This document shows positions 1 to 64,000 of a DNA stretch of 64,000 bases, piece after piece. Positions within the stretch are counted from its first letter, which is position 1, and each line of letters begins with the position of its first letter. The notes below the pieces were generated by a model that was given only the letters and a program-made list of their open reading frames with translations, did no database searches and was not told where the DNA came from. The stretch is taken from the NCBI GenBank assembly GCA_963701775.1, contig CAVPBH010000018.1, forward strand, positions 184,568 through 248,567, written 5' to 3'. The DNA is from an uncultured Chloroflexia bacterium. GTDB lineage: Bacteria; Chloroflexota; Anaerolineae; JAAYZQ01. Made by a program: the position numbers and the translations under genes.

Positions 1-93
1 GACGACCGTCGCCTCCCAGCGGCTCCCGCAGCCCGTCAGGCAAACAAGAAGGGCGACGACCAGCACACTCAGCCTTCGCACCTTGCCAGGCAT
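1..93 (-). CDS. lipoprotein, N-terminal fragment (gene runs off window start)
   Basis: Reverse complement of 1-93 reads MPGKVRRLSVLVVALLVCLTGCGSRWEATVV, a classic signal peptide with an LTGC lipobox. The ATG at 93 is preceded by GGAGGAA 7 nt upstream. It sits immediately downstream of the cytochrome gene on the minus strand. Confidence 0.45.
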   Translation of the reverse strand, partial: MPGKVRRLSVLVVALLVCLTGCGSRWEATVV

Positions 94-96
94 CTG

Positions 97-1014
97 CTAT
101 TCCTCCGACACCAGCTCGATCACGCCGGCCATCCACTGCGCCCGGCCGCGGTTGGGGAGGACGAGGACGACCTGCTGGCCCATCTGGGCCAGCACGGCGC
201 CCCTGGCTTCGACTGCGGTCAGCGTGTGCTCCGCCCCAGAGGCGTCGCGTACCAGCAGGGTGTCGAAGCCGGGATCGGCCACAATACTCTCCAGGCCCGG
301 CCCCTCGATGCGCGAGGCAGTCTTGGCCTTCCGCACCTGACCGTCGACCTCGCTGTGCAGCATGACGTCAGTCTGCTCGATCGTCGCGCTGGTCGTCGGC
401 CCCAGCAGCAGCCGGCCGATCGAGGTGCGGTAGCCATCCAGAGTGAGCGGCCTGTCCGGGCCGACGACGATGATGCGCCACACTCCTTTCAGCCAGGTGG
501 AGACGTGCAGGTTCTCCGCGGCAAACCGCACGCCGTCCACGTGGGGCAACAGAAGCGCGTCGGCAGTCAGGTTGTCCCGCTCGACGGTGATCAAGCCCTC
601 GTCGCGAGAGGCGAGGGTTACGCTCTCGAACTCGGTCACGCCCTGCCCGGCCAGAAAGTCGAGCAGCGCCACGTGGGTGCCGGGCTGGTCGCGGTAGGGC
701 AGGATCTCATTCACGGGGATGTAACCCGGCTCGGGCACGTCACCCTGCAGCAGGATCAGGTCGTCGAAGGGCACGTTGGCCATCTCTGCCGAGCCGTGAT
801 CGTCGTGGCAGGTAGCGCACGTGTGGAACTTGTCCGGTTCGTGGCACTCGACGCAGTCGTTCATCGTCTCGGCCTCTTCGGCCAGCATCGCCCACGGGAA
901 GTTGAACACGGAGCGGGCCGGAGCTGCCACTCTTGCTCCCACCACCACCGCCACCGCCGCGCCACCCACCACCAGCGCCGCCAGGACTGCCAGTATCAAC
1001 CAGGTTCTCCTCAC
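97..1014 (-). CDS. membrane-anchored dihaem c-type cytochrome with two C-terminal ~85-aa beta-rich modules
   Basis: 305-aa ORF with an N-terminal TM helix (WLILAVLAALVVGGAAVAVVV). It has two CxxCH motifs (CVECH, CATCH) followed by two copies of a module also present in the next-but-one genes. The start is GTG with GGAGAGGAGG 7 nt upstream. Confidence 0.6.
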   Translation of the reverse strand: MRRTWLILAVLAALVVGGAAVAVVVGARVAAPARSVFNFPWAMLAEEAETMNDCVECHEPDKFHTCATCHDDHGSAEMANVPFDDLILLQGDVPEPGYIPVNEILPYRDQPGTHVALLDFLAGQGVTEFESVTLASRDEGLITVERDNLTADALLLPHVDGVRFAAENLHVSTWLKGVWRIIVVGPDRPLTLDGYRTSIGRLLLGPTTSATIEQTDVMLHSEVDGQVRKAKTASRIEGPGLESIVADPGFDTLLVRDASGAEHTLTAVEARGAVLAQMGQQVVLVLPNRGRAQWMAGVIELVSEE

Positions 1015-1033
1015 TAATCAGCCTCCTCTCCTC

Positions 1034-1825
1034 TCATCTTGCCCCCAGCCACACCAAACCAGCCACGATCGACAAGAGCAGTGTCCCCAAAGCAACTCCA
1101 TCCAGCCACGTGGCATGCACCTCGCGCAGGAATGTACGCGTCGCATGCTTGCCAAAGCAGCGGCCTTCCATCGACACGGCCAGCGCATCCACCTTGCCCA
1201 ACGCCGAGACCAGCAGCGGCAGGACGAACTGCCGGGCCAGGGTCAAGAACCGGCGCGGGCTCCGCACGTCATAGCGCACGCCGCGCGCCAGTTGGGCGTT
1301 GTAGACAATCTGGCCCTCCTGCTCAAAGGTCGGCACAAGCCGCAGCGCGGTGATGAGCGCGAATCCGTAGCGGTAGGGCATCCCGGCGCGCATGAGCGCG
1401 TAGGCCAGGTCGCTGGGCTCGGTGGTCAGCACAAACAGGTAGCTCAGCAGGATCACGCTGAGGAAGCGGCCGGCGACGTAGACGCCCGCCTCCACCCCAC
1501 CGGCGGTGACGGCCAGCGACCCCACCGTAGCCCATGTGGCCCCTTCGCGCACGAACAGAACCTGGAGCAATCCCAGCAGCAGCGCCGTGCTGACGAACAG
1601 GCGCGCGCCGCGAAGGCGGACCAGCCGCACGCCGGCTATCGGGAACCCAGCCAACAGCAGCATCACCGCCCCCGCCACCGCCCACGGGCTGCGCACCACA
1701 AAGACAAGGACCGTGCCCAGGATCAGCCAGGCCGCCTTGGTAAGCGGATGCAGGCGGTGGAGGAAGGAGTTGCCGGGATGGTAGGCGATGCGTGTGGCCT
1801 GCGGCCCGGTGCGTCTAGCAGACAT
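1034..1825 (-). CDS. ecfT: ECF transporter T component (EcfT/CbiQ family)
   Basis: Polytopic membrane protein with the LHRLHPLTK motif and a C-terminal ARGVRYD signature typical of CbiQ/EcfT. The ATG at 1825 has a GGAAAGAG RBS. The longer ORF-track start at 1900 is probably a spurious extension. Confidence 0.8.
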   Translation of the reverse strand: MSARRTGPQATRIAYHPGNSFLHRLHPLTKAAWLILGTVLVFVVRSPWAVAGAVMLLLAGFPIAGVRLVRLRGARLFVSTALLLGLLQVLFVREGATWATVGSLAVTAGGVEAGVYVAGRFLSVILLSYLFVLTTEPSDLAYALMRAGMPYRYGFALITALRLVPTFEQEGQIVYNAQLARGVRYDVRSPRRFLTLARQFVLPLLVSALGKVDALAVSMEGRCFGKHATRTFLREVHATWLDGVALGTLLLSIVAGLVWLGAR

Positions 1826-1938
1826 AGGCGCTCTTTCCGAGGGCTCGCAGCTGGTCGAACGCCTGGCCGGTGGGGGCGTCGATGGCAATCGTGCCTCCAT
1901 GGAAGAAGAGCAGGCGGCTGGCGTAGCGGCGCGTGACC

Positions 1939-3273
1939 TCAGGCGCGTGGTTGACCATGATCACCGCGCCGCCCCCGCGCAACGTGTTCCCCCAGCAGGC
2001 CGAGCAGGAAAGCAGCGTTGGCGGGGTCCTGGCCGATCAGCACCTCGTCAAGCAGGATCAGGCGCGGGGCGTAGCTCAGCACCGAGAGCAGGTTCAGGCG
2101 GCGCTTCTGGCCGTAGCTGAGGCGATAGGGATGGTCTCCGCGCCGGTCGCCCAGGCCACAGCGGATCAGCAGCTCCCCGACGCGGTCCTGCGTCGCTGCG
2201 GTCAGCTTGCCGAAGTTGCGGGCGGCAAAGGTTGCCTCCTCCCACACGCTGTCGGCGAAAAGCTGGTGATCCGGGTTCTGGAAGACATAGCCCACCTGCC
2301 CGGCCATCTCCGAAACGGGCGTCTGCCGGGTGTCGTGGCCCATCACCTCGACCCGGCCCCCGCTGGGCCGGCGCAGCCCCAGCAAGCAATGCAGGAAGGT
2401 GGTCTTGCCCGAGCCGTTGTCGCCCATGATCGCCACGAACTCGCCGGGCTGCACCTCCAGCGAGAGCCCGTGCAGGACAGGGCGGCCGTTGTAGCCGGCG
2501 TCCAGGTCCTCGACCTGGACGAGGGAGGAAACGCGCGAAGGGACAAAGGGCGAACCGGCACGGGGGCCCTGCTCCTGCTCCCTGTCGCTTGGCGGCATAG
2601 CGCCATCGCGGACGATCCGGCCGTCCTCCATCTCGACCAGGCGCGGGTGGAAGCGCCGCAGGTAGTCCACCTTGTGCTCGATGACAATGACCGTGATGCC
2701 TGCTTTCTCCCGGATATGTTCGATGACGCCGAACACCTCGGCCGTGGCCGTGGGGTCCAGGTTCGAGGTCGGCTCGTCGAAAATGAGCACCTGGGGCTTG
2801 GCTGCCATCATCGCTGCGATGGCGACCTTTTGCTTTTCCCCGCCGGAGAGGGTGGCCAGTGCCCGGTCCTGCAGATGCTCCGCGCCGACGATGCCCAGCG
2901 CCCAGCTCATCCGCGCGCGGATCTCGTCGCGGGGCAGGCAGCGGTTTTCCAGGCCAAAGGCGACCTCGTCGCCCACGGTCAGGGTGCAGAACTGGGCCTC
3001 GGGGTTCTGCTGCACCAGGCCGACGATCTCGGCGGCGTCGTAGATGGGGCTGTTGCGCACATCGATCCCGCCGACGGTGACGCATCCCTCGGCCTGACCG
3101 TCGAACTGCCGGAAGAGATATCCGCCGATGGCCAGCGCCAGCGTGCTCTTGCCACAGCCCGACGGCCCGGTGACGACCAGGAACTCACCCGGCTCGACTT
3201 TCAGAGCCAGGTCGCGCAAGGCATACGTCTCGCTTCCCCGGAAGCGGAAGCTCAGCCCTTCGACGGAAATCAT
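1939..3273 (-). CDS. ecfA: ECF transporter ATPase, fused duplicated EcfA1-EcfA2
   Basis: 444 aa with two ABC ATPase domains. The Walker A motifs are GPSGCGKST and GDNGSGKTT, with LSGGEKQ and LSYGQKRR signatures and Walker B DEPTS/LLDEV. The stop overlaps the start of the next gene. Confidence 0.85.
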   Translation of the reverse strand: MISVEGLSFRFRGSETYALRDLALKVEPGEFLVVTGPSGCGKSTLALAIGGYLFRQFDGQAEGCVTVGGIDVRNSPIYDAAEIVGLVQQNPEAQFCTLTVGDEVAFGLENRCLPRDEIRARMSWALGIVGAEHLQDRALATLSGGEKQKVAIAAMMAAKPQVLIFDEPTSNLDPTATAEVFGVIEHIREKAGITVIVIEHKVDYLRRFHPRLVEMEDGRIVRDGAMPPSDREQEQGPRAGSPFVPSRVSSLVQVEDLDAGYNGRPVLHGLSLEVQPGEFVAIMGDNGSGKTTFLHCLLGLRRPSGGRVEVMGHDTRQTPVSEMAGQVGYVFQNPDHQLFADSVWEEATFAARNFGKLTAATQDRVGELLIRCGLGDRRGDHPYRLSYGQKRRLNLLSVLSYAPRLILLDEVLIGQDPANAAFLLGLLGEHVARGRRGDHGQPRA

Positions 3274-4682
3274 CGGACCTCGATGCGCTCTACCCGGGCG
3301 GCCAAGACCTCGCCGTCCATGCGGGCCAGGGCAAAGGTCACGTCGGCCTCGCCGATCACGGTGAACAAGCGCAGCTCGTCATCAGCCAACACTTCGCTCA
3401 GCGGCAGCGAGAGGAGTCCGGTACTTGTGTAAACCAAGACCGTCTCAGCCGTGCCCCGAGGTTCCATCGCCGCCAACACCTTGCCCAGGGGCACGCCCTG
3501 CAGTTTGCGCGGACCGTCGCCCATGTCGAGGCGGGTGCTGTCCATGTCGAACTGCCAGTCGTCGGGATCGTAGGGTGAAGGCGCATCCAAGGCGCCGCTC
3601 ACCTCCAATGTTGAGGCGCCGACCACGACCAATTCCTGCACACCGCGTACCCAAGCTTTGCTGTTCAGCGCGCCGACGACGTTGTACGAGGCGTCGTCGC
3701 CCTCGCCTTGGGGCGAAAGCAGCAACGCCTCGTTGTCGCGCACTTCATCGAGGCCGATGAAAAAGGCGTAGCCATCGGTGGCGTGCACCAACAGCAGCGT
3801 GGCTGCGGGCTGAGGCTGGGCAGCGGCGAGAAGCTCGCGGACAGGCACACCCTTGTACTGGCCGGTCACCTCGCGCAGCGTGCCTTCCGCCGTGGTCGTG
3901 CCCAGGTCACCGTGCTCGGTAGGATAGTCGTAGGGCGTGGCCACGGCCCCGCCAATGTGGACCGTCGCCGGGCCGCGAAGCGCGCCGCGCAGGTACACCG
4001 CCAGCACCACGGTGAGCAGGCCTGCGACGACTAGGAAGATCGGGTAGGCGCGGCGGTTCATCGGTACTGGCGCCGCATCCTTGACCACGCCGGCGCGGCG
4101 CAGGGCGCTGAGCAGCCCCCGGCTCAGCACCCCGGCAAAGAGCACGCCGGAGAGCAAGGCCACGCCCGCCACCAGCAGCATCGCCCAATAGGCCAGCGTG
4201 TCGGCCGGCACCGAGGCAAACAGCTGAAAGACGAACACATTGGAGGCCGCGGCCAATCCCCCGGCCAGGCAGTAGGCGACCAGCGAGTCCTTGTGGCGGA
4301 AGGGAAAAAAGCCGAGGTCGACCAGCATCCCGGCGACGATGTCCACCAGCACCACCAACAGGCCGTGGGTATTGCCGGTCAGCAGCTCGACGCCACCCTT
4401 GAGCAGGCCGGTGATCGTGCCTGCGCCCTGTTTGCGGGTCAGACCCACGGCCAGGGTCAGCCACAGCACATGCAGTCCGGCCGCCCACTGCGTCGTGCCC
4501 GCGAAACCGAAAACCGACTGGAATACGTCGCCGACGGCGTTGACATAGGTGCTCACCACGCCGCCGAGCGCGGCCAGGGCAGCCATCATCAACAGGTCAC
4601 GGGTGGAGTAATAGGTACGTCGCTGAATCACTTGTACCCCCCGGCGGGCTTGGGCGTGGATCAGGCCATGCTCCACGCCCAA
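3270..4682 (-). CDS. ECF S-component-like membrane protein fused to two extracytoplasmic beta-rich modules
   Basis: The N-terminal ~170 aa has 5-6 TM helices and resembles ECF S components (TTQWAAGLHVLWLTLAVGLT...). The C-terminal ~280 aa holds two copies of the module seen in the 97-1014 and 4764-6446 proteins. The likely true start is the internal Met at ~4589. Confidence 0.55.
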   Translation of the reverse strand: MGVEHGLIHAQARRGVQVIQRRTYYSTRDLLMMAALAALGGVVSTYVNAVGDVFQSVFGFAGTTQWAAGLHVLWLTLAVGLTRKQGAGTITGLLKGGVELLTGNTHGLLVVLVDIVAGMLVDLGFFPFRHKDSLVAYCLAGGLAAASNVFVFQLFASVPADTLAYWAMLLVAGVALLSGVLFAGVLSRGLLSALRRAGVVKDAAPVPMNRRAYPIFLVVAGLLTVVLAVYLRGALRGPATVHIGGAVATPYDYPTEHGDLGTTTAEGTLREVTGQYKGVPVRELLAAAQPQPAATLLLVHATDGYAFFIGLDEVRDNEALLLSPQGEGDDASYNVVGALNSKAWVRGVQELVVVGASTLEVSGALDAPSPYDPDDWQFDMDSTRLDMGDGPRKLQGVPLGKVLAAMEPRGTAETVLVYTSTGLLSLPLSEVLADDELRLFTVIGEADVTFALARMDGEVLAARVERIEVR

Positions 4683-4763
4683 GCCTTCTGCGCCGCAGCC
4701 CGGGAGCTCGCCGGCCTCGATCCCGGCGATCGGGCCAGCCGGCGCTTCCTTGGTTGCGAGTCG

Positions 4764-6446
4764 CTACTTGACCTGGATCTCGACTACACCCTTCACCTGC
4801 ACGCTGCCGGCGAAGCCGGGCAGGACGGTGCTGAAGCCGCCCTTGCTGCGGAACGAGACGATGCAGTCGGCACATGCCAGTACGTCCGCCAGCGGGACCT
4901 CGGCCGTATAGCCGTCGTCGGCGACAAAGACCAGCGTCGTGGCATCGGCGGCGGGCGCGGCCATCTCCAGCAGCTTACTCATGGAGACGCCGGTGTAGGT
5001 CTCGGTCTCGCCCGACTTGTTGGTCGACTGCGCTTCCATGGTCTCCATGGCCAGCACATCCGCCTCGAGCCAGCCGATCTCCTGGCCCACCTTGCCCGTG
5101 ATCTTGAGCGCGGCGCCCTCGGGGATGCCCCCGGCGGGCGCCTCGGCGGGGGTGCCGCCGGAGATCTGGAGCTCGACGAGGCCCTTGACCTGGAGCTTGC
5201 CGCCCTGGCTCGGCAGGACAGAGCGAAGGCCGCCCTCGGGATCGAAGGCGACGATGCAGTCGGCGCAGGCTGCTACGTCGGCCACGGGAATCTCGGCGGT
5301 GAAACCGTCACTCGCCACCAGGACGAGGGTGGCGTCCGCGGGAGTGTTGGCCGCCTCGAGCAGGATGCTCATGAGCACGCCGGTGTAGGTGGTCGTCGTG
5401 CCGTCCTTGCCGGTGTAGGGCACGTCGATCGTGCCGAGGGCCTTCAGCTCCTCCTCGGTCCAGGACAGCTCCTGCGCAGGTCCGGTGAGCTTGAGCACGG
5501 GCGCAGCGGGTGCCGGGGTGGTGCTGGCCGGTGCGCCGGGGTAGAAGAGGGACTGGCCGAATTCGTCGACGCCAAAGTCGCCGATCATGGCCTGCACATC
5601 GTCCGACAGGATCCACTCGACAAACTGCATAGCGAGATCATACTCGACGCCCGGGTGCGTGTCTGGGTTGACGGCCATGACGCCGTAGGGGTTCAGGAGC
5701 TTCTTGTCGGGGTTCTCGGTCAGGGTCGCGCCGCCGACCACGATGGTCAGGTCGGGCAGCTTGTCCTCCATCGCCAGCCAGGTTCCGCGGTCGCTGAGCG
5801 TGTAGGCCAGGCTCTCCTGCGAGAAGAGGAGCGTGTCTCCCATGCCTTGGCCGAGCGACTTGTACCAGGCCATCTCTGCCGTGGGGGTGATCGCCGCCGA
5901 GGCCCACAGGGAGATCTCCTTGTTGTTGGTGCCCGACTTGTCGCCACGGCTGGCAAAGGTCGCCTCGGCCGCCGCGATGGCCGTCAGGGCGTCCACCGAG
6001 CTGGTCATCCCGGCTACCGCGGCCGGGTCAGCCGTGGGGCCAACGAGGACAAAGTCGTTATACATGACGTCAAAACGCTCCTTGGCGTTGCCGTCGGCGA
6101 CGAACTTGTCCTCCGATTTGCGGCTGTGGACGAGCAGCACGTCGGCGTCGCCATTGGCGCCCATCTCTAGCGCCTGGCCGGTGCCCACGGCGATGTAGTC
6201 CAAGTTGCAGTCGCAGACCTCCTCAAACTGAGGCACGAGGTAGTCCAGCAGGCCGGTATCGGCCGTGCTGGTGGTGGTCGCCAGGATGAGATCGGCTTCC
6301 TCGGCTGTCGTTGGCTCGGCAGTCGGCTCGGCGACAACCGCCGTCGGCTCGATCACTTCTGGCTCCTCTGTGGCGGCCCCGCAGCCGGCAATCAGGCCGG
6401 CGAACAGGGCCAGGACGATACACAACGCAAACAGTTTCTTGGACAT
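4764..6446 (-). CDS. tupA: TupA-type tungstate/molybdate ABC substrate-binding lipoprotein with two extra C-terminal modules
   Basis: Signal peptide plus lipobox (LIAGC). The PBP-like domain carries the TupA-characteristic ATTTSTADTGLLD motif. Two tandem ~110-aa modules follow, also visible as a ~370-bp direct repeat at the DNA level. AGGAGGAAG RBS. Confidence 0.75.
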   Translation of the reverse strand: MSKKLFALCIVLALFAGLIAGCGAATEEPEVIEPTAVVAEPTAEPTTAEEADLILATTTSTADTGLLDYLVPQFEEVCDCNLDYIAVGTGQALEMGANGDADVLLVHSRKSEDKFVADGNAKERFDVMYNDFVLVGPTADPAAVAGMTSSVDALTAIAAAEATFASRGDKSGTNNKEISLWASAAITPTAEMAWYKSLGQGMGDTLLFSQESLAYTLSDRGTWLAMEDKLPDLTIVVGGATLTENPDKKLLNPYGVMAVNPDTHPGVEYDLAMQFVEWILSDDVQAMIGDFGVDEFGQSLFYPGAPASTTPAPAAPVLKLTGPAQELSWTEEELKALGTIDVPYTGKDGTTTTYTGVLMSILLEAANTPADATLVLVASDGFTAEIPVADVAACADCIVAFDPEGGLRSVLPSQGGKLQVKGLVELQISGGTPAEAPAGGIPEGAALKITGKVGQEIGWLEADVLAMETMEAQSTNKSGETETYTGVSMSKLLEMAAPAADATTLVFVADDGYTAEVPLADVLACADCIVSFRSKGGFSTVLPGFAGSVQVKGVVEIQVK

Positions 6447-6488
6447 TTCTTCCTCCTATTGGTTGGACATCTTCCGGATTCGGTCCGG

Positions 6489-7226
6489 CTAATACACCAT
6501 CTCTCCACGTACAAAGGCGGCCGTGCGCGGATCGCGCGGCGAATCGAAGAAGGTCTGGACATCCTCCGCCTCGGCGACCTGGCCGTCGAGCATGAGCACG
6601 ACGCGGTGGGCCAGGCGCCGCGCCTGGAAGACGTTGTGGGTGACCATGACCATGGTCGTGCCCTGCTCGGTGTTGAGCGTCCGCACGATATCCTCGATCA
6701 GCCCCACGTTGTAGGGGTCGAGGTTCGCCGTGGGCTCGTCCAGCAGGAGGACGTCCGGCCGCAGGACCATCGCCCGCGCCAGCGCGACGCGCTGCGCCTC
6801 GCCCCCGGAGAGGGTGCGCGCCCGCTGGCCGGGGATGCCGCCGAGGCCGACCTTTTCCAGCGTGGCCTGGACCAGGGCGCGGGTCTCGGCCCTGCGCTCG
6901 CCGCGCAACTGCAGCCCGTAGAGCACGTTGGCCCAGACGCTGCGGTTCAGAAGCAGTGGTCGCTGGAAGACCATTGTCACGCGCCGGCGCTCGGCGACCG
7001 GCGCCCCCTGGCCCGGGCCATACGCGCGGCCGAGAAAGCGGATGGTGCCGGACGAGGGCGATTCGAGGAAGTTGAGGAGACGCAGGAGAGTGGACTTGCC
7101 CGCGCCGCTGGGGCCGACCAGGCCGAGGATCTCGCCGCGCCGCACCTCCAGGGCGTCCACCCGCAGGACAGCCCGGCTGCCGTATGTCTTGGTCACTTGC
7201 TGCAGCTCGTAGACCGCATCGCTCAT
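6489..7226 (-). CDS. tupC: ABC transporter ATP-binding protein (TupC-like)
   Basis: Walker A GPSGAGKST, signature LSGGEAQR and Walker B LLLDEPT. Its position in the operon matches TupC. Confidence 0.8.
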   Translation of the reverse strand: MSDAVYELQQVTKTYGSRAVLRVDALEVRRGEILGLVGPSGAGKSTLLRLLNFLESPSSGTIRFLGRAYGPGQGAPVAERRRVTMVFQRPLLLNRSVWANVLYGLQLRGERRAETRALVQATLEKVGLGGIPGQRARTLSGGEAQRVALARAMVLRPDVLLLDEPTANLDPYNVGLIEDIVRTLNTEQGTTMVMVTHNVFQARRLAHRVVLMLDGQVAEAEDVQTFFDSPRDPRTAAFVRGEMVY

Positions 7227-7936
7227 TCGTCGAAGGTCCTTCCCTGCAGCCGCAGCATGATCACGTTGGTCAGGAACGAGATGGAGAGCAGGATGGCACC
7301 GAGAGCGATGGCCAAGTCAAACTCGCCCTGGCGCGTGCCGAGGACGATGGCGGTGGTGAGAACTCGGGTCGAGTGCTGGATGTTGCCGCCGACGAGCATC
7401 ACGGCACCGACTTCGGAGATGATGCTGCCAAAGCCGGCGATGATCGACACGATCACCCCGATGCGCGCTTCGGAGAGGATAGCCGCGGCCACCTGCCAGC
7501 GCGTCGCACCGAGAGCTTGCACCTGCTGGCGGAGAGCCGGATCGACGCCCATGACGGCGGCCATGGTGAAGCCGGCGACCAGCGGGAAGGCGATGATCGT
7601 CTGGGCAAAGATCATGGCCCCGGGCGTAAAGAGGTTGGGAATCCACGACCACCCCAGGCTGCCCAGCGGCCCGCTGCGGGAGAGGAGGAGGTAGACGAAG
7701 AGGCCGACCACGACCGGCGGGAAGCCCATGCCGGTGTAGAGGAGGGCGATGACGAGCCGCCGGCCCATGAAGCGGCTCAGCCCCATGATGACGCCCAGCG
7801 GGATGCCAATGACCGTGCTGAAGAGCAGCGCGATGCCCGACACGCGAAGGGACATCACGACGATCTCCAGCAGGTCCGGGTCCAGGTGGGCGATCAGGCG
7901 GATGGCCTCGACGAGGCCCTTCCAGATTTCCTCTAT
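7223..7936 (-). CDS. tupB: ABC transporter permease (TupB-like, ModB family)
   Basis: Binding-protein-dependent permease with EAA-like loop and GATRWQV. Conserved N-terminal sequence extends upstream of the first ATG at 7858. An AGGAG RBS precedes an in-frame ATA at 7936, with no ATG, GTG or TTG available there. The start is uncertain: 7858 or 7861 if a canonical start codon is required. Confidence 0.7.
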   Translation of the reverse strand: MEEIWKGLVEAIRLIAHLDPDLLEIVVMSLRVSGIALLFSTVIGIPLGVIMGLSRFMGRRLVIALLYTGMGFPPVVVGLFVYLLLSRSGPLGSLGWSWIPNLFTPGAMIFAQTIIAFPLVAGFTMAAVMGVDPALRQQVQALGATRWQVAAAILSEARIGVIVSIIAGFGSIISEVGAVMLVGGNIQHSTRVLTTAIVLGTRQGEFDLAIALGAILLSISFLTNVIMLRLQGRTFDE

Positions 7937-8432
7937 GGTGGTCTCCTACCCAGTCAAGCTCTTCCGTGTGCCGATCGGGCGTGTTCCATCTTCCAGGCAA
8001 CAAAAAAGCGCCTCGAAAGCGAGGCGCTGTGGCTGCCGGGATAGGCACGGATCTCCAGAAGAGTCCGTGCCTGCGGCACATGTCAGCGCATCTCCTTTCC
8101 AAGGATGGGAGGCGTGGCCGTTTCCAGCCAGGCCCTACCGGCCTCGCTCCATAGGATCCCCCGGGTCCTTCCCTGGTCCCGGAAGGAGCGCCCGTAGGCA
8201 ACGAGGCTCGGAGATGCTGCGATTTGGTTGTTCAGGAACTGTGAAAAATGTAACACGCCAGAGCGGGGATGTCAAGCGCGGCGCGGCGATTGGAGCGTGG
8301 GCCGGCTGGCACTGTGCGCACAGGTACTATGGCTGAGGATCGCTTTTTTTGGGGGAAACAATTACCGATTGAGTCACTGTGGGGATGGAGGGGATATGGA
8401 CACGGGCGATTGAATCACTGTTGATGTCTCCT

Positions 8433-8461
8433 TTGGTTTTCCGCCGGATGCAGGGTACAAT
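8433..8461 (+). promoter_or_regulatory. sigma70-like promoter TTGGTT-17-TACAAT upstream of moaA
   Basis: The hexamers and 17-nt spacing are read directly from the sequence. The predicted transcription start leaves a leader of about 115 nt before the moaA ATG. Confidence 0.4.
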
Positions 8462-8584
8462 ACGATGCTGGTTGGTGACGATAGATGCGAGATCAGGGCG
8501 CTTTCGGTGTGGGACTCGAACCGCCGTGCTATGCCGCGCAGGCACAGGCCTGGCGGGCAATGCCCCCAGGAAGAGCAGGGTTGA

Positions 8585-9814
8585 TTGCCCTTCCAGGATG
8601 ACTTTGGCCGCGCCATCAATTACCTGCGCGTTTCGGTCACCGACCGCTGCAACCTGCGCTGCGTCTACTGCATGCCGCCCGGCGGCGTGGACAAACAGCC
8701 GCACGAACATGTCCTCAGCTACGAGGAGATGGCCCTCGTCATCCGCGCCGCAGCCGAGACCGGCATCCGGAAGGTCCGGCTGACGGGCGGGGAGCCCCTC
8801 GTGCGCCTCGGCCTGGCCGAGTTCGTGCGGATGATCGCCGCCATCCCCGGCATCGACGACCTTTCCATGACGACGAACGCCACGCTCCTGGCCGGGCATG
8901 CCCGGGCGCTGGCCGACGCCGGCCTGAACCGCGTCAACATCAGCCTGGATACGCTCCAACCCGAACGCTTTGCCAGCATGACACGCCGGGGCAAGATCGA
9001 GGATGTCTGGGCAGGCGTCGAGGCGGCCCGGGCGGCGGGCCTCACCCCCATCAAGTTCAACGCCGTCGTGATCCGCGGCCTGAACGACGACGAGGTACCC
9101 AGCCTGGCCGAGAAGAGCTTGACCGACGGCTGGCACATGCGCTTCATCGAGTGGATGCCGATTGGCGACACAGCCGGCTGGGCGGCCGGCGGAGCGGTGC
9201 CGGTCGCCGAGATTCGCGCGACGATCGAGCAGCGCCTTGGTCCCCTGCAACCGGCCCCCGGCCCCAGGGGGAACGGCCCGGCGCGCTACTTCCGGCTGCC
9301 CGGAGCCACGGGCACCATCGGCTTCATCGGGGCGCTGAGCGAGCACTTTTGCGCGTCGTGCAACCGCCTCCGGCTCACCGCCGACGGACGCCTGCGGCCC
9401 TGTCTTCTGGCCGAGCAGGAGGTCGACCTGCGGCCCACGCTGCGGGCCGGCGGCGGCCTGGAAGCGGTCCGGCAGCTCCTGGCGCAGGCCATCCAGTCCA
9501 AGCCCATGTGCCACCACCTGGACGAGGCACGGGTGCCCCAGGGCCGCACGATGTCCCAGATCGGGGCTAGGGGCCGAGACGGCCCCACGAGGGGTATACT
9601 ATGCAGCTTTCCCACGTCGATGAATCGGGCCGGGCACGCATGGTGGACGTTGGCGCCAAGGCCGATACGGAGCGGGTGGCGATTGCCCAGGCGCGCGTCA
9701 CCCTGCTTCCCGCCACGCTGGCCCTCATCCGCACCAACGCCGCGGCCAAGGGCGACGTCCTGGCCGTGGCCCAAATCGCCGGCATCCAGGCCGCCAAGCG
9801 GACGCACGAGCTGA
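8585..9814 (+). CDS. moaA: GTP 3',8-cyclase MoaA (radical SAM); the C-terminus appears frameshifted
   Basis: Carries the [10 protein letters not shown] radical-SAM motif and is full-length MoaA-like up to ...GRTMSQIG. The ORF then runs on for ~80 aa, overlapping moaC. One extra G in the atcggggctag run (~9568) would give the canonical ...MSQIGG* ending at ~9574. Confidence 0.85.
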
Positions 9815-10086
9815 TCCCGCTCTGCCACCCTCTCCTGCTCACCCACATCTCGGTCGAGCTGGCGCCGGAGCAGTCCGGCGACGAGGCGTGGATCGACCTC
9901 AAGGCGACCGTCCGCACCACGGGCAAGACGGGCGTCGAGATGGAGGCGCTGACGGCCGTCAGCATCGCGGCCCTGACCGTCTACGACATGTGCAAGGCCG
10001 TGGACCGCGGCATGTGCATCACCGGCGTGCGCCTCGTCCACAAGAGCGGGGGCAAGAGCGGGGAATGGAACCGGGAGGAAGCATGA
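9601..10086 (+). CDS. moaC: cyclic pyranopterin monophosphate synthase MoaC
   Basis: 161 aa with MoaC family sequence throughout ([13 protein letters not shown]...HKSGGKSG). Confidence 0.9.
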
Positions 10087-10535
10087 GCCAGGAGGGACGA
10101 GTGCTCGCCGTGTGCACCAGCCAGAAGAAGGGCGTTCCGAAGCGGGACATCGGCCGGGCCGAGCTGCGCGCCGACTGGGGTATCGTGGGCGACGCCCATG
10201 CGGCCGACTGGCACCGCCAGGTCAGCCTGCTCGCCTGGGAAAGTATCGAGAAGATGCGCGCGCTGGGGCTCAACGTGCGCGCCGGCAGCTTTGCCGAGAA
10301 TATCACCACCACCGGCCTCTGCCTGGTCGATCTGCCCATCGGGACGCGGCTGCGGATCGGCACGGCGCTGGTGCAGGTGACGCAGATCGGCAAGGTCTGC
10401 CACGACAAGTGCGCCATCTACTACCAGGCAGGCGACTGCGTCATGCCCCGCGAGGGCATCTTTGTCGCCGTCCTCGAGGGGGGGATGGTGCAAGCCGGCG
10501 ACGCCGTGCAGGTGGTGCCGGTGACGGCCGATTGA
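10083..10535 (+). CDS. MOSC domain-containing protein
   Basis: ~150 aa beginning [13 protein letters not shown], with the [13 protein letters not shown] signature. The ATG at 10083 overlaps the moaC stop. The longer ORF-track version starting at 9888 is a spurious extension. Confidence 0.8.
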
Positions 10536-10549
10536 AGTAGGCCGCGAGA

Positions 10550-11266
10550 ATGAGCCGGACGGCGAGCTACTACGACCTGCGCGATGCGCTGGCCCTGCCG
10601 GGCTGCCCGGTGTGCCGCTTGGCTGCGCGCGACGCCGAGCGCTATCTCGACGGCCTGTTGTGGGAGCACGTCACGGATCCCGGCGTCCGGGCCAAGGTCC
10701 GCCGCGCGCAGGGCTTTTGCCGCGACCATGCGCGGCTTCTCGACCGGGCCGGCGCGGCGCTGGGCGTGGCGATCCTGATGCAAGACGTGCTGCGCGCCGT
10801 GCTGGAAACCCTGGAAGGCGCGCACTTCCAGGCCCCGCCAGCGCTCTCGCTTCGCCGCGCACAGGAAACGCTCGACCCCGGCCAACCCTCGGCCGCAACG
10901 GCCGAGCTGGTGGCACGCCTGGCGCCCGGAGAACCCTGCCCGGCCTGCGCCCGCGCGGGCGAGATGGAGACGGTCTACCTGGACACGCTGGTAGAGCAGT
11001 TGATGGGCGAAGAGGGACTGCTGGGCGCGTACGGGGTATCCGGCGGTCTGTGCCTTCCCCATCTCCGGCTGGCACTGGTCCGGCTGCGCGAGCCGGCCGT
11101 CTTTGAGGCACTGGTGAGTGCACAGCGCGACATCTGGGGACGCCTAGAGGCCGACCTGCGCGAGCAGATCCGGAAGAACGACTACCGGTTCCGCGACGAG
11201 CCGTGGGGCGACGAAAGCAATGCCTGGCTGCGGGGGCTGGCTGCCGTGAGCGGAGGGCTGCCCTAG
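10550..11266 (+). CDS. hypothetical protein with paired CPxC...C-x2-H motifs
   Basis: 238-aa ORF in the Moco operon orientation. It has two CPVC/CPAC motifs with downstream Cys/His (CRDH, CLPH), suggesting a metal-binding protein. No family could be assigned from sequence alone. Confidence 0.5.
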   Translation: MSRTASYYDLRDALALPGCPVCRLAARDAERYLDGLLWEHVTDPGVRAKVRRAQGFCRDHARLLDRAGAALGVAILMQDVLRAVLETLEGAHFQAPPALSLRRAQETLDPGQPSAATAELVARLAPGEPCPACARAGEMETVYLDTLVEQLMGEEGLLGAYGVSGGLCLPHLRLALVRLREPAVFEALVSAQRDIWGRLEADLREQIRKNDYRFRDEPWGDESNAWLRGLAAVSGGLP

Positions 11267-13950
11267 ATCGTCTTCAGCCGTGGGTTCAGAATCCGGTCCA
11301 GAGCCGATGCCAGGAGGGCAAAGCCGAGGCCTGTCAGGATGCAGAGTGCCAGCGGCTCGATGAGCGCCACGTAGTTCCCCTGCCAGACCTCGGTGCGCAG
11401 CGAGGTGTAGATCAGGTTACCCCAGGTGGGCAGGGTGCCGCTGACGCCAAAGATCGCGAGCGTCGCCTCCAGAAAGACAAAGCCAGGCACGAGGATCGCC
11501 AACTGAGGGACGATCATGGGCGCGATGCGCGGGATCATGTAGCGCAGGATGATGCGCCCGCTGCCCGCGCCATAGGCTTGGGCGGCCTCGATGTAGGAGG
11601 CCCCCCGGACCTGCAGGAAGGCCGCCCGATAGGCTTTGACCGGCGTGCCCAGCGCGCTCACGAGGACCACGCTGCCCATCACCAGCCAGAGGCTGAAGCC
11701 AAAGAGACGCTGGAGGATCACGGCGATGGCCAGGACCGGGAGGACCATCGTGGCCTCCGTCAGCCGCTGGATCAGGCCGTCGAGCCAGCCGCCGCGCCAG
11801 GCGCCCGCGGCGGCCAACCCCAAGGAGATGAGCGTAGTCACGATGCCCCCGCCCAGGCCGATGACCAGGGCGGCGGGGGCTCCCCAAAGCAGGGCAGACC
11901 AGAGGTCACCCCGCTGGTCGTCCGTCCCTGCCCACCCCCAGACGCGCCCGACCAGGATGAGCTGCGCGTCCAGATCCGATTCCGTCTCAAACCCCAGCGC
12001 GTCCAGCTCGAGGGTGTAGGTCCCACGCAGGCTCTGCCCCTTCTCGTCTAGGGGACCGGTGAAGAGCGCGGTGTAGGGGGCCAGCCCGCCCTGGCCGCCG
12101 CCGCTGCCACTGGTGCGGAACTGGCCGGCGAGGGCGTGTGACGCCAGGTAGCTGGGGGGGATATTCTCCGAGAAATCGTATGCCTCGTCGGCCACGACGC
12201 CGCGGGCCGTGAGGGGAACCTCCTGCCCTCCAGGCATGATCCACCGGGGCGTGACAAAGACCTTGGACGATCCGCGCGCAAAGAAGCGCAGGACCATCTC
12301 CTGGGGGATCCCCTGGTAGGGATAATCGAACGTGAAGGTCAGGCGCAGGTGGCGGGCCGCGCCTTCCGCCGGCAGCACTTCTTTGACCGCCTGCCCGCTG
12401 CGCGAGTCCAGCGCGATGGTGGAGGGCAGGTCGACGGAGCGGAACCAGTTGACCCACACCGGCAACGCGTTCTGGGGAGGTGGGACCTCGCCCACCGCCA
12501 CGGGCGCGCCTTCGATCGTGGCAGGGCCGCGCGGGATCGCGACCAGGGCATAGACGGACATGGCCAGCAGACCGGCGATGATGGCCAAGCCGGCGACGGC
12601 GGAGGGATCGCGCAGCAGCTCGCGGAGGAAAGCTGCCAGGCCGGCGGCGCTTCGCCGAAAAGAGTGCCAACGCTCCGCCAGCCCGGCCCTCAGATCGCCG
12701 GCACTCGGGCGCCGGAGAAGGCTCCGCCGCTTTTTCCAGGCAGGCCGCTCCGGCGAGAGCGCGCCTTGCCTCGCCCGCCGCCGGGCGGTCACACGCATGG
12801 TCTGGCCGTTCCCACCCAGGCGGATGCGCGGATCCACCATGGTGTAGATTAGGTCCAGGAGAATGACCAGGAAGCCGAGCAGGTAAGCAAAGATGACGAC
12901 CGTGCCCACGGCGACCACGATGTCGTAGGTCCACAGCGCCTGGACGTAGGCCTGGCCGATGCCCGGCCAATTGAAGAAGAACTCGAGCGCCGTCGTCATC
13001 TGCCAAAAGCCGAGGAGCGTCAAAGAGAATGAGGTAATGACGTAGGGCAGCGTCGGGCGGAGGAGGTAGCGCCGCTCCACCATGCGGGGCGCCATGCCCT
13101 GCGCCACGGCCAGCTCGACGTACTCCTCGGTGGAAAAGACCAGGAAGAACGCCCGCCAGGCGGACACGCACTGGAGGAATAGGGTGAGCAGGATGGCCGT
13201 CACCGGCAGGATCATGTGCTTGGCGATCTGGAGCGCGGCCTGTCCCCTGGTCTCGGGGGGTACCGTATCGAATAGACCGCCGAAGGGCAGCAAGTGCAGG
13301 CCAACGCCAAAGACAAAGACCAGGATGATGCCGTGCATCCAGCTCGGGATGGAGGCGAGGGGGGTCAGCCAGCCGACGATCCGGTCAGGCCATTTGCCGG
13401 GCCGGCGGGCCAGGGCGAGGGCCAGCGGAATGCCAAGCAAGAAGACGACCAGGTCGGCCAGACCTACCAGGAGCAGGGTGAGGGGCAGCCGGGAGGCAAG
13501 GATGTGCGTCACGCGAAAGCGGGTGTAGGAGGGGCCCATCAGGGCGGAGAGGCTCGTATAGGTGCTCACGTCTTCGCTGTCCTTGGCGAGCGCCTCACCC
13601 CACCGGAAAGCCAAGGCGTTGCCGAGCCAGTGCAAGTGACGCGCCAGGTAGGGTTGATGCAGGCCGGCGGCCTCCTCCATGGCCTGCTTGCGGATCTCGA
13701 CTTCCTCTGCGGAGATATCGCCCCACAACCCTGCCGCGACGCGATACTCGGCACCGTACCAGATATCGTTCGCGACGACTGTGTCGATCGCCCCGCTGCG
13801 ATTCGCCAGCACGATGGTGACAAAGACTCCGAGCACGATGGTCAGCCCGATGGTGACCAGCCTCACCAGCAGGTATCTTGCCAGCTTGAGGACTCCCCGC
13901 CCGGCCGAGGAGCCCCTTGCTCCCTCTCCGGACTCGGCTCGGCTCGTCAT
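11263..13950 (-). CDS. fused ABC permease (OppB/DppB-like N-terminal TMD plus OppC/DppC-like C-terminal TMD) with a ~400-aa extracytoplasmic insert
   Basis: Two binding-protein-dependent permease domains lie in one 895-aa protein. The ATG at 13950 has GGAGG 7 nt upstream. The ORF-track start at 14331 adds 127 spurious residues. No cognate ATPase or substrate-binding gene is nearby. Confidence 0.7.
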   Translation of the reverse strand: MTSRAESGEGARGSSAGRGVLKLARYLLVRLVTIGLTIVLGVFVTIVLANRSGAIDTVVANDIWYGAEYRVAAGLWGDISAEEVEIRKQAMEEAAGLHQPYLARHLHWLGNALAFRWGEALAKDSEDVSTYTSLSALMGPSYTRFRVTHILASRLPLTLLLVGLADLVVFLLGIPLALALARRPGKWPDRIVGWLTPLASIPSWMHGIILVFVFGVGLHLLPFGGLFDTVPPETRGQAALQIAKHMILPVTAILLTLFLQCVSAWRAFFLVFSTEEYVELAVAQGMAPRMVERRYLLRPTLPYVITSFSLTLLGFWQMTTALEFFFNWPGIGQAYVQALWTYDIVVAVGTVVIFAYLLGFLVILLDLIYTMVDPRIRLGGNGQTMRVTARRRARQGALSPERPAWKKRRSLLRRPSAGDLRAGLAERWHSFRRSAAGLAAFLRELLRDPSAVAGLAIIAGLLAMSVYALVAIPRGPATIEGAPVAVGEVPPPQNALPVWVNWFRSVDLPSTIALDSRSGQAVKEVLPAEGAARHLRLTFTFDYPYQGIPQEMVLRFFARGSSKVFVTPRWIMPGGQEVPLTARGVVADEAYDFSENIPPSYLASHALAGQFRTSGSGGGQGGLAPYTALFTGPLDEKGQSLRGTYTLELDALGFETESDLDAQLILVGRVWGWAGTDDQRGDLWSALLWGAPAALVIGLGGGIVTTLISLGLAAAGAWRGGWLDGLIQRLTEATMVLPVLAIAVILQRLFGFSLWLVMGSVVLVSALGTPVKAYRAAFLQVRGASYIEAAQAYGAGSGRIILRYMIPRIAPMIVPQLAILVPGFVFLEATLAIFGVSGTLPTWGNLIYTSLRTEVWQGNYVALIEPLALCILTGLGFALLASALDRILNPRLKTI

Positions 13951-14095
13951 TCCTTCGCCTCCGATGCTGTGCGTCTGCTGTGAAACGCCGCGGGGGCGCC
14001 GGGCGTTCAGGGACAACCGGGCGCAGGCGCGCATGCCTCGATCTTGCCACGCGGGCGCACGTATGGCAAAATGGGAAGGACCAAAGGAGGTTGTC

Positions 14096-14988
14096 ATGAA
14101 CAGGAATAAGAGGAGCGATTCGGCGTGGCCCAACTCGAAGGAGGCGCCGTCCTGGCGGCCGGGCAGCACGCCACAGCGGACGCCGCCGCGCCGCTCCTCG
14201 CCCGGCTGCGGAAGACGGCTGCGTGCCTGGTGGGACGATTCCGGCTCCATGGCCGGGCTGATCGCGCTCGGCGTGTCGATGCCGGTGAGTATCGTCCTGT
14301 GCATCGTGCTCTGGATCGCCCACAGCCGCACGAACTGGCTGGTGGGGCTGACCCTGACGCTCTTTGGGCTGCCAATTCTCGTCTACGGGCTGATGCTGAC
14401 GCGGCGCCGCAACCGGCAGGTCGCAGGGGAGGGGGGCTGCATGATGCTGGGGGGCATCCTGCTCGGAGTGGCCGCCCTCGTCTTTGCCTTCTTCGTCTTC
14501 TTCAAGCCGGAGCACCGCATCGCTGAGATGCTCATGCTCAGCTTCCAGCGGGGCGTCAAGAACAAGGACTTTACAGTCGAGCTCGCCGTGGAGCCGGCGG
14601 AATACCGGGTGGGGGAGCGCGGCGCCGTGACGGCGACATCACCAACCGGAGCGACGTCACGGTCGAGTTCTCGGAGCTGGTGCTGGGGATGCCGAAGGAC
14701 TTTTTCGACGGCTTTGTGGTGGACTTTCCGACGACGCCGCCCCACCTGGAGTACAACGAGCAGTCGATCGGCGGGGACACGATCGTGCTCTCCGGCGAGG
14801 GGACGCGCATCGCGCCCGGGGAGACTTTTACGGCGCGGGTGGAGATCGTGGCCAACCTGCCGGGCAACTACAGCGGCAAGTTCACCTTCGTGCCGGTGTT
14901 CTCCGAGGAGTCGCAGGCGCTCGGGGCGGTGCAGGTGAAGGAGAAGCTGACGGTGACGATCCTGCCGGAGCGCCGGGACAGGCCGTAA
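14096..14988 (+). CDS. membrane protein, frameshifted at ~14630
   Basis: The ATG at 14096 has an AAAGGAGG RBS. The N-terminal half has 3-4 TM helices in one frame up to ...GERGAVT. The product then continues coherently only in the +1 frame (DITNRSDVTVEFSELVLGMPKDFFDGF...) to the stop at 14988. Confidence 0.5.
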
Positions 14989-15066
14989 GGGCCGGCCGGT
15001 TTGGCCATCCTGAGGTCCAGGCGCCGCACCACTCTTTCGCAAATGAGCTGCGTGTGCAATCGAGGC

Positions 15067-15095
15067 TTGCTCTCGCGCCCGATCTGGGCTACAAT
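15067..15095 (+). promoter_or_regulatory. sigma70-like promoter TTGCTC-17-TACAAT upstream of the antitoxin gene
   Basis: Hexamers and spacing are read directly. The antitoxin ATG at 15147 has a GGAGGTGG RBS. Confidence 0.4.
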
Positions 15096-15146
15096 GACTG
15101 GGGAGCCGTAGGAACCTCAGAGGGCTGAGGGGTTGGAGGTGGCAGG

Positions 15147-15398
15147 ATGGCAAGCCGACAGATCGTAATAGACATTCCAGAGAAGGTGCTTCTCGCCGAA
15201 AAGACAGACGAGAGCGCCTTCGCGCGCGAGCTCCGCGTCCTGGCGGCCGTGAAGTTGTATGAGCTGGGCCGCCTCTCGTCCGGTCGCGCTGCCGAGCTCG
15301 CCGGGATGTCGCGTGTAGCCTTTCTGACGACTCTCGGGCAGTATAGGGTTTTTCCCCTCGAGCCGGAGCTCTTGGACCTGGAGCGGCGGCGTGCCTGA
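15147..15398 (+). CDS. UPF0175-family antitoxin
   Basis: 83 aa (IDIPEKVLLAEKTDESAFARELRVLAAVKLYELGRLSSGRAAELAGMSRVAFL), matching the UPF0175 fold that pairs with DUF3368 toxins. Its stop overlaps the start of the next gene. Confidence 0.75.
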   Translation: MASRQIVIDIPEKVLLAEKTDESAFARELRVLAAVKLYELGRLSSGRAAELAGMSRVAFLTTLGQYRVFPLEPELLDLERRRA

Positions 15399-15894
15399 CG
15401 CCATCTGCAATACCTCGCCGCTACTCTATCTCTATCGTGCCGGGGCGCTGGATTGGTTGCCGCAGTTCTTCGGCCAGATCTGGCTGCCTGGAGCCGTCGT
15501 CAGAGAACTGCGAGAAGGCCGATTGCGAGGCTTCAGCGTGCCTGACCCCGACCAGTATGCATGGCTTACCGTGGTGGAGCCTCAGGCTGTGCCTTCTGAG
15601 TGGCTGGCGCTGGACTTGGGTCCAGGGGAACTTGGTGCCATGGCATTGGCGCTCGAGGAACCCGGACCGAATCGTCCTACTCGACGACGCCCTGGCACGG
15701 CGGGTTGCACAGGCAGCCGGCCTGGAGGTGTGGGGCACCCTCCGGATCCTTCTGAGGCCAAAGCCGCCGGCCTGACGGAGAGACTGAGTCCCCTGCTCGA
15801 CCGGTTGGCAGACGCAGGTATGTGGATCTCCGCCAGCGTCCGGCAACGTGTGCTGGCCCTGGCCGGAGAGTCAGACGAGCCGCCTAGCGGCTAG
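15391..15894 (+). CDS. DUF3368 (PIN-like) toxin carrying two compensating frameshifts
   Basis: The N-terminus (CNTSPLLYLYRAGALDWLPQFF...VVRELREG) and C-terminus (AKAAGLTERLSPLLDRLADAGMWISASVRQRVLALAGE) match DUF3368. The conserved middle (RIVLLDDALARRVAQAAGLEVWGTLRILL) is readable only in another frame between ~15660 and ~15753. Confidence 0.7.
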   Translation: MPDAICNTSPLLYLYRAGALDWLPQFFGQIWLPGAVVRELREGRLRGFSVPDPDQYAWLTVVEPQAVPSEWLALDLGPGELGAMALALEEPGPNRPTRRRPGTAGCTGSRPGGVGHPPDPSEAKAAGLTERLSPLLDRLADAGMWISASVRQRVLALAGESDEPPSG

Positions 15895-15960
15895 TCCCGG
15901 TGTGGGGTCTTTGCGCCCGTCTCACTCTCTCGGCCCACGCACCGGCAAGATGGTCAATCC

Positions 15961-16412
15961 ATGGACAAGACAAACACGCTCACCAAGATCCTGGCGTTCG
16001 TTGGGACCGCGCTGGTGTGGTTCCCGATCGTGGCGCCGTTCCTGTTGTCTGCGGCTCGTCTCATCCAGGCACGCAGGTTCCTGTTCGACTACCTGATGCC
16101 GGCCGAGTTGTTCCCAGCGGTCCTGGTGGGTGGGGGCTGCTGCTGTGGGCTGCACTGCGGGCTCGCTCGCGCCGAGGGCTGATCGCCTGGGCGCTGGGCG
16201 CGGCCGTTGCCTTCCTGGCCGGCTGCATGGGCCTGGCCGAGGTATCGGGGATGGCGTCGGGCGCGATCGAGGCGAGCGGTCCGTGGTTTGTGCTGGTCGT
16301 GGCGGGGCTCATCGCCTACTGCCTGGCGGTGGTGGTGCTGGGCGTCGGCGGGGTGCTTCTGTTGCGGGACCTGTTCCGGGCAAGCCGCGTGGAGGGTGGC
16401 GGCGCCGGTTGA
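15961..16412 (+). CDS. small membrane protein, frameshift at a G-run near 16135
   Basis: MDKTNTLTKILAFVGTALVWFPIVAPFLL... continues as hydrophobic helices only in the overlapping frame (LLLWAALRARSRRGLIAWALGAAVAFLAG...). The junction lies at tgggggctg. Confidence 0.45.
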
Positions 16413-16415
16413 CGG

Positions 16416-19400
16416 CTAGAGGCGGCTGCGAATCTTGGCGCGGATCGATTCGATCTGCCTGACCAGGGCGGCGCCTCCGCTCGCGAGCGCCAGCCGGTGG
16501 GCCTCGTCGGCCAGGGACAACGCCAGGCGCGGCTGATTCATGCTCAGGCCCAGGATGAAGGCTTGGTTTGCGAGCGCGGTGGCCAGCCCTTCGTCGTCTC
16601 CCAGCTCGCGGCACAGGCGTTCCTGATCCTGGAGCACCGGCACGGCACTCGCCAGGTCGCCGCGAGCGGAGTGGATCGCTAGCTGGTTTTCGAGTGAGGC
16701 TCGCAGTCCATCCCTGTTCCCCAGCTCACGGCAGAGGCGCTCCTGCTGCTCGAGCAGCTCCAACGCCCGGTCGAGGTCGCGCCGTGCCTGGTGGATCAGT
16801 GCCTGGTTGCCCAGACAGGCCGCCAGTCCCTCTCTGTCCCCCAGCTCGCGGCACAGAGCTTCCTGCTCCTCGAGCAGCGCCATGGCTGCCTCCAGGTTTC
16901 CGGCCTCATAGAGGAGCTGCGCCTCGTTGTTGAGCGATCTCCACAGCCCGTCTTTGTCGCCCAGATCGCGACACAGCTGGTCGACCTGCCGGTGCAGTGC
17001 CGCGGCTCCCGCCGGGTCGCCGCAGGCATGGAGGATCAGCGCCTGGTTTCCGAGCGAGGCCCGCAGCCCCTGCTTGTTCCCCGTCTCGCGGCACAGGCGC
17101 TCCTCCTCTCTGTGCAGTGCCAGGGCACCGTCCAGGTCGCCGCGGGCATAGAGGATGTTCGCCTGGTTTCCGAGCGCGGCGGACAACCCATCCGTGCTGC
17201 CGATCTCGCGGCACAGGCGCTCCACCTCTTTATGCAGAGCCAGGGCCGTGTCCAGGTCGTCTCGTGCATAAAAGATCAGCCCTTGGTTGCCGAGCGAAGA
17301 TTGCAGCCCATCCTTGTCCCCCAGTTCGCGGCAAAGGCGTTCCTGCTCCTTGTAGAGCGCCATGGCAGCGTCGAGCTCGCCGCGGCGGTGGAGGTTCAAT
17401 GCCTGGTTACCGAGCGATGCGGCCAGATTGGCACGGTCGCCGGACGCGCGATTCCGCTCGACCAGGAACTCATTCAGCGACAGCGCCTCGGCCGGGTGCC
17501 CGGTATCGGTGAGTAGCTGGGCAAGCCGCCACAGGGTGCCGGAATCGTGCGCGCCGGGCGCGGACAGCACCTCGCGGTAGGCAGCGACCATGCGCAGGGG
17601 CGAGCCGGCCTCGAGCTGTGCCCAGTACGCTTTCACCTGGAAGGGATCCGCCTGCCAGGCAGCGTTGAAGAAAGGTAGGCCGGCAAGCAACGCGTAGAGC
17701 CTCTCCCAGGCCCGGGCTTGGGCGAGCTGCCACGCCTCCTCGTCCACTCGCCGTGTGTCCAACACCCCGCGCCCGTGAAAGTAGTCTGCGAGGCGCAGGT
17801 GCACTGCCCGCTGCGCCTCTGCGGAGGGCACGTATCTGCGCTCGACGGCTTGCCGCAGGTAGTCGTGGAGGAATCCGAGCAGCCCCGAGCGGTCCACCAG
17901 CGATGCCTCAGCCGCGAGGTAGAGCGGCGACCAGTGTGCGCGCGGTAACGGGCGTGCCTCCGATCCCAGAAGATCCAGGAGCTCCGCCTCAGACAAGCCG
18001 CGCCGCGCGGCCCACAGGAGCGACATCGCCTCACCGACCAGCCCCGGACGATCGCGCTCGTAATCCTCCTCGTACCGCTCCAGGATCTTTTCGTAGAGCT
18101 GCCCCACGCTGCCGGCTGCCAGGGTTTGGCCGATCCGCTCGTCCAGGCGCTCGTGCACACCGTAGAGGCGCAGCTCCTCCAGCAGCGCGCGCAGGTAAAG
18201 GGGATTGGCGCACTGCGGCGCAGCCGCCAGGCGCTCGGCGCGCTCCTGGCCCAAGGCCTTGGTGTATTGCGCCAGGTAGTCGACGATGAGCCGCCGGCGC
18301 TCACCCAGGGCCAGCGGCTGCACCTCTAGCGCGGGCCAGCCGCGCTTCGCCAGCGCATCGAGCGGCCGGCCAGGCAGTGTCGAGAGCAGCAGGCGCACAT
18401 TGGCCGGGATCGTGGGCGGCAGCCACACCAGGTCGGGTGCCTGGTCGCGGTCCTCGAGTTGGTTCAGCCCGTCGAGGACGAGCACCACGCGCCCACGCAC
18501 AGAGGCCATGCCCAGCCAGTTGGCGAAGGCAGCCCGCAGGGCATCGGGCTGGTCAGGAATTGTGCCCTCCACGCCCAGCCGGCGCTGCAGCTCGCGCATC
18601 AGGCGGCGCAGCATGGAGGCCCAGTCGGCGCTGTGGGGCGCCGCCCCGATAAAGTGCGTGAGGACCACCGCGGGCGCGCCCGGGATGCGGTCGCGGTAGC
18701 GCAGCGCCCAGTTGGCCAGGAGGGCCGACTTGCCCAGCCCAGACTCGCCCTGCACCACCAGCGGCAGGCCGTCGCCCTCCGCGTACGCATCGAGCCGCGC
18801 AAAGTAGCGCTCGCCGCCGATGTACACCCCGGCCCGGCTGCGGGCAAACGCCTCGTGCTCTGCCGCCTCGCGGTCCAGCGGGTCGGGCTCCGAGCCCTCA
18901 GGGTAGAGCCGGTCTATGACGGCCGTCAGGTCGTCGAGCACCAGCTCGCCCAACACTTGCGGCGTCGGATAGATCTCGCGCACCGGCAGACCGCCGGCCC
19001 GGATGCGCTCCTTCAGACTCTCCAGCTTGCGCCGCTTCTCCCGGGCACGGCGGTGAGCCTCGGCTGCGCCGTACCGCGCCGTCTCCTCCGGGGTGGGCTC
19101 CCGGTGCCAGGGCTGCTCTTCGACCGGCAGGGAATCGATGTAGGATGGGCTGCGAAAGTAGAAGAAGGCATGCCCGGCCATCTCGGGATCGTTGAGCACG
19201 CCGTGCAGGATCTCCAGCTCCGTGACAGAGTGGCCGAGGTGCTGCGCCAGCCAGGGCTCCTGCGCCGCCAGCTCGGTGGGGATCTCGTCCGGCACCCAGC
19301 CGTAGCGCTCGCCCAGCAGCCCGATGAAGTAAGGCCGGCAGCGTCGAATCTCAGCCAGGCAGATGGGCAGTACCCGGCCTTCGGCCGCCTGCTCGTCGGT

Positions 19401-27757: not shown

Positions 27758-28440
27758 GCAAGTCACAGACCGGCACGAGGCGCGCACTCTATCGCGGGTA
27801 TGTCTCGCAGCGGGGACACTTCGGCCGCGCCGTGCGGCTGAAATCGCCCGAAGAGGTCGCCGCCTTCCTCCGGGAGCACCTCTACGCGGAAGAGGTGCGG
27901 ATCGTCGACGCGGGCGACAACCTGCTTTTCCATGCCAGGGACGGTATCGACCTCTACTCGCGCCTGGCGGAGCTGGGGATTGACCTCCCGGCGCTGTACG
28001 ACGAAACCCGGCGCACGTGGGTAGCAGAGGCGGAACGGGCTCGGTCGGGAGACCTTCGCCCAACGCACGAGGGCGAGGGAGAGCCCGCGGCACGGGAGCC
28101 ATGGGAGGCGCTGTACGACTCTATCGGGCTGTCGTCGGGCGAGGTCTGGATGCGCCAACGGGTGAAGCGCACCTGCCGGGAGGCGCGCACGGTCGCCGAC
28201 GTGATCGAGCTGCTGGAAGGCACCTACTTCGACGCCCACTTTGAGACGGAGGACGGCCGCCGGGCTTGGGCCTACTTTGACGCGAGCGACTGCTCAGTCG
28301 AGGTGCTGCGGCCGGTCGGCGAGGATGCATGGCAGGGTGCGGACCGGCGCGTGCGGCTGGATCGGGCGGCTCGGGTGCGGCACAAGGGTTCCGGGGAGGA
28401 CGTGCACCTCTTTGTGCTGCTGGACCCGCCAGAGGGGTGA
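27754..28440 (+). CDS. hypothetical protein
   Basis: 228-aa ORF with protein-like composition. It is coupled by ATGA overlap to the aminopeptidase gene. No recognisable family. Confidence 0.55.
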   Translation: MSKSQTGTRRALYRGYVSQRGHFGRAVRLKSPEEVAAFLREHLYAEEVRIVDAGDNLLFHARDGIDLYSRLAELGIDLPALYDETRRTWVAEAERARSGDLRPTHEGEGEPAAREPWEALYDSIGLSSGEVWMRQRVKRTCREARTVADVIELLEGTYFDAHFETEDGRRAWAYFDASDCSVEVLRPVGEDAWQGADRRVRLDRAARVRHKGSGEDVHLFVLLDPPEG

Positions 28441-28481
28441 GGGGGTGTACTCCGCCACTCCACCCCTCCGGGCGGGTGTGC

Positions 28482-30455
28482 TTAAGGCAGGGCGTAGCGC
28501 AGGATGTACAGCCCGCCATCAAAATCGGCGATGTAGACGTTGGCGCCGTCGACTGCCACATCAAGCGCCCAGCCGGGCGTGTCAAACCAGCCGACCTCAA
28601 CTGGGTGCCTTGGGCGGGTGACGTCGATCACGCGCAGGCCATTGTCTCCATCAGCGATGTAGGCCAGCACCCGCCCTCCCGAGGCGTCGCCCACCGCCAG
28701 AGCCGGCGCAGGGCCCTGCGCCTGGATCCAGCCAACTTGGACCGGGTTCTTCTTGTCGGCCATGTCGAGGACATACAGCCCGTACGACGAATCGGTCACA
28801 TAGGCCACGTTGCCGCGTACCACCACGTCCATCGCCTGCCAGGGCGTTTGAAAGACGCCGATCTCGGCCGGGTTGGCCGGGTCGGACACGTCCACGATGC
28901 GCAGGCCGCCCTGTCCGGCGGCCACATAGGCGTAGCGCCCATCCACCGCCACATTTTCGGGGTTGCCGGGTAGGGCCAGGAACCCGATCTCTACCGGTTG
29001 AGCCGGCTTGTGGATGTCCACGATGCTCAGCCCAAGACCATCCTGGCCGGTGTCGGCGATGAAGGCATAGATGCCGGATATCGCCACCTGCCAGGCATGC
29101 AGGTCGGGCGTTTCGTATTGCCCCACCTTCACCGGGTTCCAGCGATCGGATACGTCGACCACCGTGAGCCCTCCCCAGCCGGCCGCGCCGTAGAGGTAGT
29201 CGCCGCGCTGCGCGACGCGAAAGTACCACTGGCCCTCTGCCATCCCGGCCAGCACCGGCTGCGCCGGGTCGGCCACATCCAGGGTGCGCGCGCCATAGCC
29301 CGACTCGCCCAGGTAGGCCCAGCCCTCCGAGGCCGCGATGCCGTCGGCTTCGGTCGCCAGGTCATAGCCGCCCACCAGCCACGGCGCGGCCGGGTCGGAG
29401 ACGTCGAGCACACGCAGCCCGTGGGCCGCATCGGCGATATAGGCATAGCCGCCAGCCACGCCGACACCCCAGCGGGCATCGATGCCATAGGAGCCCACAT
29501 GGACGGGATCGGCCGGGCTATCGACTTCGAGTATGTCTAGGCCGCCGCTGACGCCGGAGGCGACGTACGCATAGCCCTGGTCGTAAGCCGTCCAGAAGGC
29601 CCAATCAGGCGTCTGGTAGAAAGCCGCCTCGGTGGGGTTTGCCGGGTCGGAGACGTCGATGATGCGCAGGCCACCCGGACCATCGGCCACAAAGGCATAG
29701 TGGCCGACAACCGTCACGCCGAAGGCCTCGCCAGGTGTGTCGTAGGCACCCAGCTCAAAGGGGTTGTGCGGGTCGCTCACGTCGATGATACGTAGGCCAG
29801 ACAGCCTATCGGCGATGTAGGCCAGCCCGCCGCTCATTGCCACGCCGGTTGCGTCGCCGGGCGTGTCGCAGGCACCCAGCTCAATCGGATACGCCGGCTG
29901 CGTCACGTCCACGACGCGCAGGCCGGCCTCACCATCGGCCACGTAGGCGTAGGGCATCTGCAAGGCCACGCCCAGCGCATGACCCCCGGGCAGCGCGGCG
30001 CGACCTACCTGCACTGGGTGCGCCGGGTTCGTGATCTTGACGACCACCAAGCCCGCGTCGTCTACGGCGACGTAGGCATAACTCCCCGCGACGGCAGTGC
30101 TACCCGCCACACCGGGCATCGGCGCCGTCTGCCCGCGCAGCGCCGGGGCGGCTGGGTCGGCGATGTCCATCAGAAGGAGGCGTGGGCCGCTGCACATCGC
30201 GAGTAGTCCGTCTATGACGACCGGCGGGCACTGCCAGCCGCCGATCTGCCCTACCAGCGACACGTGCCACCGATTGGGAGGCGGCGATGGGGTAGGAGTA
30301 GGCGTAGGAGCAGGAGTTGGCGTGATGCTCGCTGCGCCGGTGCCGGCCGGTGCCCCATCCGAAAACACACGCAGCCGGCCCCACAGGGGACCGGCTGCCC
30401 AGACCAACACAAGAACCGATATCAGGCCCACTCGCAGGAATGGCGTGCGCTTCAT
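28482..30455 (-). CDS. secreted LVIVD-repeat beta-propeller protein
   Basis: The ATG at 30455 has an AAGGAG RBS. Signal peptide MKRTPFLRVGLISVLVLVWA, a TPTPAPTPTPTPSPPP linker, then ~14 LVIVD-type repeats (YAYVADGEAGLRVVDVTQPAYP...). The ORF-track start at 30716 is a spurious extension. Confidence 0.75.
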   Translation of the reverse strand: MKRTPFLRVGLISVLVLVWAAGPLWGRLRVFSDGAPAGTGAASITPTPAPTPTPTPSPPPNRWHVSLVGQIGGWQCPPVVIDGLLAMCSGPRLLLMDIADPAAPALRGQTAPMPGVAGSTAVAGSYAYVAVDDAGLVVVKITNPAHPVQVGRAALPGGHALGVALQMPYAYVADGEAGLRVVDVTQPAYPIELGACDTPGDATGVAMSGGLAYIADRLSGLRIIDVSDPHNPFELGAYDTPGEAFGVTVVGHYAFVADGPGGLRIIDVSDPANPTEAAFYQTPDWAFWTAYDQGYAYVASGVSGGLDILEVDSPADPVHVGSYGIDARWGVGVAGGYAYIADAAHGLRVLDVSDPAAPWLVGGYDLATEADGIAASEGWAYLGESGYGARTLDVADPAQPVLAGMAEGQWYFRVAQRGDYLYGAAGWGGLTVVDVSDRWNPVKVGQYETPDLHAWQVAISGIYAFIADTGQDGLGLSIVDIHKPAQPVEIGFLALPGNPENVAVDGRYAYVAAGQGGLRIVDVSDPANPAEIGVFQTPWQAMDVVVRGNVAYVTDSSYGLYVLDMADKKNPVQVGWIQAQGPAPALAVGDASGGRVLAYIADGDNGLRVIDVTRPRHPVEVGWFDTPGWALDVAVDGANVYIADFDGGLYILRYALP

Positions 30456-30587
30456 CGGGTCACACTCCTTTCTTCCTCTAGGACGGCGAGCAGTCCGAGA
30501 AGGTTCCCTCAGGCAGGGGCACGCACGAATGGGCACGAGGCCCTGCACCACGAGCGGGGGGACGGGCACAGCGCCCCGAAATGGAAC

Positions 30588-30616
30588 CTCCCCGAAAGCC
30601 ACAGGCTTTCGGGGAG
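30588..30616. terminator. perfect 13-bp stem hairpin CTCCCCGAAAGCC-aca-GGCTTTCGGGGAG
   Basis: Seen directly in the sequence, downstream of the minus-strand gene 30682-31266. There is no T-tract. A related hairpin lies at 33587-33615. Confidence 0.35.
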
Positions 30617-30681
30617 GTGTTACCTTCCAATCCAGGCCGGTCCTGTGCCGGTTTTGGGCAGGCACCAGGACTCTACGGCTG

Positions 30682-31266
30682 CTAGCAGACGGGGCACTCC
30701 TCACCCCCCGCAACAAGTCTTGCTTTGCCGAGCTCTATGCCCACGGCACCCAACAGCGGATCGACGCTGTCGTAATCACGACCCATGGCGGCCAGGCTGC
30801 GAGAATCGATCCTGATCCCTACGGCGCCCAGCAGCGAGTCCGTAGCGAGGGCCGCGTCACGGGCGATCTGAGATCTGAGCCTCTCGACGTAGAAGGCCGA
30901 GATGTCCGTCTGGGGCTTGGCCTGCGCCCGGAGTCTCTCAACGTAGTAAGCCGAGACATCGGTGTAGCGCAGGCCCGGGTCCACCCGGAGCGGGACGCTC
31001 GCCAGGATCAGCCCCGCAACTTCGGGGAACGGCTCTTCGCGGTCACTTTCGCTTGCGAGCACAACGCGCGCGAGGACCGGCCCCGCGACCTCGGGGAACG
31101 GCTCTTCCCGGTCGCCTTCCTGCGCGAATACTACCGAGCCCGGAAGGGATCCCAGTGGCCCCAACACCAGGGCCACGATTATGAGGGCCGCCAAGGCGAC
31201 CCACGCGTATTTGGTTCTTGGTACTTGAGCGACGTCGCTCCGACTCTGGGTTCTGCCAGTCATCAT
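30682..31266 (-). CDS. membrane-anchored protein with internal tandem repeats
   Basis: N-terminal TM helix (YAWVALAALIIVALVLGPL). The peptide repeats EGDREEPFPEVAG.., TDVSAYYVERLR.. and LLGAVGI.. each occur twice, encoded by ~45-bp and ~66-bp tandem DNA repeats at 30895-31130. Confidence 0.55.
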   Translation of the reverse strand: MMTGRTQSRSDVAQVPRTKYAWVALAALIIVALVLGPLGSLPGSVVFAQEGDREEPFPEVAGPVLARVVLASESDREEPFPEVAGLILASVPLRVDPGLRYTDVSAYYVERLRAQAKPQTDISAFYVERLRSQIARDAALATDSLLGAVGIRIDSRSLAAMGRDYDSVDPLLGAVGIELGKARLVAGGEECPVC

Positions 31267-31508
31267 TTCTTCCTCCCCTATCTAGGTTCTCAGTACTTGA
31301 TTGTCAATCAGGGCCTCGCCCTGTTTACACTAACTCTAGGATAGTTATACCTGATCGCACGGGAACGCGCATCGGCCATACTACGAGTTCTTTGACTGAG
31401 ATTCCTGCAAGTCCGTCCACGGACCTACGCAGGAATGCGTACAGACGCAGGTCAAGCCACCCGCATTTCCAACTCGCTTGACACCCCGCTGATTCCGGCC
31501 CATAATCA

Positions 31509-31539
31509 GGTGCAACGCACCGCGAAGGTGCGTCGCACC
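31509..31539. promoter_or_regulatory. near-perfect palindrome GGTGCAACGCACC-gcgaa-GGTGCGTCGCACC immediately upstream of the OYE gene RBS
   Basis: A 12/12-bp inverted repeat with one mismatch and a 5-nt spacer, ending 4 nt before AGGGAGG. The same half-site GGTGCAACGCACC occurs at 25998-26010, and GAAGGTGCGTCGCA occurs at 50108-50121. It could be an operator or an RNA hairpin. Confidence 0.35.
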
Positions 31540-31551
31540 AAGGGAGGTCGC

Positions 31552-32734
31552 ATGGCACAAGCGAACACGGCAGGCAAGGCGTTCACCCCCGGCCGCATCG
31601 GCGGGCTGGAGCTGCGCAACCGGATCATCCGCGCCGGCTGCTTCGAGGGGATGAGCCAAGGGGGACGCGTCACCCCGGCCTTGATCGAGCACCATCGCCG
31701 CGTGGCCGCCGGCGGCACGGCGATGACGACCGTGGCCTACTGCTCCGTCTCGTTCGACGGGCGCGCCTTTGGCCACGAGCTGTGGATGCGGGAGGAGATC
31801 GTGCCCGGCCTGCGCGAGCTGACGGACGCCGTGCACCGCGAAGGCGCGGCGGCGTCGATCCAGCTCGGCCACTGCGGTTTTTTCGCCAGCCCCAAGGAGA
31901 TCGGACTGCGGCCCATCGGCGCGTCGCGCAAGCTGTGCCTCTTCCGGATGTCGCGCTGCGAGGAAATGACGGAGGCGCAGATCGAGACCAAGATCGAGGA
32001 GTTTGCCCAGGCGGCCCGCTGGGCGCGGCAGGCCGGATTTGACGCGGTCGAGATCCACTCCGGGCACGGCTACCTGCTCAGCCAGTTCCTCTCGCCCTGG
32101 ACCAACCACCGCCGCGACCGCTACGGCGGCTCGTTGGAGAACCGGCTCCGCTTCCCCGCGGCGGTGGTGCGCGGCGTGCGCGCAGGCGCTCGGGCCTGGC
32201 TTCCCTGTGCTGGTGAAGATGAACCAGCGCGACGGGATGCGCGGCGGGCTGGAGATGGAGGAGGCGGTGCAAATCGCGCAGCGCTACGAGGCCGAGGGGG
32301 CCAGCGCTCTGGTGCCGAGCTGTGGCTTTACCGCCAAGACGCCGCTGTACATGATGCGCGGCGACGTCCCGACGCGGGAGATGGCACGCAACCAGGCCCA
32401 GCTCATGACGCGCATGGGGATGCTGCTTTTCGGCCGCTTCATGGTGCAGCGCTATCCGTTCGAGCCGCTCTTCCTGCTGGAGGGGGCGGTCCGCCTCCGG
32501 CAGGCGGTGTCGATCCCGGTGGTCTACGTGGGCGGCGTGCTGTCTCTGGCCGACCTGGAGCGGGCGATGGAGACAGGCTTCGAGTTTGTGGAGGTGGGCC
32601 GGGCGATCGTCAAGGACCCCGAGTTCGTACACAAGCTGCAGTCCGGCGCGCTGGAGGCGTCGGACTGCGATCACTGCAACCGGTGCATCGCGACGATGGA
32701 TGCCGGCGGGGTGTACTGCCCGACGGAGACGTAG
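31552..32734 (+). CDS. NADH:flavin oxidoreductase (Old Yellow Enzyme family), frameshift at ~32195
   Basis: The ATG at 31552 follows AGGGAGG. It is OYE-like up to ...RLRFPAAVVRGVR. The C-terminal half (QALGPGFPVLVKMNQRDGMRGG...CDHCNRCIATMDAGGVYCPTET*) is in the +1 frame. Comparison with the paralog at 35028-35888 points to one extra base in gtgcgcgcaggcgctc. Confidence 0.8.
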
Positions 32735-32743
32735 GGCGGGGCG

Positions 32744-32850
32744 ATAAAGCGCGCGAGCTCCTGGCCGGCGTCTACGCCTGGCTCACCGAAGGGCTCGACG
32801 TCCTCGACCTGGTGCAGGCGCGGGCCATGCTGGGCGGGGCGGAGGCATAG
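32744..32850 (+). pseudogene. orphan C-terminal fragment of a SARP/AAA/TPR-type regulator
   Basis: Encodes ARELLAGVYAWLTEGLDVLDLVQARAMLGGAEA*, matching the last 30 aa of the 46428-50090 gene (DEARELVAGAYAWFSEGFDLRDLAQARAML*). Nothing upstream of it is coherent. Confidence 0.45.
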
Positions 32851-33326
32851 CAGTCGAATACCCCCTACGGCCAGCGAGCCGGACGGGCTGTAGGTGCCCG
32901 GCGATGTGATGGTCAGGTAGCAGCCGCCCGAGTCGCCATGGTCGTCGGGCACCAGGTAGGCGCCGAGCGACTTCTTGAACGCCTCTGCCGCTTTGATGGG
33001 TACGACGTGCTTGCGCTCGAACCGGTCGAACTTGATGCTATGGCTCAGGTCTGACATCTCTTCCGCGACTGGCTTGCGGGCGCATCCCACAAGACCATGC
33101 TCAGTGTAGCACAGCGATAGGGAAGATCTGTGGAGAGCGCCTGGAGAAGCCGTGCAGAGTCACAACTAGGAGAGCCCTGGCCATATGACCTGGGCTCTCT
33201 CTGAGTGGTTCTCTCCTCATGCCGGGAAAACCTCTGCTGTGCCGTTCATAGAGATAGAACCCAGGTGAGAAAGGACTTGGCCGCTCACCTGCTCAAGGGG
33301 TTCAAGAACAAGGAAAGGAGGGAACG

Positions 33327-33554
33327 ATGATTATCCAGCCGATCAACCTTCAGCTCGCCGCCCAGGACCTGCGGTTCCCGGAGGTGCGCGCACGGGAAGA
33401 GGAGCGCATCCGTGCCGCCCAGGCGCAGCCGGCCAGCAGCAACTCACCGCGGCTCGTGCGCCGGCTTCTCGCCGCTCTGAACCGGGAGCTGCGCCGGAAC
33501 AAGCCGCAGGCGGCCCCGCAGGTCGCTGTGCAGCTCAAGCCGAGTGCCCGGTAG
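33327..33554 (+). CDS. small basic hypothetical protein (75 aa)
   Basis: Strong AAGGAAAGGAGGGAAC-ATG RBS. The gene sits in a lower-GC island (33100-33330) and is followed by a perfect 12-bp hairpin at 33587-33615. Confidence 0.4.
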   Translation: MIIQPINLQLAAQDLRFPEVRAREEERIRAAQAQPASSNSPRLVRRLLAALNRELRRNKPQAAPQVAVQLKPSAR

Positions 33555-33891
33555 GGGCCCGTGCAATCCAGGCAGACTCTCCCACCCTCCCCGAGGGCTC
33601 GCCGCCCTCGGGGAGCCTGTGAGGCCCCCCTCACACCGGCCGGCCACATGACCCGCAGAAGCGCGCCGCGGTCCGAGCCTGGCCCCGCACTGGCCACAGA
33701 AGGCGGGCCACATGGCAGCGCGCGGCACGCCGGGTGCGGCGCACCTTCAAGGATACTGTTGGCTAACTTTGGAGGAAAGGGAGGTCATGACCCCATTGGC
33801 CGTCTCAGCGAAGCCATCCGCGCTGGACAGTGCGCTCAATGAGACGCAGAGCTGCCTTTGGGCAGGTTCATGCCTTCCTTTCCTTCTCCTG

Positions 33892-35025
33892 CTACGCTCT
33901 CAGTGTTAGTCTCAAACTTTGTCGTTTGGCTTGATGGCGCTCTCCGGCAAGCCAGCGGGCTGCACGTCGCAGATTGACTGCTGCCCCGGTGAACAATGCC
34001 TGCAAGTGGATCTTGGCAGTGCTGACGTAGCGCCCGATGCGGATGCCATGTCCTCGGACCAAAGCCGACAGACAGCCTTCGACCCCTCCTCGATGCTGAC
34101 GATACAGTGTTTTGAACTCCGCGGTTTCTTGGCGGGTACGTGCCGCTTGCAGGGCCAGGTAGTTCCGACCCAAACTGATGTGCCGCCCACCTTTGCCTGT
34201 GCAGCACCGGGGCCGCAAAGAGCAAGCAGCGCAGACCGCCTTCGGAAAGCGGAAGACCAAACGCTTGCCTCGCTTTGTGCCGACGATTGCCTTCTGACCT
34301 GCTGGGCAGATCGCTGTGCACTCTGCCAGGTTCACTTCGAATTGCGCCAGGGTGATGCCATCGGGCAGTCGGGATTGCAGCCGATTGTCTTTTTTCGCCG
34401 GCCCGATCAGGTCGATGCCCCGCTCACCACTACCAACCAGGTTGTCCTCCGTCACATAGCCACCATCGCCCAATTGCTGTCCGGGCAGCAGGTCTCGTGC
34501 CTCGAGCCGGTTCTGGATGGCTTCCAGCGCGCGGTAGTCCGTCTCCACACTGCTGGTGATGGCGATATCCGTGAGCAGGTGTGGCTTGTCTTCGTCATCC
34601 GTCTCCGTTGCTTGCAGTTTGTAGCCTACCCAGCCCTGCCCTCTCTTCTCGCTGTAGCGGGCCTCGGGGTCGTGGGGCGTAACGATGTGCGTCCTGCCAT
34701 CATAGACCCCTGCATCCCGAGCCACCAAGTCCCCTCCCACAACCGTGAACTGCTGCTGCCACGTCGTGACCAACACCTGGACCGCAGGCAAGTCCCGCAG
34801 CTTGGCTGCATTCCCATCTGCCTCTATCCGCTCCAGGAGCCACTGCCCATCGGGTCCTACCCGCCTGGCCAGCGCCTCCCGTTCGGCTTCGGTCAGCTTC
34901 TCGATCACACACCGCTGGCCGTAGCTATCTTCCCATGTGGCCGGCACTGCCGCTCTTGTCCAGGTTTCGTCTTCTTTCAACAAAGCCTGCAAAGCCAGCC
35001 GCACAGTCTCCACCCACTGCTCCAT
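33892..35025 (-). mobile_element. IS1182/IS5-family DDE transposase, 5'-truncated
   Basis: 377 aa with DPEARYSEKRGQGWVGYKLQ, a DDE core and a C-terminal ...RYVSTAKIHLQALFTGAAVNLRR. It lacks the usual ~100-aa N-terminal HTH region. Its start codon abuts, within 2 bp, the truncated OYE paralog. No terminal inverted repeats were identified. Confidence 0.65.
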
Positions 35026-35027
35026 TC

Positions 35028-35888
35028 GACGGGCGCGCCTTTGGCCACGAGCTGTGGATGCGGGAGGAGATCGTGCCGGGCCTGCGCGAGCTGACGGATG
35101 CCGTGCACCGCGAAGGCGCGGCGGCGTCGATCCAGCTCGGCCACTGCGGTTTCTTCGCCAGCCCCAAGGAGATCGGGCGGCGGCCCATCGGCGCGTCGCG
35201 CAAGCTGTGCCTCTTCCGGATGTCGCGCTGCGAGGAGATGAACGAGGCGCAGATCGAGACGAAGATCGAGGAGTTTGCCCAGGCGGCCCGCTGGGCGCGG
35301 CAGGCAGGATTTGATGCGGCCGAGATCCACTCAGGGCACGGCTACCTGCTCAGCCAGTTCCTCTCGCCCTGGACCAACCACCGGAGGGACAGGTACGGAG
35401 GATCGCTGGAGAACCGGCTGCGCTTCCCGGCGGCGGTGATGCGCAGCGTGCGGCAGGCGCTCGGGCCGGGCTTCCCGATCCTGGTGAAGGTGAACCAGCG
35501 CGACGGGATGCGCGGGGGCGTCCCGACGCGGGAGATGGCCCGCAACCAGGCTCAACTCATGACGCGCATGGGGATGCTGCTTTTCGGCCGCTTCATGGTG
35601 CAGCGCTATCCGTTCGAGCCGCTCTTCCTGCTGGAGGGGGCGGTCCGCCTCCGGCAGGCAGTGTCGATCCCGGTGGTGTACGTGGGCGGCGTGCTGTCTC
35701 TGGCCGACCTGGAGCGGGCGATGGAGACAGGCTTCGAGTTTGTGGAGGTGGGCCGGGCGATCGTCAAGGACCCCGAGTTCGTACACAAGCTGCAGTCCGG
35801 CGCGCTGGAGGCGTCGGACTGCGATCACTGCAACCGGTGCATCGCGACGATGGATGCCGGCGGGGTGTACTGCCCGGCGGAGGAGTAG
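35028..35888 (+). pseudogene. truncated paralog of the 31552-32734 OYE gene
   Basis: Nearly identical to the first copy from FDGRAFGHELWMREEIVPGL to ...DAGGVYCPAEE*. It lacks the first ~68 codons and has an in-frame ~39-codon internal deletion. The ORF-track N-terminal extension to 34935 is antisense to the transposase. Confidence 0.65.
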
Positions 35889-35904
35889 GGGAGGCAAGAT
35901 CGGA

Positions 35905-35943
35905 CCCTCACTCCAACCCTCTCCCCCGAAGGGAGAGGGAGAA
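35905..35943. repeat. GC-rich hairpin element CCCTCACTCCAACCCTCTCCC-ccgaa-GGGAGAGGGAG (copy 2 of 2)
   Basis: Perfect 9-bp stem. It lies directly downstream of the truncated OYE paralog and pairs with the element at 24605-24645. Confidence 0.4.
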
Positions 35944-36041
35944 TGCGCCCCCATTCAGCCTCCCCCGCCGCGACAGGGGAGGGGAAAGAGGGGCGGCCCT
36001 CCGTGGCCGCCCCTTCGGTCAGGCCGGGAATGGAATCCCGG

Positions 36042-38413
36042 CTATGGGATGGTGACGGTGTCGCACGTCTCACCATTCTGGTCCGGGTCGTAGACCCAGC
36101 CGGAGAGCACCACATCCGTTATGCAGATTTTCCAGGTGCCGAGCTGGTTGAGAAGTACCTTGAAACTCGCGGCGCCCAGGGGGTTGGTCAGACTGACTTG
36201 CGCCTTCGGCCTGCCGCTGGGCGGGATCCACTCGGCCTGCACACTCGCTCCTGCCACCGGGCCGCCGCCGGCGTCCAGGACACGCACCAGGCCCCGGATC
36301 GCGAAGCGCCAGTGGCCCAGGTAGACGACCCTCAGCTTGATCCACTCCACGTGCATCGCTCCCAGCGGCGCTACCGTCACGGTCTGCTGCACAGACTCTT
36401 GCCCGCACGCGTTGCTTGCCGTCATGGTGACGGCATAGTCGCCGAAGGCGGCATAGGTGTGCGATGCCGGGTTGCCGGTGTCCGTCCCGCCGTCGCCAAA
36501 GTTCCAGGCGTAGTCGATGGGCTCACTGCCAGCGGCGGTGCCGGTGACGGTCACCACCTCGCCCATGGTCGGCGACGGGGAATCCACGTGAAGCCGGTGC
36601 CCGACACCGGCTCGAGCACCTTCAGCTGCACCGCCAGAGCCACCTGCGGCGTGTCGGGGTCGTTGCTGTTGACGAGCAGGCTGCCGGCGTAGGTGCCGGC
36701 GCCCAGCCCGGCCGAGTCAAAGGTAAGGATCACGTCCACACACTCGCCCGCGAGGAGCGTCGTGCCCGCCGGCTCCTCGGTCAGCCAGTCGAGTGCCTCC
36801 GACAGGCTCCAGACCAGGTCGGCCGTGCCGGCATTGCAGATCTGGACGGCAAGCTGCGCAGACCCGCCGGGGCAGAGCTCCGCTTCGAGCAGCGGCGCGG
36901 TCACCACGATGTTGGGGAAGGGAGGCGTCTCCACCTGGACGAGCTGGCCCAGGACCTCCACCTCGCCTTCCGCCAGCGGTGCCACGTCGTCTTCGCCCTG
37001 CCAGGCCACTAGGACCAAGTCACCGCCGGCCTGCGCGGCCAGGGCGGGCCGGCCGGCGCCGTAGGCGGGGTCGCCGTCGGGCCCGGCATCGCTGAGGCGC
37101 ACCGGGTCGCCGGCCAGGTCGCCCGTGCCTTCCAACATCTGGCAGAAGACCTCCATCTCGTCGTCGGCCAGCGGTCCGCTGCCCCAGTCGTGGTTGTCGT
37201 CGCCACGCCATGCCACCAGGTAGCGCCCGGGCGCGGCCAGGTAGGCCACAGCCGGTGCCCAGGCCCGGTAGGCCGGGTCGCCATCGGGGCCCATGCTGCT
37301 GATGCGGAAGCCGCTCACACCGACGGGGCTGCCGTCGGCTGCCAGGCGCTGTCCGTGGATCTCAATCTCACCCAGAGACAGGGCCGGCCCCCCTTCGTCG
37401 CCCGCCCAGATGACCAAGTACTCGCCGGTGTCATCGTTGTAGGCCACCGCCGGCCGGCGCGCCTGGTAGGCCGGGTCGCCGTCCGGCCCGGCGGCGCTGA
37501 TGCGAAAGCTCGGCAGCCCCACCAGGCTGCCGTCGGCGGCCAGGCGCTGGCCAAAGACCTCGTACTCGTCGTCGACCAGGGGTTCAGCGTCTGTGTCCCC
37601 CTCCCAGGCGACCAGGCATTCGCCGGCATCGCCGCACGCCAGCGCGGGCTCCTGGCCTCGGAACCCGGTATCGGCCGGGTCCGAGCCCATCTGGCTGATG
37701 GAGAAATCGTTCACGCCTACCTCGGCCGCGGCTGCATCCAGCCGCTGGCCAAAAATCTCGACGGCGTTATCCATCGAGTCGTCCCCCTGCCAGGCCACCA
37801 GGTACTCGCCCGAAACGGCGTTGTGGGCGACGGCAGGGTTGAGGGCATCGAAGGCCGGGTCGCCGTCGGGGCCCATGTCGCTGATGCGCACCGCCGATCC
37901 GAGCAGGCTACCGGCGGCGTCCAGCCGCTGGCCGTAGATCTCGAGCTCTCCGGCGGCCAGCCCGGCGGCTGCGCCGCCGGCCACCCAGACGACCAGGTAC
38001 TCGGCGGCAGCCGGGTTGTAGACCAGAGCCGGGTCGCGGGCGTAATAGGCAGGATCGCCATCCGGCCCGGTGGTGCTGATCCGGAAGCGCGCGCCCAGCA
38101 GCGTGCCGTCGCCGGAGACGCGCTGGCCGTAGATCTCGAACTCGTCATTGCCCAGCGGCGCCGCCTCGTCGTCGGCAGCCCATACCACCAGGAACTCGTC
38201 GCCGTCCGGGTTGTGCGCCACGGCCGGGTCGAGCGCGTAGAAGCGGGTATCGCCGTCGGGCCCCATCGCGCTGATGCGCAGGTCATTGGGGCCGATCTCT
38301 CCGGCGATCCCCGGCTGCGCCGCGGCCGGACCGGCCTGCCCGCCGGCCAACGCCAGCAGGACAAGGACCACCACCAGGACGCCGCAGGTCAGAGCTGTTC
38401 TTTGTCTTGCCAT
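36042..38413 (-). CDS. secreted protein: seven ~55-aa RIS-MGPDGDPA repeats, a W-SLSE/SNDPD beta-sandwich, a PKD domain and the shared C-terminal domain; frameshift at ~36586
   Basis: ATG at 38413 with a GGAGGAGG RBS. Signal peptide MARQRTALTCGVLVVVLVLLALA. The repeats read NDxRISxMGPDGDPAxxAxxPAVAxN..EYLVVW..DD......DExEIxGQRL. The PKD domain (EPIDYAWNFGDGGTD) and C-terminal domain (..GTWKICITDVVLSGWVYDPDQNGETCDTVTIP) are in the overlapping frame. Confidence 0.7.
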
Positions 38414-38488
38414 GGTTCCTCCTCCGGGCGGGGTGATCCCCGCCCCTGCGGCAGCCGGTCCGTCAAGGGCCGGCAAGCCGCAACCCGG

Positions 38489-40405
38489 CTACTTCTCTGC
38501 CTGTGCTGCGAGCAGCTCCGCCACCAGGGCCTCCAGCGCGTCCAGCCGCAGACGAAGGTCTTCGTTCTCAGCGCTCAGCCGCGCCGTCTCGGCCTGCTCG
38601 GCCTGGAGCTGACTATACAGCTCCTGGATGCCGGCCAGGGCCACGCCGTTGGCGTCCAGCGGCGCGATGTGCTTGTCGTCCGCCCCCAGACCAAAGGCGG
38701 CGTAAAAGTCCTGCGCCGTGGGCCCCATGTGGCGGGCGCTCTCCCCCTTGTAGCTCCAAGTAAAGACGGGGAGCGCGGCAATGCGCGACAGGACGGAGGC
38801 CTGGCTCACGGCGCAGAAGCTCTCCTTGCGGTTCACGTCGGAGGCTTCGGTGAGCGCGCCCTCGATCGTCAGGTTCCCGCCCAGGTCGAGGACCGCCTTG
38901 GTTGTGCCGTTTACCTTCAGCTCGAGAGGGGCGGTTCCATACGACCCGACCCCCGTCGTCGCCGTCAGGCCGCCGGCCAGGTTCATGTTGCCGGCCCCGT
39001 CCCACTGTGCCACTATCGTGGGGCCGATCCGGACATTGAGCCCAGTTTCATTATAGATCTCTGGCGTCTTGACGAAATCGGCCGTGACGCCAAAGGCCGA
39101 GAGCTCACCGTATGGCCCGAGGCTCAAGGTGCCGTTGTTGCCCAGTGTCGCCCGCGTGACACCGTTGACGACGAGCTCCAGCGGCGCATCGGTGGGCGAG
39201 CCAACCTGCGCTGCCGTGTCGGTCGCGGAGAGGAAGGCATACGCACCGTCGGTGCGATGGGCCACCACCTGAGGGTTCTCGCCGGTTCGCACCACCTCCA
39301 GGTCATACTCCGGGGACCAGGTGCCGATGCCGACGTTTCCCGTGTTCTTGAGTGTCAGGCTATTGGTGGGCGTGCCGGGCTGGATGCGGAAGGGCAGCAA
39401 GTCGCCCGCGGTCACGTCGCGCACGAAAAAGTTGGACTCGTTGCCGGAGACATCCCACACCTGGGGCGTCCAGCCACCTGATGCATCCTGGTCCAGGCGG
39501 ACGGTCGGCGTGTCCCCCCACACGCTGTGCAGGCTCTTGACAGGCGTCGATGTCCCCAGGCCAACCCGGCCCGAATCCGAGACAAAGAACGAGTTGGTCC
39601 GCGCGCCGGCCATGATCTTGAAGGGCTCCTTGCTGTTCGTCGAGTCCTGGATCTTCAGGTAGTTGGCGCCGCCCGAGCTGGAATCGTTGGCAATGATCCG
39701 CCAGTCGTTGAAGGGGAAGCCCGGCGTCGCGCTGGTATCGTCGAAGTAGATCTGGATGTTGTTCTCTTTCAGCTTGAGAGTATCAAAACCAAAGTTCTCC
39801 GATCCATCCGTAAGGCAGTCGAAACCGAGGCACTCGCTACCGGTGACGATCAGGTCGTCGGATACGACATAGTCCTCGATCTGGCCTCCACCGGTCGCTC
39901 CCGGCTCCTCGCCGCCGACGACGATCACTCCCGCCTCGATGCGAAAGTGGCCCGATGCCCGGAGGCCGCCGCCCGGGAGCTGCCCGGTTCGCTGCAGCTC
40001 GGCCACTACCTGTTCGCGCTCGGCGCTATCCGCGGCGGCATCCAATGCCGCCTGGGCCTCGGCCGACAGCCGGGGCCGGAAGGTCAGCTCGTAGCTGTAC
40101 GTGCCGTCGGTCACTGCCATGTCGTCCACATGGAAGACAGGGGACTCGCCGGCCGCGAACTCTTTCTGCCACACACTCCCGCCCGGCCCCTGCACGGTGA
40201 GCGCCGCGCCGGCCGCCTCCGCCAGCGGCTGCCAGGTGATCGACTCGGGTGTGACCGTCGCCGTAGCGACATTCTGACCACCATCCTGCGCAATGACACC
40301 TTGGGCAAGGGACGCTGCCCCCACCTGTACCTGGCCGGGGCCCGCTACCAGCGACAGCACCAGCACCACCAACAACGCACTGCCGAGAACAAGTCTTGCT
40401 TTCAT
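38489..40405 (-). CDS. secreted tail-fibre-like protein with C-terminal S74 intramolecular-chaperone domain
   Basis: Signal peptide MKARLVLGSALLVVLVLSLVA. The central part has Gly-rich beta-helix-like repeats. The C-terminus (SDVNRKESFCAVSQASVLSRIAALPVFTWSYKGESARHMGPTAQDFYAAFGL...IQELYSQL plus coiled coil) matches the S74 auto-cleaving chaperone module of phage tail fibres and endosialidases. Confidence 0.7.
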   Translation of the reverse strand: MKARLVLGSALLVVLVLSLVAGPGQVQVGAASLAQGVIAQDGGQNVATATVTPESITWQPLAEAAGAALTVQGPGGSVWQKEFAAGESPVFHVDDMAVTDGTYSYELTFRPRLSAEAQAALDAAADSAEREQVVAELQRTGQLPGGGLRASGHFRIEAGVIVVGGEEPGATGGGQIEDYVVSDDLIVTGSECLGFDCLTDGSENFGFDTLKLKENNIQIYFDDTSATPGFPFNDWRIIANDSSSGGANYLKIQDSTNSKEPFKIMAGARTNSFFVSDSGRVGLGTSTPVKSLHSVWGDTPTVRLDQDASGGWTPQVWDVSGNESNFFVRDVTAGDLLPFRIQPGTPTNSLTLKNTGNVGIGTWSPEYDLEVVRTGENPQVVAHRTDGAYAFLSATDTAAQVGSPTDAPLELVVNGVTRATLGNNGTLSLGPYGELSAFGVTADFVKTPEIYNETGLNVRIGPTIVAQWDGAGNMNLAGGLTATTGVGSYGTAPLELKVNGTTKAVLDLGGNLTIEGALTEASDVNRKESFCAVSQASVLSRIAALPVFTWSYKGESARHMGPTAQDFYAAFGLGADDKHIAPLDANGVALAGIQELYSQLQAEQAETARLSAENEDLRLRLDALEALVAELLAAQAEK

Positions 40406-40624
40406 CTGTCTTCTCCTTTTGTTGATTCCGGTCGTCTTCTGTCTTCGACTGACCTTCCAGGAAGCCGCGAGCTTCCTGGAAGGTGTCTGCCCTCATCGGG
40501 CGCCGCTCAGCGCCACGCCGGGGCGCCTCTGCTCCATCGGTACCGGGATAGACCCCTGCACTTTCTCGCCTGCAGCCCGGTCACACGCCCAGCTCGCGAG
40601 CGTCCAAAGCCGCGAGTCTGCCAC

Positions 40625-43402
40625 TCAGGGCACCGTCTTTGTGTCGCAGCTCTCATAGTTCTGAAGCGGATCATACCTGTACCCACTCTTGATGACGTTC
40701 GTCACGCACACGCGATATGTCCCGGTCTGCTTGGAGGAGACCAGGAACTTGGCCTTGCCGAGCAGGTTGGTGAGGACGACCTGCGACGTCGTCGTGCCAT
40801 TGGGGAGGGTCCAGGTAGCGTAGACAAGGGCACCCGAGACCGGCCTCCCGGCATTGTTCAAGATGGGGACCTCGCCGCTGACCTTCCAATAGGTGAACAG
40901 CCTCATCGCGCCCATCAGGATGTTGCCGACGTGCAGTGACGGCACAGCGGACGTCACCTGGATGGTCACGGTAGCGGTGTCGCACATGCCGAACGTGTCG
41001 CAAACACGGTACGTGAAACTGTCCGTGCCCGTCCAGGGAGAGGTCGGGGAGTAGGTGAAGGTGCCGTTGCCGTTGTTTACCACCGTGCCGTGGGCCGGCA
41101 CCGTGACCACCGCCGCCGTCGTGGGGTCCAGGTTGCCGTCGGGATCGACGTCGTTGGCGGTAGCATTGATCAGGACGGCTTTGCCCGTAGCGGTGGTGGC
41201 CGAATCGTCGCGGGCGTCCGGCGCCCAGTTGGCCCGCACCGTCACGGTGTTTTGCACCAGCTCCCCTCCACAGACGTTCCAGGCACTCATCGACACCAGG
41301 TGGTCGCCGGGGGCGTCATAGACGTGCACGACCGGGTTGTCGCCCTGGATAAGGCCGTCCGGCAAGGATTCCTCCGAGTCGAACGCCCAGGTGAAGACGA
41401 TTGGCGCGGAGCCTTGCGCAGAGCCCGTGAAAGTCGTCGGCTGGCCCACACTCGGCATTGCCGGATCCCAGGTGAAGGCCAGGTCGTGAAGCGGCTCGAG
41501 CACTTCCAGGTCAGCCGGAACGGTCACCTGCGACTCGTCGGGGTCGTTGCTGGAGACCTGGATGCCAGCGGAGTACTGCCCTGGCGCCAAGCCTGCCGAG
41601 TCGAAGGTCACGGTCACGTCGCGGCACTCGCCGGGTGGTATGCTCCCGCCGAGCGGCTCCTCGCGCAGCCACGAGACCGAGTCAGCGGCGACCTGACCGT
41701 CGATCCGAAAAGCCAGGTCATGCGGCCAATCGGGGCTCCCCGCCTGGACTCGCCACGAGACCCATCCCTCGTGCCCCCCACCCCAGTGGTCCATGGGGTC
41801 GATGAACTGGGCCTCCTGTCCGTTCTCCGTCGTGCCAAAGTACCAGTAGAAGGCGTCTTCCTCGAAGCTGGCGAACTCGGGGAAGAAGAGGAGCCACCAA
41901 GAGCCCGAAGGCACAGCCAGTGACCCGCCCAGGGCGGCCACGAGGTCGAGCGTGACGTCGCCGTTGTACTGCCCGCCGATGGTAACCGCCGGATCGTCGG
42001 GGGAAGTGCTCCAGCACCAGAACTCGCCGCCGATGAGTGGGTGGCCCGCCGGCACCCCGCCGGCGTCCGGGTATATGCACCAGTGAAGCGCGGAAGCGTG
42101 GCTCATGCTGCCCCACCACATGGCGCCGGGGACGAAGATCGACTCGATGCTCCACGGCTCCAAGTTCACAAAGTCGTCGGCGGAAAAATCACTCCAGCCG
42201 TCGACGGTATACATATCGGAGTGTCCGGTGTTCTGGGCGAGGGTTGATTGGTCCCAAAGGATCCCTTCCGGCCGTCCCTTCCTTTCGCCTGCCATCTCGG
42301 ACAGGATCCAGGTGAGAGCCCCGTCCCCGGTGTTGCAGACCTGGAGTGTCTGAGTGGTGGTCGTATCGGGGCACAGTGTGGCGCTGAGGGACACCGGGCT
42401 CACGTCGATGTCGGGCTCGGTCACGGTGATTGCTTGTGTCACGCTTTGCTGGCCGCAGCCATTGTCGATCGTGAGCGTCACCTGGTATGTGCCCTTAGCC
42501 GCATAGGTGTGTGTTGCCACAGAGCCGATGCCCGTATCGCCGTCGCCAAAACCCCATTCGTACTGGATCGGCTCGCTGCCCTCGCCGGTACCCCGGAAGG
42601 TGACCTGCTGGCCCACGTTCGGGCCGGCCGGCAGCCAGGTAAAGCCGGCACCATGCGCGGGATCGAGCGCGGTCAGGCTGACGGGAACCAGCAGGCGCGG
42701 CGTCTCGAAATCGTTGCCCTGCACCAGCAGGCCACCCGCGTAAGAGCCGGGTGCCAGACCTGCCGTGGTGAAGGTGACCGCCACGCTCGTTTCGTCTCCG
42801 GGAATGACCGTCCCCCCAGTCGGGTCCTCGCTCAGCCAGGGAATATCGGCCTGGGGGCCGGCATAGGCCTCCACGCGCAAGGCCTTGCCTCCCGATCCCG
42901 TATTCCAGCTATCCCCGTACCAGATGGCGGATGGCGAGTTCTCGTCTGTCGCAGCTTGGGCCCAGAACCATTGGCCATAGGGCTGGATTGCCATGTCCAT
43001 ATAGAAGATGAGCCACCAGTGGCCGGCGGGCACGGCAGCGCACTGCCGGTGGCTAGCAGCAGGTCGAGCGTAACGTCGCGCCCCGCAGTCGATCGTCACT
43101 CCCGGGGCACCGGGCGACAGGCTCAGGTTCCAGACGTCGAGCCCATCGCCCGGCACTCCGCCCGGCTGCCCGCCGGCATCGGCGTAGAGGTACCAGCGAA
43201 ACGCACTGGCGTTGGCCGGGTCGGACGAATACTCACCGCCGCCGACGATGATGCGGGAAATCTCCCACGGCTCGGCGTTGACCAGGTCCTCTGCCGAGAA
43301 GGTGCAATAGCCATAGTCGGTGAAGCACTGCGAGGCAGACGAATAGGGACCTTCCTCGAGCTGCTCCGCCAGCGCCGGCTCGGGCGGCCGCTCGGACAGC
43401 AT
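40625..43402 (-). CDS. giant secreted adhesin-like protein, fragment 4 of 4 (C-terminal)
   Basis: Contains two SQCF...GHWWL-FY...QWFW domains, two W-SLSE/SNDPD modules, PKD domains and a cadherin-like domain (ANDVDPDGN). It ends in the shared C-terminal domain (TGTYRVCVTNVIKSGYRYDPLQNYESCDTKTVP). The upstream frame is joined at a G-run near 43395. Confidence 0.6.
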   Translation of the reverse strand: MLSERPPEPALAEQLEEGPYSSASQCFTDYGYCTFSAEDLVNAEPWEISRIIVGGGEYSSDPANASAFRWYLYADAGGQPGGVPGDGLDVWNLSLSPGAPGVTIDCGARRYARPAASHRQCAAVPAGHWWLIFYMDMAIQPYGQWFWAQAATDENSPSAIWYGDSWNTGSGGKALRVEAYAGPQADIPWLSEDPTGGTVIPGDETSVAVTFTTAGLAPGSYAGGLLVQGNDFETPRLLVPVSLTALDPAHGAGFTWLPAGPNVGQQVTFRGTGEGSEPIQYEWGFGDGDTGIGSVATHTYAAKGTYQVTLTIDNGCGQQSVTQAITVTEPDIDVSPVSLSATLCPDTTTTQTLQVCNTGDGALTWILSEMAGERKGRPEGILWDQSTLAQNTGHSDMYTVDGWSDFSADDFVNLEPWSIESIFVPGAMWWGSMSHASALHWCIYPDAGGVPAGHPLIGGEFWCWSTSPDDPAVTIGGQYNGDVTLDLVAALGGSLAVPSGSWWLLFFPEFASFEEDAFYWYFGTTENGQEAQFIDPMDHWGGGHEGWVSWRVQAGSPDWPHDLAFRIDGQVAADSVSWLREEPLGGSIPPGECRDVTVTFDSAGLAPGQYSAGIQVSSNDPDESQVTVPADLEVLEPLHDLAFTWDPAMPSVGQPTTFTGSAQGSAPIVFTWAFDSEESLPDGLIQGDNPVVHVYDAPGDHLVSMSAWNVCGGELVQNTVTVRANWAPDARDDSATTATGKAVLINATANDVDPDGNLDPTTAAVVTVPAHGTVVNNGNGTFTYSPTSPWTGTDSFTYRVCDTFGMCDTATVTIQVTSAVPSLHVGNILMGAMRLFTYWKVSGEVPILNNAGRPVSGALVYATWTLPNGTTTSQVVLTNLLGKAKFLVSSKQTGTYRVCVTNVIKSGYRYDPLQNYESCDTKTVP

Positions 43403-44009
43403 CCAGATCAGGTCTGACGCCCCCGCTGTTGCCGATGGTGAGCGACTGGGTCTCTTCCGTATCGGGGCAGAGAGCCGCCTCCAGAGATGTGGGTGAGACG
43501 GTCATGTCGGCAGGGCCGAGCACCGTCACGGTGTGCTGCACGAGCGCCGCCGGGGCGCAGCCGTTGCTCACCGTCAGCGTCACCAGGTAGCTGCCGAATG
43601 TGTCATAGGCGTGGGTAGCCACTGCCCCACCGCCCCCGTACCCGTCGCCATAGTCCCAGTCGTAAATCAGGGGCTCGCTGCCCTGCGCCGTGGCGCTGAA
43701 GTGGACCTGTTCCCCTGACAGAGGCCAAGTCGGACTCCAGGTGAAGGCGGCGTCGGTCGGCGGATCGAGCACCGCCAGGCTCACCGGGACGTCCAGAACC
43801 GGCTCATCGGGGTCGTTGCTGGCGAAGGTGATTGCGCCGTCGAAGGGATCGGAGCCTGGGTCAAAGAAGCCGACGTCGAGCGAAGCGCACTCCCCGGGTG
43901 CCAGCGTGCCGGCTGCGGGGAAGATGGTCAGCCAGTCCAGGCTTTCGCTGGCGGACCATTCCAGGTCCGGCCTCGCCGGCGTTGCAGACCTGGAGGGCTT
44001 GGGTCTCAC
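43233..44009 (-). CDS. giant secreted adhesin-like protein, fragment 3 of 4
   Basis: W-SASE/SNDPD module plus a PKD domain ([10 protein letters not shown]). The coherent sequence carries on into the 40625-43402 frame. Confidence 0.55.
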
Positions 44010-44910
44010 TGCCGCCGGGGCAGAGCGTGGAAGAGAGGGACGGTGGTGTCACGGCGATGTCGGGTTCCAGGTCGCAGACGTCGCCCACGCCGTCGCCGTC
44101 AGAATCCGCCTGGTCGGGGTTTGCTACGCTCGGGCAATTGTCGCAGAGATCGCCCACACCGTCTTCGTCGCTATCCGCCTGGTCGGGGTTGTAGGTGGAG
44201 GGGCAGTTGTCGCAGGCGTCGCCCACGCCGTCCAGGTCCGCGTCCGCCTGGTCGGGGTTGTAGGTGTTGGGACAGTTGTCGCAGGCATCGCCTGCGCCGT
44301 CGCCGTCGGCGTCCGCCTGGTCGGGATTGTAGGTGCTGGGACAGTTGTCGACGGCGTCTGGCACCCCATCGCCGTCAGAGTCCGGCTGGACAGTCACTTG
44401 GTGCTGCACCACTTGCTGGCCGCACGCATTGCTCACCGTCAGCGTCACGGTGTAGCTGCCGGCGCTGGCGTAGGTGTGCCCGACCTGCGAGCCAGAGCCG
44501 GTCCCACCGTCGCCAAAGGTCCAGGAGTATGTGAAGGGCGGGCTCCCCTGCGCCGTCGCGTTGAAGGTCGCGGGTTGGCCTGCCACCGGCGCTGCCGGGC
44601 TCCAGGTGAAGGCAGGTTCGCTGGGCGGCGCGCAGCCCGAGACGACGACCACCTGGCGAGTGACCACCTGCTGCCCGCAGGAGTTGCTCACCGTCAAAGT
44701 CGCCGTGTAGGTGTCGGGCGTGGAGTAGGTGTGGACGACCTGCAAGCCGCTACCGGTCCCGCCGTCGCCAAAGGCCCACGAGTAGGTCAGCGGCGTGTTG
44801 CCCTGCGCTGTCGCATTGAAAGTTACCGGCTCGCCCGCCACCGGCTGAGCCGGACTCCAGGTAAAGTCGCCGGCACTCGGCGGCGCGAGCACCGTGAGCC
44901 CGGCCGGCAC
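43861..44910 (-). CDS. giant secreted adhesin-like protein, fragment 2 of 4
   Basis: Two PKD domains followed by four thrombospondin type-3-like Ca-binding repeats ([19 protein letters not shown]). Confidence 0.55.
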
Positions 44911-45838
44911 CGAGAATCGATGGGGTGTCCGGGTCGTTGCTCGAGACGGTAAGGCTGCCGGAGTAGCTGCCGGGCGCCACGCCGACGGAGCTGAAGGTGG
45001 CTGTCACCGAGGCACAGGCACCGGCGTCCAGCGCGCCGGACGTGGGGGCGGCGCTCAGCCACGCGAGGCTCTCGGACAGGCTCCAGGTGAGCTGCGCCGA
45101 GCCGTTATTGCAGATCTGCAGTGTCTGGCTGGTCGAGGTCTCCGGGCACTGCTGTGCCGAGAGGGAGGTAGGGCTCACGGCAATGTCGGGCTCGACGGTG
45201 ATTGTGCCCTCCAGCCGGAAGGCCTTGCCCATCCCCAGCCAAGCGTACCACGTGCCGTCCATCCCAAGCCTGGCGGGCAGCCAGGGATCGGCCCCCCCCG
45301 AATTCCAGAACCACTGCCCGTACTGCAGGATCGACATGTCCACGTAAAAGACAAGCCACCAGTGGCCGGTCGGCACGCTCAGCACGCTGCCCTGCGCCTG
45401 AACCAGATCGAGGGTGACGTCTGCCCCCGAGATCGTCACCCCCGCAGCCGTAGGCCCCCGGCTCAGGCTCCAGGCCTGGCTCCCAGGATAGCCGCCCGAA
45501 TCGGTGTACAGGCGCCAGTTGAGGGCGTTGGCGTAGACCGGACTGATCCCCCAGTCATAGCCGTCGATAAAGATCTTTTCGATTTTCCACGTCCCGCTGG
45601 TGACAAAATCGTCGGCGGTGAACGTGCATCCGTAGCCGGGATCGAGGAAGCACTGGGAAGCAGTCGCCTCGTCCCCCTGCGCAACTTGCTCGTGCAGGAT
45701 GCTGTCCAGTCCCGACGGCACTCCCTCTTCTCCCCCGCGCACGATGCGCACTGGCTCGGGGGCAGAAGCCTGGCCGGAGGCGGCCGGCACCGAAGCCAAC
45801 AACAACGCCACGACAATCAGCCAACTGAATCTGCGCAT
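44750..45838 (-). CDS. giant secreted adhesin-like protein, fragment 1 of 4 (N-terminal, signal peptide)
   Basis: Signal peptide [22 protein letters not shown], an SQCF-type domain and a W-SLSE/SNDPD module. The frame breaks after ...SSNDPDTP at ~44915. Confidence 0.6.
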
Positions 45839-45936
45839 TCTTCTCTCCTGTGGGTTCAGCTTTGGGCGTTTCCTGCGCGCCGTTTCGCACGCTTGCCATT
45901 ATGCTCACCTCAGGTCTACGGGCACCTCATCATTCA

Positions 45937-46170
45937 TCATGCAGCGCTCTCACGGGGTTCCGGAAGATCTCCCCCGCCGGCGAAGGCCTCCTCTTCCAGG
46001 AACTGTAGCAGCCCTGCCAGGCCGGCAAAGCACCGCTCATCGCCGCTCTGGACGCTGTGCACAAGGACGCGCCAAGGCGCACCCGGAGACTCGCGCCACA
46101 GGCGCAGCAGATAGCTGCGGTAGCGTTCTGGATCGGCGATGGGAACGGCGATTCGCTCGGTCTCACCCAT
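45937..46170 (-). CDS. small hypothetical protein (77 aa)
   Basis: MGETERIAVPIADPERYRSYLLRLWRESPGAPWRVLVHSVQSGDERCFAGLAGLLQFLEEEA... with a GGAAGAGA RBS. It is divergent from the regulator gene. The evidence is weak. Confidence 0.35.
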   Translation of the reverse strand: MGETERIAVPIADPERYRSYLLRLWRESPGAPWRVLVHSVQSGDERCFAGLAGLLQFLEEEAFAGGGDLPEPRESAA

Positions 46171-46427
46171 ACGTCTCTTCCATGACCCACTGGGTACGCT
46201 GTGCGAATTGTTCTGAAGGCTGCAGCAAAGCTGTCGCGACGCGTGGTGCGACAGCGTGGATCATACTCCATCGCTGTGACGAAAGTGTGACGGGACCACT
46301 GAGACGGATGAGAACGTTGAGGACACTGAGAGGTGGGAAGGATGGTGCGCCGGCGTTGACGAAATCTTGGAACTGTAGTACGATGCGGATGTACAAGACC
46401 CCGCAGTGCTGGGGAGAAAGGGCTTTA

Positions 46428-49400
46428 ATGCAGGCACGGCTGAAAATCCGCCTGCTGGGGACCTTTGACGTGGTCCTCGACGGCGCGCCCCTGGCGGGCT
46501 TCCGGTCGGCCAAGGTGCGCGCGCTGCTTGCCTACCTGGCGGTCGAGACGGACGCCCTTCATCGTCGCGAGGCCCTGGCAACCCTCCTGTGGGGCGAATT
46601 TCCCGAGCGCGACGCCCAGCGCAGCCTGAGCCAAGCGCTAAGCAACCTGCGCGGCCTGCTTGCGCCCCTCTCGCCGGAAGCGGCACCGCCGGGGCCGGGT
46701 ATGGAAACCCGACCTACGGCCTCTGCTCCTTCGGAGCCGGTGCTGGAGATCACCGGCCAGAACGTTCGCCTGCGCGTGGAGCCGGAGCGGGCGTGGGTGG
46801 ACGTGCACGCCTTTGACGCACTCCTGGGGGCTGCCGGCCTGCGCGGCGCCGCGGCGCCGGAAGGCTCCGCCCAGGCCAGGCTGCTTGCCCAGGCGATCGA
46901 TTTGTATCGCGGTCCCTTCCTTTCCGGCCTGTCGCTGCCCGACAGCCCGGAATTCGAGGAGTGGCGGCTACTCCAGCAGGAGCAGCACCACCAGGCCGCG
47001 CTGCTCGCCCTGGAGCGGATGGTCGACCACCACCTGGCGGAGGGGCACACGGACGAGGTAGAGCGTTTTGCCCGCCGGCAGCTCGGGCTCGAACCCTGGA
47101 ACGAGGTCGCCCACCAGAGCCTGATGCTTGCCCTGGCGCTCAGCGGCCGGCGGGGGGCGGCCCTCCGCCAATTTGAGACCTGCCGCAGCGTCCTGGCCGA
47201 TGAGCTGGGCGTCGAGCCCTCGGCCGAGACCGAAGCGCTGCGCAGGCAAATCCGCGATGGCACCTGGAACGATCTGGCGCCGCCTGCCCGCAGCCCGGCT
47301 GGCGCCTTCTCTGGCCTGTCTCCTTCTGCCTTTGTGTCCCGGGAGCGGGAGACGGCGCGGCTCGAGCACTTCCTCGACCTGGCGCTCGCCGGGCAGGGAC
47401 ACGTCGTCCTGGTCACCGGCGAAGCGGGGACGGGCAAGACGGCACTCCTGGCGCACTTTGCCAAGCGCGCGGTGACGGCCCACCGGAGATTGGTAGCGAC
47501 CGCCGGGCGATGTAGCGCCTTCGCCGGCCTGGGCGATCCACTCCTGCCCTTTCGCGAGATCCTCCAGGGGCTCTGCTGCGAGGCATCGAGTGTTTCTGCC
47601 GGCTCCTCCCAGAACCCGGACCACATGCGCCGGCTGTGGGCGCTCTTTCCTTCGGCAGCCCAGGCTCTGGTTGAGCACGGCCCCGACCTGGTCGGCCGCT
47701 TTGTGCCGGTCGAAGATCTGGAGGCCCGCGCCGCGACCCTGGCCCCGCCCGGGGCGTCCTGGCTGGCGCGGCTTGCCGAGCTGAAAGTGGCACGGTCAGG
47801 AGACCGGCCACAGCGAGCTGCGCTCCAGGAAGCGCTCTTTGACCAGGTGACGCGCGTCCTGCTGACCATCGCCCGCAGGCAGCCCCTGCTACTACTCATC
47901 GACGACCTACAGTGGGCCGATGCGGCCTCTCTCAGCCTACTATTTCACCTGGGGCGGCAGCTTACCGCCTCCCGCATCCTGGTCGTCGGCGCCTACCGGC
48001 CGAGCGAGGCAGTGCAAGAAGACCCTGGCAAAGACCCTACGGGTCTTCCGAGACCCCTAGGGTCTATGGCCCACGAGTTTGCCCGGCAGTGGGGCGACAT
48101 CCGCATCGACCTGGATCGGGCAGGGGGCCGGCGCTTCGTCGATGCGCTGCTGGATGCCGAGCCAAACCGGCTCGGAGAGGCCTTTCGCGAGAGGCTGACC
48201 CGCCATACCGGCGGCCACCCCCTCTTCACAGTCGAGATGCTGCGCGCCTTCCAGGAGCGGGGCGAGCTGGTGCTCGACGAGGAGGAGCGCTGGGTCGAGG
48301 GGCCGGCGCCGCACGGCGAGGGGTTGCCGGCGCGCGTCGAGGCGGTCATCGGCGAGCGCATCGACCGGCTGCCGCGCGCCTGGCGCCGGGTCCTGGAAGC
48401 GGCCTGCATCGAGGGGGAGACGTTCAGCGCCGAGGTGGCTGCCCGCGCCACCGGCACAGAGCCGGCCTGGGTGCGCGAGCTGCTGAGCGGCCCGCTCTCT
48501 GCTGAGAGCCGGCTGGTGCAGCCGCTCGGGGTGCAGCTCCTGGGGGACACGGGAGGGGCTCTGTCGCGCTATCGCTTTGGCCACGCCCTCTTCCACGAAT
48601 ACCTGTGCTGCCACATGGACGCAGTGCAGCGGTCGAGGCTGCACGCCGAGGTGGGCGGCGCCCTCGAGACACTCTGCCGGGGCGAGCAGGTCGCGCTCGC
48701 CGAGGTCAGCCCGCAACTGGCGCACCACTACGAGGAGGCTGGGCTGGCCGGCCAGGCGGCGCACTTCCTGCTCTTGGCCGGGCGCCGCGCCACACGCCTG
48801 ACGGCCTACTCGGAGGCAATCTCCCTCTATCAGCGTGGGCTGGCCCAACTGGAACAGGTGCCTGGGTCAGACGAGCGTAGCCGGCGGCAGATCGAGCTCT
48901 ACTTGGCGCTCGACACCCCCCTCTACGCCGCACGCGGCTGGGGCGCGCCCGAGCGGGCCCAGCTCCTCCACCATGCACACCGCCTAGCCCGCCGCCTGGA
49001 TGAGCCCGAGCCGCTCATGCGCGTCCTACTCCTGCTGACTGACATCCACACCTGGCTGGGGGAAGACCTCCAGGCGCTACAGTGCGCCGAGGAGCTGCTC
49101 TGCCGGGCGGAGGTCGAGCAGGACACATTCTACCTGGCAGCCGGCCACCTGGCCGCCGGGCTGAGCAATCTCCCCCAGGGGCACCTGGCCGCAGGGCGCA
49201 TTCACCTGGAGAGGGCTTGGGCGCTCGGGTCACCCGGCGCAGGGCAGCCTGCCGCCCAGGGGCCGGCGGAGCAGCGGCCGGTGCGCCCGCCGCTGCTGCC
49301 GGTTGCCGACACGGACCTGGCCGCTACCGCGCTCACCTGGCTGAGCACTACCCTGTTTTTGATGGGCTACGGCGACCAGGCCCTCTCCGCCAGCCGGCGT

Positions 49401-50090
49401 GCCCTGGCCCGCGTGGACGAGCTGGCCGATCCCCTCACCAGTCTGCTGGTGGTCATGGTAGCCGGCGCCGCCTTCCACGCGATACGCGGCGATGCGACCG
49501 CTTCGCAGGCGGAATCGGAGCGGCTTCTCGCCGTGACCGATCGCTACGGCCTGCCGCTCGGCAAGGGTTGGGCCGTCTTCTTCCGGGGTTGGGCACAGGT
49601 GGACCGGGGTGAAGAGACGGACGGCCTGGCGGCCATGCGCACCAGCCTGAAGATCGTGCATGGGGGAGGCGCGCAGGCCTTCCGGCCGATGCTCCACTGC
49701 CTCATGGCCGAGGCGCTCTTGCGTGCCGGCCAAGCCGGAGAGGGGCTGGAGGTGCTGGCCGACGTCGGCCCCCACGCCGGGCGGGTGTTCGAGGCCGAGG
49801 TGCACCGGCTGCGCGGCGAGCTGCTGCTGAAGGCAGACCATGGACCACAGACCATAGACCGGGGTCCGTCGTCCGCCGCCGAAGCCGAGGTCTGCTTCCG
49901 GCGCGCGCTGGAGGTGGCCCGCCGGCAGGAAACTCACCTCTTCGAGCTGCGCGCGGCGATGAGCCTGGCGCGGCTGTGGCAGGCGCAGGGCCGGTCGGAC
50001 GAGGCACGCGAGCTGGTGGCCGGCGCCTATGCCTGGTTCTCCGAGGGGTTCGATCTGCGCGACCTGGCGCAGGCGCGGGCGATGCTCTAG
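46428..50090 (+). CDS. SARP-family (AfsR-like) transcriptional regulator: OmpR-type wHTH, BTAD, AAA ATPase and TPR domains
   Basis: MQARLKIRLLGTFDVVLDG... winged-helix plus BTAD domain, then Walker A GEAGTGKTALL, a long TPR region and the C-terminal AYAWFSEGFDLRDLAQARAML. GGGGAGAAAGGG RBS. The ORF-track start at 45699 is a spurious 243-aa extension. Confidence 0.8.
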   Translation: MQARLKIRLLGTFDVVLDGAPLAGFRSAKVRALLAYLAVETDALHRREALATLLWGEFPERDAQRSLSQALSNLRGLLAPLSPEAAPPGPGMETRPTASAPSEPVLEITGQNVRLRVEPERAWVDVHAFDALLGAAGLRGAAAPEGSAQARLLAQAIDLYRGPFLSGLSLPDSPEFEEWRLLQQEQHHQAALLALERMVDHHLAEGHTDEVERFARRQLGLEPWNEVAHQSLMLALALSGRRGAALRQFETCRSVLADELGVEPSAETEALRRQIRDGTWNDLAPPARSPAGAFSGLSPSAFVSRERETARLEHFLDLALAGQGHVVLVTGEAGTGKTALLAHFAKRAVTAHRRLVATAGRCSAFAGLGDPLLPFREILQGLCCEASSVSAGSSQNPDHMRRLWALFPSAAQALVEHGPDLVGRFVPVEDLEARAATLAPPGASWLARLAELKVARSGDRPQRAALQEALFDQVTRVLLTIARRQPLLLLIDDLQWADAASLSLLFHLGRQLTASRILVVGAYRPSEAVQEDPGKDPTGLPRPLGSMAHEFARQWGDIRIDLDRAGGRRFVDALLDAEPNRLGEAFRERLTRHTGGHPLFTVEMLRAFQERGELVLDEEERWVEGPAPHGEGLPARVEAVIGERIDRLPRAWRRVLEAACIEGETFSAEVAARATGTEPAWVRELLSGPLSAESRLVQPLGVQLLGDTGGALSRYRFGHALFHEYLCCHMDAVQRSRLHAEVGGALETLCRGEQVALAEVSPQLAHHYEEAGLAGQAAHFLLLAGRRATRLTAYSEAISLYQRGLAQLEQVPGSDERSRRQIELYLALDTPLYAARGWGAPERAQLLHHAHRLARRLDEPEPLMRVLLLLTDIHTWLGEDLQALQCAEELLCRAEVEQDTFYLAAGHLAAGLSNLPQGHLAAGRIHLERAWALGSPGAGQPAAQGPAEQRPVRPPLLPVADTDLAATALTWLSTTLFLMGYGDQALSASRRALARVDELADPLTSLLVVMVAGAAFHAIRGDATASQAESERLLAVTDRYGLPLGKGWAVFFRGWAQVDRGEETDGLAAMRTSLKIVHGGGAQAFRPMLHCLMAEALLRAGQAGEGLEVLADVGPHAGRVFEAEVHRLRGELLLKADHGPQTIDRGPSSAAEAEVCFRRALEVARRQETHLFELRAAMSLARLWQAQGRSDEARELVAGAYAWFSEGFDLRDLAQARAML

Positions 50091-50137
50091 GCAGAAGCCG
50101 GCGCACAGAAGGTGCGTCGCATCTGATTCCGGCCCTG

Positions 50138-50899
50138 CTAGTGGGTCAGGATCTGGCTCAGGAAGAGCCGGGTGCGCTCCGACTTGGGGTTGGCAAAGAA
50201 CTCGGCGGGGGGCGCCTCTTCGACGATCACGCCCTCATCAAAGAAGACAATCCGGTCACACACCTCGCGGGCAAAGCCCATCTCGTGGGTGACCACGATC
50301 ATGGTGATGCCCGAGCGGGCCAGGCCGCGCATCACATCCAGCACCTCTTTGATCATCTCCGGATCGAGCGCCGAGGTCGGCTCGTCAAAGAGCATGATCT
50401 TGGGCTCCATCGCCAGGGCGCGGGCGATCGCCACCCGCTGCTGCTGCCCGCCCGAGAGCTGCCCAGGGAACTTGTTCGCCTGCTCGGGGATGCCCACCCG
50501 CTGCAGCAGGCGCAGCGCGGCCTCTTCGGCCTTGGCCTTGGGCCAGCGCTTTACCCAGATCGGCGCCAGCGTGATGTTCTGCACGACCGTCAGGTGGGGA
50601 AAGAGGTTGAACGACTGGAACACCATCCCGATCTCGCTGCGGACGGTGGCGATGTTGCGCACGTCGTGGGTCAGCTCGATGCCGTCGACGATGATGTCGC
50701 CCTTCTGGTGCTCCTCCAGCCGGTTGATGGTGCGGATAAAGGTCGACTTGCCCGATCCCGAAGGACCGCAGATGACGACCACCTCGCCCTTCTGGATGGT
50801 GATCGTGATGCCCTTCAGCACGTGAAAGTCGCCGAACCACTTTTCGACGTTCCGGCAGACGATGATGCCTTCGCCGGCGCCCGTTGCAGCTTCTACCAT
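50138..50899 (-). CDS. polar amino acid ABC transporter ATP-binding protein
   Basis: Walker [10 protein letters not shown], signature [15 protein letters not shown] and Walker [11 protein letters not shown]. Confidence 0.9.
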
Positions 50900-50929
50900 G
50901 GCTTGCTCCCCAGTCGAGCCCGCATCCTC

Positions 50930-52150
50930 CTATCGCTCACCCACGCCCAGCGACCGCTCCAGCCGCCGGCTGGCATACGACATGGAGAAAGTAAAGACCC
51001 AGAAGACCACCGCGATAAAGACATAGACTTCCTTGTCCAGCAGAAGCCACTGGACGTTGCTGTTGAGCACCGCCTTGCCCACCGCCAACAACTCGACCAG
51101 CCCGACGATGATCGCCAGCGTGGTGTCCATGAAGAGAGCGATGAACTGGCCGACGATGGCCGGGATGACGGCCCGCAGCGCCTGCGGCAGGACGATCAGC
51201 AGCATGGTGTGAAAGCCGCTCAGCCCGACCGCCTTGGCGGCCTCGATCTGCCCCTTGGGGATCGACTGTAGGCCTCCGCGCACATTCTCCGCCATGTAGG
51301 CGGCGGCGAAGAAGGTCATGGCCAGCATCGCGCGCAGCACGCGGTCGATCCGCACATTCTCCGGCAGGAATAGCGGCAGGATCAGCGAGAACATGAAGAG
51401 GATCGTGACGAGCGGCACGCCGCGCACGAGCTCGATGAACAGCGTGCAGAACACCTTCACCACCGGCAGCGAACTCTGGCGACCCAGCGCGAGAAGGACC
51501 CCGATCGGAAAGGAGGCGACGATTCCGACCAGCGCCAGCAGGAAGGTGAGCAGCAGCCCGCCCCACAGCCCCGTCTCCACCGCCGGCAGCAGCCGGCTGC
51601 CGGGAAGCCCGCGCAGCAGCAACAGCGTCAGGGCAAAGGAGGCCAGCCACAGGATCAAGAGCAGCCGGCTGCCCACCCATCCCCTGCTGCCCAACAGGCG
51701 GCCCAGGACGACCAGCACCGGGCAGGCGAACAGCCCCAGCCGCAGCGCCAGGTCCAGCCGGTCTGCGTTGGGCGGGTGCAGGTCGATCGGAAGCAAAGCG
51801 AGCAGCCCCAAGCCCAGTGCCAGCGCGATGGCAAAGGTCCGCACCGTGCCGCCCCACCGGCCCCAACTGATCCCCATCAGGAGGCAGACGATGCCCAGTA
51901 TCAGCCCGACCCGCCACGCCTGCTCCACTGGGTACTGGCCGAGCGCAAAGAGCTTCAGGCTCTGGAGCACCGGGGCCCAGTTCGCCCGCGAGACCCACAG
52001 GACAACGCCGCGGCCCACCCCGACGATGAAGGCCAGCGCCAGGAGGGTGAGAAGCGCGTTGGGAAGGTTCGGCGCCAGGGTCCTACGCAGCCGCCGCAGC
52101 CGCGATACGACCGGGGGCAGCCGGGAAAGAGCCGGGGAGCCGGGCGCCAT
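50930..52150 (-). CDS. amino acid ABC transporter permease
   Basis: The ATG at 52150 has a GGTGGAG RBS and overlaps the stop of the upstream permease. HisM/AapM-like permease. The ORF-track start at 53404 is an out-of-context extension. Confidence 0.85.
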   Translation of the reverse strand: MAPGSPALSRLPPVVSRLRRLRRTLAPNLPNALLTLLALAFIVGVGRGVVLWVSRANWAPVLQSLKLFALGQYPVEQAWRVGLILGIVCLLMGISWGRWGGTVRTFAIALALGLGLLALLPIDLHPPNADRLDLALRLGLFACPVLVVLGRLLGSRGWVGSRLLLILWLASFALTLLLLRGLPGSRLLPAVETGLWGGLLLTFLLALVGIVASFPIGVLLALGRQSSLPVVKVFCTLFIELVRGVPLVTILFMFSLILPLFLPENVRIDRVLRAMLAMTFFAAAYMAENVRGGLQSIPKGQIEAAKAVGLSGFHTMLLIVLPQALRAVIPAIVGQFIALFMDTTLAIIVGLVELLAVGKAVLNSNVQWLLLDKEVYVFIAVVFWVFTFSMSYASRRLERSLGVGER

Positions 52151-52152
52151 CG

Positions 52153-53349
52153 TCACCGCTCCACCAGGCGCACGCGCCGGTTGTAGAGGTTCATCACCAG
52201 CGACGTGATCAGGCTCATGGCCAGGTAGCACGACATCATCAGCACAAAAACGGGCACTGCCCGGCCTGCCTGGTTGATCGTCGTCTTGCCGACGAAAAAG
52301 AGGTCGGGATAGCCGATCAGCAGCGCCAGGCTCGAGTTCTTGGTCAGGTTCAGGTACTGGCTGATCAGCGGCGGGATGATGACCCGCAGCGCCTGGGGAA
52401 AGATCACCAGACGCAGGACCTGGAGCGGCTTCAGCCCCAGAGCCTTGGCCGCCTCCGCCTGGCCCCTCTGGACGGCCAAGATGCCGGCGCGCACCACCTC
52501 GGCGATAAAGGCCCCGGTGTAGATCACCAGGCCGGCGAGCAGGGCGGTGAACTCGGGAGTAAGCGCCAGCCCCCCGGTAAAGTTGAACTTGCCGAGCACC
52601 GGCACCGTCTTGCTGAGCGGGCTCTCGCCCACGATCAGCCACCCGGCCACCGGCAGCAGGATGAGGACGGCAGCGGCCACGGTCACGGGGTAGGTCGCCC
52701 GGCCGGTTCGGAGCTGGTAGCGCAACAGCACGGCGTGGAGCGTGCCTGATAGGACCACGCCGGCCCCCACAAAGATCATCCAGCCCCAGAAGGTGGCCGT
52801 GGGCGTCGCCCACACGGTGTAGAGCCCGCGCTGGCTGAGGTAGATCGGCCCCGGCAGCTCCAGGCTTTCCTGCACCGAGGGGAGCTGCTGGAAGACCGCA
52901 AAGTACCAGAAAAAGAGCTGGACGGCGAGGGGAATGTTGCGGATCGTCTCGATGTAGCCACCGGCGATCTTGGTCACCAGCCAGTTCGACGAAACGCGCG
53001 CCAGGGCGGCCAAGATTCCCAGGAGCGTCGCCAGGACGATGCCCACCGACGCCACCTGCAGGGTGTGCAGCAGCCCGATCAGGAAGGCAAGTCCGAAGGG
53101 CTTGGAGGGATCGTAGGGCAGGATCGACTCTGGCAGCGGGAAGCCGGCTGCCTGCTTGATGAAGCCAAACCCCAGTCCCAGGCCGCGCTCGTTCGCCGCC
53201 CGCAGGATGTTGCTTCCCAGGAGGAGGGCCACGCCGACGACCAGCACGGCGGACACGATCTGCGCCGCCCATTGCAGCACGACCGCGTCCCGCCAGAAGG
53301 GCACCCCCCGCCGGTAGAGAAGCCTGCGGAGCCGGCCTTGGCTCACCAC
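52153..53349 (-). CDS. amino acid ABC transporter permease
   Basis: 398-aa AapQ-like permease with the EAA loop IAEVVRAGILAVQRGQAEAAKALGL. Confidence 0.85.
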   Translation of the reverse strand: MVSQGRLRRLLYRRGVPFWRDAVVLQWAAQIVSAVLVVGVALLLGSNILRAANERGLGLGFGFIKQAAGFPLPESILPYDPSKPFGLAFLIGLLHTLQVASVGIVLATLLGILAALARVSSNWLVTKIAGGYIETIRNIPLAVQLFFWYFAVFQQLPSVQESLELPGPIYLSQRGLYTVWATPTATFWGWMIFVGAGVVLSGTLHAVLLRYQLRTGRATYPVTVAAAVLILLPVAGWLIVGESPLSKTVPVLGKFNFTGGLALTPEFTALLAGLVIYTGAFIAEVVRAGILAVQRGQAEAAKALGLKPLQVLRLVIFPQALRVIIPPLISQYLNLTKNSSLALLIGYPDLFFVGKTTINQAGRAVPVFVLMMSCYLAMSLITSLVMNLYNRRVRLVER

Positions 53350-53433
53350 CTCTCTGCTCTCCTCGAGTGTAGACGAGAAGCAGAGGCCTGGCAGGCGCTG
53401 CCACCCGCCAGGCTCTGCCCCAACGCGCCGTCC

Positions 53434-54546
53434 CTAGCGCAGCGGCGGCGCGTACATCAAGCCCCCATCCTTCCAGAGCTTGTTCAGCCCCCGATCCAGT
53501 GTGAAGGAGAGGCCCTCCGGTCCCATGTAGCGATCATAGATCTCGCCATAGTTGCCCATGGCCTTGATCACGTTGGCGGCAAAGTCGACCGACAGACCCA
53601 GGTCCTCCTGGCCAAAGGTGCCCTCGACGCCGAGCAGCCGCCTGATCTCGATCGACTCGCTGGCCTTCATCTCGTCGACGTTCTGCGAGGTGACGCCCAG
53701 CTCTTCGGCATTCACGAGCACCCAGGCGGTGAGCTTGACCACATCGAACCACTTGTCGTCGCCGTGCGGCACGGCAGGCGTCAGCGGCTCCTTCGACATG
53801 GTCACGTCCATGATGACGTGATCGTCCGGGTTGGCAAAGCCGCTGCGGACGGCTGCAAGCTGCGACTTGTCGCTGGTGGCGGCGTCACAGCGACCATCCT
53901 CGTAGGCGCTGTATACCGCCGACGTGTCCTCGAATGTGACGGCCGTGAACTCCAGGCCCAACTGGCGGAAGGCATCGGCCAGGTTCTTCTCGGTGGTGGT
54001 GCCGGTCGTCACACAGACGGTCGCGCCGGCCAGGTCCTCCAGCGTGGTAAAGCCGGTGTCCTTGCGCACCATCATCCCCTGGCCGTCATAGTAGGTAACC
54101 ATAGTGAAGTTACCCCACTGGATGTCACGGGTCGAGGTCCACGTCATGTTGCGGGCGACAATATCCACCTCGGCGTTCTGCAAGGCCGGCCCACGGTCGG
54201 CGGCCTGGATAGCAACAAACTCCACGGCCTCGGGGTTGTTGAAAACGGCCACGGCCACCGCCCGGCAGAAGTCGATGTCAAAGCCCAGGTTCTTGCCGTT
54301 GGCGTCCAGGTAGCCAAAGCCGGGCAGGCTGGTGTGGACGCCGCACACCACCTTACCCCGCGCACGGACGGCGTCCAGGATGCCGCCCGTAGCGGGAAGT
54401 GTCCCCGCCGCCGGACACTCTGGGCAATCCGGGCACTGGGCACAGGGGGTGGGTACGGGGCATTCGGTCTCGGCTCCGCAGGCGCTCAGCAGCAGCGCGC
54501 CCACGGTCAACAGGGTCAACAGCACGAATAAGGATCTGCGGTTCAC
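53434..54546 (-). CDS. amino acid ABC transporter substrate-binding lipoprotein
   Basis: GTG at 54546 with an AAGGAGGGAG RBS. Signal peptide with LLLSAC lipobox, a Cys-rich linker (CPVPTPCAQCPDCPECP), then a type-2 periplasmic binding-protein domain. Confidence 0.8.
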   Translation of the reverse strand: MNRRSLFVLLTLLTVGALLLSACGAETECPVPTPCAQCPDCPECPAAGTLPATGGILDAVRARGKVVCGVHTSLPGFGYLDANGKNLGFDIDFCRAVAVAVFNNPEAVEFVAIQAADRGPALQNAEVDIVARNMTWTSTRDIQWGNFTMVTYYDGQGMMVRKDTGFTTLEDLAGATVCVTTGTTTEKNLADAFRQLGLEFTAVTFEDTSAVYSAYEDGRCDAATSDKSQLAAVRSGFANPDDHVIMDVTMSKEPLTPAVPHGDDKWFDVVKLTAWVLVNAEELGVTSQNVDEMKASESIEIRRLLGVEGTFGQEDLGLSVDFAANVIKAMGNYGEIYDRYMGPEGLSFTLDRGLNKLWKDGGLMYAPPLR

Positions 54547-54847
54547 GGTTTCTCCCTCCTTGTTCCTGATCAGACGGCTGCGAAACGAACGGGGTAGTCC
54601 CTGGCAGCAGATCGTACGCCGGCGCATGCCTCCTTTCTGCAGGAATCCAGGATCCGGCGGCAGGGCCGGCCATGCCTGACCTGCGCGTCCAGTGTACCAC
54701 AGGATCGTGTTTCGCGCAACTGGACGCATCGGAGCTTTGGGGGTCCTCGGGTGCCCGTCATGTTGAGGGTGACAGGTACCTCAGTCTGGGGCACTCTTTC
54801 CGGCACCGGCGACTTGCGGTACAATCCCGCGGAAAGGACTCACACTA

Positions 54848-56563
54848 ATGCACAGCATCAACTCCGCCTTCTTCGTCCTCGCCCTGCTCCTGGGCGCCGC
54901 GTCTGCCGCATCCGGCCCGGTCCAAGCGCCTCCCCTGCCGCCGGCGCCCGACTGGACGGCCGAGGGACAGCAGGACTGGGCCCACTTTGGCCTGGCTGCC
55001 GGTAGAGCCGGCGACGTGAACGCCGACGGCTACGGTGACCTAATCGCAGGGGCGCACCTGTACGACGGCGGGCAGACGGACGAGGGCGCCGCCTTCCTCT
55101 ACCTGGGCTCGCCGGCCGGCCTGGGCGCCCAGCCCGCCTGGAGTGCCGAGGGTGACCAGGCGTATGCCTACTTCGGCCGGGCGGTGAGCGACGCCGGCGA
55201 TGTGGACGGGGATGGCTACGACGACGTCCTGGTGGGTGCGTATGGCTACGAGCGAGCGGCGAGCGAGGAGGGGCGCATCTATCTCTACCGGGGGACGGAC
55301 GGAGGCCTAACGCCTCAGCCCACCTGGAGCGCCGATGGGGGCCAGGCCTACGCCAACCTCGGCTGGTCGGTTTCGGGTGCCGGAGACCTTAACGGCGACG
55401 GCTACGACGACCTGGCGGCAGGCGCGCCCTTCTACGACAACGGTCAGGCCGACGAGGGGATAGCGTGGGTTTTCTACGGTTCACCCTCGGGGCCCTCCCC
55501 GGCGCACGGCTGGCAGGGCGAGAGCGACCAGGAGGGCGCTTTCTTTGGATTTTCGCTCGCCGGCGCCGGCGATGTGAACGGAGACGGCTACGACGACCTG
55601 CTCGTCGGCGCCTACGGCTACGACAACCCGCTGGAGCGCGAGGGGCGTGTCTACCTCTTCTACGGCTCGGCCGGCGGCCTCTCCCCGGCCGCCGGCTGGA
55701 CGGCCGAGTCAGGCCAGGCAGGCTCCTGCTACGGCCTGGCCGTGGCTGCCGCCGGCGACCTCAACGCCGACGGCTACGACGACCTGGCCGTGGGCGCCTA
55801 TCTCTACGACGGCACCCTCCAGGACGAGGGCGCGGTGCTTGTCTACCTGGGCTCGGCCTCCGGCCCCTCGGCAGAGCCAGATTGGATTGCCTACGGCGGC
55901 CAGGCATCGGCCTTCCTGGGATTTGCCCTCGGCGCCGCCGGCGATTTGGACGGGGACGGCTTTGGCGACCTGGCCGCCGGCGCGCACGCCTACGACGACG
56001 GGCAGATGGACGAGGGCCGGGCGCTGGTTTGGCTCGGATCGGCCGCCGGGCTGCGGTCAGAGCCTGACTGGGCGGCAGCCAGCGACCAGGAAGGAGCGCA
56101 TTTTGGCCGGCCGGTGCGCTCCGCCGGCGACGTGAACGGCGACGGCCGGGCCGACCTGGTCGCCGGAGCATCGAGCTGGGACGGTGGACAGGTGGACGAG
56201 GGGGCGGTGTTCGTCTACTACGGCGTGCCCGGCGAAACACTGCACCTGTCGCTCCTGAAGCTGGGCTGGAAGCCCGGACCAAAGCCCGGGACCTACGTCC
56301 TCAGCGCAGCAGCAGCGGTCCACGACGGGGACCACGCGCCGGCACCTGGCGTGCGCGTGGCGGGCACGTGGACGGCGCCCGACGGCGCGATCACGGCTCA
56401 AACCGCGCTGACCGACGCCCGGGGCCAGGTCAGGTTCCTCCTGAAGGCACGGCTGGCCGGAGCCTACCAGTTCTGCGTCACAGGCATGGCGAAGGAGGGC
56501 TACGCCGACAATCCGGCGAACGACCACAGCCCCCGCTGCAGGACGGTACAGGTGGGGGAATAG
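54848..56563 (+). CDS. secreted FG-GAP (integrin-alpha-like) repeat protein with the shared C-terminal domain
   Basis: Signal peptide MHSINSAFFVLALLLGAASAASG. About 9 FG-GAP repeats (GDVNADGYGDLIAGA..., GDVDGDGYDDVLVGA...). The C-terminus is RGQVRFLLKARLAGAYQFCVTGMAKEGYADNPANDHSPRCRTVQVGE. Confidence 0.75.
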   Translation: MHSINSAFFVLALLLGAASAASGPVQAPPLPPAPDWTAEGQQDWAHFGLAAGRAGDVNADGYGDLIAGAHLYDGGQTDEGAAFLYLGSPAGLGAQPAWSAEGDQAYAYFGRAVSDAGDVDGDGYDDVLVGAYGYERAASEEGRIYLYRGTDGGLTPQPTWSADGGQAYANLGWSVSGAGDLNGDGYDDLAAGAPFYDNGQADEGIAWVFYGSPSGPSPAHGWQGESDQEGAFFGFSLAGAGDVNGDGYDDLLVGAYGYDNPLEREGRVYLFYGSAGGLSPAAGWTAESGQAGSCYGLAVAAAGDLNADGYDDLAVGAYLYDGTLQDEGAVLVYLGSASGPSAEPDWIAYGGQASAFLGFALGAAGDLDGDGFGDLAAGAHAYDDGQMDEGRALVWLGSAAGLRSEPDWAAASDQEGAHFGRPVRSAGDVNGDGRADLVAGASSWDGGQVDEGAVFVYYGVPGETLHLSLLKLGWKPGPKPGTYVLSAAAAVHDGDHAPAPGVRVAGTWTAPDGAITAQTALTDARGQVRFLLKARLAGAYQFCVTGMAKEGYADNPANDHSPRCRTVQVGE

Positions 56564-56608
56564 AAAGCAGCGCGCCCTTTCGAGCGCGCTGCACGGTGAG
56601 CAGGAATC

Positions 56609-57258
56609 CTACGGCACGGTGATCGCGGCGCAGTCGCTCGGGTTCAGGCTGGGATCGTAGGTGAACCCGGCCTTGGTCACGTCGGTCACGCACAGGATGT
56701 ACGTTCCGGACTCCCAGTAGTTCAGCTTGAAAGCGGCAAAGCCCTGCGGGTCCTTGGTGACCCTCACGTCAGTGTAGATCGAGCCACCAGGTGTCGTCCA
56801 CTCGACATACACGGAAGCACCAGGAACCCGTGGTCCGCTCATCTCGCGGATTTGGACCTAACCGCGGACGGATACGGTGGGGATCGGGGTGTCTGGGGCA
56901 CCTTCGATTGGGAGAGCGACGTAGGACATCTTGAACTGGCTCGCGTAGATGAGGTTCTTGCTGCCCGACAGGCGGAAGGCCCAGTCGTGCTGGGACACTC
57001 CCCAGGTGGATCCTGACTGGATCGAGGTCCAGACGCCGGGGAACCCGAATCCGCCGCCAGGGTTGATCACCTGGCCGACGTAGCCGTTGGCCGTAGTCGA
57101 CAACTGCCGCCCGTACTGGCCGTAGCAAGGCTAAAATCCAGCTGCGGGTAGAACACGAGCCACCAGGTGCCCGGCGGCACTCGATCTTGCGCGGCGGTCA
57201 TGGCCACCGAAGACAGGGCCACGAGGAGGATAAGCAAAGAAACAGCCACTTTTCGCAT
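56609..57258 (-). CDS. small secreted protein with a half SQCF-type domain and the shared C-terminal domain; two frameshifts
   Basis: The ATG at 57258 has an AAAGGAG RBS. Signal peptide MRKVAVSLLILLVALSSVAMTAA. The product reads coherently across three frames (..PPGTWWLVFYPQLDFS.. / ..ANGYVGQVINPGGGFGFPGVW.. / ..GTYILCVTDVTKAGFTYDPSLNPSDCAAITVP*). Confidence 0.5.
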
Positions 57259-57435
57259 CGGACCACTCCTTTCTAGTTTCCCTCGGGGCAGCGCGCCCCA
57301 TCCTGAAAAGAAAGCGTGCAGGAACAGAGCTTGGCTTGACAGTGTCAATGGACTGTGCAGCGGCCTTGTGCGCCCCTCCAGCCCCTGAGATCGCCAGGCT
57401 GGAGCCCGGCGTTCTCCAATCCGTTCCCGAATCCG

Positions 57436-57464
57436 TTGACAGCCGCCCCGGGATGTGATAAACT
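57436..57464 (+). promoter_or_regulatory. sigma70-like promoter TTGACA-17-(TGa)TAAACT upstream of the subtilase gene
   Basis: Perfect -35 hexamer, 17-nt spacer, extended -10. Leaves a leader of about 125 nt to the ATG at 57594, which has an AAAGGAG RBS. Confidence 0.4.
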
Positions 57465-57593
57465 GGTTCCAGGGGTTGGGCAGGATCGCCCCGCCCGGAG
57501 GCCCCGTAGAAAGGAGGTGCCATAGCCGTCGAGTCTTCGCACGTCGCGTTCCCTGTTCGGAACACCCCGCAGACAAGAGAAAGGAGTATTGCC

Positions 57594-60570
57594 ATGCGAG
57601 TCCCGAAAGCGTTCTATCTGCTCTTCTGCCTGGCCCTTGTTTCGGGCGTGATGCCCCTGGCAGCAACCGCCCAGACGGCGGCGCCGATTGAGCAAGAGCT
57701 CTTGACCCGGCTGGCTGCCGAAGGCACCGCCAACTTTTTTGTCAAGATGGCCGTCGAGGCCGACCTGAGCGCCGCGTACGGCATGGACTGGGATGCCCGC
57801 GGCGCGTATGTATGGAAGGCGCTGAACGAAGTGGCCCAGGCCACCCAAGCGCCGGTCCTCGACTACTGCCGGAGGCACGGCCTGACCTGCCGGTCCTTCC
57901 TCACCACCAATGCCGTCCTGGTGCGCGCCGGGACGGCCGACCAAGCCCAGGACCTGGCCCGCCTGCCGGGCGTGGCCTACCTCCGGCTCGAGCGCATCCT
58001 CCAGATCCCCGACCCGGTGGCCGGCGCCCCCGGCGTCAACGGTTTTGTCTCGAGCAGTGCAGCCCCAACGGCCACCACCGACTGGGGCATCACAGACACC
58101 AAGGCCGACCAGGTGTGGGCTCTGGGAGTGCGCGGCCAGGGCATCAAGGTGGCCAACATCGACACCGGCGTGCAGTACAACCATCCCGCCCTCTTCCCCA
58201 ACTATGGCTGCCAGGCCACGCCGACCGATCCCTCCTGCTGGTATGACCCCAGCAACACCTGCGGCGGCAGCGTGTGCGACAACAGCGGCCACGGCACCCA
58301 TACGATGGGGACGATGGCCGCCAAGGACGATGCCGGCCTGACCTACATCGCCGGGATGGCACCGGATGCCACCTGGATCGCCTGCAAGGGCTGCGAGTCC
58401 AGCTCGTGCTCGGAAGGCTCGCTTAACGCCTGCGCCGACTGGACCCTGGCTCCTGGCGGCAACACGGCCAACCGGCCGGCGGTCGTCAACAACTCCTGGG
58501 GCGGCGGCAGCGGCGACACCTGGTACCTGGCCAAGGTCCAGGCCTGGCGTGCGGCCGGCGTCTTCCCCGCCTTTTCCGCGGGCAACAGCGGCCCGAGTTG
58601 CAGCACCTCCAACAGCCCCGGCGACTACCAGGAGAGCTTTGCCAGTGCGGCGCACGACAGCAGCCGCACCATCGCCAGCTTCTCCAGCCGCGGGCCAAGC
58701 ACCTTTGGCCACGACCCCTATACCAAGCCGAACATCAGCGCCCCCGGCGTGAGCATCTGCTCGACCGTGCCGACCAACTCCTGGAGCTGCGGCTACTCCG
58801 GCACGTCGATGGCCAGCCCGCACACCGCCGGCGCCGTCGCGCTGCTATGGCAGGCCTGCCCCGACCTGGTAGGCCAGATGGACCTGACTTTCACGACGCT
58901 CCAGAACTACTCCAACACACCCCCTGCCGGCAACTGCCTCGCCCCGCCCGACGGGCAGGGCAACTACACCTACGGCTACGGCTACCTGGACACCCTCGCC
59001 GCCGTCCAGTCGTGCATGGGCGGCCTCGAGTTCGGAAGCCTCCAGGGCTACGTCTATGACCAGGACGCCGCCCCGATCGAAGGCGCCACCGTCAGCGCGG
59101 TGCCCACCATCCAGGGCGGCCAGATCCAGGCTACGACCGATCCGACCGGCTTTTACACGATGCAGCTCGTGCCCGGCACCTACACGGCCACCGCCTCCAA
59201 GAGCGGCTACACCACGCAGTCGGTGCCCGGCATCGCCATCGTCGCCGACACCGTCAGCAGCCAGGACTTTGGCCTCACTTACCTCGGCGCCTGGACCAGC
59301 TACGGCACGCTGTGCTTCGACTGGACTCGCTTCGACGGTGAGTACTACGACGGCAAGGTTTACTTCCTGGGCGGCCGCTCCGGCACCAGCACCGACGGCA
59401 CGATCTACCGCTTTGACCCGGTGACCGGCGCCTGCGCCGCAACCGGTGCCACTATGCCCGTGCCCATCTCCAACTACACCATTGCCCTGCTGAACGACGG
59501 CACGGCCGACCTGCTGTGCACCTTCGGCGGGCGCGACAGCGCCGGCGCCCAAACGCTGGCGGTGCAGTGCTACAACCCCGTGGCCAACACTGCAACCAAC
59601 AAGGGCAACCTGCCCGCGGCGTTCACCGGCTTTGCGCCAGGCGGCGTGGAAGCAGCCAACAACAAGGCCTACATCTTTGGCGGCTTCCGCAACACCAGCG
59701 CGCCCTATCACATGACGGCCACCTACGAGTATGACCCCGTCGCCAATACCTTCACCGCCAAGGGCAACCTGGCGCTGGGCCGCGGCTACATCATCACCGC
59801 CGTGGTCGACGGCAAGGTGTACGCCTTCGGCGGGGACGTGTTTGACGGCACCAACCTCAACGCCCAGACGATCGCCGAGGTCTTTGACCCCGCGGCCGGA
59901 ACCTGGAACGACGCGGCCGTGGCCGACCTGCCGGCGGCCTCCGGCGAGGGCCGCGGCTTCGGCTTCGACACAGGCTCCGGCTACGTCTATGAGAAGCGGG
60001 TGATCCTGGCCGGCGGTGGCCTGTGGCCCAGCAACAGCCTGGAGGTCACCTCCTACGACGTGGCCACCAACAGCTACGACACGTCGTTCCCCGATCTCGA
60101 ATGCCGCGCGCCGCGACCACGCCAGCTTCTTCGTGCCGGGGAATCCCGGGCGCATGTGGGTGGTGGGCGGCTGGTACGGAGCCGACACCCCACCCTACGC
60201 CCCGGCGGAGTACTATGATGTGCCCGTGTTGGCGCCTCTGCTCAAGCTCCACCTTTTCCGCCTGCGCACGAGCTGGCAGGCCGGCCCCAACCCCGGCACC
60301 TACAAGGTCCTGGCCAACGGGACCGTCCATGACCAGGCCCACGCCGTGATCGCCGGCGTGACCGTGCATGGGGATTGGACCTACCCGAACGGCCGGGTGG
60401 TGCACCGCACCGGGATGACCAACGCGGTGGGGCGGTTCAAGCTGTCGATCCCCTCGAAGCAGGCCGGCACCTACCAGTTCTGCGTGACCGACATGGTCCG
60501 GGCCGGGTATGCCTACGATCCCGGCTCGAACCATGTGCCCGCCTGCCAGACACTGGCGGTTGGGCCGTAA
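57594..60570 (+). CDS. secreted subtilisin-like S8 serine protease with CarboxypepD_reg-like, Kelch beta-propeller and shared C-terminal domains; frameshift at ~60100
   Basis: Signal peptide with I9-like propeptide. Catalytic triad motifs [17 protein letters not shown] and GTSMASPH. Kelch-type repeats ([23 protein letters not shown]). After ...TSFPDL the protein continues in the +1 frame ([14 protein letters not shown]...[34 protein letters not shown]). Confidence 0.8.
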
Positions 60571-60579
60571 GATGCAGGA

Positions 60580-60620
60580 GGCCGGACGGGTCCTCCAACC
60601 CGTCCGGCCCGGTTTCTGGG
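60580..60620 (+). terminator. rho-independent terminator candidate GGCCGGACGGG-tcctccaa-CCCGTCCGGCC followed by GGTTTCT
   Basis: Perfect 11-bp stem 10 nt after the subtilase stop, with a short U-rich tail. Confidence 0.45.
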
Positions 60621-60710
60621 CAATGCTCCCCCGAGCGTGACCGGCATCACTTCTCCGCGAGCCGTCCCGTGGTAAGCTGCACTCCAAAGGAACAGCGGAG
60701 GGTAAGCAAG

Positions 60711-61259
60711 ATGAACGCAACAAACGAGACGCAGACGGCCACCCTGGCCGGCGGCTGTTTCTGGTGCCTGGAGGCGGTCTATGATCTCATGGCCGGCGTC
60801 GTGTCGGTCGTTTCGGGCTATTCCGGCGGCCGGCGGCCCAACCCCACCTACGAGCAGGTATGTAGCGGCGCCACCGGCCACGCCGAGGTGGTGCAGATTG
60901 CCTATGACCCGGCGGTCGTCTCCTACAGAGACCTGCTGGACGTCTTCTTTTCCATCCACGACCCCACCACCCTCAACCGCCAGGGGGCCGACGCCGGCAC
61001 GCAGTACCGCTCGGCCATCTTCTACCACGACGAGGAGCAGAAACGGATCGCCGGAGAGGTGATCCACGAGCTGGAGGCATCCGGCACCTGGAAGGGCCCC
61101 ATCGTCACCGAGGTGACGCCCTTCACCGCCTTCTACCCGGCCGAGGATTACCACCAGGAGTACTTTGCGCGCCACGGGTCGCAGCCCTACTGCCACGCCG
61201 TCATCACTCCCAAGGTGGCCAAGTTTATGAAGGCCTTTCCCCTCTCCCTCCGCCGGTAG
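60711..61259 (+). CDS. msrA: peptide methionine sulfoxide reductase MsrA
   Basis: 182 aa with the GGCFWC active site and MsrA-like sequence throughout. GGAGGG RBS. The ORF-track start at 60375 is a spurious extension. Confidence 0.9.
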
Positions 61260-61389
61260 CGCAGCCCCTTGTAGGCGTTTGCGGGTGGGGTCGATGTTGC
61301 CCACAGCACACCCCACGACAGTGATACGGTGAAACAGCAGCCGCCCTGGTTGACATTCCGCCCCCGATCCGCTATACTTGCTTCATGCT

Positions 61390-61461
61390 GCGGGAGTAGC
61401 GCAGTGGTAGCGCACCTGCCTTCCAAGCAGGCTGTCGCGGGTTCGAATCCCGTCTCCCGCT
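61390..61461 (+). tRNA. tRNA-Gly (anticodon UCC)
   Basis: Acceptor stem GCGGGAG/CTCCCGC. D-arm AGCGCAGTGGTAGCGC. Anticodon stem-loop CCTGC-CTTCCAA-GCAGG. T-arm GCGGGTTCGAATCCCGT. No encoded CCA. Confidence 0.85.
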
Positions 61462-61468
61462 CAGGGCA

Positions 61469-61501
61469 CCGGCCCCGGCCAGACTGTGTGGCCGGGGCCG
61501 G
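61469..61501 (+). terminator. perfect 12-bp GC hairpin after the tRNA (CCGGCCCCGGCC...GGCCGGGGCCGG)
   Basis: Seen directly in the sequence. There is no T-tract, so it could equally be a processing or REP-like element. Confidence 0.3.
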
Positions 61502-61531
61502 CGTACACTACCAAGGGAAAGGAGCGCCCCC

Positions 61532-61999
61532 ATGCAAGTGCAGGAGATTATGACCCGCGATGTGATCACGGTCCGGACCGAAACCAAGATCCCCGCCGTG
61601 GTCCGGCTTTTCCGCGAGCACAGCATCAGTGGCATGCCCGTCGTCGATGCCGAGGGCAACCTGATCGGCATGGTCACCGAGCTGGACCTGATCGCGCGCC
61701 ATGCCCGGCCCCACATCCCGAGTTATGTTGCCTTCCTCGACTCGATCATCTACCTGGGCAGCACCAAGCGCTACCACGAGTCGATGCGCCACATCCTGGC
61801 CACTGCCGCCGGCGAGCTGATGACCCCCGAGGTCGTCAGCGTCAGCCCCGAGATGGACGTCCAGGACCTGGCCGATCTGATGGTCGAGCGCGGCGCTAAC
61901 CCGGTCGCCGTCGTCGACGCCGACAAGCACCTGGTCGGCATCGTCAGCCACACCGACCTCCTCAAGATGATCGAGCAGGCCGAGGCCGCCGAGCCATGA
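61532..61999 (+). CDS. CBS domain-pair protein
   Basis: 155 aa with two CBS motifs (IMTRDVITV...GMPVVD and LMTPEVVSV...NPVAVVD). Confidence 0.8.
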   Translation: MQVQEIMTRDVITVRTETKIPAVVRLFREHSISGMPVVDAEGNLIGMVTELDLIARHARPHIPSYVAFLDSIIYLGSTKRYHESMRHILATAAGELMTPEVVSVSPEMDVQDLADLMVERGANPVAVVDADKHLVGIVSHTDLLKMIEQAEAAEP

Positions 62000-64000
62000 T
62001 CCCGATCGAGCTGCGCGTCCGCAACTTTATGTGCTATCGCGACGACGTGCCCCCCCTCAGCTTCGAGGGCATCCACCTCGCCTGCCTGACCGGCAGCAAC
62101 GGCCACGGCAAGTCGGCCCTGCTCGACGCCATCACCTGGGCGGTCTGGGGCAAGTCCCGCGCCAAGCACGACGACGAGCTGATCCACCAGGGCCAGGTCG
62201 AGATGGAGGTGGAGTACACCTTCGAGCTGGGCGGCACCGTCTACCGCATCCTGCGCAAGCGCGAAAGCAAGAAGCCGGGGCGCACGCTGCTCGACCTCCA
62301 GGTGCAGCATTCGGCTGGGTTCCGCTCCATCGCCGGCACGACGATCCGCGCCACCCAGTCGGCCATCGACAAGCTGCTGCGCATGGACTATGATACCTTC
62401 ACCAACTCGGCTTTCCTCCTCCAGGGCAAGGCCGACGCCTTTACCACGCGCACGCCGGCCGAGCGCAAGCAGGTCTTGGCCGACATCCTCGGCCTGGGCC
62501 TCTACGACAGCTACGAGCAGCGCGCCAAGGACCAGGGCCGCGACGTGGAGCGGCAACTGGACCAACTGGACGCCCGGCTGAAGGGGATCGACGTCGAGCT
62601 GGCCCGCCGGCCGGAGCACGAGGCGGCCCTCGCCCGCGCCGGTGCGCGCGTCGCCGAGCTGAGCGCCGCCGTGAAAGAGACAGAGGGCACCCTTCGCACC
62701 CTACAGGCGGAGCTGCACGCACTCGAGCGGCAGCAGGTAGCGCTCCAGGGCCTGGAGCGCCGGCTGGCGCAGACCGAGCGGGAGCTGGGCGAAATCGCGG
62801 CCAAGGTGAGCGAGCGCCAGGCCAGGCTCGAATCCTACGAGCAGGCGCTGGCCGAACGCGGCGAGATCGAGCAGGGCTTTGCCGCCCTGGCCGCGGCCCG
62901 CCGGGAAGAGGCCGCCTGGAACGAGCGCCTGGGCAGTGCCCGCCGGGTCGAATCCGGGCAGCGCGACGCCGAGCGTGCCGTGGCCGCCGCCCGGCAGCAA
63001 TTGGAGTTGGGTGCCGGCCGGCTCGGGGAGCGCATCCGCAGCCTGGAAAACCACTCCGGCGAGGCCGCGCGTCTCGAACGGGACCTCGGGGAAGCGGGCG
63101 CCCGGCTGGAGTACCTGGCGCGGCGCCAGCAAGAGCGCGACGCGGCCCGCGAGCGCATCCAGGCACTGGCGGAGGAGACGGCCGGCCTGAAGGCCACGAA
63201 CGAGCAGCTTCGCGCCGAGATGCAGGACCTCCGGGAGAAGCTGGATTTGCTCGAGGCCGAAGTCGGGCCAGGCGGCCTGCCCCCTGTGCGGGCAGACCGC
63301 TCACGGGCGAGCACCGGCTGGAGCTGGCGGAAGAGTACCTGGCGAGGGGCAAGGGCCAACGCGAGCAATACGATGCCAACGACGCGCGCCTGCGCGCCTG
63401 GGCTGCCGAGACGGCGCAGCTCAAGGCGCAGCTCCAGCCACTGGAGCGCGATCTCGCCGGCCAGGCCGCCGCCCAGGGCCGGCATGCCCAGCTCGTGCAT
63501 GCGCTCCAGGAGGCGCAGAAGGCGGCGGCCGAGCTTGCGCCGGCCCAGGAGGAACATGGCGCCCTGCAGCGACGGGTCCAATCGGGCGACTATGCACTCG
63601 CCGAGCAGCAGGAGCTGGCCCGCCTGGCGGCCGAGCTGAAGGCGATTGGCTACGACGCAAGAGCCCACGGCAGGACGCGCGACGAGGCCGCGACCCTTGC
63701 CCCCTTCGAAGAGCGCCACCAGCAGCTCCTGCTCGCCGGCCAGCAGGCCGAGGCCGAGAAGGCGGCACTGGAGGAACTGCGCGGCCGCCACGAGCGCTGG
63801 ACGGAGACCCTCGCCGGCGAGAGGGAACAGCGCGATGCCCTCGCGGCCGAGGTCGCCGGATTGCCCGCGCTGAGCCAGCAGGTGCGCGTCAAAGCGGCCG
63901 AGCTGGAAGAGTGGCAGAAGGAATCCCACCAGGCACAGCAGGCATGGGGTGCGGCCCGCCAGCAGGTGACCTACGCCGAGCAGATGGCAGAAGAGCGCGT
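61996..64000 (+). CDS. sbcC: DNA repair exonuclease SbcC (Rad50-like ATPase), 5' part; two 1-nt insertions around the zinc hook
   Basis: N-terminal LTGSNGHGKSALLDAI Walker A motif with a long coiled coil. Around 63270-63300 the zinc hook CPLCGQT reads only in the +1 frame. The downstream coiled coil (HRLELAEEYLARGKGQREQYDAN...) reads in the +2 frame to the window end. Confidence 0.8.

Follow-up and report, generated by a model that had tools for sequence, protein, structure and literature searches.

Secreted proteins of an uncultured Chloroflexota bacterium share one undescribed lectin-like domain family and two immunoglobulin-like modules

Do large secreted proteins encoded side by side in an uncultured Chloroflexia bacterium draw on new domain families, and what would such domains do at the cell surface? 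The original prediction, made for positions 36042-60570 of the 64,000-nucleotide stretch of DNA analysed here (the window), held that seven secreted genes there share three unassigned families, modules 1 to 3. We located module copies by hmmsearch against the six-frame translation of the window and by pairwise BLASTP. The region is ordinary adhesin biology plus one domain family deserving a name: two of the three modules fall to known immunoglobulin (Ig)-like families, and only module 2 is new.

Gene inventory and reading frames

The region holds six secreted genes (A-F) rather than seven, all with signal-peptide-like N termini (called by eye), and five of the six are built from common beta-sandwich modules. 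An unrelated amino-acid ABC transporter lies among them.

36042..38413, minus strand: gene A, ~791 aa after bridging a frameshift at ~36584 (ORFs plus junction)
38489..40405, minus strand: gene F, 638 aa, uninterrupted frame
40625..45838, minus strand: gene B, the 'giant adhesin', ~1738 aa after bridging frameshifts at ~44913, ~43968 and ~43419
50138-54729: amino-acid ABC transporter, unrelated to the module genes
54848..56563, plus strand: gene E, 571 aa, uninterrupted frame
56609..57258, minus strand: gene C, pseudogene, with a frameshift at ~57100 and an in-frame TAG at 56858-56860
57594..60570, plus strand: gene D, ~991 aa after bridging a frameshift at ~60102

The 'business ends' of genes A-E differ. 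Gene A runs from its signal peptide through seven ~65-aa RIS-MGPDGDPA repeats, the number originally reported, into module 3, PKD and module 1. Gene B continues from the signal peptide with module 2, module 3, two PKD domains, TSP3 repeats, module 3 and PKD, and then with module 3 split by module 2, PKD, a second module 3 split by module 2, PKD, a Big_9/cadherin-like domain and module 1. Seven FG-GAP repeats (Pfam E 5.5e-53, 7 stretches) lie between signal peptide and module 1 in gene E and form a propeller; the corresponding stretch of gene D comprises an S8 subtilase, CarboxypepD_reg and a Kelch propeller. In gene C the signal peptide abuts the C-terminal half of module 2 (profile positions 101-187) directly, and the TAG falls inside module 1; its intact counterparts, P0001 and P0098, consist of signal peptide, module 2 and module 1. 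The sixth gene, F, combines a fibre-like region with a Peptidase_S74 intramolecular chaperone domain at its C terminus (PF13884, E 1.1e-7), and hmmsearch against the six-frame translation matched none of modules 1-3 in it. Pfam matches among the genes include PKD, TSP3, cadherin-like/Big_9, FG-GAP, Kelch and S8, all named in advance, together with CarboxypepD_reg. Across the three modules, internal BLASTP between copies gave E values of 1e-8 to 1e-43.

The original prediction had silently read through the frameshifts that break four of the six genes, A to D. Genes A-D carry six frameshifts in total, and a seventh lies in the OYE gene (~32100). The proteins deposited for the source contig are split identically (P0024, P0025, P0031 and P0076), whereas an intact homologue of gene B, P0125, exists elsewhere. 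Gene C is a pseudogene; the function of A, B and D depends on whether their frameshifts are biological. Given these frameshifts and the nonsense codon, some toolkit members may go unexpressed.

Three further features frame genes A, F and B:

33728..50132: 16.4-kb strain-variable segment, missing from two metagenome contigs of 96% identity
45937..46170, minus strand: small ORF, 77 aa, upstream of gene B
46470..50090, plus strand: SARP/AfsR-type regulator, divergent from gene B; Pfam gives a weak Trans_reg_C match followed by BTAD, AAA_16 and TPR

In the two related contigs (L013 and L014), window position 50133 is joined straight to 33727. The segment starts with a DDE transposase and a partial OYE duplicate and goes on to A, F, B, the small ORF and the regulator; its A-F-B-regulator part is accessory DNA. 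The same arrangement recurs in another organism (locus L015), where a 67%-identical regulator diverges from an intact adhesin homologue and the small ORF, 76% identical, holds the same position.

Module 2 and its immunoglobulin-like host

Gene B contains three full copies of module 2, a lectin-like jelly roll of ~190 aa (hmmsearch E 1e-57 to 1e-69), and gene C a half-domain, as had been predicted.

45194..45694, minus strand: module 2 copy 2a, directly after the gene B signal peptide; sequence used for the structure model
42848..43366, minus strand: copy 2b, inside module 3 (N-part ~43420-43517, C-part ~42668-42850); from sequence reading and HMM
41675..42253, minus strand: copy 2c, inside module 3 (N-part ~42287-42418, C-part ~41498-41686); from HMM

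Searches with 19+26 diverse members found no match in Pfam-A (2025 copy) or NCBIfam r20 even at E<=1-10, and none among PDB sequences; all relatives that carry names are called 'hypothetical protein'. For this module the claim of an unassigned family stands: module 2 is an undescribed but widespread lectin-like domain family, absent from curated libraries. Counted as clusters at 50% identity, the family numbers ~3,700 (3,695 representatives at E<=1e-3, falling to 1,697 at E<=1e-10 and to 294 at E<=1e-30), spread over Chloroflexota, Acidobacteriota and other phyla known mostly from uncultured organisms. Its own motifs are ADDF, W-x-I-Y-x-D-x-G-G-x-P, G-x-(Y/W)-W-L and D-x-A-F-R-L-E-G. Partner domains are Ig, PKD, DUF11, GEVED, Peptidase_C1 and Kelch, and with the copies nested in module 3 they bear out the predicted domain shuffling. 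Many relatives of ~250 aa consist of a signal peptide, module 2 and a sorting signal. [quoted passage not shown] No Pfam match placed module 2 with the galactose-binding-domain-like carbohydrate-binding modules (CBM32/F5_F8_type_C).

Module 3 had been counted at least four times; we found five copies in the window, one in gene A and four in gene B, two of the latter being the split hosts of copies 2b and 2c.

44924..45184, minus strand: uninterrupted module 3 of gene B; BACON_2 39.8 bits, HYDIN Ig 27.4 bits; continues across the frameshift at ~44913
43755..44034, minus strand: module 3 of gene B, interrupted by the frameshift at ~43968
36623..36919, minus strand: module 3 of gene A; HYDIN Ig 23.8 bits, slightly below the cut-off of 25.5

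The gene A copy is 42% identical over 140 aa to the 44924-45184 copy and its flank. Here the original prediction fails, as module 3 maps to two existing Pfam families above their cut-offs: PF19190 (BACON_2) at 39.8 bits (cut-off 25) and, in the gene B pieces, PF22544 (HYDIN_VesB_CFA65-like_Ig) at 33.2 and 27.4 bits (cut-off 25.5), with two to three copies passing over spans of ~85 residues. Scores against NCBIfam NF012200 (choice-of-anchor D) of 25.3 and 20.5 bits, below the cut-off of 45, indicate a relative rather than a member. Judged by sequence, module 3 belongs with the Ig-like domains of HYDIN/VesB/BACON type.

The nesting is visible in the profile matches: beside copy 2c, the HYDIN Ig match covers positions 52-97 only and begins immediately after the insert. 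Of the 169 module 2 copies that the top 145 proteins contain, 58 directly precede module 3 profile positions ~40-99, and 23 of these 58 are additionally preceded by positions 1-40. The architecture recurs in three Chloroflexota MAG loci (L003-L005), and in loci L008 and L012 unrelated inserts occupy the split module 3. The insertion point would be the module 3 loop between the 'L-W-x-L-S-E' and 'W-L..P..G' strands.

Module 1 and the C-terminal slot

Module 1 was predicted at the C termini of five genes, and the window contains exactly five copies, each C-terminal, in genes A-E (domain E 2.5e-31 to 2.6e-41 by six-frame hmmsearch; pairwise BLASTP 1e-7 to 1e-29). It measures ~105 aa rather than ~75.

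36045..36371, minus strand: module 1 of gene A, E 4.5e-41; sequence used for the structure model
40628..40951, minus strand: module 1 of gene B, E 5.2e-39
56225-56560, plus strand: module 1 of gene E, E 4.3e-35
56612-56842, minus strand: C-terminal part of module 1, gene C
60232-60567, plus strand: module 1 of gene D

Across 35 instances, module 1 is always single-copy and ends 0-14 residues from the C terminus; both cysteines of a pair are kept in 29 and both replaced in 2, and the conserved ending reads G-(Y/W)-x-Y-D-P..N..E-T-C-D-T-x-T-x-P. The window copies score 13.5-25 bits against PF02369 (Big_1), below its gathering cut-off of 34.9, and 14 of 18 family members match Big_1 at E<=0.1 (best E 6.6e-6). 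The model has an Ig-like fold, a 7-8-strand sandwich superposing on invasin, intimin and macroglobulin (MG) domains. By sequence and modelled fold, module 1 is a distant Big_1/macroglobulin-like Ig domain. It had been called PPC-like at best, but PPC and collagen-binding domains are absent from its top structural matches.

The relatives of module 2 show what else can occupy this position. About 60 of the top 145 module 2 proteins end in a YLP-box-like tail (regex background 2.3%), a motif corresponding to NCBIfam NF050076 (one protein, 13.6 bits, cut-off 15), and 14 terminate in module 1; others carry the Pfam domains PEP-CTERM (PF07589), T9SS (PF18962) or IPTL-CTERM (PF18203). Module 1 matches none of these four tails in sequence. 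The 35 instances have neither a transmembrane segment nor a short sorting motif after module 1, no conserved partner gene lies beside module 1 genes in loci L015, L017 and L018, and no partner enzyme, receptor or cognate sorting machinery was found. On this positional evidence, the sorting or anchoring role originally suggested for module 1 is consistent with its terminal placement in all 35 cases and with the known sorting signals that hold its slot in relatives.

A candidate surface-display toolkit and its alternatives

We read the region, with a probability of roughly one half, as a toolkit for cell-surface protein display, probably of a Chloroflexota type. Module 1 would be the shared C-terminal localisation domain that holds the various business ends on the envelope, a proposal drawn from the YLP-box, PEP-CTERM, IPTL-CTERM and T9SS tails of module 2 relatives. 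Module 3 would act as a spacer. Module 2, placed N-terminally or inserted into module 3, is a putative ligand-binding head, most likely for a glycan or another surface polymer, as the fold neighbours named above suggest. The BTAD-AAA-TPR regulator, with the small ORF, would control at least adhesin B.

This reading has competitors. Module 1 might be a mere Ig-like cap or stalk on simply secreted proteins, its C terminus shared through recent duplication and recombination of neighbours. Big_1 and MG domains usually serve as stalks or spacers rather than anchors, and the missing trailing segment, motif and partner gene fit such a role; we nevertheless hold it unlikely, as tandem Big_1 stalks differ from a domain that is single-copy and terminal in 35 of 35 cases, follows five unrelated architectures within a single genome and has its slot filled by known sorting signals in relatives. 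The window copies are moreover only 24-44% identical, and so are not recent copies. Similarly doubtful is that module 2 is no lectin but a jelly roll with a protein-protein or purely architectural task, such as surface-protein self-association or protein-substrate recognition. The fold is also used where proteins recognise one another, PHR and APC10/Doc1 domains being examples, and the Cwp84 authors were reportedly unable to show sugar binding by their lectin-like domain. Against this, module 2 neighbours with known ligands are mostly carbohydrate-binding modules or phage receptor-binding parts, and the ~250-aa relatives resemble displayed binding units.

The block might also be mostly decaying accessory DNA, with A-D as pseudogenes on or near a mobile, strain-variable segment and without current function. 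The frameshifts and stop, the additional loss of half of module 2 from gene C, the identically split deposited proteins and a segment, missing from related strains, at whose start lie a transposase and a partly duplicated gene all speak for decay. Yet OYE, an unrelated housekeeping-type gene, is frameshifted as well, a sign of indel errors made in assembly; every frameshift lies within a domain whose conserved motifs resume intact in the new frame; E and F are uninterrupted, as is the gene B homologue P0125; and the split proteins place the frameshifts in the deposited sequence without making them biological. We likewise hold this decay reading unlikely. Less probable still is the original version, three uncharacterised families, module 1 among them as PPC-like, diversifying by shuffling: module 2 is unmatched and the architectures are highly varied, but module 3 passes two Pfam cut-offs and module 1 relates to Big_1/MG by sequence and fold. 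Least probable of all is a new surface-display system, in which module 1 would serve a Chloroflexota-type envelope as a new folded C-terminal anchoring or export domain, equivalent in function to the T9SS domain or SLH/CWB2 anchors, module 2 a new lectin family presented in a split Ig domain, and the BTAD-AAA-TPR regulator dedicated to both.

Multi-domain adhesins assembled from shuffled beta-sandwich modules are known already, and the value of the display reading lies in cataloguing rather than surprise. Defining module 2, its split-Ig host scaffold and module 1 should improve surface-protein annotation in poorly known phyla, and the modules are concrete targets for how these bacteria fix proteins to the envelope. 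Among known systems, the lectin-like domain of Clostridioides difficile Cwp84 (PDB 4CI7, residues 335-497) resembles module 2 with a TM-score of ~0.47-0.49 at 11% identity, and neither the module 2 profile nor P0062 retrieved it from PDB sequences; the 'leg' domain of the phage phi812 tripod protein, similar to the Cwp84 domain, is a further fold neighbour. Unlike PF22544, PF19190 and NF012200, module 3 here and in many relatives is split after ~40 residues by a whole inserted domain. Module 1 resembles in fold the Big_1 domains of invasin and intimin and the MG domains of complement C5 and bacterial alpha-2-macroglobulin, but differs from them in its single copy, last position, cysteine pair and conserved ending. 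It shares its C-terminal slot with the YLP-box, PEP-CTERM, IPTL-CTERM and the T9SS domain, the last also a folded beta-sandwich of similar size, and by analogy may be their functional equivalent.

Gene and module inventory of the block

Across the window, whose G+C content is ~67%, we found six gene products in 36.0-60.6 kb that begin with signal-peptide-like N-termini (judged by eye), rather than the seven secreted genes of the original prediction. Five of them draw on three shared modules: module 1, a C-terminal domain of ~105 residues; module 2, a lectin-like jelly roll of ~190 aa; and module 3, an Ig-like domain of ~90 aa.

Genes A-F and the genes lying between B and E
36042-38413, minus strand: gene A; seven ~65-aa repeats, module 3, PKD, module 1
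38489-40405, minus strand: gene F; fibre-like region, Peptidase_S74 chaperone domain
40625-45838, minus strand: gene B, the giant adhesin; modules 1, 2 and 3 with PKD, TSP3 and Big_9
45937-46170, minus strand: small ORF, between B and E
46470-50090, plus strand: BTAD-AAA_16-TPR regulator, between B and E
50138-54729, minus strand: amino-acid ABC transporter, four genes, between B and E
54848-56563, plus strand: gene E; seven FG-GAP repeats, module 1
56609-57258, minus strand: gene C, a pseudogene; remnant of module 2 and module 1
57594-60570, plus strand: gene D; S8 subtilase, CarboxypepD_reg, Kelch, module 1

The predicted sharing of modules is real, with ORF pieces linked by all-against-all BLASTP at E values of 1e-8 to 1e-43, and PKD, TSP3, Big_9/cadherin-like, FG-GAP, S8, CarboxypepD_reg and Kelch domains were all matched in Pfam, as was the Peptidase_S74 domain of gene F. 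Using HMMs built from alignments and run against the six-frame translation of the 64 kb, we counted exactly five copies of module 1 (in A, B, C, D and E, every one C-terminal) and three full copies of module 2 in B plus a half copy in C, with no further copy of either; module 3 occurs four times in B and once in A. None of the three modules was detected by the same searches in gene F, although it sits between A and B. Its product is a secreted protein of 638 aa in which a Peptidase_S74 intramolecular-chaperone domain is followed by a terminal coiled-coil tail, a C-terminal arrangement resembling that of phage tail fibres or spikes.

The N-terminal part of gene A (36920-38320, minus strand) comprises seven repeats of ~65 aa each, with the pattern F-R-I-S-x-M-G-P-D-G-D-P-A...P-A-V-A-Y-N...E-Y-L-V-V-W...E-I-F-G-Q-R-L. 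These had no match in Pfam, NCBIfam or PDB sequences and are therefore counted as a fourth unassigned element; their number suggests that they may form a 7-bladed propeller.

Several genes of the block are interrupted by frame changes: A at ~36584, within the PKD domain; B at ~44913, ~43968 and ~43419; D at ~60102; and C at ~57100, with an additional in-frame TAG (56858-56860) within module 1. Conserved motifs run on past each of these shifts, which means that every gene was recently a single reading frame, and would still be one if the shifts are sequencing errors. The old-yellow-enzyme (OYE) gene at 31435-32734, which is unrelated to the block, is frameshifted too (near 32100), and this tends to favour assembly indels as the source of the frame changes. 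The deposited proteins of the source contig (P0024, P0025, P0031 and P0076) are broken at identical places, and two related JGI metagenome contigs (L013 and L014, 3 kb each) span no frameshift site. Whatever the origin of its frameshift, gene C is a genuine remnant, because it combines a nonsense codon with a truncated module 2: by HMM, its signal peptide is joined straight to module 2 profile position ~101. The same architecture occurs intact elsewhere (P0001 and P0098). Elsewhere in the window, two ORFs show odd domain combinations, namely PBP-like solute-binding with a partial molybdopterin-oxidoreductase domain (4764-6446, minus strand) and FAD-binding with radical SAM (21329-23461, plus strand); either natural fusion or additional frame errors may account for these.

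Module 2 and its Ig-like host

The original prediction took all three modules for unassigned families; the observation of shared domains stands with the corrections given here, and the interpretation holds for one module of the three, module 2. Searches with 45 diverse members of module 2 gave no match in Pfam, NCBIfam or PDB sequences at E values up to 1-10, and Foldseek agreed with a familiar fold at modest TM-scores of 0.44-0.56. No annotation exists for the module 2 family, whose fold is familiar. Exhaustive profile search recovered 3,695 representatives at E<=1e-3, of which 1,697 reached E<=1e-10 and 294 reached E<=1e-30; this corrected, for this module, the family size that word-indexed homologue searches had badly understated (only 23, 15 and 59 matches). 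The module 2 relatives from the word-indexed searches were all labelled 'hypothetical', and named sources of the family comprise Anaerolineae, Chloroflexia, Gaiellales, Holophagae and Acidobacteriota MAGs.

One family member, P0062, places module 2 after a papain-like protease, as is the case for the Cwp84 domain. The latter has been described as calcium-binding and putatively carbohydrate-binding, of unproven function (PMC4089489). A leg domain of phi812, proposed as a receptor-binding site, has been likened to the Cwp84 domain (PMC13433997). Neither the family profile nor the protease-linked P0062 revealed any sequence homology between module 2 and Cwp84.

Module 3 reached Pfam cut-offs, matching BACON_2 (39.8 bits; cut-off 25) and HYDIN/VesB/CFA65-like Ig (33.2 and 27.4 bits; cut-off 25.5). 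Its copy in gene A scored 23.8 bits against the latter 25.5-bit cut-off, and the match to NCBIfam choice-of-anchor D stayed under threshold. Module 3 is a domain of known kind; the new point is its role as a host for inserts. In gene B, the second and third module 2 copies (2b and 2c) each split module 3, its first ~40 residues (ending L-x-W-x-L-S-E) lying before the insert and its last ~60 (starting W-L..P..G and ending S-N-D-P-D) after it. Among the 145 best family representatives, module 3 positions ~40-99 directly follow 58 of 169 module 2 copies, 23 of which are also preceded by positions 1-40, and module 3 is split identically by module 2 in three Chloroflexota MAG loci (L003, L004 and L005). 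At the same split site, inserts of 200-245 aa unrelated to module 2 are found in L012 (ORF 4882-12000, aa 1261-1603 and 1608-1915) and L008 (ORF 1-9495); since these share the split point, a split module 3-type Ig seems to host inserted head domains in general. One of these inserts is alpha/beta-like in look and one MAM- or choice-of-anchor-J-like.

Module 1 and the C-terminal slot

We classify module 1 as a divergent Ig domain of the Big_1/macroglobulin type, and the PPC-like identity suggested for it was rejected. Big_1 was matched by 14 of 18 members, recurrently but under cut-off (best E 6.6e-6), with the window copies scoring 13.5-25 bits against a cut-off of 34.9. The AlphaFold model of the gene A copy has very high confidence, with a pLDDT of 97.2 and a pTM of 0.87. 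Both cysteines are present in 29 copies and both are substituted in 2, a pairing that fits a disulphide.

In all 35 collected copies, module 1 ends 0-14 residues from the protein C-terminus. Sorting signals occupy this position in many module 2 relatives, a frequent form being a protein of ~250 aa in which module 2 lies between a signal peptide and a sorting signal. Some carry IPTL-CTERM (PF18203), PEP-CTERM (PF07589) or a T9SS tail (PF18962), and ~60 of 145 (~40%; P0039-P0183) end in a Y-L-P-(L/I)-(I/V)-x-(K/R) tail, against a regex background of 2.3%. Lying 0-4 residues from the C-terminus where present, this tail corresponds to NCBIfam NF050076, 'YLP-box putative sorting motif' (one protein tested, just below cut-off); it is absent from all window genes. 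Module 1 takes the terminal slot in 14 (~10%) of these 145 module 2 proteins, and this sharing of the slot with sorting signals is the main, though indirect, argument that it is a localisation domain: module 1 probably localises these proteins rather than acting as a spacer. No conserved partner gene was found beside module 1 proteins, L015 (an ENA scaffold) being the only contig long enough.

A strain-variable segment and the adhesin unit

The JGI contigs L013 and L014, which come from different samples, are ~96% identical to the window over the ABC transporter, and in both of them window position 50133 is joined directly to 33727. This junction indicates that 16.4 kb (33728-50132) present in this genome is missing in close relatives. 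Besides the three genes A, F and B, the segment contains the small ORF, the regulator and the following.

Further features of the 16.4-kb segment
33892-35025: DDE transposase
35025-35888: partial OYE duplicate, 96-98% identical to 31753-32652

The OYE gene (Oxidored_FMN) has its 3' part duplicated beyond the transposase, the second copy being open in one frame. Both ends of the segment have short hairpin-like sequences (GGTGCG..GCACC) nearby. Just past the first OYE copy, 32740-32850 encodes ...ARELLAGVYAWLTEGLDVLDLVQARAML..., close to the C-terminal end of the regulator (49990-50090), and on sequence appears to have been left behind by an earlier rearrangement. Upstream of the block, with no link to it seen, lie a DUF4062-NACHT/AAA-TPR (STAND-type) protein of 1080 aa (16416-19658, minus strand) and a nine-repeat LVIVD protein (28482-30716, minus strand).

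The product of the small ORF between the regulator and adhesin B is 77 aa long (MGETERIAV...YLLRLWRESPGAPWRV...). In L015, an intact adhesin homologue of 1554 aa (P0125), which has module 2 nested in module 3 and ends in module 1, is divergent from a regulator 67% identical to that of the window over 1,219 aa; the two are separated by a 73-aa ORF that shares 76% identity with the small ORF. The same arrangement in both places marks regulator, small ORF and adhesin as a conserved unit.

In aggregate, the block most likely encodes a cell-surface display toolkit; beyond the folds, family sizes, architectures and synteny presented here, we infer its ligand, localisation and regulation. Module 3, PKD and Big_9 domains would serve as spacers, and module 2 would provide lectin-like heads, often carried as inserts in module 3. 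As the common C-terminal domain, module 1 would probably localise proteins to which varied effector domains are attached, and a dedicated regulator may control at least adhesin B. The block adds new members to a well-known kind of system, along with one domain family that merits a name.

Follow-up and report, generated by a model that had tools for sequence, protein, structure and literature searches.

Among described beta-propellers, a close reference point for the protein analysed here is the C-terminal propeller of CylK (PDB 7RON/7ROO), an enzyme that performs Friedel-Crafts alkylation in cylindrocyclophane biosynthesis and has a homologue in BrtB. NHL repeats are annotated in both proteins (PMC7081238), and the active site of CylK depends on an N-terminal cap domain that binds Ca2+ and supplies Arg105 (PMC8916777). 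Other propellers relevant to the comparison are those of the FG-GAP/VCBS/integrin alpha type, the WD40 proteins, the seven-bladed lectins PLL (Photorhabdus), BP39L and CV39L, and the sialidase/Asp-box, GH43, GH93 and GH145 propellers. In integrins the bottom face carries the hairpins that hold the Ca2+ loops, most WD40 proteins are intracellular, and triads of Arg, Glu and Trp are typical of propeller lectin sites such as those of AAL and RSL.

In this study we examined a tandem-repeat gene in a 64,000-nucleotide contig segment from an uncultured Chloroflexia bacterium, the whole of which is referred to as the window. The repeat represents a sequence family that is new, but its fold is a familiar one and the system is not of a new kind. 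As to its role, we lean towards a secreted or surface protein in which a non-catalytic propeller head, with putative Ca2+ clamps, is carried on an Ig-like/PKD stalk.

Gene organization and domain layout

The repeat-coding open reading frame spans 36551..38476 on the minus strand, and its start codon was placed at the ATG at 38413-38411, which follows a sequence resembling a Shine-Dalgarno site (Table 1). The N-terminus is a probable Sec signal peptide, judging by its basic start, hydrophobic core and A-x-A site, and the propeller begins about four residues past the predicted cleavage site. The Ig-like domain shares 47-51% identity with modules of a neighbouring 925-aa protein, which also has the C-terminal domain of about 100 aa in common with the window protein (43% identity); this last domain may be an anchoring or sorting module.

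The database copy of the protein (P0001) stops at 620 aa, against about 790 aa in the reconstructed gene, and the frameshift responsible may have arisen in assembly or may be a genuine pseudogene lesion. If the lesion were real, the propeller and the Ig-like domain would be cut off from the PKD and C-terminal domains and the locus would be functionless. Such a dead copy would agree with a frame change of 1 nt in a module whose alignment to the neighbouring paralogue is unbroken, with the end of the deposited P0001 at the same premature stop, and with the presence, 1-2 kb away, of an insertion sequence and of an oxidoreductase gene that is both duplicated and damaged. We nevertheless consider it somewhat unlikely: outside the single site both frames are intact over 2.4 kb and the motif positions all look selected, single-base indels are frequent assembly errors in metagenome contigs, and even the truncated product would keep its signal peptide, an entire propeller and the Ig-like domain.

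Table 1. Features of the propeller gene, in window coordinates
Feature	Position	Strand	Remarks
Whole reconstructed gene	36042..38413	-	signal peptide, 7-blade propeller, Ig-like, PKD and C-terminal domain; ~790 aa, 1-nt frameshift inside
Shine-Dalgarno-like GGAGGAGG	38418..38425	-	4 nt 5' of ATG; read from sequence
Probable Sec signal peptide MARQRTALTCGVLVVVLVLLALAGGQAGPAAA / QPG	38318..38413	-	read from translation
Seven-bladed beta-propeller domain (predicted), 465 aa	36920..38314	-	structure prediction and fold search
Repeat unit 1, aa 66-130	38087..38281	-	
Repeat unit 2, aa 131-195	37892..38086	-	without GDD motif and without Asp after RIS
Repeat unit 3, aa 196-257	37706..37891	-	B-C loop short; first Glu of E.E replaced by Ala
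Repeat unit 4, aa 258-323	37508..37705	-	deviant linker MGSDPADT
Repeat unit 5, aa 324-389	37310..37507	-	
Repeat unit 6, aa 390-458	37103..37309	-	4-aa insertion in B-C loop
Repeat unit 7, aa 459-518	36923..37102	-	
Ig-like domain	36623..36874	-	weak HYDIN/VesB/CFA65-like (E 5e-5) and BACON_2 matches, both under gathering score
1-nt frameshift site, GFTW / DSPSPTMGEVV	36575..36590	-	between Ig-like and PKD domains
PKD domain	36372..36566	-	downstream frame (ORF 36042..36587); PKD_4 E 2.6e-14
C-terminal domain, ~100 aa	36045..36350	-	weak Big_1 and CarboxypepD_reg matches

Seven repeat units and their predicted fold

A preliminary description of the window, made from the sequence, had proposed a seven-fold repeat with recurrent motifs, and the repeat is real: seven tandem units occupy aa 66-518 (36923-38281, minus strand), and a unit profile of 66 positions, built from 95 sequences of family members (two of them the window protein's own units), matched P0001 in seven stretches with an E value of 1.5e-160, far beyond chance. 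The period is 60-69 aa rather than the ~55 aa first estimated (65, 65, 62, 66, 66, 69 and 60 aa from unit 1 to unit 7), and the extent originally given, 36600-38300, has to be narrowed to the interval above, as positions 36600-36920 encode the Ig-like domain instead. Nor is the MGPDGDP core invariant, since GPDGD occurs in six of the seven units and MGPDGD in only three, unit 4 having a deviant linker; similarly, the GQR[LV] motif attributed to every unit is not kept in units 6 and 7, which carry CQML and GQLV at the place of GQRL. The family consensus of the unit reads FRISDMGPDGDxxFxAxxPAVAYNxxxNEYLVVWxGDDxTxxLVDxExEIFGQRLxAxTGxEVGxND, and the short B-C loop of unit 3 is likewise found at unit 3 in the consensus of 113 aligned relatives. 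Tandem Repeats Finder reported no DNA-level array with a period of ~195 nt because the units are too diverged in DNA, the repeat being visible at the protein level only.

The AlphaFold2 model of the repeats (pLDDT 95.6, pTM 0.95) comprises seven blades of four strands each, arranged as antiparallel sheets round a central axis with ring closure, in agreement with the seven-bladed beta-propeller that had been anticipated from the periodicity. In this model the outer strand of blade 7 is apparently supplied by IAGEIGPNDLR from the N-terminus. Strands A to D of each blade correspond to PAVAYN, EYLVVW, EIFGQRL and VGxNDFRIS, respectively, and the acidic segments DMGPDGD, in the inter-blade linker, and GDD...E.E, in the long B-C loop, should both face the top. 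The seven-bladed fold is well supported; the function we infer.

Comparison with known families

The proposal that the repeat falls outside the common repeat families held throughout. Searches of Pfam-A and NCBIfam with the window protein, and a Pfam hmmscan of eight homologues at E<=10, gave no significant match over the repeat region; PADLOC left the repeat unmatched, and PHROGs returned a single marginal match on it (E 0.004), of unknown function. PDB sequences, searched at E<=10 with the protein, a full-domain profile and a single-unit profile, yielded chance matches only (Psb28, fumarase and a phosphonate-binding protein), and CylK 7RON was not found in these searches by phmmer or by either profile. 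Short matches to Chromo, Ribosomal_L14, Colicin_E5 and DNA_binding_2 were discarded as spurious, since they echo the YLVVW.GDD motif. The preliminary description had named an unambiguous match to some known family of propellers or repeats as the result that would speak against its claim; such a match was sought and not found. Literature searches on MGPDGD, EIFGQR and YLVVW returned nothing relevant, and one on the accession PF22847 returned nothing.

The models of the individual propeller families gave the same picture. The model of the NHL repeat (PF01436), the repeat annotated in CylK and BrtB, was unmatched by the window protein (E<=1) and by eight homologues (E<=10), and the WD40 and FG-GAP/VCBS Pfam models did not match the repeat in the window protein or in eight homologues. 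The BNR models were also unmatched, and no SxDxGxTW Asp-box can be seen in the consensus of the unit. Where the FG-GAP/VCBS/integrin alpha propellers have DxDxDG, the units here have DMGPDG[DN], and the acidic motif would lie on the top-face inter-blade linker, unlike the integrin loops. The window protein differs from WD40 proteins in being exported and in its unit length, the WD40 repeat measuring ~40 aa (PMC9218822) against ~65 aa (60-69 aa) here.

In the Foldseek search the CylK propeller ranked ahead of the glycoside-hydrolase propellers, at 9-10% structural-alignment identity. It was followed by GH145, sialidases, GH93, rhamnose-glucuronate lyase and GH43 (E 1e-10 to 1e-8), with TM-scores to glycoside-hydrolase propellers of only 0.4-0.56. 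These matches raise the alternative that the propeller is an enzyme, either a hydrolase or lyase (sialidase, GH43, GH93, GH145, PL25 or PL42) or a CylK/BrtB-like alkylator with a top-face active site. A GH43 match to the window protein (E 0.089) and faint precomputed matches of PF22847 (Glyco_hydro_43_rel) on homologues point the same way, as does an extracellular location like that of many carbohydrate-active enzymes, the sialidase, GH43, GH93 and GH145 propellers among them. The GH43 signal is, however, far under threshold (12.6 bits against a cutoff of 32.2) and was not reproduced; the PF22847 lead likewise did not reappear in a direct hmmscan at E<=10, and membership of either family is below the gathering threshold and at odds with seven blades rather than five. 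The named hydrolase propellers mostly have five or six blades with catalytic asymmetry, whereas the window protein has seven symmetric ones.

At E<=10 no enzyme in the PDB, CylK included, resembles the window protein in sequence, and the window protein does not qualify as a CylK/BrtB homologue by the authors' >24% identity. The N-terminal beta-roll cap, which forms half of the CylK active site, is missing, the propeller starting almost directly after the predicted cleavage site. The window protein carries adhesin-type domains and is exported, while CylK is expected to be intracellular. The missing cap, the lack of sequence similarity and the unmatched NHL and BNR models count against an enzyme, which we regard as very unlikely.

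Family distribution and conservation

The repeat family is very common in uncultured bacteria and, with clustering at 50% identity, comprises at least 14,364 clusters. A member is expected to match the unit profile in one run of seven consecutive stretches, or in 2 x 7 of them, and the window protein shows such a run. Among the best 150 members the number of stretches per protein is mostly 7 or 14, as expected if seven units close into one domain. Every member with an organism name came from a metagenome-assembled genome, and several phyla are represented (Chloroflexota, Eisenbacteria, Planctomycetota, Acidobacteriota, Actinomycetota, Bacteroidota, Sumerlaeota and Binatia); relatives sharing 52-55% identity with P0001 are among them. 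The repeat is unnamed in all of these members and in all libraries searched, and defining the family would name thousands of 'hypothetical' proteins. It would also supply the first close structural relatives of the CylK propeller, which its authors call structurally distinctive. Both the fold and the general role, with a propeller heading a secreted protein of several domains, are already well known, and the value of the definition lies in cataloguing.

The per-blade consensus is identical across blades, with no blade-specific conserved residues, and blades of different proteins are as similar at matching positions (52%) as at differing ones (51%). This equal conservation is the opposite of what a single asymmetric active site predicts, and would set the family apart from CylK, in which the catalytic Tyr473 and Asp440 belong to specific blades. 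Hypervariability is confined to a few top-face positions: the residue pair that precedes PAVAYN, the one that follows W, and x in E.E. The pair before PAVAYN, expected to line the top of the central channel, is among the least conserved, which also argues against catalysis.

Such perfectly seven-fold conservation would suit a heptavalent lectin of the PLL, BP39L or AAL/RSL type, in which the Arg of FRIS, the Trp of LVVW, E.E and the Gln of GQR would form seven inter-blade sugar pockets, the acidic loops not being primarily metal sites. Arg, Glu and Trp, the residues of the typical lectin triads, are indeed among the conserved motif residues, and the protein is judged extracellular, with partner domains of adhesin type. 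PLL, BP39L and CV39L, on the other hand, show no sequence similarity to the window protein and are whole proteins of 354-362 aa with shorter blades, compared with a propeller of 465 aa here, and PLL-type lectins scored no better than generic WD40 proteins in the fold search. Furthermore, a motif kept across several phyla and 14,364 clusters fits a fold-determining network better than a single conserved ligand, and we consider the lectin reading unlikely. Nonetheless, instead of serving structure alone, the conserved R, S, W, E and Q could make up seven ligand sites of equal kind.

The partner domains of the relatives (RTX, T9SS Por_Secre_tail, DUF11, FG-GAP, Big_x, GEVED, fn3, dockerin, TSP3, PKD and DUF4215) are nearly all extracellular, the exception being a D-Ala-D-Ala ligase/ATP-grasp domain seen once, in P0123, and no enzyme domain recurs among them. 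RTX repeats, where present, are C-terminal (residues 468-503 in P0028). The gene neighbourhoods of three relatives examined in detail differ from one another, and all-against-all clustering of the open reading frames of 39 loci revealed no widely recurring neighbour family, only a few clusters reaching 4-7 of the 39; the larger recurring clusters look like alternative-frame reading frames of the propeller gene, or would reflect synteny among close genomes. No halogenase, such as the CylC expected beside a CylK-type enzyme, was seen among the Pfam-annotated neighbours in the window and in the loci of the three relatives, and the neighbourhoods examined contained no polyketide synthase or polysaccharide-utilisation genes. 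Such varied surroundings fit a stand-alone surface protein rather than a pathway enzyme.

Proposed role and calcium model

The reading that we favour, a non-catalytic head on a secreted or surface protein, places the protein outside the cell on account of its signal-peptide-like N-terminus and the extracellular partner domains of its relatives. After removal of the export signal, the seven copies of ~65 aa form one closed propeller, in which the acidic top-face segments would serve as cation sites bridging adjacent blades, most likely for Ca2+ as in CylK, and would stabilise the ring after export. The hypervariable top-face positions may give each protein its own ligand specificity, making the propeller a binding head of adhesin or lectin type, with the Ig-like and PKD domains as its stalk and the C-terminal domain for anchoring or sorting. 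Counted against a binding head are the many glycoside hydrolases, lyases and sialidases among the fold-search matches, and the frameshift in this copy.

It is also conceivable, albeit unlikely in our judgement, that this large lineage of extracellular, Ca2+-clamped propellers is related by descent to the CylK/BrtB enzyme propeller, as its non-catalytic sister or as its ancestor. If so, the unusual scaffold of CylK, in which long loops fold outward and each blade junction has a Ca2+ site, would have been recruited from widespread bacterial surface-binding modules, and a diversifiable seven-fold binding platform would exist in many uncultured phyla. Highly symmetric blades on a conserved scaffold with few hypervariable top-face positions may be of interest to protein designers.

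What we infer for the head comprises the binding of Ca2+, its role in binding and the kind of ligand. From topology and co-variation, the acidic residues are predicted to lie near one another, and they may overlap the CylK Ca2+ sites. The motif DMGPDG fits the classical DxDxDG calcium loop only in part, having Gly at position 3. Two acidic residues of linker k co-vary with residues in the blades: the Asp of PDG does so with blade k-1, where its partner is the first Glu of E.E (Mantel-Haenszel odds ratio 5.4), and the Asp that follows RIS does so with blade k, where its partner is the second Asp of GDD (odds ratio 5.6), both values being stratified by blade position and uncorrected for phylogeny. 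We count the conserved acidic linker motif and these acidic pairs, kept or lost together across the linker, as indirect sequence support for Ca2+; joint losses of both pairs are present in the window protein itself, at units 3/4 and at unit 2.

Repeat units and gene structure

The repeat interval lies within one ORF of the minus strand, probably initiated at an ATG with a ribosome-binding site (GGAGGAGG) 4 nt upstream, the codon at which the identical database protein P0001 (620 aa) likewise begins; the N-terminal sequence, MARQRTALTCGVLVVVLVLLALAGGQAGPAAA/QPG, resembles a Sec signal peptide. Anchored on the motifs G[PS]D and GQ[RLM], residues 66-518 form seven consecutive units of 65, 65, 62, 66, 66, 69 and 60 aa, which have in common (F/V/L)R(I/L)S..G(P/S)D..., PA(V/L)A, (Y/F/C/V)LV(V/A/I)W and E.E(I/V)..Q and show pairwise identities of 41-57%. 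A unit profile of 66 positions, built from 95 family units (two of them from the propeller protein), matched this protein in exactly seven stretches (E 1.5e-160). The seven-fold repeat of the preliminary description is thus real, with three corrections: its period is ~65 aa (60-69 aa) instead of ~55 aa, the core described as invariant varies (MGSDPADT in unit 4; no Met in units 2, 5 and 7), and 36600-36920, assigned there to the repeat, encodes an Ig-like domain. Tandem Repeats Finder detected no array in the DNA, because the copies are too diverged at that level.

The ORF terminates in ...GFTWIPRRRPWARW*, and the sequence goes on in another frame as DSPSPTMGEVVTVTGTAAGSEPIDYAWNFGDG..., the beginning of a shorter ORF encoding a PKD domain (E 2.6e-14) and then a C-terminal domain of ~100 aa. 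When the two frames were joined after FTW, the resulting protein aligned unbroken over the junction with two Ig-like plus PKD modules of the adjacent 925-aa protein (47-51% identity), and the C-termini of both proteins were 43% identical. The unbroken alignment and shared C-terminus therefore point to a product of ~790 aa, with the predicted order signal peptide, propeller, Ig-like domain, PKD domain and C-terminal domain. The 1-nt indel that breaks the gene may have arisen in assembly, or it may be genuine and inactivate this copy. The C-terminal domain, ending in ...YDP.QN.E.CDT.T.P, has weak Big_1 and CarboxypepD_reg matches, and a Big_1 match at the equivalent C-terminal place of an FG-GAP protein marks a possible third copy; the domain may be a module for anchoring or sorting that is specific to the lineage.

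Coordinates of the propeller gene and of surrounding features in the window
Feature	Position	Strand
ORF with repeat units	36551..38476	-
Probable start codon	38413	-
Seven units	36923-38281	-
1-nt indel	near 36575-36590	
ORF with PKD and C-terminal domains	36042..36587	
C-terminal domain, propeller protein	36045-36350	-
C-terminal domain, 925-aa protein	40625-40990	-
C-terminal domain, possible third copy	56300-56560	+
638-aa Peptidase_S74 protein	38489-40405	-
925-aa PKD/Big_9 protein	40625..43402	-
FG-GAP protein	54848-56563	+
LVIVD propeller protein	28482-30716	-
BACON_2-like protein	44750-45838	-
1,463-aa BTAD-AAA_16-TPR regulator	45699-50090	+
Direct repeat, first copy	31753-32652	
Direct repeat, second copy	35025-35806	
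DDE transposase ORF	33892-35025	-

Comparison with known families

No significant Pfam-A match was obtained for the repeat, the sole Pfam matches being to the C-terminal Ig-like domain (HYDIN_VesB_CFA65-like_Ig, E 5e-5; BACON_2), both under the cutoff, and to GH43 (E 0.089). For the propeller protein NCBIfam and PADLOC gave nothing relevant and PHROGs one marginal match of unknown function (E 0.004), while neither the protein itself nor its domain or unit profile drew anything but chance matches from PDB sequences. A precomputed domain table, based on a newer Pfam release according to its version numbers, likewise holds no dedicated family for the repeat. Many homologues bear a precomputed match to PF22847 (Glyco_hydro_43_rel) marked 'faint', a lead dropped after a direct scan of eight homologues at E<=10 did not reproduce it; on the repeat, that threshold yielded nothing but spurious short echoes of YLVVW.GDD, such as Chromo, L14 and colicin E5. 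Homologues are named in their sources as 'hypothetical protein' or after a partner domain (RTX, DUF4215, T9SS), and literature searches for the repeat motifs found nothing. The earlier view that the repeat belongs to no common family is upheld by these HMM and sequence searches; a clear match to a described propeller or repeat family was looked for as contrary evidence and none was found.

Predicted fold and structural relatives

AlphaFold2 modelled the 465-aa repeat region, from its alignment with 112 relatives, at a mean pLDDT of 95.6 and a pTM of 0.95, without any low-confidence segment. DSSP assigned 27 strands to the model; each unit has four, although in the last blades one is broken up into isolated bridges. 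The strands of a unit are A (xxPAVAYN), B (EYLVVWxGD), C (FEIFGQRLD) and D (xxVGxNDFRIS). Since the first strand, IAGEIGPNDLR, precedes unit 1, we read it as the putative fourth, outer strand of blade 7, in the usual ring closure. The model and the fold comparison support the seven-bladed beta-propeller guessed from periodicity: the protein contains a real, well-folded propeller whose repeat family is described by none of the libraries searched. When loops are placed according to the propeller topology summarised in PMC8916777, the conserved acidic D-to-A linker between blades (SDMGPDGDxxFxA) and the conserved long B-C loop (GDDxTxxLVDxE) would lie on the top face, and the short, variable A-B and C-D turns on the bottom face.

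Structure comparison of the modelled propeller
Match	Score	Extent
CylK (7RON)	38.2	370
YncE	32.9	310
WD40 proteins	26-30	~290
Virginiamycin B lyase	29.5	292
Lectins BP39L / PLL / CV39L	27.5-28.6	306-329
Integrin alpha chains	25-27	335-364

CylK was also the top match in Foldseek (E 2.6e-12, TM 0.63), followed by GH145, sialidases, GH93, rhamnose-glucuronate lyase and GH43. Membership of the CylK family is disfavoured on three points. No sequence relationship between the two proteins was detectable; NHL repeats, annotated in CylK and BrtB (PMC7081238), give no signal in the propeller protein; and CylK's N-terminal beta-roll cap, the source of half its active site, has no counterpart in a protein whose propeller starts ~4 residues past the predicted signal-peptide cleavage site.

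Distribution of the family

The repeat family is abundant in uncultured bacteria. A word-indexed search returned at least 1,720 relatives, those at 38-66% identity mostly spanning 92-100% of the domain, and an exhaustive unit-profile search among representatives at 50% identity returned 14,364 (E<=1e-3), 6,206 (1e-10) or 1,910 (1e-30). Most of the best 150 of these 14,364 had 7 or 14 matched stretches, corresponding to one or two propellers; a few had intermediate counts (6 to 13), in part perhaps because the profile overlooked repeats. The named sources are without exception metagenome-assembled genomes, including Candidatus Eisenbacteria, Anaerolineae, Promineifilaceae, Thermoflexales, other Chloroflexota, Planctomycetota, Acidobacteriota, Holophagae, Thermoleophilia, Acidimicrobiia, Binatia, Sumerlaeota, Saprospiraceae and Thermoanaerobaculia; named relatives at 52-55% identity are Chloroflexi and Anaerolineae.

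Gene neighbourhoods differed entirely among three relatives examined, and no widely recurring neighbour emerged from the clustered ORFs of 39 loci; a few clusters recurred in 4-7 loci, which we explain by ORFs in alternative frames of the propeller gene or by close relatedness of the genomes. Adjoining one homologue, in an Anaerolineaceae genome (JACKAT010000003.1; 10137-17171 of the locus examined, minus strand), is a 2,344-aa protein with TCAD9, nSTAND1, AAA_16 and many WD40 matches, a STAND NTPase fused to WD40 propellers, with PqqD and NTP_transf_5 genes upstream; this context was absent from the window and the other loci examined.

Conservation and proposed function

Across 773 units the near-invariant residues are R (91%), S (97%) and G (96%) of FRISDMG, W (98%), both Glu of E.E (90% and 98%) and Q (89%), and both C-D turn glycines are conserved at 81-85%. 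The family consensus is equal in all seven blades, with no residue conserved in one blade only. Mean identity is 52% between same-position blades of different proteins, 51% between different-position blades of different proteins and 57% between different blades of one protein, so that blades appear almost devoid of positional individuality, and the slight within-protein excess suggests that blades evolve to some extent in concert or that their amino-acid composition is specific to the lineage. In the consensus of the 113 aligned sequences the B-C loop is short in blade 3 and blade 6 carries an insertion, and a near-absent positional signal is unusual for a family retaining such a blade-3 loop.

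These patterns bear on function. If the propeller had a single asymmetric active site like those of CylK, virginiamycin B lyase, sialidases or GH43, some residues should be conserved in particular blades, and no such residue was seen; nor does any enzyme domain recur among 34 long family members, a D-Ala-D-Ala ligase/ATP-grasp region at the N-terminus of one relative (P0123) being an isolated case. That the propeller is an enzyme, despite its enzyme-rich list of structural matches, seems improbable. Partner domains in the 34 long members are nearly all extracellular or adhesin-type: DUF11 (10/34), Por_Secre_tail (5/34), FG-GAP, Big_13, GEVED, Big_3_5, YDG, fn3, LTD, TSP3, dockerin, CARDB and HYR. 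A heptavalent lectin binding through the conserved motif itself, a reading with which seven equal blades are compatible, seems unlikely. Conservation is lowest at the residue pair preceding PAVAYN, the residue that follows W and the x within E.E. All these positions would map to the top face, the pair before PAVAYN at the top entrance of the central channel, and such variable positions on a conserved scaffold resemble protein-binding propellers such as WD40. Best supported, and in our view somewhat probable, is that the propeller serves a secreted or cell-surface protein as a binding head without catalytic activity, probably stabilised by Ca2+.

A shared cation site predicts jointly retained acidic pairs, and the acidic residues flanking the inter-blade linker are kept or lost jointly in tests without phylogenetic correction. 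The P-D-G Asp in the linker into blade k pairs with the first E.E Glu of blade k-1 (pooled odds ratio 6.2, p 2e-9; Mantel-Haenszel odds ratio stratified by blade position 5.4), and the Asp after RIS in that linker with the second GDD Asp of blade k (pooled 6.0, p 8e-14; stratified 5.6). Joint losses occur twice in the propeller protein, in blade 3 (NAVEIF, then the deviant linker GSDPADT) and in unit 2 (RISTT, with AGG replacing GDD). We infer that these pairs may form a Ca2+ site, in which each linker would join cation ligands from the preceding and the following blade, the arrangement described for CylK; DMGPDG[DN] matches the DxDxDG loop, a motif reviewed in PMC9218822, in part only. What is new is the sequence family, extracellular beta-propeller modules being already known.

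Genomic surroundings

In the window, three genes for secreted proteins form a same-strand series that the propeller gene closes; the others encode the 925-aa protein and, directly upstream of the propeller gene, a 638-aa protein. The latter has a hydrophobic, signal-peptide-like N-terminus, a C-terminal Peptidase_S74 domain (E 1e-7), which in endosialidases and tail fibres is the intramolecular chaperone, and then an apparent coiled-coil tail. Its PHROG matches, all weak, are to proteins of tail fibres and of virion structure, but nothing else of phage type was noticed in the vicinity. LVIVD, FG-GAP and BACON-like proteins are also encoded in the region, which is crowded with large repeat-protein genes (an LVIVD propeller with 10 repeats, E 1e-116; PKD/Big_9/cadherin-like; BACON_2-like; an FG-GAP propeller) adjoined by a 1,463-aa BTAD-AAA_16-TPR regulator. 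An Old-Yellow-Enzyme-type NADH:flavin oxidoreductase gene is present twice, as a direct repeat of ~0.9 kb with 96-98% identity, and between the copies lies a gene for a DDE transposase (DDE_Tnp_1_6, E 5e-18). From one matched block to another the spacing falls from 3272 to 3154 nt, and therefore one copy has indels and its ORF departs from the oxidoreductase frame; the repeat may have arisen by insertion-sequence-associated duplication or be an artefact of assembly.
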